From contig CM082594.2 of assembly GCA_040954595.2 (NCBI GenBank), positions 6,085,962-6,149,961 on the forward strand: a stretch of DNA of 64,000 nt, written 5' to 3'. Source of the stretch: Balanoglossus misakiensis. Lineage: Eukaryota > Animalia > Hemichordata. A model generated the notes under the pieces. It ran no database searches. It had not been told where the DNA came from and saw only the letters and a list, made by a program, of their open reading frames with translations. Shown here piece after piece: positions 1-64,000 of the stretch (positions are counted from its first letter, which is position 1; the number at the start of each line of letters is the position of its first letter). The translations under genes were made by a program, and so were the position numbers.

Positions 1-3000
1 ATTGAGTTATCTTTCAAGCAAGACACGAGATATGACCTGCTCTGATGATCCCAGAGGATTTTCGCTTCACAGCCTGCAGTTATGCCTGCTGTCAATCAGT
101 CGTGTCCTGACAAGTTCAGGCGACGGAACCCTCCCATGTCACTGAGCAGACGACAAGTTCCAGAATCGCGTACCGTGAAAATAACATCAAAACAAACCGA
201 TGCTCGTGTACTTTGGTCGTCGCCACACTAACTGATATCATTACTCACTCGCAGCAACTTTTGTGAACGACAATTATGGCGCGACATGACAGGTAATAAC
301 TGCTTTTATGAGAGCCCTCCCTCTGACAAGTGAGTTTGTTTGTGTAAGATTCATACAGAACAAACGCCATTTTGTAACCGACCGACCAAATGACTGTAAA
401 ACACTATTATCGAACAACGCAGATATATGTCTCTACTCAATCTCCATAACAACAGCGGATACAGGTCTAGAACACTGAGTTTCATTTATTTTCTTCTGAA
501 ATCCCATTTGAGCGATCTGTATTCAGTTAATTTACTCAAAAAATGAAACGACAGCTCGGCCCTGCCGCAAGGGCAGTGATTTGCCGAGTTTTCTTTCCAT
601 TAGGGATGTGTATATCATAATTGGCTCCGCAAAATATTAGGCGAGATTATTTCGTGTTTGCCATTATAATCAGACGTCACTGCAAATCATAACAACTTGT
701 CTTGCTTGCTAACGGTCGGAGCCAGGGGCACGTTTCAATTCAGTACAACATGCGCGGCAACTACAATCAGTTTAGGAACATAACTGCACCTTATCAGCGA
801 ATCAGTTTATCTTAATTCAAGCCAGCGCACAAGTGATTTTTGTCGTAAACTTTAGATTATATTTGTAAACTTCAGTTGATGGAAATTCGTAATCTGTCTG
901 TCTGCGTCTGTGCAGGGCATTCAAACCTTTGCTTCCACATGATGAAGCCATGTTGTATCCATATAATACATAATTGGTTTCGCGGCCATATTTGAGTGCA
1001 GCACCCGTTTATTGTATTGTTCAAACTTGCACACCTTCAATGGTGAGTAATACTTGAATCGCCACTCAAAGAACGTCTACATGAAATGATATTTTGTATG
1101 GGAAGAATTAGTGCTATATAATTCGTCTAGATCATTTGGGGGCTAAATACGATCACTGACAACATTCGGACATAAATATGAGAGTTAAGACTTATCAACG
1201 TGCGCATTTGCTTAAGAAATGTATCATTCATCATTTCATATCGAAATACAAAGTACGGACTATAAATTGATACTGAGCATATCAGGCGCAGGTACAGCGC
1301 TCAGAGATGCGAACTATTGATGAAATAGACGATGGTCTATTCGTATCAACTATTTGTTTAATTAAGGCATTGTTTTCCGCGTGATTTGGTCTGCTTTTGC
1401 TAAAATTTACTTCGGATGGCGTGTCGTCGCAAAATGTCGCTTGGGGCGATGTGTTTTCTTTTCACATACGCTTCTACTGCCCGGCGTTTTTTGTACGTGT
1501 CATTTGCTCGATATATGGAGGGGATTTTTTCCAACATTAATACCCACGCATGCTATCGCTAATAGTCTGAGCTTGCATTTTACCGAAGAATTTCGATTGC
1601 TTTTTTTTCTAAAAAGTCATATACCCGCAAGCATAGCATTTGTGAGCTGTGTGCTTCGCAACAGTTTGTCTCGATTTTTCTATAACGTTGAGGGCGCGTA
1701 ACATTACTGAGCCTGCGAAATTATTTGCCTTGTTTTGAACCAGCCAATTAATTCGCGTTGTAGCCAATAATGCATGAGTTTTTGTACATATAATATTTTA
1801 AACTCGTCTCTCCTTATTCAATTTTTTTTCAATGTTTGAACCTCACCATAAGATGTCTATTCCTAACAATTCCTTTTACATTTCAACACGCAGTTTTATA
1901 CGACCCGGTTTATCTGGCATTAAGATAAAAGCGACCGTTGACGGGGCAATAAAGTTATTACAAATCTCAAAGGCGTCCCTGATAACTTTGTGATACGTGT
2001 AACAAGTGCGAGACACGCGGTTTGAATTCGCTTAGGTATCCATTCTTCTCGTCTTCAGCTGCTCTGTCCGACGTCTCTCGATTCTTTCATCAACTAAAAA
2101 CAAATCGGCACTGTTCTCGAGGGTGCAAACTCCGTAAGCAGTGCAACCAACGGCGTTAGACTACTTTATACGTGCGTCAGCGATTCCCAGTGGTAGTGTG
2201 CGGCGGCTTCACTGCGCCTCGCAGCTTCAACGGCATAAAAACACCGCGCAGCCTTTAATTGGCCGTGCTGTCGACGGTTGAACTTGACCGGCGGCGGTTA
2301 TGGGCGCTCAACGCACCCCGTATCCTAATCTGTCCGCGTTCATTGACGCGTTCATTCATCACTTTGCTATCGGCGGACAGCGCTGATTCCAACCGAGAGT
2401 TGCCTAGATCTAGAGCGTCCTCGCCTAAGACTTTAAGGGTATTATTATTTCCCTATGGACTGGACACATCACGCCTCGCAAAAGCGGCTTATGCCCCACT
2501 CAGCTTACTGGGCAATCGATTGCGCATTTCAAATCCTCAACAACCTCAATTATGTAAACCCAGATTTTGATGTTTAACACGGTGCCCTCGATATTGCGAG
2601 CGTGCGCAGAAGACGCTAAGTTTAATCTACAAAGTGATATGGCGTATTGTTTTATCGAACTGAAGTAGTTTCTGGACTATTTTGGAACAATTTGATCCCG
2701 GTACTTGGTGATATTCTCATACATGTACAGAGCCACATTCCGTTATAGTAATGTTCACGCAATCATCTGCTACTTGAAGTTGCATGCAGGCGTCTCAGTG
2801 AATTTGATATTCAAAATGGCCGCCATTCTCCAGGTAAAGTTTACTACAGTAAAAATCTCGGAAAGCAGATAGCGAACACCCTTGAATTCTTACATTGTGC
2901 ACTTTCTCCCAAAACGGATGGATCCACTGGCTATTTTAAGGGAAAAGTAGACATTTTTTTTAAAGAATAACATATTTTTCTTCAAGAAAACATTTCCCTT

Positions 3001-6000
3001 AGCAACCTGCCTTCATTGACACTGCCATGTTTACACGAGACTACCTTGGGTAAACACGAAAAGTAAACATAACATCGCGCCTATATGAGGTTATACACAA
3101 CAGTTACCTACAAAACACAAAAAGAACAAGTCTCAGGAGTATGTTTGCACAGTTCGCTCAAGCAAGCCTTATATACCATACACTTTTAGAAGCGACAAAC
3201 TTATGTGTCCGCGTGGAATAATTTTTACTATAGATTTGAGTCTACAATACAATACCTACACATACAGACTTTAAATTGATTTCATCAAGCACACGATAAT
3301 GACGCCCATATAATTCTACAGCTCTCAAAATTGTCCATGGAAAGATAGAAATGATGGACTGAAAAACAAATCCCTCGAGGTGAAATTTTTGACACTGACC
3401 TAATTTCACCACAGCTTTAGAGGTTCGGGCACGGAAAAGTTCATGTGGCGTCTCTAAATCCGCCAATAAAAACGTCAACTCTTATTAAGTTGATAACTCA
3501 TTTTAAGACACCACGAATTAGATCTGCGGCACGAGTGAGGAATGCTGCGTCGGAGTTATGCGGCGTGTGGTAGGGTTCAAAGCGAACCACATAGTATATG
3601 TACTCGTAGTTCACCTCAATGCCAACATTGCCACCGCGGGCATGGCGTTAATGACCGCTGGGCGACCCGTGGGAATGGGATTGCGTGGTAACAGCTGTTG
3701 AGGAGAGGTCTCTCGTCAAGTGTGAAATTCAGAGTCGTTTTCCTAAATGTGCTTGCTAAAGCGATCCAATCCACATAAAAAACTACCCTGGTTAAGATTA
3801 AAACAAAATGGCGGCTTGTGACGTCAGAGAAACGCGATGATCGAGCTTGGGTAGTATTTAAAGCTTCCTTTGCGATCCTGCGGCCATGTTGATGAAGGGA
3901 TTTTAAGCGACTTGATAAAAAATGGGCAAAACCATGGATGACATTATAATTTCATGACATACCAAAATACACATTTTCCTGGACAACAGAACTAAATGAA
4001 CACACTTTTCGGACATCTCGAAAACAGCTATATGCATACAGGCAACAGCGGCCACATCTGCGCCTGGTTGCCATGGTAGTGCAAAGTTATGATCCTTGAG
4101 ATTGTTTTAACGTCACGGATGCCCTTTTCCCGGCAAGTCTCCGCAATCATATCACTGGCGTCACCCGAGCGACATTTCAGCCGCCCGTAAAAACCCCATG
4201 GGTTTGATAAATGAACATCGGAGGTTACAACGTGTTTCAATTAGTAGTCGAAGAGAATCTCGCCTGATACGTGAATGGAAACCGTCAAGAACGCGTCAGA
4301 CATTTTCGTCGATTCTCTGTGGAAAGATGGTCTCGTTGTGCACCAATTGCCGCCTATTAGTTCCCTAGTACCATTTTGTGACCGGAGATTTGTGAGTTAC
4401 ATTTCTTGCGGGAGTCCTTTGCAAAATGCAAGCCTTGAAAATAATGAAACGTCGAATTTTGTTTGAATAATACAAGGGTCACAGTTCCTGTTTTTGTCGG
4501 CAGGCTAGTCGTTGTCCTCCGAAATGGAAATCGATTGCCCACCGGTGACTAATATAAGAGCGCTCCACGTGTTATTTGTCTGACATAACGATCGACAAGG
4601 CTGTAGTTCGTGTAACACTTCTAATTTGAAATATAGTCGTAAAGGTTGCACATATGGAACCCAGCTTAATATTAAATTCCCCATAGATACGCGCTCATAA
4701 ACGCGAGAAAAATGATGTCGTACGATGGAGTGCTGTATGCTGCACAGACCACAATTTACTGGCTACGACGGTTTACGAGCTTCGGCGGCGGGCGGTCAGC
4801 TCAGGCTTCACATGGAAGCAGCCGGTCGTACATCTGTAACGACCCCGAAATCTAACGGGCGGTGATGGTGATAAAAAATTATACATGTTTGCGTTTTATT
4901 AATAAATGAAAAACAATCGATGCCGGGTTTGGGGTTTGAGTCAAAGTCGCAACCGCGGGAGCAACCTCGACGGATGACTGTAATCAAATATGAAAAGTAT
5001 AAAGATGTTGATAGGTTATGATTTAGTACAAAAAATCTCACGGTTTGTGATTTAATACAAAATCTGATTTTGCCGTCTTTAATGAGCAGCGGGGATAACA
5101 TGTCAAGCTGTAATGGTGAATGATTGCGTCTCTCGCGCCCTACAGCCCGAACAAATCACAAATCACGGCGAGCAAACAGAATACTTATCACTGTTGGGTT
5201 TGCAGTATACACGCATTACTACTGTACCCTTCAATGCACAAACTCCCACATGATACACTCGCAAAGATAACGCGTTTCCGTCTCGCCGTTTCAAGTCCAA
5301 GGTCAAGCCGACACACCCACATCTATCAAGTGTCATAAATGCATGGACGCACGATACGAGGTTTCACGAATTAATGGATTTTCTGAAGATATAGATGGGG
5401 AGCCTTCTGATCAGTACATCCTCGATATGAACAGCGCCTTTTCTAACAATGCCGCGTGAATGGCTGGCTTAGTAATCGACCTTGACATTGTGTAAAGTTA
5501 TGAGGCTATCGACGGATTAAAAAAATTGCTTGTTGATAAAAGAAGAGATTGATGGGGATTAAGTTTAATCCCCACGGACTGAGACACAAAACACAGCGAA
5601 TTTCAACCCCCGAGCTACTAACGCAGCCACTACACTGGTTACTCTATAGAAACTCCAGTCTTGTGCAGCCCAAAATATTGGGACTACAAAATCTAAATAT
5701 TTTGTCTCGGAAACAGTGCTACCACCTCGGCACATTCGCCATGCTTCCTACGCCTTAACGCCAGACTTGTAAAAATAATAAACTGGTCAGATAATTTGGC
5801 CATGGGAACCAAGCTTCAGATACACCACCTTTGACTCGGCACATCACACCCCAGCTTAACAGACCACGACAAAATACGTCGTTTTTCATAACACTAGAAT
5901 CAACGCGCCATAGAGAGGAAATGTCCTCAAATGGAAAATGTCTGGCTAATACATTATAAATAGCATTCCATCAAGATGTTTCTAAGCGAGTCACGTAGCG

Positions 6001-6542
6001 CTGTGTAAAAAAATTAAGTTGCCTATCAAAGTAATAAGAATTGATAAAATGCATAAAACCAAGATGAAAAGTACCCCCATGAGGAACTGACGAGAGTTTT
6101 GATAGCACGGGGGAGGTATAGCAATGAATCATTTATTCTCATAATCTTCACTTCACAGTTTTTGCATAATGGAGTGACTTGCCCATTTTTTGTGATGCAA
6201 GCTGTTCATTATACGATGGCTTTTTAAGACATAAGTTCTATCTACATGACTGATTTACCTCCCGGCTGTGGCCTATGTCACGTATTGAGAAGGTTTTTAC
6301 TGAAAGGGTTTCGTTTGCAACTCATCTGTCGTTTTTTGATCTGCAAAACTAATATTAGCTGTTGGTCGATTTTGCGTCAGCTTGCCACCCGTGATGTACT
6401 TAAAAGCGGATTTACGAAATCAAAAGTGCTATCGGTTTTGAATAGCGCTCATTAATTATCAAATCTACCGTAAGCCCTGGGAACTTACAATATATGTCGT
6501 CTGTGAAGACTGGGTTTTGTATTTTGAGGTCACTGAGACAGA

Positions 6543-6543
<1 letters not shown>

Positions 6544-6573
<30 letters not shown>

Positions 6574-6598
6574 ATTGGCGATGGCGATGATGATGATG
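6544..6598. repeat. Microsatellite (GTT)10 followed by a short (GAT)n
   Basis: Seen directly in the sequence. Confidence 0.95.
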
Positions 6599-7646
6599 GG
6601 CCCACGGTGATATTACATTACATCACATTGGAAGTAAACTCATTAGAGAAAACCGGTCGACAGATACGACTACTGGGGATTTACACTGCTCGGTTTTCAC
6701 GCATCTCAGCGGACGTGAAACGCAATATTCAGCCAGTAGCAGCCTCGACTTCATTAAAATCTAACTGCACAACCCAGCGGTCGGAAAAAAATCGCAGTAA
6801 AATGTCAATTAGCGACAAACAAAACCAGCACGTTATTGAGAGTGTCTGTCGGGCAGCTCCAACAATTCCACAGGCGCGATCAACATTAGACGCAATCATT
6901 GCAAGACTGATACTGATTTTGGTAAATATCTAATTCCCCCGGCTGTTCGTCGTTACGTTAACATCTTTCCGAACCATGTCTCTGACAATTTGATGGTTGT
7001 ATGTTATGTATCTGGCAGTATATATTACAGTGTCTCCCACGATTAGCCGTAGACTGTCACCCGAACGGAGCAAATCGATGTGTTATAATACGCGACTGAC
7101 ACTACATAATGACTGAGCTGATTGGCTGTGCACACACAACACCTTGCCACTGTCGGTACATTCGTAATGGGAGCACAAACAAGCAGAATTGGCTCGTGTC
7201 GATCTCAGGCTGCAATCTACAGGATACCTGTCTCGCACAGTTATGTAATTTACAGCGCAAGTGACAACTCAACCGTGTTTCAGGTTCTAAGAGAAGAATC
7301 TGCAGGTCATAACCCTATCAAAACAATATCCCATAAGCAAAAGACACCGCTTATGTCCCTTAAGATTGTACTTTAGTCATCCTCGAATACGCCCATTGAA
7401 ATCATCAACGGCAAGTAGACCAGAATCGTGACTCTGAGAAACTAACTCTGGAATAAGACTGAAATAATATTTAGGACAACAAAACACGGTTTCTTATAAT
7501 AATGGAAACTGCACGTTTCTATAGAATGGCGGTTTTGATGAGATTTCAATTATTAATGCACGACATACTTGTGTGAAGCAAATGGGCCAATTACTACGAT
7601 AAAAAGTTGTCTATTTATCATTCACCTACTCTGTGGAACAAGCTTC

Positions 7647-7713
7647 TTAGTCTCAGTTACCCAGACCCCTCTGCTTCTTCCGTTGGCAGAGGGGTCTGGG
7701 TAACCGAGACTAA
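7647..7713. mobile_element. Miniature hairpin (MITE-like) insertion
   Basis: 28-bp inverted arms TTAGTCTCAGTTACCCAGACCCCTCTGC (7647-7674) and GCAGAGGGGTCTGGGTAACCGAGACTAA (7686-7713) with 1 mismatch and an 11-nt loop. The ends are consistent with a TA or TTA/TAA target duplication. Confidence 0.75.
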
Positions 7714-8405
7714 CAAACGGTCAGAATACCCTCAGCGTGACAATGAGTCGAACGTTTCGTCACAGATCACTCAGTTAAACAGTGGCACATTAAACTTTAG
7801 CAGTCCCACATTTGGAAGACACGGACCTGATTTTGGATGTGATCGAGATAACAATCGCATGTTGACAACGCTGCCGGCAAGGCGGGGCGCTGTAAGGTCG
7901 CACGGGGTCAACGCACGTCGAAGTGTAGAATAACAAAAGCGCAATGTGGTCAAACGGAGGCGTCGCCGTTATTGGTGGATGCAATGTGTACAGCGGGGTA
8001 ACTCAGTTTTCTCGGTTGCTGTGGTGCGCGTCCGCTGCCCGGCAGCTGGGCCGTACGCGTGTTCTTTATGTGTTTACAGTGTCTGCAACAAGCTAGTTAC
8101 GATATATCAACGGTGTAATTAAAGAGTACTGCTTATACCCTACCTTCGAAGGTTTAGTGCAGACGTGATCTTCAGTAAAAAAAATAACGACACGGTGTTC
8201 ACTAATGAGGAACGGTTTTCTATTAAGACGTGTGCAATGTTTTGCGTGTGTGTCTTACACTATATCGCTATCTAAAGCTCTACATTCGAATAAACGGCAC
8301 AAACATTTGAGGAATGTCTGTACCTATACGTATAGGCCCTGTTGATTTACTGTGGTCCATGACAGGGGAACGGCCACGACTTATGACGGTCCGACGAACA
8401 TAAGA

Positions 8406-8411
8406 ACTTAC
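8406..8411 (-). other. 5' splice donor of exon A (GTAAGT)
   Basis: Plus strand ACTTAC at 8406-8411 reads GTAAGT on minus, immediately after the conserved IMPKSR. Confidence 0.9.
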
Positions 8412-9228
8412 TTCGGGATTTGGGCATGATTTTCTCTAGCAGGATATTCCTGAAGCTGTATTCCCGTTGTTCCTTCGATAGGTGCTCGTTGAACGTCTGA
8501 TCTTGATTGTCTTCCGGGTACTTGAGCTTCAGAGACGGGTCCGCGGCCCGGGCCTGTTCGATGGCCCTCAAGAACTCGGCTTTGAAGAAGGAACACTCCC
8601 GGAAGGGAACGCCGCCGCGCTGCTCGTTCTTGCGCATGATGGCGATCGTTCCGTAGTTGAAGTACATCAGCAGGCTGGTCATGGCCTCCGCGGCCTTGCT
8701 GTGGACGCCCTGCACCCGGGTCAGCATCTTGTACTCGGTCTCCTTGTTGGCGAAGGAGCGGCCGCCGGCGCCGGCCGTCAGCACGGGGATGTTCCAGTGG
8801 CTGGCCACGCGGATGACCGGCGCGGCGGCGTAGGAGCAGGGCGGGCCGAAGAAGGCGTCAATGTTGATGTCGTTGATGTCGTTGATGAGATCGACCACCT
8901 GCCGCATGGTGACGAACGAATAGCACTGGGTATCCTCCACCTGCATGGTGATATTGCTGTTCGGCAGCAAATCCTGGTCGAGGTTGACCTTGTCGATGGC
9001 GATTTGCAGACTTGGTCCCACCATCTCCAGACGGTAAGGGAACATGCTGACCAAGCCGTACCAGCGCTCGCTGTCGCTGGCCGGCAGAAGAGCGCCGACG
9101 CGAAGGTTCAAGACCTGGTCCTCATCCACGTAAAACGCGTTCGCGTTGCACAGTAAGTTCGCTAACACTAACAAGGGTATGCCGTTAGACCTCGTGGACA
9201 CAAGGGTAAACATGCTGAATAGATACAT
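8412..9228 (-). CDS. First coding exon 'A' of a natriuretic peptide receptor-like / receptor guanylyl cyclase (signal peptide + N-terminal ANF_receptor ligand-binding region); gene continues beyond the window
   Basis: ATG at 9228 followed by a hydrophobic signal-like segment (IPLLVLANLLCNANA). Family motifs: PYRLEMVGP-IAI-KVN-LLP, D-x-x-C, DAFFGPPCSYAAAPVIRVASHWNIPVLTAGA, EYKMLTR, RECSFF. Strong GC3 bias. The exon ends CCC AAA TCC CGA A|GTAAGT (intron starts at 8411, phase 1), matching the exon-1 boundary of vertebrate NPR1 (MPRKGR|V). The ORF-track tail SKFLCSS… is intron read-through. Confidence 0.93.
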
Positions 9229-9739
9229 CCTATCGTACCTTCATGTACGGTTAGTAGAGTGTTGTTCTCTCACTGTATTGCTGAGTCAAAGCACTTCTGC
9301 CAAATACATAATACATGTACATACATTATCTGCGGCGGAAAAGCGACCGTCAGCGGTCGTCACTCCACGGAGAGCATGGCACAGAAATTTCTTCTCGTCA
9401 CAGTAACAATGGCATGGTCTGTTATTCACTGCAGTTTTTTTCTGATTCAAGGGGTTAAGTGTCCATCATCCGTGACAGGCCCGCAACGCATTGCTTCGTG
9501 TACACGCACCCCGTTAAGTTTTATCGCTAAGGCAAACGACAACCTACTTGCGAAGAAGGCGCATGTGCAGTTGCGGTTGCCAATCGCGATCGTCCCCACT
9601 TGGAACCTGGATCATTCCACTGGGCTGGCGAGCTGGAGGTGTAGTGACCCGACTCTGCTGTCGTGACGGATTCGCGGCGTTTCAGTCATTTGTGCAAAAG
9701 CACCACGCGCAGTAGTCGATGATAGATCACACTCGGAAA

Positions 9740-9800
9740 GCAGTCATGGCTGACCTGAAGCGCGACAGGGCATTATGTATATACATACGCCCTGGACGCT
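9740..9800 (-). promoter_or_regulatory. Candidate core promoter for exon A
   Basis: Palindromic TATGTATATACATA (9774-9787, contains TATATA) lies about 30 nt upstream of an Inr-like TCAGCC on the minus strand, at the edge of a CpG-rich stretch about 550 bp upstream of the ATG. Motif-based only. Confidence 0.3.
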
Positions 9801-12800
9801 TTCAAAATAAAAGTGGACTAAAAACAGAAAATGTTTTATGTCCGGCGTTCGGACAACGGACGAAGATTTCTTTCTTCAATTTTTTTATTCTGTCTGGAAT
9901 TTAATTGAACCTGTCGATATCTTCTCGACTAACGGATATGGCATGGTGATATTACGGACATGTTTATAAGGCGAATCCAAATAATTTGCCAATTTAACGC
10001 CGTTTTCAACTTTTATGCCACAATTTACACCCACCGCCCTAACCAAGTCTCTGATAGCAACATAACGCCTTCTGCACGCCATCTTCTCAGCTGGTAACAG
10101 TCGTCCTGCTTCGACCATGATTGCAAAATTATAAGAGCCGGCACAGTTAAACCATTTTTTTAAACTAGGCAAATAAAATTACCACGAGAAGTCACCTTAA
10201 TTGACATAGTCAAATATGCACAGCAGAATAAAAAGAACCTGTAATGTAATTTGCTTCGGTTCAATGGATGCGGGGAGTAAATTTAAAGATTTTTTTTCTT
10301 AATTCCGGTGTGATGTTTACTTTGCTGATTACTGTATTTCATATCACAGTTGAAATCACGTGATTTGGTGAGGATCGCGGCGGCTGCGCGCGCAATGTGC
10401 CACGAGCATCGCCATACTCAAATGTTGCTTTAAATTTGGTATTGCAAATGGCTACACCTCTTGTAAACTACGGGCGGGCAAACGAACTAAATCGAGCTTC
10501 CAACAAAGCGGAAATGGGAACAAAAGAGAACTGAAGAAGAAACCATGCCGTTTAGCAAACATTGCTTCGGGCAAAGTCTGGCTTGTAAAGAAATCCGTGT
10601 CTGATAACTGAACATGAATAGTTCATATATGTCGCATGATTAGTTGATCTTCGGATACTCATCAACGTTGACATTTGGACAATTGCGTTTTCCAAGACAA
10701 GCAGATGGTTTTGCAGGCGACAATCTCAGCTTACAGTATCTATTTCCCTCTTGTCTTTTCCCCTCGAATGAACCTCACTGAGATTTACTTATAAATATGC
10801 GATGAATCTGGTGTATGCGATTTAAAAAAAAACGTGTGGGATGGCGCATTCTGACCAGTTATACAAACGTATGGAATTTTTACATCTGCATCGACAAAGG
10901 ACACTGACGACAAAATCAGATTTCAATTCGGTAATTCAATCAGCATGTCTGTAGATGTATCCCCTGATCACCGCTATTGACGCGATGAAAGAAAGGAGAG
11001 AATTAATCTATGTACCTATAGTTTGAATTCGAATTCAGCTGAACGTTTACTGAACATTCGTGCGCTGGCTTTCCTCCCTCTGGGTGTGTGTATAGAAATG
11101 CAAGCGGGTGATGGCTCGAAGCGAGGATACGTGGATTCTTCTTAGGGGATTACACCGTGTAATCTTAGCTTTATCGCGGCCACGTTAACAAACACGCAAG
11201 AGTTCTTCAATTTCCTTTCTGTTTAATCCGGGGACTGGGTGAAAAATCGCTCCGAACGACAGCTGGCCGTTTTGTTCAGTTTCGTGGTTACGGCGATCAG
11301 GACTGAAATGGGCGATACGCGGTCGGCAGAATTGACATCCTCTAGCACGCTGACGTAAATTGCATCCATTTCGAACACCTGTAATCTCATCGAATCGATT
11401 CAGGAACACAAAAAAGGTTGTCACCGAGAGTGTCCCTGCTAAATAAAGATACACCACACTACTCGACCGATACTTATCGTGACCGCAGCAAGAGTCATTC
11501 GAGCGCTGTACATGTGTACCAAAATTCTAAACTTTCAAAGCACAGTCTTTTTGAAAAAATCACATTTTCTAGTACTAAACATATCTATTCTGTATAAGTT
11601 TTGATGCATGCCTCACAGTTTAATATCTTTCGAAATTAGCCAAAAACAACAACTTGTCCGTGTATTAATTACAAAGAACAACGACTTATAAATCTCTATC
11701 GGCTCTCACTTTTGTGCAAAATGACACATGACTTAATTCAGATGTGCAGGCTAGGCATGTCATTGGGAACTGCGAGTAACACCAAAAGTTGTATCTATCG
11801 TGCCGTGATGTAATTACAGCGACGAGCGTGAACGGCCTAACTTTCTCGCCAGTACATTAAGTTATATGGCGGGGAGATGCGACAAAAGTCTGGGAATAAT
11901 ATCGAGGAGGTGCATTCAAATGATAATTGGGTGAACTCGTAATCCCATCTTTAATTTGATTCTTGCCGAATCGATAGTGCTTCACTCCCGAGTTTTTTAT
12001 TCCCTCGTTACGTCCACCATTTCATTAGTATAGGAAGCGCCAAATCCCGCTGTGAAATCGAAGGTCTCGCGTGCGTAGCCGGTGCTGTGGTTTTTATGAA
12101 GAGTTTATGGACGGTTTGCCGGATATTAACGCGAGACCCGGTGTGCGCTTTCCGGTTCCGCCGCCGCACTCGCCTTTAATGGCGCAGAGTTTCTGGCTCT
12201 CCCTGCTGCCACCCCGCGTCGGATGGAGTTGAAAAGAGGCTGGCATAAATAACGGTTTAATACCCAAGGCTTTCGTATTATATAAATTTTACTACCTTTT
12301 TTAATTGAAATAATTCCCAAAAGTTTACAGTGTCCCCTTTCTGTTCTTATAGTCGTTATAACGACCGCCGCGAGAACACAGATATGATGATTCTGGAGAG
12401 GGGAATTCGGCGGCGACAAGAGGGACCTTGACATGCAGACGAACTATTGATGTAAGCATTGTAGTCAGGCGGACCGAGCAGAGAGATTGCGGTTTTACAT
12501 GAATAAGGAAAACAGTCCTCGTGTTTACTCACCAAAGCTATTGAACATGTTGATGTAAGGACAACATATGTCGGAAAAATATGCTCGCGTCCAATATTTT
12601 GAGGATATTCGGCATTTTGATGGAAGCGCATATTAGCCTAGTATAAAAAGTATGCAGTTAAAGGGTTTATTGTCCTATCTGTGGGTGCAGTTTCTCCTTA
12701 CATTGAAAAAAACCTGCTCACCAAGCAAACATTAAACAGGCGTAAATGATGAGTGCCGTGTGCGTTGCAGTATAAACGAAGCGGCATATAATCGGAAACA

Positions 12801-14474
12801 TAAACCAGAAAATGAAATAGTGAGTCTAGGTGATAGCACAGGATTAAAACTCAACACTCAAATCACGAACATGCTGTATTTGCGCAAGATGTTTTACGAT
12901 CGTAGTCTAGAAAAAAATATATGTTGGAAACACAAACCACAGAAATGGTACACGTAAGCCAGTATCACCGATTATCGTCCTGCTGTCATGTGACCTCAAA
13001 TTGTCATCTCCAATTTTACACCAAGCAAATATTCCTCAATAACCCATTTTCTGGTAAATCCGATTGGGATATTCTTTGCTTAAATCACCTTGCTCGTATA
13101 TAACTGGCGGATAAAATATGTCTCGCATGTAGTGGGATTGAAAACAAGGACTTGCGCAGAGCAAATACAAAATGGACGTCGACCTTCGGTAAGAAGGACG
13201 CCCTTTGATAAAAACTTTAAATGACAAAGTACACTCTGAAATACTAGGTAAACATAAAGTTCACGTAGACCATTTCAGCCAGCAATAACACTCCTTGACA
13301 ACGACTCGAGGAATGTGCAAAACCCCTATTTTTATTGCACTCCACTGACTTCTCTAATAGAATTGAAATCGTTAACTGGCTGCCCGGCTAATTCGCAAAC
13401 AAATAACGACGTCCCTAAGAGGAATGGTCCTCCTAAATATTGATCTTAGCCAACTTCATTTGGATGTTGCTAGACCAAGTCAGAAATGCCATTGAACGGA
13501 GGTACATGTATGCCGCGCCCGCGTACCCAAAACAACACTGGGCACGATCAAGGCCAGCTGTAGTTCGCGCGGAAGTGATTAAGTTAAATGTCGAAATAGC
13601 TGTTCTTGTGCAGTGATCACAACAACGTTTATCCCCCTTCCGTTCCCTCCTGTCATTTCCCCTCCCCTTCCTTCTCCCTGTCCTCAATGTCAATTCCATT
13701 ATCACAAATCATTGGTATAATGCTACAGTTTATAACGGTGGAGCTGCACCTATCAATAAACGACAGGGCACGAGAGGTGAATGTCTCTGGGCGAGGAAAA
13801 CAAATGAATGCTCGTATGGTGATCGTTCTCTTGGGACTGACTGCATATGCAATGCGACACAGATCTAGTGACAGGCACGAGATAACATTTGAAAACTTTT
13901 TCGAGTTTGAAATAAAATCCGACAGAAATCCCCCCTTACTGAGACAGACAGACAGTCATTTCAAGACCAAACAGCGGACCACTCGCCCAGTCTTCACTAC
14001 TCGTATGAATATCCTTGTTCTTGAAAACGCCGAGTTGGCAGAAACATTTAAATTCAATTCTAGGGTTGTTTCTTGTTACAAGGAAAAGTAAATGCGCACC
14101 TCTGGGCAAGAACTAGCTCTGCTGTGTCCCCTGAGCCCACCGCTGAAAATTGGGTTCATTTCAAAGACTTAATCTCATAAATCATTACGTGTACATAAAC
14201 TCCGCTGTACCAGCAATACTGTCAAACGCATCTGTTTGGGCCCTGGCCTGCCCTAAGCTATAATATGCAAAAATATACATTTCACATATCTATAAATTTC
14301 TTCGTTTTACATTTCGCGTAGATAATATAGTTTTATGTCCCTTTCAGTTGCCTTTATTTGATTAATGGTTTGGAAATGATTTTATTATCATTTGTAGCTG
14401 ATCGAGTTTGTGTATTTTATACTGGCGCCATTTTTGCTGGAGATGTTTGCTGCTCACGACGAAAAAATAACGAT

Positions 14475-14488
14475 GGTGGTGGTGGTGG

Positions 14489-14546
<58 letters not shown>
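14475..14546. repeat. Microsatellite (GGT)5(GAT)19
   Basis: Seen directly in the sequence. Confidence 0.97.
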
Positions 14547-14547
<1 letters not shown>

Positions 14548-17500
14548 TAATTATTGTCAAGGCAACTCACTGCGTTAGGTCACGGACTGGGGTTAGGTTG
14601 ATTCAATTCAAAGTTAACATGTTTCCATCAACACTTAAATAACGGTGCGCAATCATTAGAATAACTGGAATTTCCTTCTATTGTCCATGGAACAATACAA
14701 TACACACACACCAGGGATAGCATTACCCTGCGTGAACTGAAAGAACAATAAGCTCCCACGTCCTCTACTGTTCACGCAGTTGTCGGACTCCTTGTGACGT
14801 CAATTTTTTAGACCGAGTGATAAAAAGGATTGTATAAGTATCAGAAAACACCTGCACGATCAGTCTTCATAATGATCAAACGAGGGACTTGTCGATGAAT
14901 AAAGACGTCAAAAGCAGACTGGTTTCCAGAGTCTGCAAGTATCAACAGGGCTGCACAAATGCTTTGGATGACGGCCACGATTCCTTTAATGTTTGCTTTC
15001 AACAAGAGAGTTTTTGAGTGCCTGCAAACCGGTGGCCGACACAAAGTGTACTGGCACGCTCAGACAAGCTACGAGGTCAAAAGTCTGGGCCGTCTTTGCA
15101 GGGAACTCGGTAGGCATCTTGTACCGCGCACCACGTCAAACCGAGAATCGTGCTCTGAATCCCAACTCCCACGTGAAGTTGGTGGGTATCATTGCGTGTG
15201 ATCAAATTCTGAAATGGTGTACATGTACTGTTGCTTTTACTGTTGGCAGTGCGTCAGGATGATGACACGGAGGAGTCTTTAAACTCTTTCGCAATCTATC
15301 AGAATGACTTGCCGGGCATGATTTCATATTCTCCCCACTTAAGTGCAGAAATGATGCACTCTCACGATTTCCAATGAAGACGATACACATTCTCAAATAA
15401 ACCTGGTAAAAGATGTCTCTCTGTCTGTCAAGCATACATGTACTGATGCGTTGAACCGTTCTAAAAGAACCGCAATCCTTATTTCATCAGCAAAAAATCA
15501 TTAACCTTTCAGACTATCCATTCGTAGTCACACAGCGAACGCTGACATTGACAGCGATACCAAAGGTCAGCAGCACTTTTTAAATACAATTAAAAAAAAA
15601 CCAGAACATTCTTATGCCAAGGAATTATTTTCCTGATACCGTCAATAATGACCTACCAGAGTGGTTCGATATTATTGAATATTTTCAAAGAGTCTCCGTA
15701 CACTAAATAATTATTTGCCCATGATTCTGACCATGAGATACACAAGCTTTGATTAAAGCACAGTTTACAATGATCATATATACATGACTGTATTTGAAAG
15801 CCTTTTGCTTATTTTAACTTAAATGGCAGAAGTGTCTCTCCATGCAAAGAATGGTCTTGAGAACGATAACGATACTGTGTCTCTTCAAGTGCACTCAGTA
15901 AAGTTACATATCACATCAAAAAGTAATTCAGTTCAGTTTACTCTTTTCTAGCAAAACTGGCTGTTCATTTAGTGTGTACCTACTTACGGACATTGTTATT
16001 TCAATTTTTCATTCATTCACATTCATAAGCTTATTGTTGGGCAACCTTTTCATATATCATTGCGGGCATTATTAAATCTATTTAATAATCTAAGCGGCTT
16101 AGTTACTCGCGACAAATAATCACACCATGATGGCCGGTTAATCTCGAGGCTTTTTTTTCGACATCCCCATCATTCACAAAAAAGTCACGAGTAATGTTCC
16201 CGTTATTTGGCGGCGTTAATGTGACGTCATGCGGCAGAGACGTGTCCCCGAGTGTCCGTGTTATTGAATCTGTTACCCTATTAGGCGTATATCACACGGG
16301 TAAATACATGGTTACTGGGATTCCGTGTTTGATTACCTTGTTACATCCTGAAAGGCATTGAAAATAGCCCGGGGGATTCTGCTGTCCACAGATATATCAA
16401 TCAAGTGGCCAGTGCGCTTGTCACATATTGAGAAGAACCCAAACGACCTCTTAAGTAAATACATCATTTCGTTTAAGCAATACCGCTCACTTCAGCAACA
16501 GACTTTCAACAGCATTAAAAAATAAATGTTTTCCCGGATAGATGTAAAAGATCCAATTCAATATGGACTGCACTATACTTCTTAATAATATTTTCTTTTA
16601 AAACCTGAACCTTCCATGATCGACAACTGGTGAACGTTTATGGAAAAGGCGGGAACTCAAAACGTCGTGCGTCTGTACACAATTATCGTTCTTCTGGCGG
16701 TTATCAAAGATGGCAGCCACCCGAATTACGTCAGCCATTGCAACCTATAAATATATAATAACCACGATTTCGAAATTGCGCCAAAACCTACTCGTCGTTT
16801 CGAGTCTCTGTATTAAGGTGCCATCTTCGTTAGATAGTAAAAGAATTCATGAAAATTCAATAAATTGAAATACTGTTATGTCAGAAGATAACATTGCACA
16901 CTTCCCGTGGTTATTATTACATCCAACTAATACGATTCTATATAATAAATACCAGAGTTGATTTTTTGCTTTTCATTTCATCTCCTCGGGCGTCCTCTAA
17001 TAAAGTAATATTAGTAACCTTGCAAAAGTTTCATTAATTAGAAAGGGCCATGAGGAAACTTGATTAATTACTAATACGACATTTCAGATTCTGTTTCTGG
17101 CATTTACAAGGTTTCATGTCCGTTTTAGAATTATTAGACAAAATCACCATGATTTAAAAGAATAGGCAATAACAAAAATCACTTAACTATGTTTGTCTTT
17201 AAGTACGATATGATATATTCGGATACAGTAACAAAATCCAAGTGATACCTTACAGATGATGTAGTGTTCGGGGAAATGCACTAAAGAGATAAAAGTATGA
17301 AAAAAGTTTGCGTATATTTGCCCATTACAGAGCGCTGATCATACAAGTATTACGCTTACAAAATAAATAGCTTTCCGAAGAAAGATTTAAAGATGGTTTA
17401 CGATCTCACTTTCAAACATGCAGCTGCAAAAGGCTTGAAATATAGATCTTGTACATACATGTAAAAATGTTTTATGGTTTCCGTAAAGCGTGCACGTATT

Positions 17501-20500
17501 TGATCACTGATTTCCGTGGCAAACATCCACCCGCGCGAGACTCCAGAAGAGGTAAACGGGTCACCAGCCATTGCTAATCCGGAGCCTCTATACATGGAAA
17601 ACATGTCAAATGCACCATTGAATCCATTTGTAAATTATGATCATTTCGATATTTAATCATTCTCAAGACGAAAATTTTGAATTATTGATGAAGTTAAGCA
17701 AATGCTTTTAAAGTCCGTGCCTATAGTGCCGTTACAGAGAATGGATTCGCGTAATGGCGACGGTAGGCGAAAACACTTTGATATTTAAATATTTAATTAA
17801 CAGTAATTTAATACATTTTACATCATTTAAATCAACATGCTGTAAATTCCTGAGGGATTCCAAGGTACGGTGAGGTAGCTTTCGGGCGACACTTGTTAAA
17901 TCCGAATGGAGTATGACATAAGATCACCTTACCTATGAAGATTTTCAATATATTAACTGACTAGATGCACGCGAAACTTTGTAGCAAGCTAAAATTCTCA
18001 CAGTTGCAATTCCACGAAATCAAAACCGAGGAGGGAATAGACTTTAACCATCAATTGAATAACCATTGGAAATTTGGCTTATTTTGTCAAGAGGCTCGGC
18101 CAGGCAGACAGCCGACACAAGATTTGCGCACGGGGTTAACGCAGCATTAAATCCAGACAGTTCAAATCAGCAACTACTCAAAGGTCTAAATTTATTACCG
18201 TTCAGGAGTTCACAAATGCCAATTGCGTTTCCTATTTGGTGACTTCTTGGTTTCCAATTTCATGGTCACGTGAATCACAGATCTGTATCTGACCTTGGAT
18301 CGAACGGACAGCTGAATGGTTGATTGGCATGAGCGCGTTCATCACGGTTGTTAGGATACATCAAAAAGTTTATTTAAAGCAAAAGGGTACCTGTCAAATT
18401 AGAACATATACCTCCCCCAGTGAGATTCCGTGGTCGAGAATCAGTGAAACGAGTTCCTTTCGGCTAAATGTGAGATCACGTATTTTACTTATTAAGCTAC
18501 TTGACGACTGAAGCTCGCCCGTGGTTTGCTTGGTAATACTACCTAATGGCACTTTACTGGCTAAGATTCATCCGTAGCGTACATAACATTACACGTTGTA
18601 TTACTCGGTTAAGTGTTCTCATGAGGGGCTCACAAACATCAGTTTGTGTAAGCTATGGAAGAAAGGGCAACGGAATTTCAATTTTCCGAAAGGTGGCTTC
18701 TTGTATACCATGTTCATTGTGTTTACTTGATTCACTCTGGTTTTTATTATCAATCACAAGGCCGTGATATACATGTCTGCCTGCGTGTCGCGCAGTGTGC
18801 TTTAGAAAATAAAACATGTGGACTTAGTGCTTAATGTAGAAAACATTGCTTTTCACACGACGAGCAATAATAGTAGGGTTTACAGCAACAAAACGCCGGA
18901 CTGTCATAATGTTTTCACCTTTGCTAAACAGAGTGTGAAATCAACGTCAAATACGATTGTTTGGGTGACCCACAAAATTGTGTTTACATTAATGATTATC
19001 AATTGTGATACAAGACCACTTCCCCTTATTTCGAACAAAAGCCTTGTCTTGATAACGGCAATTTTGGCGATCACAACTGTCATCGGCCGCTGGATATAGA
19101 AATGAATGAAGTATTCACTTACGTCCCCGAAATAACCCGGGATAAACACTTACTCAGAGCTTTAAACGTTAATGAAGAAGAATGCCGTGGATTTTTACTA
19201 TCCCATTAAGGTATCAAAGTCGGAACCGATCCGTTAAACTCACAATGAACATTAATACGACCCACTGCCTGACGAAATGATTTACACTGATTTGTCATTT
19301 AACAACCGGTATGCAAGTATAAGTATTCTATATTGTTGGGAGGAAGGGAGGGGTATAAAAATTAACGGATCAGTTTTCATAGCTTTCGTCAGTTTACTAA
19401 AGTCAAAATATGCCAAGTTAGCGGGGTACTTGACAAATCTAATAAAACGGACTAACACGGTCACTTAATAATCCCTTCAATTCTTTAAGGAAATCAGATA
19501 AAATGCAGACTTAGCGTTGGGCTGACCTTTCACCTTCTTTTGCAATCGCAAGTGCATTCTGGGAAGTACCGCATTTAAGCTAATCATCTTGGAGTCGCGG
19601 AGGGAAAGCTAGTTTTATGCCAAGTCAACACTTCTTGCATTTAATGTATTCCATTTTCTCGCGTTTAATAAATTGTCGAATTTGATGTGTCTTCATATAA
19701 AAAAGGGCTGGAGGGCAATTCCCGCAAATGGACTCACATTAAGAGGAACTGCGTTATGCGCGCAGAAATTTCAGATGGACATTATCGAAATATATGGGTG
19801 CATAAAATTCGCTGCAAGCGGACGGGCACCTGACCCCCACCCTTGTTTGAGACACGCTCGGATAATGTTCACTGCTCATGTTTAGTGGATATCAAACAGT
19901 TAATCAAACAAGAAGTGTGCATTCTTCATAAGGCATCGAACAGGCATCGTCATATCATACAGAAACCCTCCTTCGCCCATCATCACTGTTTCCGCTTTCA
20001 TTTCATTGAACAAACCATGCTTGAAAACATGGGTTTGCTTTCCGTAACCATGCATTTGCATTTCTAAAGAAGGAAATTAAAATCTGCTAACGTAAACATA
20101 CAGAGGATGTGAGCTTGAAATACTTAGCACATGACTCGCGTAACTGGATAACACTGTAAAATCCAAGTGCCGGTTTGTTTACTTTTTCCTATAGCAATTA
20201 TTTTTTTATTCTGATCATTTCAATTCAAATTTCACATCGATGCATCATGCAGTGGTACGGCGAGGTCACACATCGTATGTATAGCCAGAAAGTGATACAT
20301 ATCCGAATACTTTGATGGTTAAACGCAGTAATCTGGTGTCCTTAACCATTGACGACATTGTTGATAACTATTGATGACAATTCGATAATCAAATTAATTC
20401 TTAGCTGGTATGGCCACACACTTCAAAGTCAGATTAAAGAATCGAACAGGAAAATCCCATACACGGATTCTCCACCATGACATGGATCTGATTGAGTTGG

Positions 20501-23500
20501 GAAAGTGAGCGGGTCCGGGACAGACATAGTTAGCATTTAAGCTTAAGGAGAAAGTGAATGTGAAAATTAACTTTTAAGGGGAGCACATGGCATTTCATCA
20601 AAACGGAAATAGTCCCCCAGAAGCGCTGTATCATACATTCTTCACTCTATATCTTTATTTGTCAGAAAATTCAATTCTTCACTTTTGGATTTCGTCAATA
20701 GATAACGTCTTGAAATCTAATTTTGTCCGCGTCGAAGTGACTACATACCCCGGCCCCGGGGAGGAGAACACCCGGTGGTTAGTCATTGGCGTGTGCGCGG
20801 TTTGTAAATCACCACGGCGACAACGCCATCCCAAAAAGTGACAATTTGTGCCGAGGGGCATAGATTTATATCTCTCTGTGGCTTCACGGTAGCCTGGAGC
20901 AGACATGACGCTGGCGACACGAGGGATACCTAACACGATATTTAAGACTAATGTGTTATATTTCTCTGGGAAATGTAATATTAGCACAGCTGTCGACATG
21001 CATGTGTGATGCAAGTCGCCACCCGTTATTTTTCCAACTATATGGGAGCAGTGACTCAATTTCTTAACGGAAATATTTTCTGAAATTCTTCTCTGGCAAA
21101 GATTTACGATCTTTGGAAACAGACTAAAAATCGCTAATCAGTAACTGGTTTAACATGATGGCACCTCGCATTCTTGGTACATACTCAGGGCGTCTACTAA
21201 GAATACACATCTGCAATTTTGTACAGATATTACCACATAAATTCAACATTACACCTCGTTTATAAACAGGGTGGTGATATCTTTCAGTGGTTTGTAGTTA
21301 CCGAGAGCGCTTTACACGATACGTCAGACAAACACAGCTGGTCAAATGATGTGTGACGGAGCTCCTTCACTGAAGCCCATCGAAAATAGCAGTTCGATAA
21401 ACTACATATGCCTCATTTGCAGGCAAGGAGATTAATCTGAAAAACGACTGCGGTTTACATCTACGACGGTGTACACTTCTGGCGAAGGCATTCAGGCTAA
21501 AGACTCTTGATGTAACTGCTCATCGCGGTTAATCTAACTCTCCCGGACAATAGATGATTTTCTGCTCGTTGCGAGATCTCGCGAGACTATGTTAATTACG
21601 GCTTGCTAGCCAAGTATTACAAGTCAAGATTTGTAAGAAACCAGAATAGGTGTGGCGTTTAACAAAAAATGTGACTATTGTGCCATTTAACGTAATGGGG
21701 CGTGTGTTGTTTGTCTTGTGTCACACGAGAATGTCCTGTCATATAAACTGCCTAACCACGCTTAGATCTCGCAGGGTCTCGTGAGGGTTCGGAAAACGGT
21801 CTATTTGGAAACATCGCCATTCCTCAGCTGGCAACATCAGAATGCGAAGATTCATTGCTAGGTTTCTCATATTCAGTGACAATGCCAATACAATACGGTG
21901 ACATTAAGCTAAAGAGCTGACGGGAATTATTAACAAAGGTTAGATAACGACGACCTTGTATGTGAATTTACGAGCAAATTACGATCCCAACCGCTGTTTA
22001 TCATGAGTGTATATTTTATTCAAGAAACATACGGCGATTCTGAATACAGGACTCTAATCATAGGGCATCAAAGGTGACCATGGCAACGTGGCACCAGAGA
22101 AGCCCAAGGCTATTCCAAGCCGGTTTTCTACAAAGAACGGTATATGGAAACAAAATGATGAAAAAAATGGTGACTAAACGTTTACGGATGTATATATTAC
22201 AAGAGTGATCTTCCGTGAGTCTAGCACAACAATCAATATTAAGTAAAGAACACATCGCTAATGTTATCAAAAGAGGGGAAAAATAATTACACCTTTACTG
22301 CTACTAAGGCAAAAATAAAGATACAGACATGTACCAACTGCGCCCCAGTAATGTCCACATTAGCACAATTGCCTCCAACGAAGGCCAAAGGTCAAGTCAA
22401 CACGATGGGGGGGATTAAAGTCTTATGAATATCGGTGGCAATATATCAAGTGTTGCTATCTTTATGAGATAGCGAATATCTAAAATCAGCCTGGATCTAT
22501 CGGTATCGATGACACTTAATACCAGCCTAATCCACACGAATTTAGTTTCACACAATCAGTGATATTATTGTTAAAGCACTACTCGATCTTGAGGAGAATG
22601 TGTGGCGTCGCAGTTAAGATGCCATATTTTTGCTGTCTGGTATGCAAGCTGACCGTTTGATATTTATTCAGTATTGTACCATATTTAAGTATGTCTTAAC
22701 TATCCTTTTACTTAAATTATTATATTTTTGTATGATTTTTTTCTTTTAACATCGATATTACATACACATATGTATTAAGTATTATGAATGTAATATATTG
22801 TATCAGACGCATTTCACACCGTAGTTATCGGTGTCCGATAGCGCTGGCATTTATTTGGCCACCAAAAAAACATCGGGCGTCAAAGTTCATGTCAGGAAAT
22901 TCCCATGACGACTATCAGTCTGGTCAGAAGTCGTCAAAATCATCACACAGAACGAGAGATAAGATAATGCGACGCGGCGCACACTTCGCGGATTCGGGCG
23001 TCCCATCCCCTGTAACGCTGCGCGAGTCGGATTAGAACGAGTTTCCACCGTATTACACACTGATTAAAACCCATCCGAGCATAAAATAGTCCGAGATAGA
23101 GGCGACGCGTGACTGAAAACTAGGAAACCGAATTTCGGCGACAATGTGAGCCCCCCATCACTGATGTGCGCGTAGAGAGGAAGCCGTTTGGTTGATTAAA
23201 CTTCACGAGGCAAGGACTGTCAGTTTTCATTAGCAGTGCCTCGGAGACACTGCTCGACCAGATAATTGAAATAAGTGAAGTCCGCCTAGCCAATTTCTTT
23301 CCTCGCACCCGCGTTCAGAACTTTACAGTTTGCAAATAGTAAAAAAGAAGAAATACACCCAAATGTACGTTTTATATTGATAATAGTCTGCGTTTATGGA
23401 GTATAACCATATGGTGATTCAAGCTATAGTTCTGTTCGGTGCCGGCTACTGTAAATATGAGAACTACACTAAGGACCTTGGCGCATCAAAATATCATCGA

Positions 23501-26500
23501 GATGTCCTCAACAAATCTACGTAAATGAATAATTCGCCCAGATTTAGACTCGAGTGCGATTGAACTTGTGACCTTCCCTCAGTTGGACAATCAGAACAAG
23601 CTTTGCTTTGTTTACTCATTCGATAAGAAAAACCTGCGAGACTTTTCCTGAAGGACTTACTGCAGGTATCGTTTCCCAACATCACTTCAAGGACTACTCG
23701 AAAAACAGGGCAGGTCTTAATTTGTGAGCAAACATTTTTTCTGAATTTACAAGACGGGCAAGCTGGCGTTTGAATAATTGATTTGAGCACGGAGGACCCT
23801 CTTGGGGCAAATCAGCGACCGGTCGTGTCAATATTGACATGCCGAGTGCGCTCCCGCTGGTTGCCACGAAGCGACGGCCAACGCGCAAAACGGCCGTTGT
23901 TATGGGTCCCGACGTCGCGTCGTGCGTACCGCACACTCACCTTTCGCGGACAGTTCACCATTACAGCAAACTGTTGCCCGGTTTATAAATGATAAGGCAT
24001 GTCGTAGGCGTTGCTTTGCCCGTGGAATTTCTACAGTTTTCAGCAAATTTTGCTTCAGAAATGTTGACAGCTGAACCTTAAAATCGGTGGTGCGATTATT
24101 CACGGAAAATATCAAACAAATTTAACCCAGTTCAATAACCTTTCCTTAGACAATGTATCGACTATTATATTTCTACTATAAGTCAGTTATTTGTGGGAGA
24201 CGGAAAATGCACCTTGAATAATGTTCGGGTATTTATAAGTACATGTATATTCTTGGGAATTCATGCAACATAAAAATTCAGTTTTCAAATGGCGAGGCTG
24301 TGAGATCACGTTCTTTGCGCAGTCTGTTGCCAAGAAATCGAGATAGCCCACAGTTAAATGCATATGGGAGTTCACAGACACCACAACTGGGTTGCACTGT
24401 TAATGTCGTTTGACACAGTTTTCAACAAAGGTGGCCGACCACCGCCTTGCTATAGGCAGCCTGAAAGAGAGACACATAGCACCTTGCCCCATCGGACAGG
24501 ATCAGCGATGTCGCCATGGCGACGGATGAATGGATGAAGATTGGCGAAGCAGGTCTTTTGTCAAAAATCTCGGCTTTGCGGCTGGCTGATTAATTTCTCA
24601 TGCTGCATTGTAACTTTAGTCGCCGTGTATGGTGTTTTTGTTTTCCACGTGCGACTGGGAATCGAGATAATGTGTATCATCATGGATAGATGGAACATAA
24701 AAGGATCCATATTTATCTCTCTCACTGAGCGCTGTCTATAGAATTAGCACAGTTTGTCATTTCTCAATCTTTCGAGTGATCCCTACCACCTCAAACTCAA
24801 AGCTAATTACCCCATTTCAGAGATGCAATCATTTAAGTTCGAGAAAATTGAAGAAGTTTGGGGAAATGTTAACATTCGTTGTACCCACGGTACATGGGCG
24901 TACGTTCACGTGATTTTGGCAATCAGTGCGAGGCGTTATTAGCCCCAGAATAATCCTATATAGTATTGCTTTTGAAGGAAATTTGAGGAAAAATGTGTAT
25001 TATCTGCTGTGACGTCACATGTGTCAGAAAAATGAAAAGAAAATGACAAATTGCCATTAAATATTGATAAAATGGCTGCCTTTCTTCCCGGTGCCGCGTA
25101 GTTGCGTCACTTGGTCGATCGCTCATCTGACAGATTTGTTTGAAGAGGTCAAGGGAGGACTCGATTTCTTAGGAAGGGCTGAGGACCGCGCAGAGGTAAT
25201 GAGGTGCCACCACAACGGCGCCGAGTCGATCGTGTCCAGTGGCCTCCCAGAGAAATTCTCGTCCGCTGCAGAGGTTCACCAGCTGGGGGCACGTTCTAAA
25301 AGTTAAGTCACCTGGAGTACCTGTCAGCCAGAGGTGGCCCCGGTTTGTGGGCGACACCACTGCATGTCTGATTAGCCGTTTCTTAAACCACACCGCCTGA
25401 CATGTAACCCGGTGACATTTGTTATCGTCTGCTCAAGTTTCGTGTCGTGTCGCCACGTAAAATGCTGCTCTCGGGCCTTTGCGTAATTGCATCGCATTGG
25501 ATATTTAAAATCTTCTTTATTTCATTTGTGCGCAACTTCAGAGTTTCCTGTGTTATACCAGCCTAATCATTCTTGATTGCCGCAAATGTGCTTCCCTGAA
25601 TTCTGATATCACGTGTTATATAAATCAACCAAGTCAAGTCAAAATAATGATGGTTGCGTTAGAATGTTTTGTGCAGCGTTTTCTCCGACTAAATGGATTA
25701 TATAAAGGGCTAATTACTGTCTCGACGTAGCCCAGACAAAATAAATGCAAAAAGCGCACAGTAGTTGAAGGATACGTCATTGACCAGCAACAATTACTAG
25801 CTAGTAACATCACGATTGAGCCTCAGCTCGCTTTCTTCTCTTGAGAAATTCATTCATTTCTTTAGTTCATTTTGACCAAAACAATCCGACAGCTACGTGT
25901 TTGTGTCGATTGATGCGCTCAACTTATAATTTCCATTAGGAGCGGCTTCTCACAATCGCCGCCAAAGGAAAACATCCACAAAGATTATTTCATGCTTTGC
26001 TTTAATGATCAGACGACATAACAAATCATATTTAGAGTCTGACGAACGGCCAGCTCTACACGCATGTGGAAATCTGGAGTGATGACAGACGACAATAACC
26101 GCTTCGAGGGCACGTACGCACGCACGAGCGTTTTTAAGTATCTCAATACTTCATCGTTAGTGCCGCTCAATGGAAGACCGATTCCTTTGTTAATGTGGTC
26201 TTAGAAGATGATTTAATTGCCCCGTAGGTGGAATTTAATTGAGAAACTAGTCAGCGCTCTAAAATGAACGAACCAAGGAAAGGTGGCCCAGAGAAATAGC
26301 GAGGAGATGCCTGACTTTTTATAACTGAGTCGCGGGCTCTCAGTATACGTGTGTTTGACCGTGACGCGGCAAGTCATTGTCCCTACACATATCATGCGGA
26401 GAGAAAGTGCACAAACTGAACATCCGTGTGTGTGTTTCCTTCGAGTTTGACGGTGAGACGTCACTTCGTGGTTCAATTAGGCAAGTGTCACTGAGGATGT

Positions 26501-29500
26501 TTCCTTCCGCCACAATGGGTGCTGTCATTTTGTGTACGAACATTGCCATGTCCGCGCCAAATTGCAAAACGACTTTAACTAGCATCCAATCCAATACTGG
26601 ACAAAGCCACAAAACACGGACGTTCTTTGCGACCTACATACATCTATATACTCCTGATCTACACAATATTTTTTTTTGCGATTCCTAATAACAAGGTTAT
26701 TCGTATTTATCTGTAGTTAGCTTGAATTATGTCCAGGTGCTTTTTATCCCAAACACTGCTAAACTCGATAACGTAAGGGTATCAATAAAGTCTGGGAATT
26801 TGAAAGCAGAGCTTTTGTGCATGCATCACATTCACAAAGGCCTCTCCTGAGCAATATTCTAGAAACCTCTAATGATCTGCACACCAGACATTGCGGATTT
26901 TACACCTTGCTTTAGTGGCTCTTAGCGTTCCAGGTGTTCCTGGACACCTTTCTGCTCGCCTCCGAACGCGCTCATGCATGGCAAATGGCTACTTTATATC
27001 CCGGTCCCCACTTTGTGTGCCGAAAATCTGGGGCATTAAAAGCCTTTCCTCGATAATTAATACTACAAGAAAGCGTCATATACGTTCGCTGATATAAACC
27101 TGAGATGTCACGTATTAGTATTAGTGTGTCTGCCTGCATCAAAATCAGGCAGTGCAACATTCTGAACGCGGACCTCTGCTTTTCCGTTTCTCTATCAGTC
27201 TGCCTGAGCGGTCATCTGCCGGTGTCTGCGAGCATGCGCAGAGATTTTATGCTGTCTCCCCAATGCATTTATCGCCTGTGATTTCATCTCTAATGCATAG
27301 ACAGTGTCTCCCTCCCTCACACACTCCCCAGTCACTCAGATAAACAACACGCTGGCAAAAATCACACCTGAAAATGCCAAGTCTGACTTGAGATTACGTG
27401 AAAACGTCAAACCACTGTGAACGACCGAACTAAACTACTCTCTCCGTTGATTTTGATCTTTGAGATTCACACTGCGCGAGATTCATCGGTGTATTGAACC
27501 CGAATATTTCACACAAATAGAACACGAGGCCCTGTGATTTATTACCTCCGCAGTGGGGATGAGAAAAGATCTTTTTGACTATAATAAAAGAAATAACTTC
27601 ATTACATTGTGACAATCATCTTTACCCGAACACTCGTAAATCTGATTCGGAACGGAATTACATCTACGGGACACGTGAATGATTAAACTTTTGTTGATTC
27701 AGACACTTTCCGATCTAATATTTTATCTGAAACCTTCAAACGCTTTCTGATATATATATTTTATTTGAACCCGGCTATTATATCAATCACGCCGGAACAA
27801 TCCCTGTGAAATCTAGAACTAATGAATCACAAGACAATCTGATTCAGTCTTGGCGGGCAATTCTTCGGCAAACATGCAATATTCCAGGGTCAACAATACT
27901 GGGAATATTATTACGTTAACATCAGTCACCGTGGTAACATCGCGAGTCTGTTAGATAGATCCACGGTGCAGTTTTACAAGGGCGATTCTCAGAGGAATGT
28001 CGTAACTTCGATTGCTCGTTTGAACAAAATAAATGTGAATGTTTTGAATTACAGAGTGGGTGTACGCCGTTGCGTCGCTGCTCAATTGACCTGTCTGCAG
28101 TCGTGGGTGATTGTGTCGTGTAACCAAGGCAACTGACACGTTTCTAGCCCAACTCGCTCGCTCATCGCACGGGGGACAGACGAGACAATTGACACCAGGT
28201 GTGGCTAGCTATCCCGGATGTCATTTAAACGGCCGGCAAAAGACCCGGGAGAATTGTGCACGTCTACATACCGTATTAAGATCGATGCTGCGATTCGTAC
28301 CTCGGAGTCGTAGACCGTAATCATGCGTTCTCTCTGTTTCGATGGAGACAAGTGACCGCGTCACGTAACTGACATTCAGTCGCAGTGGCAATCTCGCCTT
28401 GTGCATGACCTTTGCTGGTGTAATAAAGGTCACGTTGTGACCAGGGGACTGCACTGCCAATCACCCATTTACAAAAAAATGTGCAATGTTCAGTTTACCG
28501 CTATTCTAGGTACATGTATACCATATTACAAACACGCCTACGGTGTTGCACGTTTGTCCCAGCCCCCTGCGGCCTGTCCAAACGACCGGGAGTGTTATTC
28601 ATATGTCAGGTACGTTCCAGATAGATCTTACAAGAAAAAAAAACTAATCTCTCGTTGACCACATATATTGATTTTTCATGTATTAAATATGCCATGGGCC
28701 AAAGGGTATGATCCAGTACAAATATTGCATTTTTGGATCCAACACTTGAACTGTGCTCCCAATAAAAATCTTTAATCTCTTTGGATATTTACAAATAGGA
28801 TCGAAACATTTTATCACATCATATTGAACATCGAGCGACTTGAAGCATGCGACATATTTTCTAAATGGGTGAATGGCATCGTGCAAGGCAGAATGCGTCG
28901 ATTAATATTCCACATACATCCGGTTGAGATAACATCCAGAAGTAGATACACACAAAATTGAACTTAATCACGGTTGTTATGGTCTGTTGGCTCGTACGTA
29001 CGATGTATACAGCGTACACGGTCAACGTATATGCAGCGCACGCACTGACAGATACGTGCCGGCCATGTAACGGCAAATTGAATCACGGCGTGGGCCGCTT
29101 ACTTCATAGTCAATTTGCTTGGAGTGGCCCTTGCCACGCTTGTAATTAAGTATCACAACCTTGACTCCCGTGACTCGTGTTTCCCTGCCAGCCAGCCGAG
29201 CTCCAGGCAACGCTGAAATTATTCCACTCTGTCCTCACGGATCACCTGGTCTCTTGACGGGATTACGACACACAGAAGTCAGTCTCGAGTTGTGTGACTT
29301 CTTGTTTTATAACCCTGAACACACAGCCGTCGTTTTTACCCTATTTATTAATGGGGCGGGGGTGGTTGAAATAAATGATATTTGGGCCTCGTTATTAATA
29401 TCACCGATTGGTGAAATATACATTGGCGATATTGATGTGCGCAATTAAAATCTATTGCGGGTTCTAGTGAATAGAATCTTTTTGCAACACATGCCAGCGA

Positions 29501-32500
29501 ACGATTGACCCAAAATCCCAATTATTCATGAGCCCACAAATGTTCCGGGTTTGCAGAAAGATCGTTGGAATTAGCATGGTGCACAATGAAAAAGTTAAAA
29601 ATGAATGAAAACCTACCACATGGATGAAATTGAGTTTGACAGTTTTTGTGAGTTATTCTCATTAAGTATTCCATATTAATCCTGTGTTATAAAATATTAA
29701 ATGGCGTAATCGCATGGCTATTATATATGTTTAAAAGATTGACGGTATGAAATGAACCCTTGACAAAATGACAGATATTGAAGTATTTTGATTTCTTGTT
29801 GAAAATGTCGCACATTCATGTTGACGTTTGCACTCCGCAGGATACTGATTCTTCGAACACGAATATGAATACGAATCTGACTCGAAAGGAATCGATCCGA
29901 TGAGTAATTGGGATTCGATGAGTAATACCGTTGCGGTTCAATACGACTGACAATGTTTATCTTTCTCATTTATCAGCGGTGACCTACGCTTATTCACACA
30001 AGTGCAGTATGCAAAGCTTTTGTGTCTTCTAACTTATTGATACCAATATGGCCATCTTACAATTTGACAGACGGTAGCTAATAGCAAACTAACTGGCGGG
30101 CAAATACTGAAATCGGACAGGAAATTAGTCCACTCTTGACCGCCTGCAAAAGCCTTCTGCAGAAGCATATTGCTGCAACAATTGTTGCCAGTTAATGGTT
30201 GTCGACTGTTCAGGCTTTATGGAATATGCCGGAGATAAAAAATATGCTGAAGGCAGGATTTGGAATCATTAAAGTCGCGTCAGTTATACAGCGTCTCACG
30301 GTGATTGCTTTGTGTGCCAGTAAACGTCATAATATTTGCCCAGTCGTATAAAGAAAAGTTGCGGACTAAGTTTTGTGCGCATGTCGGAGGGCACAGTATG
30401 CAAATTTTAATGTCGATACTGCTATATACCTCTCCCAGGACCAGGTTCAAGGATGCATTCGGACAAGTAGGCGAAAAGTGAGAAACCTTGAAGCGAGACT
30501 GTACATTGAGCTTTACTGTGGGGATGTCTTTGAGGTGTTTAAACTTAAGGCTAAATTGAAATGAATACCACACAATAACTGCGACACAATTTTTGTACCA
30601 TCTATGCGATAGTATGTCGCAATCCTCCAACTCCGGTTTGTTCGATGCGTAAAAATTATCAGATTCACATTACGTTAATGTCATAATTATAGCGCGTCTA
30701 TCATACGTCCATTTTTCTCACGCAAAAAGGCTGTGATAGACACTAAAATAAAACACATGCGATGCACTCGTACACGCATGATGTGAGTGACGTCATTTAT
30801 TAACGGGACAAGTCAGCGCCGGGGTCAGGGCAGAGAACGTCTTCTGCAAGTGGCAGAACACAGTGCAAAGCCCATCAGACATTTTGATCAGCGTACTTTA
30901 TAAAGAAAATGACTTCCTAAAGAGCTATTGACATTATGTACTTTCCTTGTGGTGATGAAAGCCGGGCAGAGTCTAATGCGCTTTTGCTAAATTAGGGCAT
31001 CTTTATAGGATTCCGTTGGACGCACTGCGCGTTCAGGAAGATTGGTGCGTTGCCTTTTCCCATTACTGTCCATTACAATCAGGCTGCGCAAACTTTATAG
31101 TAGCACATCGGTGCTGTGCCAATATGAGAAATCCAATCTTTAAAATCCAGTAGAATTATATTTCCTCGTGGTCGAGCTATTTTAAAACTTTGATTAACGA
31201 AGTGCTTCATCCAATAGTTAAGGAGTAGCGTTATATGCATATGGCAGATGCATTAGCACAGGGGTGGTAATGTGGATAGCCTTTAGCATGAAAGACAGGG
31301 TTGTACATCCAAGCCTCTCTTTTATCAAAGGCATGACTTTCACGATAGTCTGGGGTACAACATTTTTCGATATTCTGTGTCTTCCGGCTCCCTCTCTCTC
31401 TCGAGACATATGAGATAACCGGTAAATAAGATATAAACCACTAACAAAATCTCCCATCAGCTGTATACTTTATATCAATATAGAAAATTGGAAAACGAAT
31501 TTCAGCGAGGTGGATAATCTAAAAGCTGTCGACATACCCCCAGGATTCAATTCACAAGACAATGCCAGGCAAGACATCAATTTGGTGCTTGCTCTTCCAG
31601 ATCATGCTCATGGGTTTCTTTAAGTAAATGAGTCTTGAAATGTCTGGGGCTTATCAGCGCACCAGCAACACAAACATTAATCACAGTAAAACATGGCACA
31701 TTCTGGGAATACTAGCCCATGAGTGGGGATACCAAGAAATGCAATTATACGGATTGAAAGTGGTGTCGTAGATATCGGGGTTGGGTAGTGTGGCTAATAA
31801 GTAAAAGAATGATTTAAGCTTTGAGTGAAAACAGCTCTGTTTTAAAACTCGTTCAATGTATACACAGTAATGTACAGTACAAAAGCCCGATCCTCAAAAT
31901 AACTGATGAGACTCGAGCTGTTCGGAACTGTGAAAAGAAAAACACACGAGAGCGAATATAAATTACTCGATCACATTCCCGACTTCAAATTTCATTCACA
32001 TCGACCATGGTGCCATAAGGTACATATCTTATTGATTCCCTCTATTATTCAGTCAGTTATGAAGATGGAGTGTGTGCAATGGGTTGATTTATGTGGCTCA
32101 CGTCCGCGCTGAATTGAACGGAACGCCGGCCTAATGCAAAACATCTCGCTGCAACAAGTCTACATTTGTCCGTTAAACCAATATTGGTCTCGCGTCAGCT
32201 TGCTGTTCACGCCGTGCCAATAGCCGAGTCACTCGACAAAGCTGGCAGCGGGTTTCGTGGAAACCGTTTACAGCCGCTCGGTTTGCCGAGTGTTCTGAAT
32301 GTGAAAAAATACGCACAAGGTTAATGTTTTTATGGTATTAAACCAATCTGGTATCTGCCCCATCGATACGGCTAAGAAGAACCCGTTCTTCATGGATGAT
32401 ATAACGCTGCCTTCATTAAGACGAATTAGATCGACAGTGCCTAAAATATTCAACAAAAATCGGCTTCCAGTCAAGAACAGCAGTAAAAAAACCCACAATT

Positions 32501-35500
32501 ACGATAAACAGAATTCGAGCGACTGTGTTATCAAACAAAATATTTACCGGCCACAAATTTCAGCAACCGTCATTAAGGGCTCTGCTCTTATCTGTTTAAA
32601 CAAAAATACTCGCTGTCGTGATGGACTTTTGATCATTTTGCGCTCATTTCGTTCCTGCAAGCCTGGTATATTCTCAGCGGGACCCCCTCTAAGGTGATCA
32701 AGGGAAACTTGATTCAGTGAGCGTTTCTGTTGCTCACACTCCACGGAATCTCCAATTACCCCTTTACTTCCGAGAACACATTCAACAGTAATTTGGTTTA
32801 TTTGCCAAGAGTTAGTCGGTCCACAAACACGGGCAAAGTGGTTAACTTTGACAGCCACGGGAAGACATGATTTTTCAATAATTTGACCATTTTGCTCAAT
32901 TTATCTGCTTGTGTACACCACCTAAGCAAATTAGCAAGTGGCTATGGATACCAGTCTTTCACGTGAGTTAGAACTGCCGACCGTTTCCATGGTAATTCGT
33001 TTAAGAGTAGACAACTGTAGGTTTAAGCAATCTTCTTGCTTGCTCGGGCATTTGAATCGCGTTTGGCTGTACGCATGTGCAGCTTAATAAAATGTGCGTA
33101 AAATATTGCATGTATTACTCGTTACAGGAAAATGCTCTTGGTTGTGGACAACGGCTTGACGTCAGCATAATATGTATTTTATGTAAAATAGTTGACGTAA
33201 TAGGCCGAGAATGCTACATTTTTACATGATTGCATGAATTGTATTTTTGTTTTGTGTAAAAAGCCCTTAACTACAATCGTTACATTTCCAAAGAAACCAG
33301 TCGCCATGACATTCTCAAGAAAACATAAATTACGTAAACCAGTCTCACTCCCGACTCGCGTTCACATTTTAAACCTCCCTAAACGTCATTTAATCATATC
33401 TTTGTCTGACAGTTTCTTCAACATGAATGATAGAATTCTTCATAAAACGTCCCTTCCATCAGAGGCACCATAAACGGCAACACTTCCTCTGAAACAGATG
33501 TTCAATTGTATTTCATTTTTTGCAATATTCAATATTCATCTCGAAATTAATGGCTTTAATTCGTCACTGACGAGACTCCAGGGCATCAATCTGAAATTAT
33601 GGAAGTGCGTCACGAGATCAAAAAGTACTCATTTGCGTTTGGTCTGGATGCCTGTGAAGTGGTTGTGTCATTACGGTTAGACCGCGGGTTCGCGTGACGT
33701 TAACTTTTTGAGCGTCTGCTGTTTACTTACGTAATGATCTTGTTGAAATTCCTCGATGATCATGGTCACAGAGGGGAGACGTTCAGTTTCCTTAGAAACA
33801 CAAAGTGGAAAAATTGGAGACGCTACTTGAAGATGAAGTGGCGGGGAACGAATGCTGAGTAATTGCTCTCCGCACGAGTGGTACCGGACTCTTAATTTGC
33901 CGCATTTGTGCAAACTGCCCCCGTTGACAGGGACGACCAGGAGAATGACATACGTTCAAATCTGCGCACCGTGAAAGAAAGACGGCGTGAAGCGACGAAC
34001 CGTGCCGCCCTCAGACAGGAAATTATCCCAAGACTGCACATATACTCATGATATGCCCTCATTGCCATTGTATTCACGGACATTTTCAGTGAAACGCTTT
34101 AAACATCTATCGCGGCTGTCTGGAAAAAAAGTACTAGCCGTTGCCTAGACTGAAGACAAAGTGCACTCAACTTCACGCAAACCGTTTCCACTTGTTGAGA
34201 CTTTGAATCGAATTCGTCTTCACTGAAGTCGCTAGAGAGTTCATTCAATCATTTTTCAAACACTCTCCAGCGATACTTCCCCCGTTTTACACAAATAAAC
34301 CATGAATTCAAACAAATAGTGTTGACATTATACAGTTTGCGATTTGTTACGATAGCTTTCGTTATGTTTATTTTGAAGATGAATTATAAACTTTCATTAC
34401 AGCTATTTTGAGACAGTGCTGTCTCTATTTATAATGAACACAGTGTAACTAAAAATTCCTAAAACGCTTTCTTGTCGAGCGTACTGGACTGCTGTATTCA
34501 CCGACTTTGTATCGAGCATTTTAGTGACAACATTTGGAAGCGCTGACGTCCAAATTACAGTGATGTAAACAGGGCATGCGTACGGGCAGCTGTGTTTACA
34601 GTACTTTGTTTCCTGGTAGATTCTAGATCCCACAATGCATCACAGTTTCAGTGCCTTTGCGAGAGGCAGATAAACGCAAGTATGTTGTGCAACAGTGGTT
34701 TACATTATGTGATGCGTGGTCAGCTCGAACTGGCGGGCGATGTATTACGTAGTTTTTAAGAGCGACCTGGTTCTGCCGACATGTTAGAGTCGATATTACT
34801 AGAGATAAATTATCAAATGCGCGCAACTTGATATACAATATCTTTGAACGGATGCTCCGGAAAATAATAGACTGCGATATAAATAATGCAGTCAGTTCAC
34901 AAAAGGTAACATTGATGGTGCATGTAGAGTGACATTTCAGGTCGTTACATGCAGGTATCGCCTTACAGACTGCATTCAGTATGTTTTCATTTTTAATGAC
35001 AACGACTTTTCGACTGAGTGACTGACTGTCCGTGGCATTCTGCGTGCAATATGGCCATCTTCTGACAACAATTGAAGGGCTTGTACACAAACGTTACAAT
35101 GATAACGGATGTCAAGTGCGTCTGAGAGGTCACGTATCATTCATAGGCCTACCTGTGAACGGGGAAGCTACCAAAGATGGCTCAGGGGTATGACATCACA
35201 CCATCACCAACCCCATCATTTACAATCGACGCTTCGCGATTTGTCATATCTCCTTGACAGACGGTGTGAGTTAACGAACGTTTACCGTAAAGAGGTGACT
35301 CGTCGGGCCACTGTGTGTTTATGAATTATGGCGGCAGCGTATTATACAATTCCGTTTTACCGTAGTTATGAGCTCATTTTCTTTATCGAAGCTCCACAGA
35401 GTATATGCTCGCAACACCCATCCGCTGTTCATCATGTTTATGATTTCCCGGGTGAACCTGAAATAAAATGGCGTGTATACCACACGTGTGGCTTTTACGA

Positions 35501-38500
35501 GAGGAACTGCACAGGGCAGAGTTGCATGTATGCCGCCGAGTGTAAATCTGGAACGGAGCGGGCGGCGATCGAGCTGTAGACTGGCGGTGCCACGCTAAAT
35601 TAATCCCGAATCGGTTTATTTCGCGGCACATCATCACAAGAACCACAAACTAGATGGTCCTTGATGAAGACCATAATCAAATAACCGCGACCTGTGAAGA
35701 CTGGATTTCGCATCGGGTGGGCACGCACGGGAAGCAATCACTTTACGCCGGTCGCTCGTTTCCTTGCGACGCAGCGGCATTTAATTAATTGAGACGCGAT
35801 TAAAGCCGTTTTCAGGGAATCAATCCTCCATGAACTATGGCATGTCGATGGGATTCTTTCATAATGAAAATGTTCGAACAAGAAAACTATATTACATCTA
35901 CGCTACATTTGATTATGAAAAAACGCACCTGTCATATCATCGTGCCTGCTTACCATTTATTATTATCATCATGATGATGATGTCCAAGTTCTATATTCGT
36001 TTTAGGGAGATACGTCAAAAGTGACATCATCGGTTCGAAGAAAAACAATCTGTCGTTCCGATTATCTTTAAAAACGCGTGGCCAGAGGCAAACAATATCA
36101 AATGTTGAAATTTTGTACAGTTGTTCTCCTTTGTAACTCGGAATAGCTGTCTCGCTTCAACCGTGACGCGGTCACATCTGCCGCTAGCCATTTCTAACAG
36201 ACTACTCGAGCAAACTCTCACATAAAGTACGGATTTCGTTTTACTGCTCAAAAGCTCCAAAGCGGATAAGAACGAGTATTGATCGAGCATCCGTGACCCT
36301 AAAGCTTTCAAAGAAAGGATACACCCAACAATGCGATTAATTTACGACACATTATGACCTGTTCTGATATTTTGGACACTGCGCAAGGAAGTGACTATTT
36401 CTGGCGACCTCCCCGCCACTGCAAAGCCTGTGGCATGCGTTCGTGATATTAGAACCATCCGCACACACTCACCGATGGTGATCGTAATTCCTTAACGAAA
36501 CAACTAAAATTGAAATGTCTCATCTGCGACATCTCACTGCATAAAGAGCCGGCCATCTGTACGTCACATGACGGGGATACGGCGATATGGACGTACACAG
36601 CAGACCACCTTAATTGACAACCCGTTCATCGACATCGTGACCTGGGACGACACCTCAACCTTTGAAATACAAACACAACCGTAAAACGGTTTCTCAGACG
36701 AAAACCACGACCCCCTTTTCCATTTGAAATTTCCCATGTTTGTTTGCTTTCCAATAAACGAACTCTGACTCATCCGGAAAAAAGCGTGGTGACTGTAAAA
36801 GATAATACGTATATACATGCCGGTTACTTCAGGACAATTACTATTTTGTTTGTTGATGCAGATTTTTATTGAATGTCTGCATTCTGCTAGCGGAGGAACA
36901 TCGTGAGAATGGACAAGGAGCAATTGTCCTGTTCTTTGTCATGCACTACTATGTCTGCCATGAGTACCCGCATACGTCAGCGTTGCTTCAAGTCAACAAG
37001 GTCCTCTCTAGAGTTGCGAGTAAAGCGTACGTACCTGTCGACCGGGAGAGAGTTTGGTCTTACAAATGGGGCTATACACAAAGGATTGCCGAATTAACAT
37101 GAGAATGCCCGTCCAGGTTCTCAACCACTCATGACCTCCATCTGCTTGTGTGCATTAACGTTTCTTACTACGTCATAAAAAATCAATTTTCATGTACCTG
37201 TGACTGGGTGGTAATGTCGTGTTACTTACAAACGACAAACACGTAACCATTAACGGTTAAAATGTCACTTGGTGATTGTACACCGATGTGAATAGAGCAC
37301 ATGCGCACTCAATCAACACACACCGTTTCTAAATTATAATTCCCGCCCGGGCGATCTCAAGAATACGACCTTTTTGAATAATATTTATCACTATCCTATG
37401 CATTCGCACGATGTTATCAAACGTCTCGATTTATTTTTAATCCCGCGCTAAATTTATACAGTGTTTGCACGGAAAATCTTCCTCGAGTTCGAGAAAAGGT
37501 TTATGAGGTCAACGAATATTTTGATTGGCTGTGTGATGAAAGTTATCTACAGACGTTCGAAATTACATCTTGGGAACTGATAGACGTTGCTTGTGTATAC
37601 TAAACACGGCCTAGCCTTGTGAACTCTGGCCAAGCAATTGAATATCAGTCTACAGAGAAGAAAAGTACCAGTTATATGACCACGGATTTGCTAGTTTTGA
37701 CCTGACGACGCAAGGCTGCGTTTCTTAAGTGATGGTGGGGGGGGGGGAGCTAATTTGGCGTTAACGATCTTGCTTATCTCATCACACTGACCCTTGGAGC
37801 GGTCTGGCCCCCGTCTATAATAGAAGACCCCGGCAGCCTCGGATTTTGTAGGACTAGAAATCCTATAATGATGCAAGTATGATGCGAACGTCGCCCCATT
37901 ACTGCTGCTCTTTGTTAACCCAATTGCCTCCGAGACAACGATGCTGTCCGAGATAAGAACTACACCGAAGAGACGGTGTCATCTGATGCGGGGACCATTG
38001 TGTGCATTTCTAAGCCGAATGCAACCATCAAGCTTGCTATCATCCGCTTCCTGACTCCGACAAACCTAAAGTAGCCGCACCTTCCCACATTATTTGGCTA
38101 ATTTTAGCTGTAATACCGTGTCATTGTGCACAACAAGTGATATCTATGTGCCTGTTTGTTATAACACGCAAAAAAACCTGTGTGCGATCTCACAAATAGC
38201 ACAATACTTAGAAAGTCTGAACGCAGCTTAGTCAGAGAAAACACAAAACGCAATTATGATAAAACTATGAGCTCTTGTATAGAAGCTTTGCAAGTTGTAA
38301 GTAGGCGGATTGACCGCAGGAACACTGGTGAAACGATTTATCGGTGCTTAAAGTCAGGGTAATTTAATAATTGGGGCGCAGTTGCTGTGATAAACAGAGT
38401 GACTCAAGTTCAGCTTCCGACGCATTAATTTACCTGACAGCAGCACAAGCAGTTCTTGTAAATTAGCCTATATCGCCCGAGGTTTCTCAAATCCCACAGG

Positions 38501-38639
38501 AACAACTGTCAGTGCGATCTATTAATTTTGCAGACCATCGTCATTAAAGGTTCATTTTCAAGTGACAAAATCATATCAGATGTTGTTGGCTATATTACTC
38601 GGCGGTGCATTGGAATGCTAGAAGCACACTATTAACTGG

Positions 38640-38740
38640 CACTCCATCCATCAATCCTACCATGCATGCATGCATGTACTGCTGTGTATCTAACCATGCT
38701 TCTATGCAAGCATCCACCCACCCATCCATCCGTCCGTTTT
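38640..38740. repeat. Degenerate (CCAT/GCAT)n tetranucleotide low-complexity tract
   Basis: ccatccatc, catgcatgcatgcatg and ccacccacccatccatccgtcc runs. Confidence 0.6.
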
Positions 38741-39569
38741 AATTATCCACGGACCCTAAACTAAGGTTTAAGAAAGAGTATTTGCAGGGGGAAGACTGGT
38801 GCAATTTACCAGAAATGTATTCTTTGGCTGTCACTAGTACTTTCTAGGGGAAACACTTCATTCAGAAATTGCGGTTGGTCAAAGTTCAACAAAATATTGA
38901 CACATGTACCGTAAGGTGGAGCAGGTCAAACAGGGTGAACAGAAATGTTTTAGGAACAACAAAAGCACTGTACTACGGCGCGTAAAATCAGTGCCGTTGC
39001 TGCTGATGGATCGCTGGGGGGAAACGCCATGTTCTTGGTTGCCATGGCGAACACTCGGCTTGCCCGGTAGCCGGGACACAGACTTGAGTGTTGACGATGT
39101 AATTCTGCGGGTGTCGCCAACAATTAAGACGTTCTGTCAATCCGAAGGACGCAGCAAATGGCAGAGTTTGATCTATAAAATGAAATGCCCTTTGCGACGA
39201 AATTAAATGAGTCCGGTCGAAAATATCCTGATTACAAGTAATGCGTCTGCCTTCAAATGATTAATGCGCATGGGAATATTGTGTGTGTCGGCAATGTTGA
39301 AATCTTTCACCCACAAATTGAGGTTTATGGCTGTCGATCTATAATGCTCGCAATACTAGTACATACACAATACCAGTACGTAATATCTTAAAGGGCAGTC
39401 GTCCGTGGTCTGTAAACAGCGCATTTGGACGTCGAACGCTAAACACGTATTAAAATTACAAAAGCTGAAATGTCGACCTAGATACTTCTGTCGCGCATCG
39501 GTGATTGATCGCGAGCCGTTTCATTTAGAGAATGAGAACGGCGGATTTGCCTGGTTTGAGAAAATTAAT

Positions 39570-39575
39570 ACTTAC
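39570..39575 (-). other. 5' splice donor of exon B (GTAAGT)
   Basis: Plus strand ACTTAC at 39570-39575, immediately after IMPRAR. Confidence 0.9.
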
Positions 39576-40374
39576 TCCGCGCACGTGGCATAATGTGATC
39601 CTTGAGGATACTTCTGAAATTGAAGTCCCTGTCCGTTTTGGACACGTGCTCGTTGAACGTTTGGTAGCGGTCGTCCATCGGGTATTCCATGCCGAGCGTC
39701 GAGTCTTCTTCCCCGGCCCTATCCATTGCCGCCTTCAACTCGGCGTTGAGGAACCAGCACTCGCGGAAGGCGAGCATGTCTCGCTGGTCATCCTTCAGCA
39801 GCGTCGCTATCTTGCCGTACCTGTAGTGCTTCAGCACCTCGACCACAAACTGCGCCGACTTGCGGTGGACGCCCAGCGTCCGCGTCAACATGCTGAATTC
39901 GCTGGCCTTGTTGGAGAACGAGCGAGCGCCGGCGCCCGCTGTAAGGATGGGGATTTTCCAGTGGCTCGCCATCCGAACGACCGGCGCCGCGGCGTAGGTG
40001 CAAGCGGGGCCGAAGATCGCGTCGACCTCGATCTCCTTCACGTTCTTGATGAGTTCCACGGTCTTGATGGTGGAGACATACGAAGAACACTTCGAATCAT
40101 CGTAGTGTATGGTGATGTTGCGACCCGGCAGTAGCGTTGTGTCTGCGTTGACTTTCTCGATGGCTATACCAAGCCCCGGTCCAACCATCTCCAGGCGATA
40201 TGGATACATGTTCACCAGGTTATTCACGTGGCCGCTCATTGTAAGTATCGCACCCAGGTGTATGTTCATCTTATCTCCGTCCTCGTCGCCCAGGTCCACT
40301 GCAACGTCGCTTGGCAGAACGGCAAACACAAGCAGGGCCCTGACAGTGACCTGCATGGCGTTCACGCCAAACAT
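39576..40374 (-). CDS. First coding exon 'B' of NPR-like receptor guanylyl cyclase (paralogous extracellular-domain exon)
   Basis: The ORF-track start at 40404 is TTG; the first ATG is at 40374 and a second, with gccATG context, is at 40356. Signal-like VRALLVFAVL. Motifs DAIFGPACTYAAAPVVRMASHWKIPILTAGA, EFSMLTR, RECWF. Ends CCA CGT GCG CGG A|GTAAGT (intron starts at 39575, phase 1). About 50% identical to exon A by hand alignment. Confidence 0.93.
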
Positions 40375-40659
40375 AGTAAGCCGTATCCTAGTATCGTATA
40401 CCAATTTGAGATCTCACCTTGCGCTATGCTTGCTACGGCAGTAGGGCAATCTTCGCAGTGGCGTACGTCGCTTGGTAATGTGCTTGTGTACGAACCTATA
40501 GACGGACCGACACTCACGACGAGGAAGTCGTACTGATCACAATATCAATGGCTCCGCGTTGATTCAACACAGGCACTCTAAGTACCCGAGGTTCAATGTC
40601 CCCACTTCACTCACTAAGTATAACAGGCTAACAACTAAATACAAGCCGCACCGCGTAGC

Positions 40660-40960
40660 ATACACATTTAAACTTTTATCACTCGCGCAATGACAACTGC
40701 GGGGGAGTGCGCATGTGCGGCGGGGCTTCGCCAACAGGCGGCCCTTTGCAATGTCAAGCAAGGTATGCAGCCTCCCGGGGATGCGGGGCGAGAAAGTCGG
40801 ACAGCTTTTTGGATCGGACTGTTATTGGAGTCGGGTGGAACTCCGACCCATTTCCTTGGCGTTTCCCCCCCCCCCTGGATTAAAGACGCGTGGATTGCGA
40901 TAGATGGAGCACGTACGGCTGTCAAACGCTGAGTGAAAAAAAACGCCCGAAGCGGGATCA
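40660..40960 (-). promoter_or_regulatory. Candidate GC-rich promoter for exon B
   Basis: CpG-rich block upstream of exon B with an NRF1-like TGCGCATGTGCG (about 40708-40719), GC-box-like GGCGGGG/GCGGGGCG elements and an AT-rich GATAAAAGTTTAAA (minus strand) on its downstream side. Confidence 0.4.
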
Positions 40961-41258
40961 CACAAAAATCCGCAAAAAAGATAAAAGGTAAGTTGGTTGC
41001 TCCACGTATTAGATGTTGTACCTGAGGATTTTTTAAAAATTTCAGTGCATCGCTTTATCTAATGCGAAAATACGACCCTACCTTTTCTAAACGGGACAAA
41101 GTTTTTGCATTTTGTTGTTTTTTTTCTTTTGATGGGCTACTTATTATTATTAATCTGTACTTGGGTATAACATGAGAATACAGCTACAATAGAATTTTTG
41201 GAACTTATAAAACAAGATGGAGTGTTCATGCATGAGTAATTTCCATCTTCCATGAACA

Positions 41259-41313
41259 CATCATCATCATCATCATCATCATCATTATCAGCATCAGCAT
41301 CAACAACAACAAC
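41259..41313. repeat. Microsatellite (CAT)9…(CAA)4 between exons C and B
   Basis: Seen directly in the sequence. Confidence 0.9.
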
Positions 41314-41875
41314 ATTAGTCAGGAAATATGATTTGTGACATGCTTAGTCCTATAGAGATGAGGAAAAGCTTTGTATGTCATTCTACAATAAGTGAAGCAA
41401 GACGAAAATGCAATGATTACTAGTATTGTATATGCCTTCTGCAATAATTCTGTACGCATCAACCATGACATATCGTTGATGATATGTATTGTGTATGTGT
41501 TTTACGGCAATCCTGTGTATCAGATATGACGTATCTTTGATTACAAATATTATTAATAGGTTTAACGATATTACCACGTTAATGTGTATCTTTGATCACA
41601 AGAATTGTGTACATGTATTCATTTTACGGTAATGTTGTGTATCAGCTGTGACATAGCTTTGATTGCAATCATTGTACACGCGTTTTACGACAATGATGTG
41701 TGTCAGCTTTGGGTTACCACTCGTTAGCAACTCAGCTATGTTTATGGCCGTCAATCTTGAAATCCACGCACTTGCATCAGCCGGGTATAATTTTCACGGC
41801 CGACATCCGATCTTTTGGCAGCGTGCAGTGTCGCCTCAAAACCGCGAAATTATTGTATTTCTCGGCCCATCGGCT

Positions 41876-41881
41876 ACTTAC
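41876..41881 (-). other. 5' splice donor of exon C (GTAAGT)
   Basis: Plus strand ACTTAC at 41876-41881, immediately after IMPRAR. Confidence 0.9.
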
Positions 41882-42677
41882 CCCTTGCACGTGGCATGAT
41901 GTGCTCCTTGAGGATATTTTTGAAGTCGTAGTCCCTGTCCTCTTCGGATAAGTGCTCGTTGAATGCTTGGTAACGGTCGTCCATCGGGTACTCCAGGCCC
42001 AGCGAGGGGTCTTCGGCGTTTGCCCTGGTCATCACCGCCGCCAGCTCCGCGTTGAAGAACCAGCACTCCCGGAAGGCGATCTGGTCGACGTCGTCGTCCT
42101 TCAGCAGGGTCGCGATCTTGCCGTAGCCGAAGTGCTTGAGCATCTCCACCACGAACTCGGCCGTTTTCTGGTGGGTGCCCAGCGTCCGCGTCAGCATGCG
42201 GAACTCGTGCTGCTTGTTGGAGAACGGGCGCGCCCCTGCCCCCGCCGTCAGCACGGGGATATCCCAGTGGCTCGCCATGCGGACCACCGGCCCCGCCGTG
42301 TAGGTGCAAGCGGGGCCGAATATCGCGTCCACCTCGATCTCCTTCACGTTCCTGATGAGTTCGACGGTTTTGATGGTGGACACGTACGAGGAACATTTCG
42401 AGTCATCGAAGTGTATGGTGACGTTGCAACTCGGTAGTAAGGCCGGGTCAGCGTTCACTTTCTCCACGGCTATCTCCATGCCCGGTCCGACCATCTCTAA
42501 CCGGTAGGGATACATGTTGACAAGGTTATCTTCGTGGCCACTCATCGTCAGTATGGTACCCAGGTGTATGTTCATTGTCTCCTCGGTTTGGCCGCCCAGA
42601 CGTCGACAGTCAACAAACTTCCTTACACTGTTTTGCAGCATCGAAAAAACTACTAAGTATCGTAAAACAGCCAGCAT
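41882..42677 (-). CDS. First coding exon 'C' of NPR-like receptor guanylyl cyclase (paralogous extracellular-domain exon)
   Basis: The ORF-track start at 42749 is TTG; the first ATG is at 42677 (accATG), followed by signal-like MLAVLRYLVVFSML. Motifs DAIFGPACTYTAGPVVRMASHWDIPVLTAGA, EFRMLTR, RECWFF. Ends CCA CGT GCA AGG G|GTAAGT (intron starts at 41881, phase 1). About 78% identical to exon B over the mature region (about 50 differences in about 231 aa by hand count). Confidence 0.93.
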
Positions 42678-42874
42678 GGTGCTATCAAACCATTCCTGGT
42701 ATCGTAGACCACCAGAAAATAAAGATCTTGCCGATGTCCCGGCATACAATTAGACAAAAAGCGCTGCAGTGACTTTGTTTGAATTCCACCCACTGCAGCC
42801 ACGAACGTTAGCGACACCAAACTCAACAAGCCCGCGATAACAATGGCTCAACATGTTGTTCGAATGAATTATAA

Positions 42875-42935
42875 GTTAAACGTCCCACCTCTCGTATTCG
42901 AGGGCTAATGTTTAAGAGGTTAAACGTCCCACCTC
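42875..42935. repeat. 17-bp direct repeat GTTAAACGTCCCACCTC upstream of exon C
   Basis: Identical copies at 42875-42891 and 42919-42935. A related motif GAGGTTCAATGTCCCCACTTC lies upstream of exon B (40588-40608). Confidence 0.8.
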
Positions 42936-44307
42936 CTTGAACACAGGTTATCAGTTAGACACACGCCACGCAGCTGTGGCTGGCTCTACAGCAAAACTTG
43001 GTCCAGGATAGGCCACCCCTATAACAGGAATCGGTCACCGGCCTGCCCCAAACTTCGGGTCTGCCGATGCGAACGTTGGACTCACTTGAGAAGTGCACAC
43101 CATTATACTTATCCCCCCGACCTTTAAGATGACCGAGTCGCCCAATAAGTCAGGACCCAGTTTTCCTGGGCAAATTTCAGACGGTGTTTTGAATCGAAGT
43201 GTTACCACTGCAGAAACCCCAACTCTCGACCTCTCGCTTGCTGCTTTCCGCATACACGCTCAATCCATCACAAACCACCCCTTTTAATAATCTCCAAGAT
43301 CGTAATGCATTGAACGCACACATTTAACTGTCAAAATCTAACATAACAACACAAAGCAGCCCCGAGTGGAAATACAAGACTGTGCCGCACAATATTGTAA
43401 TACTTTAGTTGGCCACATCCGGGTACCAGAATTTTCCTTCTGTAAACTTGCAACGTAAAAAATTAAAGTGTCACGTTAATTCACTCCGTATGATAACCCG
43501 TTGAAACTCGTTTCGCGGTAGCCGATTGCAACTTCCCTTCTCGAACCAAGAACATGTCACCGAGTCAATATAAGTGGAGTATACAATCATTAATATTAAG
43601 TATTTTCGACATGCGCTTTTTATCCTTTCAGATAAAGAGAAGCTCCTCAGAATAATCATCGAAATGGGCGACCCCCATCAAGTACTTATTATTTCGACTT
43701 GACTTATTTTTTGCAACGATGTGAAAAGTGCATGTTTCCGTCTGCAATTTCATCTAATGGATTACCAACGCTAAGCCACGATTTTGAAAGGTTGTAGACC
43801 CCTTCTTGATCTTTTCAGTCGCCATTTGTATTCGCTCGTCAGAATCCGCTGCACTTTTTGGCAAGTGGCAGCTTTGCAAGAGGTGTAGGTCAAGGGCTGC
43901 ATCGTTTCCATTTTCGACATTGACGTTTACGACAGATATTTAACCCACGAGACGGAAGTGAATGTGTTATTCGCATAGACAACATATTTTGTGCGTTTTA
44001 TGGCAGCCACAAATATTTTATATACCACACTATGACGGAGACCTCGCACGTGTACGTGGGAACCGCATGGGTGATACTTTGATACTTGGTAACGATCTTC
44101 AATGGCCGACAATTTCCACCCCATGATGGCGTCATATACGCAGGTGTGCGTAATTACCCCTGCATGGGGGATTGTCTTTCTTTTTACATGACTCTTTGCT
44201 CTGCCGAAAAGACGAAGCGTGTGGACATGTACATGCATGTGTGTTCTAATCCGAGAATGCACAGACACCAGGCTGTCACATTTGTTGGCTTTCATCTTCG
44301 TTCAGAT

Positions 44308-44405
44308 ACAGAGAGAGTGAGTGAGGGAGTGAGCCAGCCAGCCAGCGAGTCAATGGACAGTCTGGAAGGATGGGTGGCCTAAAGTGAATGGCTGACTGAC
44401 TGACA
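44308..44405. repeat. Degenerate tetranucleotide tract (GAGT/GCCA/GACT)
   Basis: gagagagtgagtgagggagtgagccagccagccagc…gactgactgac. Confidence 0.6.
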
Positions 44406-47400
44406 ACTTGCAATTATGAGGGCGCGGTTTGAGTTACATGTACGGCTTTCTTTAAGTCTTCATTGTTTTTGTCTGAATATGGAATATAATGTAACTGCAA
44501 TTCTCCAAGACGTGCCAAAGAAATCATTGGGCTATGTTCTGTCGGGTAGAAATAAAATGCATCCTTTCTCACGCTGTCCATTAATTCCCCTTCCCTCCCT
44601 CCCACAGCCTCCCTCATCAATAGATACCGGACAATTGAAGTGACAGTGACCGACGACCGGAGCTAAAAAAAGAAGCGTATGGGCATGATTGGCGCTACGG
44701 AATCTGGACTAATTTTCTCAGTGTCGGCGCAGGGCTATTGACCATACATCAAGCGTGGCATCGAAAGATTTACATCGGGAATTCAGCGAACCGATGAAGC
44801 CGCGCAAATAAGAAACTTAACAAATGTCATTAAGAGATTGCACCGTGATATCTGCTGTGGGGATTGAGTCAACATCTTCGGGCACAAGTGTTTTTTGAAG
44901 AGTTGGATACACGCCAAGTATACACTATCAACGGCATTAATCATGAAGTAATATGGTTAGCAGATTTTAGCGACTGCACCAACTCCCAAGCCAAAACCCT
45001 ATACACGTAGATGCTGCGATGGTGGAGGAATGTACTTGTCGCTATTTCTGTATTAGTACACTGAGCATCTTCAAATGTGTCGTGGTTTACATATGTACAT
45101 ATCAGTCGTTCCTGCCTATCAATAATAGATACGGAAACTAGGCCAGGGATGTACAATTGTAGATCTACACATGTACTTCTGAATTATTCGTGCCAATCAA
45201 TATGGATTCACAAACTAGGTCAAGGATTCTCTAACTATGTGGATTGGGAAGGTCGTCTTTTAGGATCGCCCATTTAAGAAGCTGACACTAATTGGAAAGA
45301 TCACCCAGGTTCTAAACTGTACATCAAGTATGGTGGCCATTCGATCGATCGATCAAATGAATAATTAAACTATTTTATGATTATGTCATGAGCACGACTT
45401 TCTAGCGCACACTCCAGAATTGTGCAGTAGCATTTTAGATTGGATTGATCCCAAGCTGCAGTACGAATATAACAAAAACACTCAAATGTTAACTACATGT
45501 GTCAAGAGGTTCTGTTTTCGCAATTGCTTATCAGGCGTGTGAAAAATTTATACATACAAGAAATACATGCGGATGTATATATCTGTGGATCACCACTAAC
45601 GTGGTATTTTTCTGTCAGATTTAATTTTTTTAACAACGGACTCCACATTTTATCTGTCTGGTCATACAAAGTTCAAATCCGCTGCTTGGAAATTGTGTCA
45701 ATAACAACATTGTTTGAATATCACGGTAAATTCGCGACAGATGCACAAAATATTCTCTGACATTAGCACTCGCTCTGGCCGCAAGCTTTACCATCTGTCA
45801 AAGGTCAGTTTCCAATTCCAAGGGCAAAAGACACACGACTTGTGAGTTGCTGGAAGGCATTTTTTGACGACAATACGATGACGCAGGAAAATAATTTTCG
45901 TGTCAGTCTCTGCATATACACAACAAGGCTAATGGTTGTCAGGCGGATGTTAAGACTTCTTCCCTTCCCATGGCGTACGTAATAGTCGCATATATGTGCA
46001 ATTGTTGAGCTCAGTCGTAAATACGACCATTTCGACTATTAAATTACCAACAGTGCCATTGTGATGAAAAGGAAGATTATGCAGTCTCCAAGTAAAGAGA
46101 TGGTAGTCAATAACCAACATCATCAGCATTCACAACATTCACTGATTTACGTACGTCGAATGCTCGCTATATGACTGAATTTATTCCAGATGCCATAAAA
46201 TCCGTTTTATGGTCTATTTCTGAAACCACGCGAATGGCAATGTAGACATGCCTGGAATTTTACATCTATCTGTACCATAAAACAACTGGAAGAGAATCAG
46301 TTTCGATCATTCAGAACTATAATTCAGACGACACAGACTGCGAACCATCCCAGCTGTTGATTACTGACAATCGGGTGTTACAATACTAATCCGAAATCCC
46401 AGTCTCATTACAGTGACAAGTCTGCCGTGTTTTTGTCTGTTGTCAAGGGAGCACTGATTCCGCGATGGTGTCTGAAAACCTCAAAGTGAGGGCATTTTGT
46501 CGAAATTACACCATTTTCCCACGGCTTATCTCGCCGTACGATTGTAAACACGAGACTTCTCGGAGCTTAATCTTTAGCCTATCAGGACTTTGACTGTACA
46601 TTACACTGAACGGCGGCTTTCCATTTATATTGGGTTTCTTGATGTAGCCTTCGCAATGAGGCGATTTGCAAACGTGTATGGAATTCAAATTGTGTCACTG
46701 CAAGAGTCGAATGCCTAGAAAGATCAATCTTATCGTTTGCTATTGAATTGTTAACAACTACACGTACCCATATGTGGCCACATTCGTAACAAAAGGATGA
46801 ACAATGGTGGAAGAAAGCTCTTTATAATATTCAAATTCAAGCACTTGTTCGATGTTCATGCTAAGATGGACGCATTCTCAGCCAGTCTTCGGATTACTCC
46901 ATTTATTTTACATTCCCTTACAAATTTGTGTCATAAATAAGATGCAATGAACCAATAAAATAAAGATTATTGCAAATTGCTCACATTTATCTGAAATACA
47001 CCAAGGCATTCCATGAACTAGTAGGGATGAAAACATCGCTTAAATTAAAGCGACATGTTGATAAAACTTTGATATACTACTGGAGGGGATATGAGAATAA
47101 GAAACTAAGCGATCTTGACGGGGTTAAGAAGAAAGTATTTCTAGATCACAAGCATAACTTGCAGCAAATTCGAAGCAGCTGCCGAAATCCAGGATGTTCA
47201 GATGTCTGACAGACGATCAGATATGCCATACACATTTTCGCAATTTTGATGTTGGTATGCTTACTGATGGCGGTGGGAAACATCTCTCATCAAGGAAATA
47301 TTACGACATGCACGTGTATTTTGCCTCTCAAAGCACTGCAGAACAACTGACGACCTGTTGAAATGTGGTGCGTTGAAAGATGATTACAGGCTGTGTTTTC

Positions 47401-47607
47401 ATTACTTGGCTGGAGTTTGACATTGCAACTGGCTAAGGTACTTTTTTGCAACTCGTGCAATCCGCCATGAAGCAAGGAAGCAAACAGACCATGTTAACGT
47501 CGCAAGTGACATTTGACGGCACATTGGCCTTCTGAAGCGTTGGGGTTGGAACAAGTTAAACACCTTTATGTAGACTATAGCAATTTAACTATAGAAATTA
47601 AAGTCCC

Positions 47608-47692
47608 ATTCGATACAATTGAATTGGTTCGATTCGATGTGATTCGATTCAATTCAATCCAATCTAGCCCAATCAAGACTAATCCAATCTTA
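47608..47692. repeat. Degenerate pentanucleotide tract (ATTCG/AATTC/AATCC)
   Basis: ttcgattcgatgtgattcgattcaattcaatccaatctagcccaatc. Confidence 0.6.
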
Positions 47693-49689
47693 GCCCCAGA
47701 CTAAATTTGTCACCAGGGAGTTATCACCCCATCAATGATAGCAAGTAAAGCGTTTCTGTATGAGGATACATTTTCGTGGAGTAAAAGGCAAGCGAAGAGC
47801 TCTTACATGTCAGTCTACGGTTTCAGCCTTTTTTGCTATACTTTACGTCAGTGGGTGGTTATCAACACATTTCGCTATGCACCCAAAATAAATGAGCGGG
47901 TGTTGAGGGCTCTCTGACAGCGTATGTACATCGCTAACAAAAGCAGCATCTATTGGACGATAACACAAGAACATGGCCGCTTATAATGCGTACAATGGAG
48001 ATATGGGTAGCCATACTGTAGGGGCTATATCTAAATTTCAAGTGCTACATCAGTAATTCTTTGCTACTAAACAACCACAGTGATTAACCATAAAGATATT
48101 CTTTGGTCCACCTAAGTACGAACTTAATGACTATGTTTCCTTAGTAACCAATTGACAGCATGAATGCATGCATACACTGTAGAACATGCCTTGTTCGTTG
48201 TCAAGTAGCAGATAATCTATAGCAACGCCCTTCAGAGAATGCACAAAAAGTCACTGATGGTCCTTATGTTCTGCTGAGTTATCTGAATTCCATCGTCAAC
48301 TCGTAGCATCCTGACAATTAATGACATTTCAGAGCTGTGGCCTCACGGATGCAGATTGTAACCCGTTCACAATTGGTGTTCGCATAGGCTGTTGTAGCAC
48401 AATTGGGACTATTACGGGATAATAACATACAAGTAAAGTGTGTAAAAACGAGCAAATATCTGTCGAACTAGTATTTGAACCTGAGAGAGGCATAATAGAT
48501 GATTTTCCGCCCATTGGCAGATCTCGCAATACATGGGTAATTACCGTAGCAACGGCATGCCTGCGTGCTGGCACTAATACAAGCTAAACTCTGTGTAAAA
48601 CTAGAATACAGTTAACTAAAACATTTAACTTTTGAGCCGTTTCCCAAACATCAACATCTGTACCAGGAAGAAACGATCTAATGTAAGTAATGTTTTTTGC
48701 CCGAGTGGCGTTTGCATACACATGTTGACGTGTTAACTAACATAGTTGAGTCGATAGACGATGTTTCAAGCGAATTCTGTATTTTTTCCTGGTGGCAAGC
48801 AACCGGTAAATGCCTGCCCCTGGGCGAATTCTGACGTGAAATGTCTCTGGAGCTCACCCCAGAAAATTGAGGTCAGTGCAAAGACCAAATATCGTAAATT
48901 ATTACAGGTACAAACTACATCGTACTGCGAACCCGTCAGGTATACTCGTTTGCCACTGTTTGACCCCAGGGGCCAACATCAAAACCATTCAGCCATGTTG
49001 TTTATCGCAATTTTAATTTCGATTGATTAGGTTGAAGTCTGTTTTCTATGCAAGTGTGTCTTTCCACAGGCGAAGGACGTTTTTAATCAGGGGATTTAAG
49101 TAAGCCTCAAGGAGTTATTCAATGCAGGGATAGAAGACGACAGGTTGGCAAAGCGCACCACCAGATGAAGAGTATTTACCTAGCATCAACACATTATTAG
49201 AACTAGGATCACAATATCCAAATCAAGAAGAAGTTGGACAATAACACTATGAACATAAATAAAGATTGTGGGATTTATAAAGTTTGTCATAAGGCCTTAG
49301 ACATGCGGCTAATGAGCCAAATCGGATTTGCCATGTGCCCAATCGTCGCCTTGCTCCAGCCATGCAGGAAATCGCAAGTGAACTCTGCCAAGTCACAAAT
49401 CACTTTATTATCCCATGTCACTGAGTAAACGAAGTTGCCAACATCCAACATCAATATATCAGATACGCCATTCTGAGACAGATTCTGAAAAAATGATTTT
49501 GAGAAAATCCGACCAACTCAAGCAGAAATATTTAATGGAAAAGTAACACTTGTTGATGTCCTCCATTTATTAAGAACTGCCAAGCAACCCTAACTTGCGA
49601 CTCAGAACAAGGCAGACATGAAGAACCTGAGAAAATTTAAACATTTAGTTCTAGGTCATACAAAGTAGAAGAGACGCATTCTTATTTTT

Positions 49690-49823
49690 CTTAATTAATT
49701 AATTAAATTATTAATTAATCATTCAATCAATGAATTTACGCATTTTTCCATTTACTGACTAACTAACCAACCAACCAACCAACTAACTAACTAGTTAATC
49801 AATTAATCAATCAATCAATCAAT
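49690..49823. repeat. AT-rich tetranucleotide microsatellite mosaic (TTAA)(CTAA)(CCAA)(TCAA)
   Basis: Seen directly in the sequence. Confidence 0.85.
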
Positions 49824-50185
49824 TATGATACATCGCGATATAGCCCTCAAATCGATCCTTGGTAGCTGCAGAGATGTGATCTTCATGTAAAGATAAATGT
49901 ATGGCTCTGACACAGTAGGTATTGAAATAGAGAAAGCCGTAAATGACAAGCAGAGACTAGTATAGTCAGCAAATTAAGCTACGCACTGACGAAGCATCCA
50001 AAGTGGTCAGAGGTGAACACATGTACCCAGCAGGACATTCATTCCGGATCATGTCGTTGGTATGTGTCACACCAAGAAGTGTGATCCGCATAAGAATCTC
50101 TGTGATTCCCTGCCGAGTGAAATATTCCCATGAAGCGTCCTGGCAATGACATGTCTAATAGCTCCGTATTTATTTCATGACAAGT

Positions 50186-50227
50186 ATGTGGGTAATAATA
50201 ACACAAATGTGGGTGATAATAACACAA
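50186..50227. repeat. 21-bp tandem duplication
   Basis: ATGTGGGTAATAATAACACAA followed by ATGTGGGTGATAATAACACAA. Confidence 0.85.
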
Positions 50228-53224
50228 AGTCATTAACCCCGAGAACACAATTACTTTGTCGTGGCACCTGTCCCATCTTCTGCAGTATGAACAATCTCCC
50301 AGGATAGACATTAACTTTTTGACAAGTGAAATAAGAGGTGACACTCTTCATGATACAAAAGACGCTGATAACGTATCCAGCAGATTATCATTATTTCGGA
50401 TTTGGCAGTATGTGCAATCCACCAGGGAAATAAACATTTGTGATCAGTAGTGGTACAGGTGAAGCTGTTTATACAAAAAACATCAGATAACGTAATTACA
50501 AGTTAACAGCTTTTGGAACATGGGGCTACACTGTGTGGAAATATTACACATGCCACGAACAAATGCAAGCTGTCAAAATTGTTTTTCTTCCCTGAACCAT
50601 GTAGCAGCATTCAACGGAGCCCTCCTTTGATACGCAACTAACTCATTCCATATTTATTTTACAATTGACAGCTTATAAAACGAAAAGGGATATTACATTT
50701 CCGGCCTTTATAATGACACCTTCTGGTTTTTTGAAAACAGTCCTGTTCTACTATACGACACAATTTGCTGGCAAAGATAATGATGTACCAAGCTCCTATT
50801 ACACATATACTCTTATCTGGCCAACTGTCACATTATGACGATGGCCCATCGATCAGTAGAATGTGATATACAGAAGCAAGCGATCTCATTTATGTTGTTT
50901 ATGCTTTATTTCTGCAATATCACGTTAACACACTTAGGAGTGTGTAACCTATAGCTCCATTGTTTATACGTCTCGAGTATTTGCCATAAAGTCTACGAGT
51001 GAAGTGACAGTTCTAACATCTCTTTGAAAAATGTGTGTTATTTTATGAATACATAGAGCAGTCGGGCATACAACGAGGACAGCAGAAAACAAGATGACTT
51101 TGATCCACTGTAAGACTTCAGAAACTGAATTCAAGTACGTGCATGACAGCATAAATTACAAATCATAAGTGTGCTGAAGTAGGTAACATTTGTACATGTG
51201 ATTAAAACTGGGAAACCTATGTCAGATTTTGCCTCCAGGCACAGATGGCGTTCGTGTTTCCTTAAATAACACTTGAGCTAAAAATCAATCTTCTAATGTG
51301 ATCGACCAAGAAAGAATGTTCTTACTTGTTTAATTAGGGCAGGTACAGGCACGTGTCTTAGGTTAAACCTTTGCAGCAGTAAATAAACCTTTGTGCCATT
51401 TCATAATTTTAAATCTGAATATTTTGTACAGTCTTTTCAATGTGAAAACTTTGATGGAAACGAAGATGTGATACATGAAACCAGTTTTACAAACCAAGTT
51501 TGTAAACCTGAGGCAATTTAATTATATTTAACCCAAAGGCTTCCATAATACATGCCTTATACTTTAAAAGAAATTATTTTTAGGCATGCACAGAAATTAG
51601 AGGCTACACCTATCTCCATAGTCATCATTTTAAATCTGAACCATCTGAAAAAGAATTATCTCAGTACCAGATATATTTCAAAGTATCTTGTTTCACTTAT
51701 ATTATTACAGCTATTTTTAATGATAACTATTACAATTTTTAAAACTCAAATCCGCCGCCTACCAAGCTAGCATCTATCTTCATTAATGGAATAATGCCTT
51801 TAAGGGTCACATATTACCTGTACAAGCAATGACATGTATTAGCTTACTGTACACAATGCAAATTAAAAATTCCACTTTCTGTCATGTCCTTTTCTCCTAT
51901 GATTTATGTACTCTTTTGGAATTACCTTTGTGATAACAGAAGCATGATAGATGAACTCAGCATCGCTATAATTTAAGCTAATTTAATGAGCAGTTCGGCT
52001 AAAATGATATCTTCTTTTGGGATATGATTATAGTAGATGATTAATCATGCTGTGGTATGTCCACATATTGGGTATGAGTTGGGCTGTGATGGCCAGTCCT
52101 ATTTTAATTATGACCAGAAGTCAAAATAACAATTTGAGAATGAGCCTATTTAACAAAGATAAATAGGCAGTTGTCAGCGAAGTGTTGAGTTGACGTGACA
52201 AGAGTGTTTAATTATTTGAAACAATCAGTATGAGTCGAGATAGCTAGCGTGCTCGTAAATTTGCGCCTGGTTTTGAGTTAAGGGGTTTTTAATTTACCTC
52301 TAGGTTCACGGGTAACTGCATCAGAAAGTTGACTCAACTCGGAAGTCAGATTGTAGCGATAATTCATTCGATTCCACACATGCGCAAACCATCATTTTCA
52401 TCCATGACCGTCAATCAATTACCAACACCATCACTTAATATTTAGTGACCGTACATTAAATGGGCGTGATAACATCAGATGGATCAAAAGAGCCCTCACA
52501 TAAATCGTCAGTGAACGTGGTAATAAAATGGTTCATAAAATTCTCAGGTCGCAAAAGTGAACTTGGATCTAAATCACCATACTATATATAAAGAGTTCAC
52601 CCAATGGGATTTCTTAAAGAGTTGCAAAGTTTTATGGGATGCCGAGCGATGACGTAGGATGGGAAAAAAACATGCTGTAACAGATTGGCCATAATATCCG
52701 AGAATATGATTTTTTTGCATGTTTTGGTCTGCTTATTGCTGGGGTGCTCATAGAGTAGTGAATGTATTTTTTTGTAATTTCCATATAAATAGTTGTATTA
52801 TATACTGTTGATGCTGCTGGGCAGATTTATGTACACTACTTAGAGAATTGAAACATGGATTGCTGGCCATGAAAATTGCCTTCAAATGTTTGCAACATTC
52901 CTCACAATAAAAATTGTTCAAAATAAACGCCGGGGGAATATGGCCATTTGGGGAACAATGAGTGTGGAACAGGACCGCCGTACAATAAAAAATATTTGAA
53001 TCAGCTTTGATTTTCAATTGTTGAAAAATGTATCTGCCTCCATCCTTTTTTCAAAAGAAATCATAGTAGATCGTAATATTTCGTAACATTAATCGTAACA
53101 TTTCCCAACGGCTCTGTCAGCAGAAACTCTCATTCACACAGAAATTATAGCAGCCGTCAAATAGGATCAATATCAAAGTAACATGCAATATTACCAGATG
53201 AGGAAAACAACACAAAGTGTTCAT

Positions 53225-53238
53225 GTTTCCATAGAAAC
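53225..53238. promoter_or_regulatory. RFX X-box motif GTTTCCATAGAAAC
   Basis: Full match to the GTHNYY-AT-RRNAAC X-box consensus. One of several near-matches in the window. Confidence 0.4.
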
Positions 53239-56200
53239 AATCACTATGAGACTGTGAAAAGTCCTAGAACATCATCGTGGTGAATAAAGTGCACATTTTA
53301 GTGTTATTAAGTGGCAAAAGTATTACTAGCATTTCGGCACAATTTGAACTGATAAAGAGAAACAATCAGCTGATCAGTAACATTAATATTAACCAAGGAA
53401 TTATTCCACTGAATGTTTTCAAAAGAACCACAACAACATGAGATCGAACCATGGGAAAGAAGCCAGGTTGTCGTCTGCCAACACATTAACCGCGCAATTT
53501 GTGATACGGCACGTCCTAGCAACTTCACTTTGTGTATCATTTGTCCTGACATAATACAACATCGAGATGATTTAATAATAAGTTAATGGAAGGTAAAGGC
53601 ACGTCTTAAATGTAGCTTGTCGGTGATATATGACGCAGTAAGGATCACGCCGGAGCCTGTGTAATGCAAACACTCCAAGGTCTAAAGACCCCGAGTGGCG
53701 ACATAGCTTCACTCGACAACATGCGCGCCGTTAATGAGTAAATTTTATAGCCGGGCACGATTTATGAATATGATCCTTCCAGGTGGCAATGATGGAGCGT
53801 GAGTAAATATCATGTGGGTCAAATGGATGGCGGCCATGCCAGCTATCTTAGCATATTCGGTAAAATTGCAAAACGTGCGGTAGGTGAGAAGTTGAAGTTA
53901 CTGTGGTAAGGGTTTATCCAGTGTGTTTGTACATGTTTGGCACACTTGGACTCAACATATGACTCAGGCAAGTGTACGACACAAAATGTTAGTCATGTCA
54001 TGTATGTACACAAACAAAATATTCATTATCCGGGATACTTGTAAAAAGTATAATTAATCTATAGTCTTGCCATTGCAAGTCCAATTAGGGAGCGAGAAAC
54101 AGACTTGTTTGTTAGGGAATAAATTCCAGATAGCTTTCGGTGATCGTGTGCCGGAACTTACATGTACATGTATCTACATGTGGCTGTTCTAGTCAAACAT
54201 GCCAATACTTGTTTTGCCTGCAGCTATATATTCTCTGCCCGGTGTATCATTTCACCGTTTTGCCTTAAATGAACGAGCATACCCACGGAGTCAATTTGTG
54301 GAAATTTACACAGCCCTTAATTTCGCCAAAGGTCCAGCAGACGTCACCGGATAATTCGTTTTACGTCAATTTAGACACGTGTTGTCTCGGAAAGTGACTG
54401 GCACATCCCCAGTAATGGCCATAGCAACGGCCAATTAAATCTTGCGTCACCCTCGGGGCTCTGGGTATCTCATGGTGCCTGTTCGATTCCTTTCATGCTA
54501 TCTGCCTCCTTTGAAGCTCACTCTCAAATTGACGTGCGTCGTTCTACTTTGTAAAGTTGCAAAAAGTAATAATGTTTTAAGCACTTTCATCATCAGAGCG
54601 GCGATATTTATGTCCTACTGCGACTCATATGTGAAACCGTGTTTTATCATAGGTCCCCGCCATACTGACTACAGGCGAAACTGTACGTGAACAAATCATT
54701 TATATACCAAATTAAAAGATAACGAGTCGCCCGGGGAAAGCGTGCGGCAAACACTATATGACTCAGTAAAGTAGCTTTAGGAAATTGAACTTCGTGCAAG
54801 CAACGTTTATAATCTAAATGTTGGCATTTAAATTGCTCACGAATATGCTTTCATAAATATGTTAAAGGACAGAATTGCTGAATGTGTTCAACTGACAACG
54901 AGTGAGCATATGTTGTCTTTTTTGTGATATATTCTTGGTACATCAAGGTAGAGTTTATTTAAAATTTGTACATTGTTAAATACACAAAACACTTATTGGT
55001 TTAATTAATTATAAATGAAGTTCATACATGTATGATCGACAGTTTGAAAAAGGCGAAATGTTCGAAGTCATTCAATTTGTTGCGTACTTCGCCCGCTGAA
55101 GGATCCACGTTTCCATATCAGAAAAAAGTTGCAAGTGAGCAAATAATAAAGAAAATCTATGACATTGCTAAATTAAAAAACAGACGCCCAATGTCTGCAT
55201 TTCAACGATATGGAAAAATCCCCAAATGGTACCATTTATAAGTCCCTTTAACATCGCCTGCGATAAAAGTAGTTCGGGAGAACTGGGTAAGAGTACGCTT
55301 GTCTCTCGAGTAATGCGGTTATTTGTGACAATCTGTGATCATCATTTTTGTGTTGTCCAGGTTTGATAAATCATTAATGCACCCAGTGGCACGGATCATT
55401 TATATCTATTATATACGGATACTAGAATCAAATGTTGATGCTAATCGTTAGATTAATATCTGTCGCCACATGTGCCTTCTGAACATGATGGGCAGGAGAT
55501 TTTATTATGCTGTTTTGTAGTTCACATAGCAAAACCTCTTGATGTTTTTTTAATTCTGAGTGACTAACCGAAGCCACTAAATCAAAGTTTATCCCCGATA
55601 ACAGAAGTACGAAAATCAATTCATTCGAGAGCATCTTCCACCGTGAGAACAATTAAAGTACTCTGTCAATGTCCGCATTAACTTTTAATACATAGTTTGC
55701 CCAAAAGATGCTAGATAGAGACTGGGAAATTATGACATAAAACTGAATAACAAAACACTTGTAAATGGACACTGTCGATTTATGTAGATTCACAGTATGA
55801 CTTATTTTGCATTAACTTAAACATTATTACTTGTTAGCACATTCCCTTTGCTTGACATCTGACCTATGTGGCCAATACCACAATTATTCTGAAATCCTTT
55901 TATTCTAATTGCCCAGTACTTTGACTTAGAACTAATTTCTTCCTAGAACTTTATACTGTAAGCGACTCTTGAAACTCAGCTTGAAACTATATACTCCAAT
56001 CAGCATCATCGCTTCTCCTTCACAAGGCTGCTTTGATTGCCACCTTAAAATACTGCTAATCTTCCTGAATTTATTAGATCGTCTTGTTAACTTGTCTCCC
56101 GGGGACAGAGTACTGTTCACACCTACATTTGATTGAATTACTGGATGGGTTATTAATGAACCCGACAAACCATGCAAGTGATTAATTTTCAGAGCCATTG

Positions 56201-58021
56201 GCAGTTATTGCCAGGCAGTGTTAAACACTGAGGCCGTAAATTCAGTCAACAAGACACTTGAACTAGGTGTCTTATCACTGCGATGGCAGGACAAAATTGT
56301 TGGATTCAGTTGATTAATTATCAGATATAGTGCTCAAACTCACGCGGCGAGGCTGTGATTAAAACGGTATTTGTGGGTTGTAAATCTTAAGTACAAGTCT
56401 AACCTTTGTGGACAGACAATGCACAAAATTAAATGGATTGCATTTCAAAAACGGAATTTAATTCCTTAGACTGGCTTAGCAGGGGACTAAAATGATTATT
56501 AATCTGAGGTTGACAGATTTGTATAGGAATTATAAAGGTTTTTTCTGTATGTTTATATGTAAGTTATGTATCAAGTAGTGCTATTGATGCTTGTTTTATG
56601 CAGTTCATCAATGTTAATTCAGCGCAACCTGGAAGCAAACGAATTTAATGGCTTTGCATTTGCCTGCTGAAGTACATCAGGCAATTGCCCAGTGTGACTG
56701 ACTCATACAGCGTGCATAGACAAGGCTAATGACACGTGTTTGGTGTCTGCAGAATTTGATATCCGAATACACTCTGGCAAAGCGGGGAAGCGGCCTTTAG
56801 AATGATTCTGATGTTTGATAAGTGACTTCTCGGTAGAGGCTGATACTGAAATACGGAGACTTTTCACTTCTCCGATGCCGAGTATTGATTACTCTTTTGT
56901 AAATTGCCGGCGAGAGTCAATCGAAACCTGTCATCGACCGGTGTGGCCTGCGGATGCGAAGCTTTCCCTGTCTGTCATAGACCCGGCACTGAAAAGGGGC
57001 ACTGAATCGTTTGGCAATGTGTTCAGTTGGTGCTAGTACATGTACGTGCTTGGCGTATCTGGAGGAAGATATAGATTTCGTGAAAGCAGCTTGACAGGAA
57101 CCTGATCCCTTTGACAGACATAGAAAAGTATGTTTAGATAATATCAGACGTCTAAATACAACCAGACTTTGTAAATAATTACACAGAGTTTTATTTTAAG
57201 CAACTGCGAAAAATAAAGATTAATTGGCTGAAATGGTATCATCGCAATGATTTTAATGTTTTTGCCGATATGCAACTGTCTTAAGCGGGTTCTACATTTG
57301 CCAATATATTTAGACCACTCTCCTTAATATCAATTTACATCACTTAAACACACTGCCTCCACAGTGCACCAATTCGACGCCATGTAAGCAATACACTCCA
57401 GGGCTATTTACTTACATGAGTGGCAAGCCTTGCACACGCTGGCAAAATGTTAGTATTGAAGAGATGCAACTAGATTTTCAAACTGTGCATTAATTCGCCT
57501 TGGAGGCAATGATTCTTTAGAAGTGCCATCAAGACTGATACCTTTCTTAAGTTGCCACAAGAGAATGCTCGAGTGATTTTCCATCGCTGCATTGTGCAAG
57601 ATTTTGCTTGTTCAGTGTTGGACTTCATCGTGAAGGAGCACTGCAGCTTTGAAAAATGTGTTAAATGCGCCATGTGGGGTCCGGTCATGGCTGTTTCATA
57701 TTTTAGCCTACATACATTTATGAAAAATATTTTTGGATACAATTATGCATTGAAGAACAGGACATCTAACAAACTTTTTCTTTTACAAATCCCATGACAT
57801 AAAGGGAGTCTCATGCGCATGTGCCAAACCAGAGACACATGTGCATAAGACAACCATCGGCCTTTAAGTTTACATAGAGTTACGTCGTGCTTGGAATATG
57901 GGTCCTCATAGCCTGTTGGCTTCTCGGTTGTTCGTCAGGAATATGGGAAGGAGAATAAAATGTGGGGTTTAAAGAAATGATCATTGTTGAGCTCACGATT
58001 AACACTTCAGGCTTTCATTAA

Positions 58022-58209
58022 AATAACTTCTGATCTAGGAGTCTTGTCGTGGAACCCTGTCCCGATCAGGTTGACGAGTTACTGTACCAAGTCAAATTAA
58101 TTTCAGAAAACATAATTAACTTCTGATTTAGGAGACTTGCCTGATTATGTCATCGAATCCAGAATTTAGTCGGGTTAGCGAGTCACTGTACCGATCATGT
58201 CAAATTAAT
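58022..58209. repeat. Diverged ~93-bp tandem duplication
   Basis: TAACTTCTGAT(C/T)TAGGAG(T/A)CTTG … GGTT(GA/AG)CGAGT(T/C)ACTGTACC … GTCAAATTAAT occurs twice. Confidence 0.75.
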
Positions 58210-59799
58210 AGAAATTACACTGTACGAACATTTCCTTCAAGCATAGCAGCTAGGTATTTGAAACAGGGTAATTCTGTAGATTTATTCGTGATAATGTAGT
58301 GTAATGAGATAATAATTGTCGGCGAGTGTTTCAACGAACATTTATCAAGTCAACGACACCGCCAGCGAGTAGGCACTGACACAGCGCCAGTCCCAAGGCT
58401 AGTAGCTCCATACGTACTGGTTCTGCGCAATCAGTCGGAATGATAACACGGCATAGTCTAGGGATGGAGATTGTGTTTAAGGCGGTGTCTTGTGAGTTTG
58501 ATGTCTTGAAATACATGGGAGAAAAATACTGAGAAAATAGCCAAATGTGAATGTTACTGTGTTATTCTGCAGATAGAGATACTATTCACATTTTACATAC
58601 TCTGTGTGGGTATAGGATTTTTTTCATGTTGCCTGTGTAGTAGAAATGGGTGTGTTTCGAATCTCGCCTAGATAAAATATCACACGCGCGAACATCGTAA
58701 AAGAATATTTAAAGAACAATGATTCACAATCCCGAAAGTGGTGAAACGACCATGGGCCTTCTTGGGCGCAGCGACCTTGCTGTTTTGAAGTCAATGACAG
58801 TAAGCCTGCATCCGGAGGGAGCAAGGCATATTTAGTTCAGCAGTAAGACTTCATTTTAAAAGGGGCCGGACTACTTGATTATCAAACCCAGCCGAGGAAG
58901 CTTAGTGTGCCATTTCTGATTATACCAGATCGATCTTGACCCTCCACAGAGGAAATCATAATTTCAAATTTCGAATCAAAACAGAAAAAAGAACCTTGAA
59001 ATCCACATGTATCTGTATTAAAAATGTCGTGAAGGCCGAGCTCTTGTTTCGTGGAATTTTAGTAGGCATCCCCCGGTTACACTCTGAGCATTATTTCATT
59101 CAAACTGCGCATGGTCCTTGACTCAGTTTCATACATTCATTTATCTACCTATGAGCCGAAACTTTTCTACATTACTTTCATGATTCCATTTCAAAACAAC
59201 AATAAGTCCTTGAAAATGCATTTCCTAGGATATTTGTATACATCTATCCATCATATGTGCAAATGTAATCGCCTCCATTGAAATATAAAGGTAGGGGGCT
59301 GGCCGATTAGTACGCTGAACCGTGGGAATAGAATTGCGAAATTTCACTATCCCCTCCCTCAAAGGTTGACAGAAGTCGCAATTATTTCAAATGGGAGATA
59401 CACAAAGGTCACGGGCTAATAGGAAGGACTTCCATGGGTCGACCCCTACATGTTCAGCCATATTTTATTACCACTAAAAAGCGACTACAAGGCGCCCTGA
59501 TCCAATGATGCCTATTTATGTGAAACTTAGTATCCTAGCTGAATGCCATGGTTGAAAATTTAGCACTGTATTGACATGTACTTTAATTTAAAATGCTACT
59601 GACGGAGAGCTTTTCAGAAAAAGTATAAATGGTGACATCAAACAAAGCTAAACTCTTGACAAATTCTGTACAAGTACTACATAATACGCGCCCGTTGAAT
59701 GTATTATATGCATTGAATCATTCCACAACAAATAGTGATGTACACTCTTTATTCGCATGCAATTATCCGAAGATAGGTCAAGCATTTATCTATTTTCCA

Positions 59800-60136
59800 C
59801 AGAAAATTTTCAGTGCCATGAACAAGTTTTGCTCAAGGCAATTTTAAATTAGTCTCTCTCCCAAAATCGAGAATAAAATTGGGGTCACCGTGCACATTTT
59901 CGAATGGGAGAGCCAAATTGTCTCAATTCTGAAATTCAAAATGGCCGCAAATATTTGTCTTTACTCTACAGAGAAAACAATGAAGTCGTATTTTTTTTTG
60001 AAAGCAAGCTGATGATCACCGCCCTATTTTCTTCAGCCATCTTTCTTTTTAATAATGACATAGCAAAGAATTGAGAGATTTGGAGGACTATCATATTTCT
60101 TCTGAAAATCTGACCCGGGGGTACGTAGTACCTTTA
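59800..60136. mobile_element. Degraded non-autonomous DNA-transposon-like repeat fragment
   Basis: Contains AAAATTGGGGTCACCGTGCA…GAAATTCAAAATGGCCGC and ends in a terminus-like CCCGGGGGTACGTAGTACCTTTA. The core ATTCAAAATGGCCGC recurs at about 2810-2824. Family assignment is from recall, not a search. Confidence 0.4.
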
Positions 60137-63100
60137 GAGAAGTGTGCATGATTATACCTGGCTGATACTTGAATCCTGTTGACGCTAAGAGTGATATTCA
60201 CTTTTTAATACAACAGTCACATGCGTATGTATTAAACCGCAGGGATATCAAGTTCGACTTTGAACACAAAGGCCCTGGAACTATATTTCTATATATCTAC
60301 AACCCATCGCACAAAGTGCAGTAGTTTTTATACGCAGAGCTACCACGGGCTCTCGTTTCTCGCAAAACGGGTCACTGAAAGAAGAAGTAGAAAGGTTTGA
60401 TTTTCCCTCCTCTATACCCATGGCGTTCACACGTTTACAGTTTCAAATGGACATTTTCAACCGATCTCGAAAATTGAAACAAGTATATTGGGTATCAGTC
60501 TCTTGATCACACGTGCACACCTGAACAACCAATGCTGTTTGGGTATTTTCATGTGCAACGTTGGTGTTCACAAGCATGTACTTTTTCTTGGCATAACGTT
60601 ATTTGACTGACTGTCTTTAAATATACGGCAAAGTGGCAATTTATGTAATATTGAAACAATTGGAAAAAAAACGCTGTCGCCTCAAATTAACGTCTCAAGT
60701 CCACTTCAAATGTAACTCTGACTTAGAAAAAAGTGAACGATATGATACAATTTGTCTTGCCATGCGTTGAAAATGGAAAAATTGACTGCAGCTCTTAAGT
60801 GGAGGATGATGCCACATGGCGAAAAGGTCATCCGACCCCGAAACGTTGAGGGGGTAAAAGGCTTTCGAAACACAGGACGCGTTTCTATGAAATCCAAATA
60901 AACACCAACAGTCGGTCATTGAAGCAAGGCGTTTTAGCCGCCCAACCGTGATCGACAAAAGTTTTAATACATTACGCCCCCGTTGCTATCAGCTCGACAA
61001 CCTTCAAACTCGACAGGCGGATGTGCACATGCAGAAAGCAGAGCGCTTTTAACAGTGATGAGCTGTAGCGAGAGACAATTTGTAATCAAGGATAAATGAT
61101 GGATCGCCAGAAGGGCGTTTTTTTGTGTGAAAGCTTTCCAGAGTGTGCCGGTGTACAAGTTCTCGATGCTTCCAGGAAAACACTGGCATCGAATTTCAAG
61201 TTGAATTTCACACCGGGAGACGCTCAATCTGGGAAATTGATCGTGCATGCGGCGGCACCATTGAAGTCTTATTGGAAGCGATCACACCACAAGCCATCGC
61301 ATCTCCATCTCGCAAACGTGGTTCTGGAAAACCTTGATCCACACCCACTCTACTCATCTTTTCAGGTTTCTGTTTTCTGTCAGAGAGGCATCATTTGCAG
61401 CTGTCTTACACGGGTTGACAGCTGTTTGAACATAAAACGGTTGAAATTCGCGGCGCCTCACAAGCTCTCAAGATTAAAGGTATACACTCACCACTGCCTA
61501 TGAAAGTAAAAAAGGTTTGCTGTTTAAGTTCCCGTACATTAAATTATTAAACTGAACATACCCATTAGCCTTAACCTATAATTCTCTTATTAGACAACTA
61601 TTTAACATATAATCAATTACAATTAATAGTCACAATCTTTACCTTCGCGTCCTATGACACAAATTTAGCACATTTTATCGCTAAGAATCCAAATAGGAAA
61701 TGGGATATTTCGTCTTGATGGTGGATTTTAGTTTGGCCTCGGAAACGTACCCAGTCATGAAACTCGACTTTAGACAAGACTACCCTAGGTGAGTGAAAGG
61801 TTTTGTTCTTGAAAATATATGACAGCGGATAAGATACCATCCATAATTATGATCAAGAGACATTATCTTCTTTTAAAAAGAGGCTTAGGTCTAGTTTGTC
61901 AGACTGGCGCGATGAATATGCCCCTGCCTGAGAAAGCCTGAAGCGAGACTTGCCTCGGCATCAGTCGCCTGGTTTTGTTTTATTATCTGGAGAGAGGTTT
62001 TTTCTCGTTTTAATCCTCCCCAAAGGAAATATACGGAGACGTTTCCATTCCCAATATGAAAAAAAGGTTGCTAGTTGACATTATGAAATGACATGAAAGA
62101 GCCATGGCAGCCATGGCTATAGCTCTTCTGAAAATAATTTTCTACCGATACATTCCAATTTGACCACTTGGATCATACAGAACGTTTAGTATAGTGGCAA
62201 TAACACTGCACCGATACCTGATGGAACAGCTAATACAATTATCGTCTCATACCCCGGATTAAGCAGGAGCACTCGTATACGAGAGCACGTGATTTACTGA
62301 TTGTGTCGACGGGATACTGTTAGCCAGGGAAGGCAGTATTAGGGTCATTACAGCGTGGCTAGATTTTCTAAATCCCATCTGATTTTTGTCTTTTTGAATT
62401 TCGAGACTGATCAGTGCTTATCGCATAACTGGTGAAGATACACGACTGTGCGCCTGCGCAGATCATTATTACATAAAACATACGAAGCATGTAAGCTTTA
62501 GGTAATTATTCCCCAGATAAGGAAATGAATCAATCCGTCGTGGGATGTTGAGAGGTCGACGGCACAGTCTCCGTTGTTCACTGGGAAGACATGAACTGAA
62601 GATACTTTCACAGGAGTTTGTTGAGAAATCTGAGTAACAGCTAAATAATTACCAAGTGGCTGCCACATACTTCTGATCAGATTACATGATATGTTTCATC
62701 CTACCACAGTCCCTGGGACTCTGATCCTACTAATTATACTCCACTCAACTCACCAAGAGATTTCACCTGACTTCACATATATCTACCTAAATCGATAATA
62801 TATACATCGGTCAACTTCTACCATATATTTTACACAATACGACCGAATATTTTACAAGGGATGACCATATATTTGAACTAATCCGAAGATATGCGTTCAG
62901 CCAACTCGTCTATATTGACTCAGCGCTAAGAGTGTTAGTTTCTTTCAATTTTATCAAATCCAATAGAGACGTTCTTGATCTTAAACGCGCCGGGTAGTAT
63001 ACCTATGCAGCTTCAGTCATCTTCAAATAAATAGCGCAAGTTTAACGGTTTGTGGCCCATAAACCCACACTGTCAGGCCTGTGGCAATTCTATGGATATT

Positions 63101-64000
63101 ATGATCTTGCGATCTACCGCTTGGTTTTTACTGTCGCATATAAACCGTTGTCTTGTCTTTTGCAAACCGTAAATTATCTATCGCAGCCCCATTAAACTGT
63201 GTGTGTTTCAGAACAAGGTAAAATGCCAAGATATTGTTTTGTGTCGGGCATAAAATAAAATGACATGCACGCGGAATATAGACTAGCCCGGGCCCATCCG
63301 TGCAGATGTCCACCTGGCTAGCGTAATGAACATGGAATTGAAAAGGGGGAAATCAATACTCAGATTACGAGGGAGGGGCAATCGATTGTAAGTTTGCAAA
63401 CCCGAGATTAAGCCTGAGCGGGGCTTCGGTGTCATTTTTTTCAGACCCATATCTTGGCATGCAATCCGCGGAAATAATGAGGGGACTGACAATCACTTTG
63501 AATTTCTCTAGAAAATTATCCTGAGAAGATTTAATAATAAGCGAGCATGCATAATAGCATGCCGCGAAAAAACAGATGAGAAAAAAATATAGGCAGCCTG
63601 CAGGGTGTAGAACCTGACGTGATGATACAGGGTGGGCGTACAGGTGGTGTGAAGTTGGCTCCGCTGCAGGTGGTATTAAATTGGAGCACGTATTAAACTT
63701 GAAATTAGATATCACTAGCACCGAAAGAAATGTAATTTAGGTCGGTCGTATGACTGTTATATCTCTATGTAAGGAATCTGCAGTTGGCATGGTGACATAT
63801 TACAAGGAGTACATCCCTCAGTCTATATGTCCTTTGAGAGACAGAATCCATAATTATTTACTCTCGGTCTGTCTATGTTTAAGCTTATTATTGATGTCGT
63901 CAGCATTCCTGGATATCGCTAGGAAGGATTGCGTGCATATGTGTTTAACGTACATGTATATGGAAGAAATATTTATTTCGGAAAAGTTAGGTGAAATTGG

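Follow-up and report, generated by a model that had tools for sequence, protein, structure and literature searches.

Predicted alternative first exons of an NPR-type receptor guanylyl cyclase gene in tandem array in the hemichordate Balanoglossus misakiensis

Variable first exons that are spliced to constant exons occur in the clustered protocadherins and in UGT1A, and most known arrays of this kind belong to adhesion molecules or detoxifying enzymes. Each mammalian NPR gene has one first coding exon, and ligand specificity comes from separate genes. Among receptor guanylyl cyclases, the 5' ends of C. elegans gcy-28 (isoforms a–d) are probably paralogous ectodomain cassettes joined at the same codon. 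In passages of PMC9249223, gcy-28 is called an ANP-receptor orthologue and its c and d isoforms are described with separate promoters, different 5' ends and a common 3' end. Passages there and in PMC3842693 report that, for the cloning of c and d, the forward primer differed and the reverse primer was the same, and that c is expressed broadly and d mainly in AIA neurons. No gcy-28 protein was among the 120 matches listed in our protein search.

Here we describe three cassette exons, A, B and C, in a 64-kb stretch of B. misakiensis DNA (the window). The locus resembles protocadherins and UGT1A in its tandem paralogous first exons, each with an ATG and a putative signal peptide, in its same-phase donors and in a shared constant region that we infer; the variable exon, like that of UGT1A, is predicted to contain the specificity-determining half, in this case the peptide-binding surface of a hormone receptor. 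It differs in belonging to an unrelated protein family, in having three to five cassettes rather than tens, and in placing the junction inside the ectodomain, and the stochastic CTCF/cohesin promoter choice of protocadherins is not claimed for NPR cassettes. Membership of the clustered protocadherin family itself was rejected, since the three exons contain only an ANF_receptor domain and cadherin repeats are absent; the likeness is one of design. With gcy-28 the locus would share receptor guanylyl cyclase isoforms that have different 5' ends and a common 3' end. The closest counterparts are the isoforms X1–X4 of Ptychodera flava and similar sets, automatic annotations under generic names that have the same junction and an identical constant part; those of P. 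flava include direct orthologues of A and B/C, the difference being that the window holds two X2-type cassettes. The original prediction regarded the design as not known from receptor guanylyl cyclases. That claim does not stand, given the c and d isoforms of gcy-28 (PMC9249223) and the automatic annotations of many invertebrates. The gcy-28 precedent limits the surprise and places the novelty below what was claimed; a search of the open-access literature found no paper describing such an array.

Cassette exons A, B and C

Three intact paralogous exons, each with its own ATG, lie on one strand as predicted (Table 1). The array spans 34 kb, and each cassette is a single exon of about 800 nt. 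Cassette A starts with the ATG at 9228 and has a further ATG at 9213. All three exons are 3n+1 long, lack stops and end with a homologous Arg codon plus one base, followed by GTAAGT, in agreement with the predicted common end codon and phase-1 donor. The end of C is separated from the ATG of B by 1507 nt with a CAT microsatellite inside (41259–41302), close to the 1.5 kb first noted.

Table 1 Features of the cassette array in the window.
Feature	Position	Strand	Description
Cassette A, coding part	8412..9228	minus	817 nt, 272 codons + 1 base; putative signal peptide and N-terminal portion of NPR-type ectodomain
Cassette B, coding part	39576..40374	minus	799 nt, 266 codons + 1 base
Cassette C, coding part	41882..42677	minus	796 nt, 265 codons + 1 base; duplicate of B
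Phase-1 splice donor GTAAGT, cassette A	8406..8411	minus	
Phase-1 splice donor GTAAGT, cassette B	39570..39575	minus	
Phase-1 splice donor GTAAGT, cassette C	41876..41881	minus	
5' flank of A, homologous to B flank; putative proximal promoter and 5' UTR	9383..9599	minus	contains the GCACATGCGC motif, followed after about 40 nt by GATAAAA
5' flank of B, homologous to A flank; putative proximal promoter and 5' UTR	40522..40749	minus	
5' flank of C, weak homology to A/B flank, without the GCACATGCGC/GATAAAA part	42834..42975	minus	

Each exon matches Pfam ANF_receptor (PF01094) with 87–92 bits (cut-off 25.4), and the best PDB matches are NPR-C and NPR-A. Protein identity is 72% between B and C and 48% for A/B and A/C. 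The signal peptides were judged from hydropathy alone and are hence putative: the best 9-residue mean of the N-terminal hydrophobic stretch is 2.67 in A, 2.73 in B and 2.22, the weakest, in C, compared with 2.54–3.10 in four P. flava N-termini.

The predicted lack of any receptor exon downstream of the cassettes in the window was borne out. No constant-region exon was found in the 64-kb window by tblastn (best E 0.66), nor among its 3437 stop-to-stop segments with a constant-region profile of 125 proteins (best E 2.1). The profile recovered 23/24 held-out 35-aa pieces and 26/42 20-aa pieces at E<0.01, so a lone exon of about 20 codons could escape it and a whole exon set could not. Neither the C–B interval nor the B–A interval, nor the sequence after A, gave any constant exon. 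A fourth cassette was not found in the window either (next best E 0.76; all seven of seven spiked control pieces were recovered), and nhmmer over the window returned A, B and C alone. There was no match in Rfam, and none in Pfam for 12 other long ORFs.

A Ptychodera flava orthologue and the proposed receptor architecture

The P. flava gene annotated as ANP receptor 1-like has four RefSeq isoforms, X1–X4 (XP_070536693–696), all computational models. Their N-termini are 29–55% alike, and after a junction at the same codon as the end of A, B and C they are identical at 845/845 residues. Cassette A, which is 63% alike to P0121, is sister to the X1 N-terminus (support 100/98). Cassettes B and C are each 72% alike to P0001 and form a clade with X2 (100/98), as co-orthologues of its N-terminus; P. 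flava has one X2-type N-terminus on record, which leaves the B/C pair without a one-to-one counterpart. The 64-kb window shows neither an X3-type nor an X4-type cassette. Protein searches with B and with A, restricted to longer proteins, each returned P0001 alone, and the orthologue of A was obtained through cluster look-up. A single clade of A, B and C was rejected (p-AU 6e-59, tested after the tree was seen). The split between A and B/C thus appears to predate the parting from the P. flava lineage, and the B/C duplication would have come later or near that split. The P. flava orthologue contains kinase-homology and cyclase domains (PF07714/PF00069, PF00211), and X1 matches human NPR1 over residues 62–1096 (1092 bits). 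A second P. flava gene of this type lies on the same contig, its accession numbers are adjacent, and its constant part is 63% alike.

We consider it probable that A, B and C serve one NPR-type receptor guanylyl cyclase gene as alternative first exons, each with its own promoter and spliced to a shared exon set that lies past the left end of the window. One locus would then yield several receptors that differ in their predicted peptide-binding heads and have one signalling body in common. The original prediction had proposed such variable first exons; the presence of X1 and X2 on one 845-aa constant region in P. flava, together with the low dN/dS, kept donors and homologous 5' flanks described below, supports it, and splicing in B. 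misakiensis would follow the same pattern. Judging by the 5' flanks and gcy-28, each cassette would be transcribed from its own promoter to give cell-type-specific isoforms. By the example of the P. flava orthologue, each donor would be joined to a single constant region, made up of the rest of the ectodomain, the transmembrane helix, and the kinase-homology and cyclase domains. Vertebrate ANP-receptor structure suggests that the cassette would supply the surface that clamps the peptide between two monomers; if it does, cassettes would differ in ligand or affinity, with the cGMP output in common. Co-expressed isoforms could form mixed dimers.

The cassette junction corresponds to human NPR1 mature 208|209, and the likeness to vertebrate NPR1 (GC-A), NPR2 (GC-B) and NPR3 lies in this junction and in the predicted ectodomain fold. 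Sections 6–7 of bioRxiv 10.1101/2020.07.09.196394 name 18 receptor residues as ANP/DNP contacts, spanning 62 to 195, and all 18 lie within the swapped part. In an alignment-based structure prediction of P0001, the junction falls between helix 254–262 and strand 268–272, and the predicted fold fits NPR ectodomains (NPR-C, NPR-A) only as a whole (TM 0.87–0.92 to the targets). The exon encodes about 60% of the ectodomain and not the whole. The claim of a different ectodomain for each cassette therefore holds for the N-terminal 60% or so; the remainder is common, making the ectodomain part variable and part shared. At the 14 of 18 contact positions mapped, by hand anchors, there was no extra change against the background (4/14 vs 50/231 for B/C; 7/14 vs 113/231 for A/B). 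With contact differences no denser than background, a ligand difference stays a prediction, least supported for B versus C.

5' flanks, selection and alternative gene structures

The A/B flank alignment exceeds the window background in two of three scoring schemes, and the homology extends 300–350 nt upstream, including a GATAAAA that we take to be TATA-like. Pairwise alignments of the B/C and A/C flanks were not above the window background; a model built from the A and B flanks only found the C flank as its best non-self match (E 0.017; next 3.2). These alignments and the A/B model replaced a motif count (2 found vs 0.01 expected), which was discarded as a test, the pattern having been picked after being seen. 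The homologous flanks, clear for A/B and weak for C, and the analogy to gcy-28 make a thin case for an own promoter of each cassette.

The same regions bear on the alternative that survives best, although we regard it as unlikely, namely that splicing would choose one cassette at a time, as mutually exclusive internal exons, behind a single non-coding first exon with its promoter further upstream, and would join it to a shared constant region in a Dscam-like rather than protocadherin-like manner. Before their ATGs, B and C have a common 18-nt stretch (40403–40386 and 42711–42694) with YAG then G, a possible acceptor, and the 450 nt before the start contain 12 ATGs in A and 4 in C, which could mean 5' UTR introns. 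However, the A/B homology reaches upstream through GATAAAA, and in B no ATG occurs between this motif and the start or across the 286 nt preceding the start codon. Separate promoters also drive gcy-28.c and.d, according to passages of PMC9249223.

Nei-Gojobori dN/dS is 0.21–0.23 for B/C (bootstrap 0.13–0.32), 0.37–0.40 for A/B and 0.33–0.37 for A/C, with dS among the cassettes of 0.66–1.14 (about 0.7 for B/C). Purifying selection acts on all three cassettes; a B/C value near 1, named in the original prediction as a mark of orphan duplicates, was not what we found. The donor hexamer is identical (6/6) in all three pairs, and the following 54 nt match at 10–19/54; the donors are maintained by selection while the adjoining intron has diverged.

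These values weigh against a second alternative, to which we give slightly less credence, in which splicing to the constant exons is limited to one or two cassettes, with B or C either a silent duplicate or read through at its donor to a nearby stop, giving a short secreted fragment. Read-through past each donor meets a stop in 2–22 codons, and the records of a sea cucumber relative (P0159, P0160) include products of exon-1 read-through. The single X2-type cassette recorded in P. flava would also agree with it, as would the weakest signal peptide and weakest 5' flank, both of C. A silent duplicate is nevertheless disfavoured by the B/C dN/dS of about 0.2 and by frames that stay open at this dS, and the donors of all three cassettes are kept despite the intron divergence. 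No AATAAA or ATTAAA occurs within 1500 nt past the donors of A and C, and the first past B is at 833 nt. Because the cassette terminates within a lobe of the predicted fold, a secreted fragment would be incomplete.

It is very improbable that the exons come from separate tandem genes, nested or interleaved, with their own downstream exons outside the window. Precedents for gene multiplication are the several distinct constant regions of Saccoglossus and the second P. flava gene. Against this, the window has no constant exons between the cassettes or after A, separate genes would need B and C to splice over A to another set, and in P. flava the orthologues of A and of B/C have a single constant region in common. 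Uncollapsed haplotypes assembled in tandem, which the original prediction had named as a possible refutation, can be dismissed almost completely: high heterozygosity is frequent in marine invertebrate genomes, but B and C, at 28% residue difference and such a dS, are too diverged for haplotypes, similarity among A, B and C is limited to the exons and a faint flank, the window has no N runs, and the A versus B/C split is common to P. flava.

Cassette sets in other invertebrates

When proteins with identical first 200 constant residues were grouped, 16 of the 23 groups had multiple N-termini on one constant region and seven had a single N-terminus. The 16 span hemichordates, a starfish, molluscs, a nemertean and a spider. 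Isoform sets like that of P. flava occur in Glandiceps, Acanthaster, molluscs, Lineus and Argiope, with N-termini 22–55% alike in most pairs; Acanthaster planci has five. At least two cassette-like stretches are present in 8/150 representatives, and the Mytilus coruscus gene model P0139 has two tandem cassettes and then the constant start. Two full-length proteins, P0041 and P0060, in which cassettes of both protostome types are joined to the constant part, come from Logan contigs 4659 and 4894 nt long; these are too short for introns and so are probably spliced transcripts. Saccoglossus kowalevskii has three different constant regions, 84–86% alike in the two pairs compared, which indicates that whole-gene duplication also occurs in this family. 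When one ancient origin of the arrays was put to the test, the spider cassette P0155 grouped with a mollusc/nemertean class (96/97); a spider-side duplication as the alternative was not rejected (p-AU 0.076), nor was a single clade uniting every echinoderm and hemichordate cassette (p-AU 0.18).

The pattern thus recurs in several invertebrate phyla, annotated only under generic isoform numbers. If the first-exon reading is correct, counts of invertebrate receptor guanylyl cyclases underestimate the diversity of receptors from these loci by a factor of two to five, and ligand searches would need every cassette rather than one isoform per gene. With the signalling body unchanged, the natural exchange of cassettes would then offer a clean route to ligand specificity and to the origin of natriuretic-peptide signalling.

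A broader and much more tentative idea is that the bilaterian NPR-type guanylyl cyclase was ancestrally a cassette receptor, in which promoter-selected first exons swapped the whole peptide-clamping surface. Each cassette might read its own peptide, and mixed dimers might widen the repertoire; these animals would then have an overlooked multi-ligand cGMP hormone system from one or two loci. The design would have expanded again in acorn worms, starfish, molluscs, ribbon worms and spiders, and would survive as the nematode gcy-28 isoforms and perhaps in some non-mammalian vertebrates; model P0173 has two tandem NPR1-like cassettes.

Anatomy and conservation of the three cassettes

Cassettes A, B and C, paralogous exons of a probable NPR-type receptor guanylyl cyclase, lie in a window of 42% GC with no N. 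The coding length of each is 3n+1, and all end at a homologous Arg codon plus one base, followed by GTAAGT. Pfam ANF_receptor scores 87–92 bits across the three, the closest solved structures being NPR-C and NPR-A; a hydrophobic N-terminal stretch, judged from hydropathy only, resembles that of the Ptychodera flava proteins and is weakest in C. At the protein level B and C are 72% identical, and A is 48% identical to each. Read in the direction of transcription, C is followed after 1.5 kb by B and after another 30 kb by A, beyond which lies an intron of at least 8.4 kb. Coordinates, frames and ends bore out the original prediction of three intact same-strand paralogous exons with a common phase-1 GTAAGT end, and also the interval of about 1.5 kb between C and B.

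Features of the window
Feature	Coordinates	Strand	Description
Cassette A	9228 (ATG) to 8412	minus	open frame, N-terminal ANF-receptor ectodomain
Cassette B	40374 (ATG) to 39576	minus	open frame, N-terminal ANF-receptor ectodomain
Cassette C	42677 (ATG) to 41882	minus	open frame, N-terminal ANF-receptor ectodomain
Microsatellite	6543-6577		TGT
Microsatellite	14489-14547		TGA
Microsatellite	41259-41302		CAT
Hairpin	7647-7713		intron after A; near-perfect, 28-nt arms, -29.8 kcal/mol as DNA, z -10
GCACATGCGC site	37297-37306	plus	exact, away from cassettes
GCACATGCGC site	57815-57824	minus	exact, away from cassettes
51-nt stretch, two copies	21549-21599 and 48494-48544		78% alike, TCTCGCGA-like core

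Selection maintains all three cassettes. The dN/dS ratio (Nei-Gojobori) is 0.21–0.23 for B/C (bootstrap 0.13–0.32; dS about 0.7), 0.37–0.40 for A/B and 0.33–0.37 for A/C, with dS probably understated because GC3 is 0.77–0.83. The donor hexamer is the same in all three pairs, while the following 54 nt match at only 10–19 positions. With dN/dS far below 1 and donors kept while the adjoining intron diverged, the copies are unlikely to be orphan duplicates or uncollapsed haplotypes, alternatives that the original prediction had raised against itself.

No receptor coding sequence downstream of the cassettes turned up in the window, as the original prediction had said for the stretches between B and A and after A. 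Three constant regions (the receptor remainder after the cassette junction) used as tblastn queries gave a best E of 0.66, and a profile from 125 proteins, run against 3437 segments, a best E of 2.1. At E<0.01 this profile recovered 23 of 24 held-out 35-aa pieces and 26 of 42 20-aa pieces, including those from the start of exon 2. In the search for a fourth cassette, the cassette profile found A, B and C alone in the window (next E 0.76; 7/7 spiked control pieces recovered), as did nhmmer. Rfam matched nothing in the window, and Pfam nothing in its 12 other long ORFs. The hairpin is probably a small non-autonomous DNA transposon, and the 51-nt pair could be a regulatory motif or a repeat of the dispersed kind.

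An orthologous gene annotated with one constant region

The closest full-length relative is isoform X2 of the P. flava ANP receptor 1-like gene (P0001), 72% identical to B. Four RefSeq isoforms of this gene, X1–X4 (XP_070536693-696), all computational models, have N-termini only 29–55% alike and are identical past the junction (845/845 residues), which falls at the exact codon where A, B and C stop. X1 is 63% identical to A, and X2 is 72% identical to C as well as to B. In a tree of 57 N-termini, A groups with X1 (100/98) and B+C with X2 (100/98), both within the hemichordate group; A+B+C as a single clade was rejected by a topology test. This placement makes a close acorn-worm relative of P. 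flava the probable source of the window. This comparison supports the predicted variable first exons on one constant set. X3-type and X4-type cassettes were not found within the 64-kb window.

A second P. flava NPR-like gene on the same contig (XP_070536699-704; P0014, P0015, P0017, P0129-P0131), with accessions adjoining those of the first, combines a single constant region, 63% like that of gene 1, with three N-termini that differ. A counterpart of this second array may lie near the window.

Probable promoter choice and predicted ligand binding

Most probably every cassette has a promoter of its own, and its donor skips whatever cassettes lie downstream and joins a single exon 2 left of the window. 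The products would have differing peptide-clamping heads on one common set of transmembrane, kinase-homology and cyclase domains, and might form mixed dimers.

The A/B alignment of the 450 nt preceding the ATGs outscores 260 background segments in two of three scoring schemes, while the B/C and A/C flanks do not exceed background in pairwise alignment. About 300 nt upstream, A and B have in common GCACATGCGC and GATAAAA, which we take to be NRF1-like and TATA-like, respectively. A model built from the A and B flanks alone finds the C flank as its best other match (E 0.017; next 3.2). Each cassette was probably duplicated together with its own 5' flank, and a separate promoter per cassette is likely. 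A non-coding upstream exon common to the cassettes is a rival explanation. Upstream ATGs number 0 in the last 286 nt for B, and 12 for A and 4 for C in 450 nt. The original prediction has strong comparative support. A constant region shared by either route is very probable; the full promoter-choice model we consider likely.

At the two GCACATGCGC sites away from the cassettes, neither a GATAAAA partner nor a cassette relic was found. The observed/expected ratio for CpG stays close to 1 in most of the array (1-48000) and is lower, often 0.4-0.8, upstream of C (48000-60000), which hints that the cassette region has low methylation.

On human NPR1 the junction maps by alignment to mature residues 208|209. 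In an ANP-receptor study (bioRxiv 10.1101/2020.07.09.196394), two monomers clamp a single peptide and 18 receptor residues between 62 and 195 are named as ANP or DNP contacts; by the junction alignment, all 18 fall in the swapped part. A predicted model of P0001 (69-row alignment, mean pLDDT 77) puts a helix on one side of the junction and a strand on the other, within an ectodomain that, taken whole, matches NPR-C and NPR-A, so the cassette would need constant exons to finish its fold. Hand anchors placed 14 of the 18 contact positions. Among these, B differs from C at 4 and A from either of them at 7, which does not exceed background; X3 and X4 differ from X1 at 8 and 11. The cassettes may plausibly bind different ligands, with A against B/C and the X3/X4 types the better candidates.

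Precedents and distribution

The A/B/C array would work like the protocadherin and UGT1A arrays without belonging to either family. Within receptor guanylyl cyclases C. elegans gcy-28 is a precedent, its isoforms being putative paralogous ectodomain cassettes. The original prediction knew of none; according to PMC9249223, isoforms c and d are each driven by a promoter of their own, were cloned with different forward primers and the same reverse primer, and differ in expression (PMC3842693, PMC8816384 and PMC4935464 are also cited on gcy-28). PMC5290486 includes gcy-28 in a list of kinases that have a functional splice variant; passages of PMC5225109 and PMC12923798 add nothing further on its isoform structure. 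No relevant paper on a cassette-receptor design was found in the open-access literature, outside which most subscription journals lie. Automatic annotations already contain the design implicitly, and gcy-28 foreshadows it; what apparently has not been described is a cassette system, spread across phyla, that serves the ligand-binding half of a hormone receptor.

In annotations the design is widespread. Among 170 proteins surveyed, the junction was placed in 152 of the 164 of at least 300 aa. Grouping by identical first 200 constant residues gave 23 groups among the matches listed, at least 16 with two or more different N-termini and 7 with one. N-termini number at least five in Acanthaster; at least four in P. 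flava gene 1, Mytilus edulis and M. trossulus; at least three in P. flava gene 2; and at least two in Glandiceps, M. californianus, Mya, Mercenaria, Ostrea, Saccostrea, two Haliotis species, Biomphalaria, Lineus and the spider Argiope. A 16-row protostome cassette class takes in the spider cassette at 96/97 in the 57-N-termini tree. Topology tests on a single origin of the arrays rejected neither a spider-side duplication nor one echinoderm-plus-hemichordate clade. An independent hint of the design comes from Logan contigs of 4659 and 4894 nt, probably spliced transcripts, which hold two full-length proteins.

Three Saccoglossus proteins (P0003, P0007, P0011) each have a constant region of their own, with 84-86% likeness in the two pairs compared and different cassette types on two of the three, which suggests whole-gene duplication instead of, or alongside, a cassette array. 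Together with an amphioxus cluster that has no isoform labels, they count against the design as a universal rule.

Further independent hints come from models with several cassettes. Of 150 representatives, the cassette profile was the sole match for 133, and 8 contain at least two cassette-like stretches, one of these (P0281) being weak and probably an unrelated repeat protein. The Mytilus coruscus model P0139 chains two cassettes before the constant start. In another gene model, P0173, two tandem cassettes (residues 19-229 and 272-481) are 68% alike; the first matches human NPR1 residues 2-208 (E 4e-66) and ends at the same junction. P0173 resembles a duplicated first exon of vertebrate-type NPR1, and may reflect either this design in a vertebrate or the fusion of two adjoining genes by the predictor. 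In P0171, a 695-aa model without the constant part, three chained cassettes 40-49% alike form a clade of their own and represent a further lineage with its own tandem expansion.
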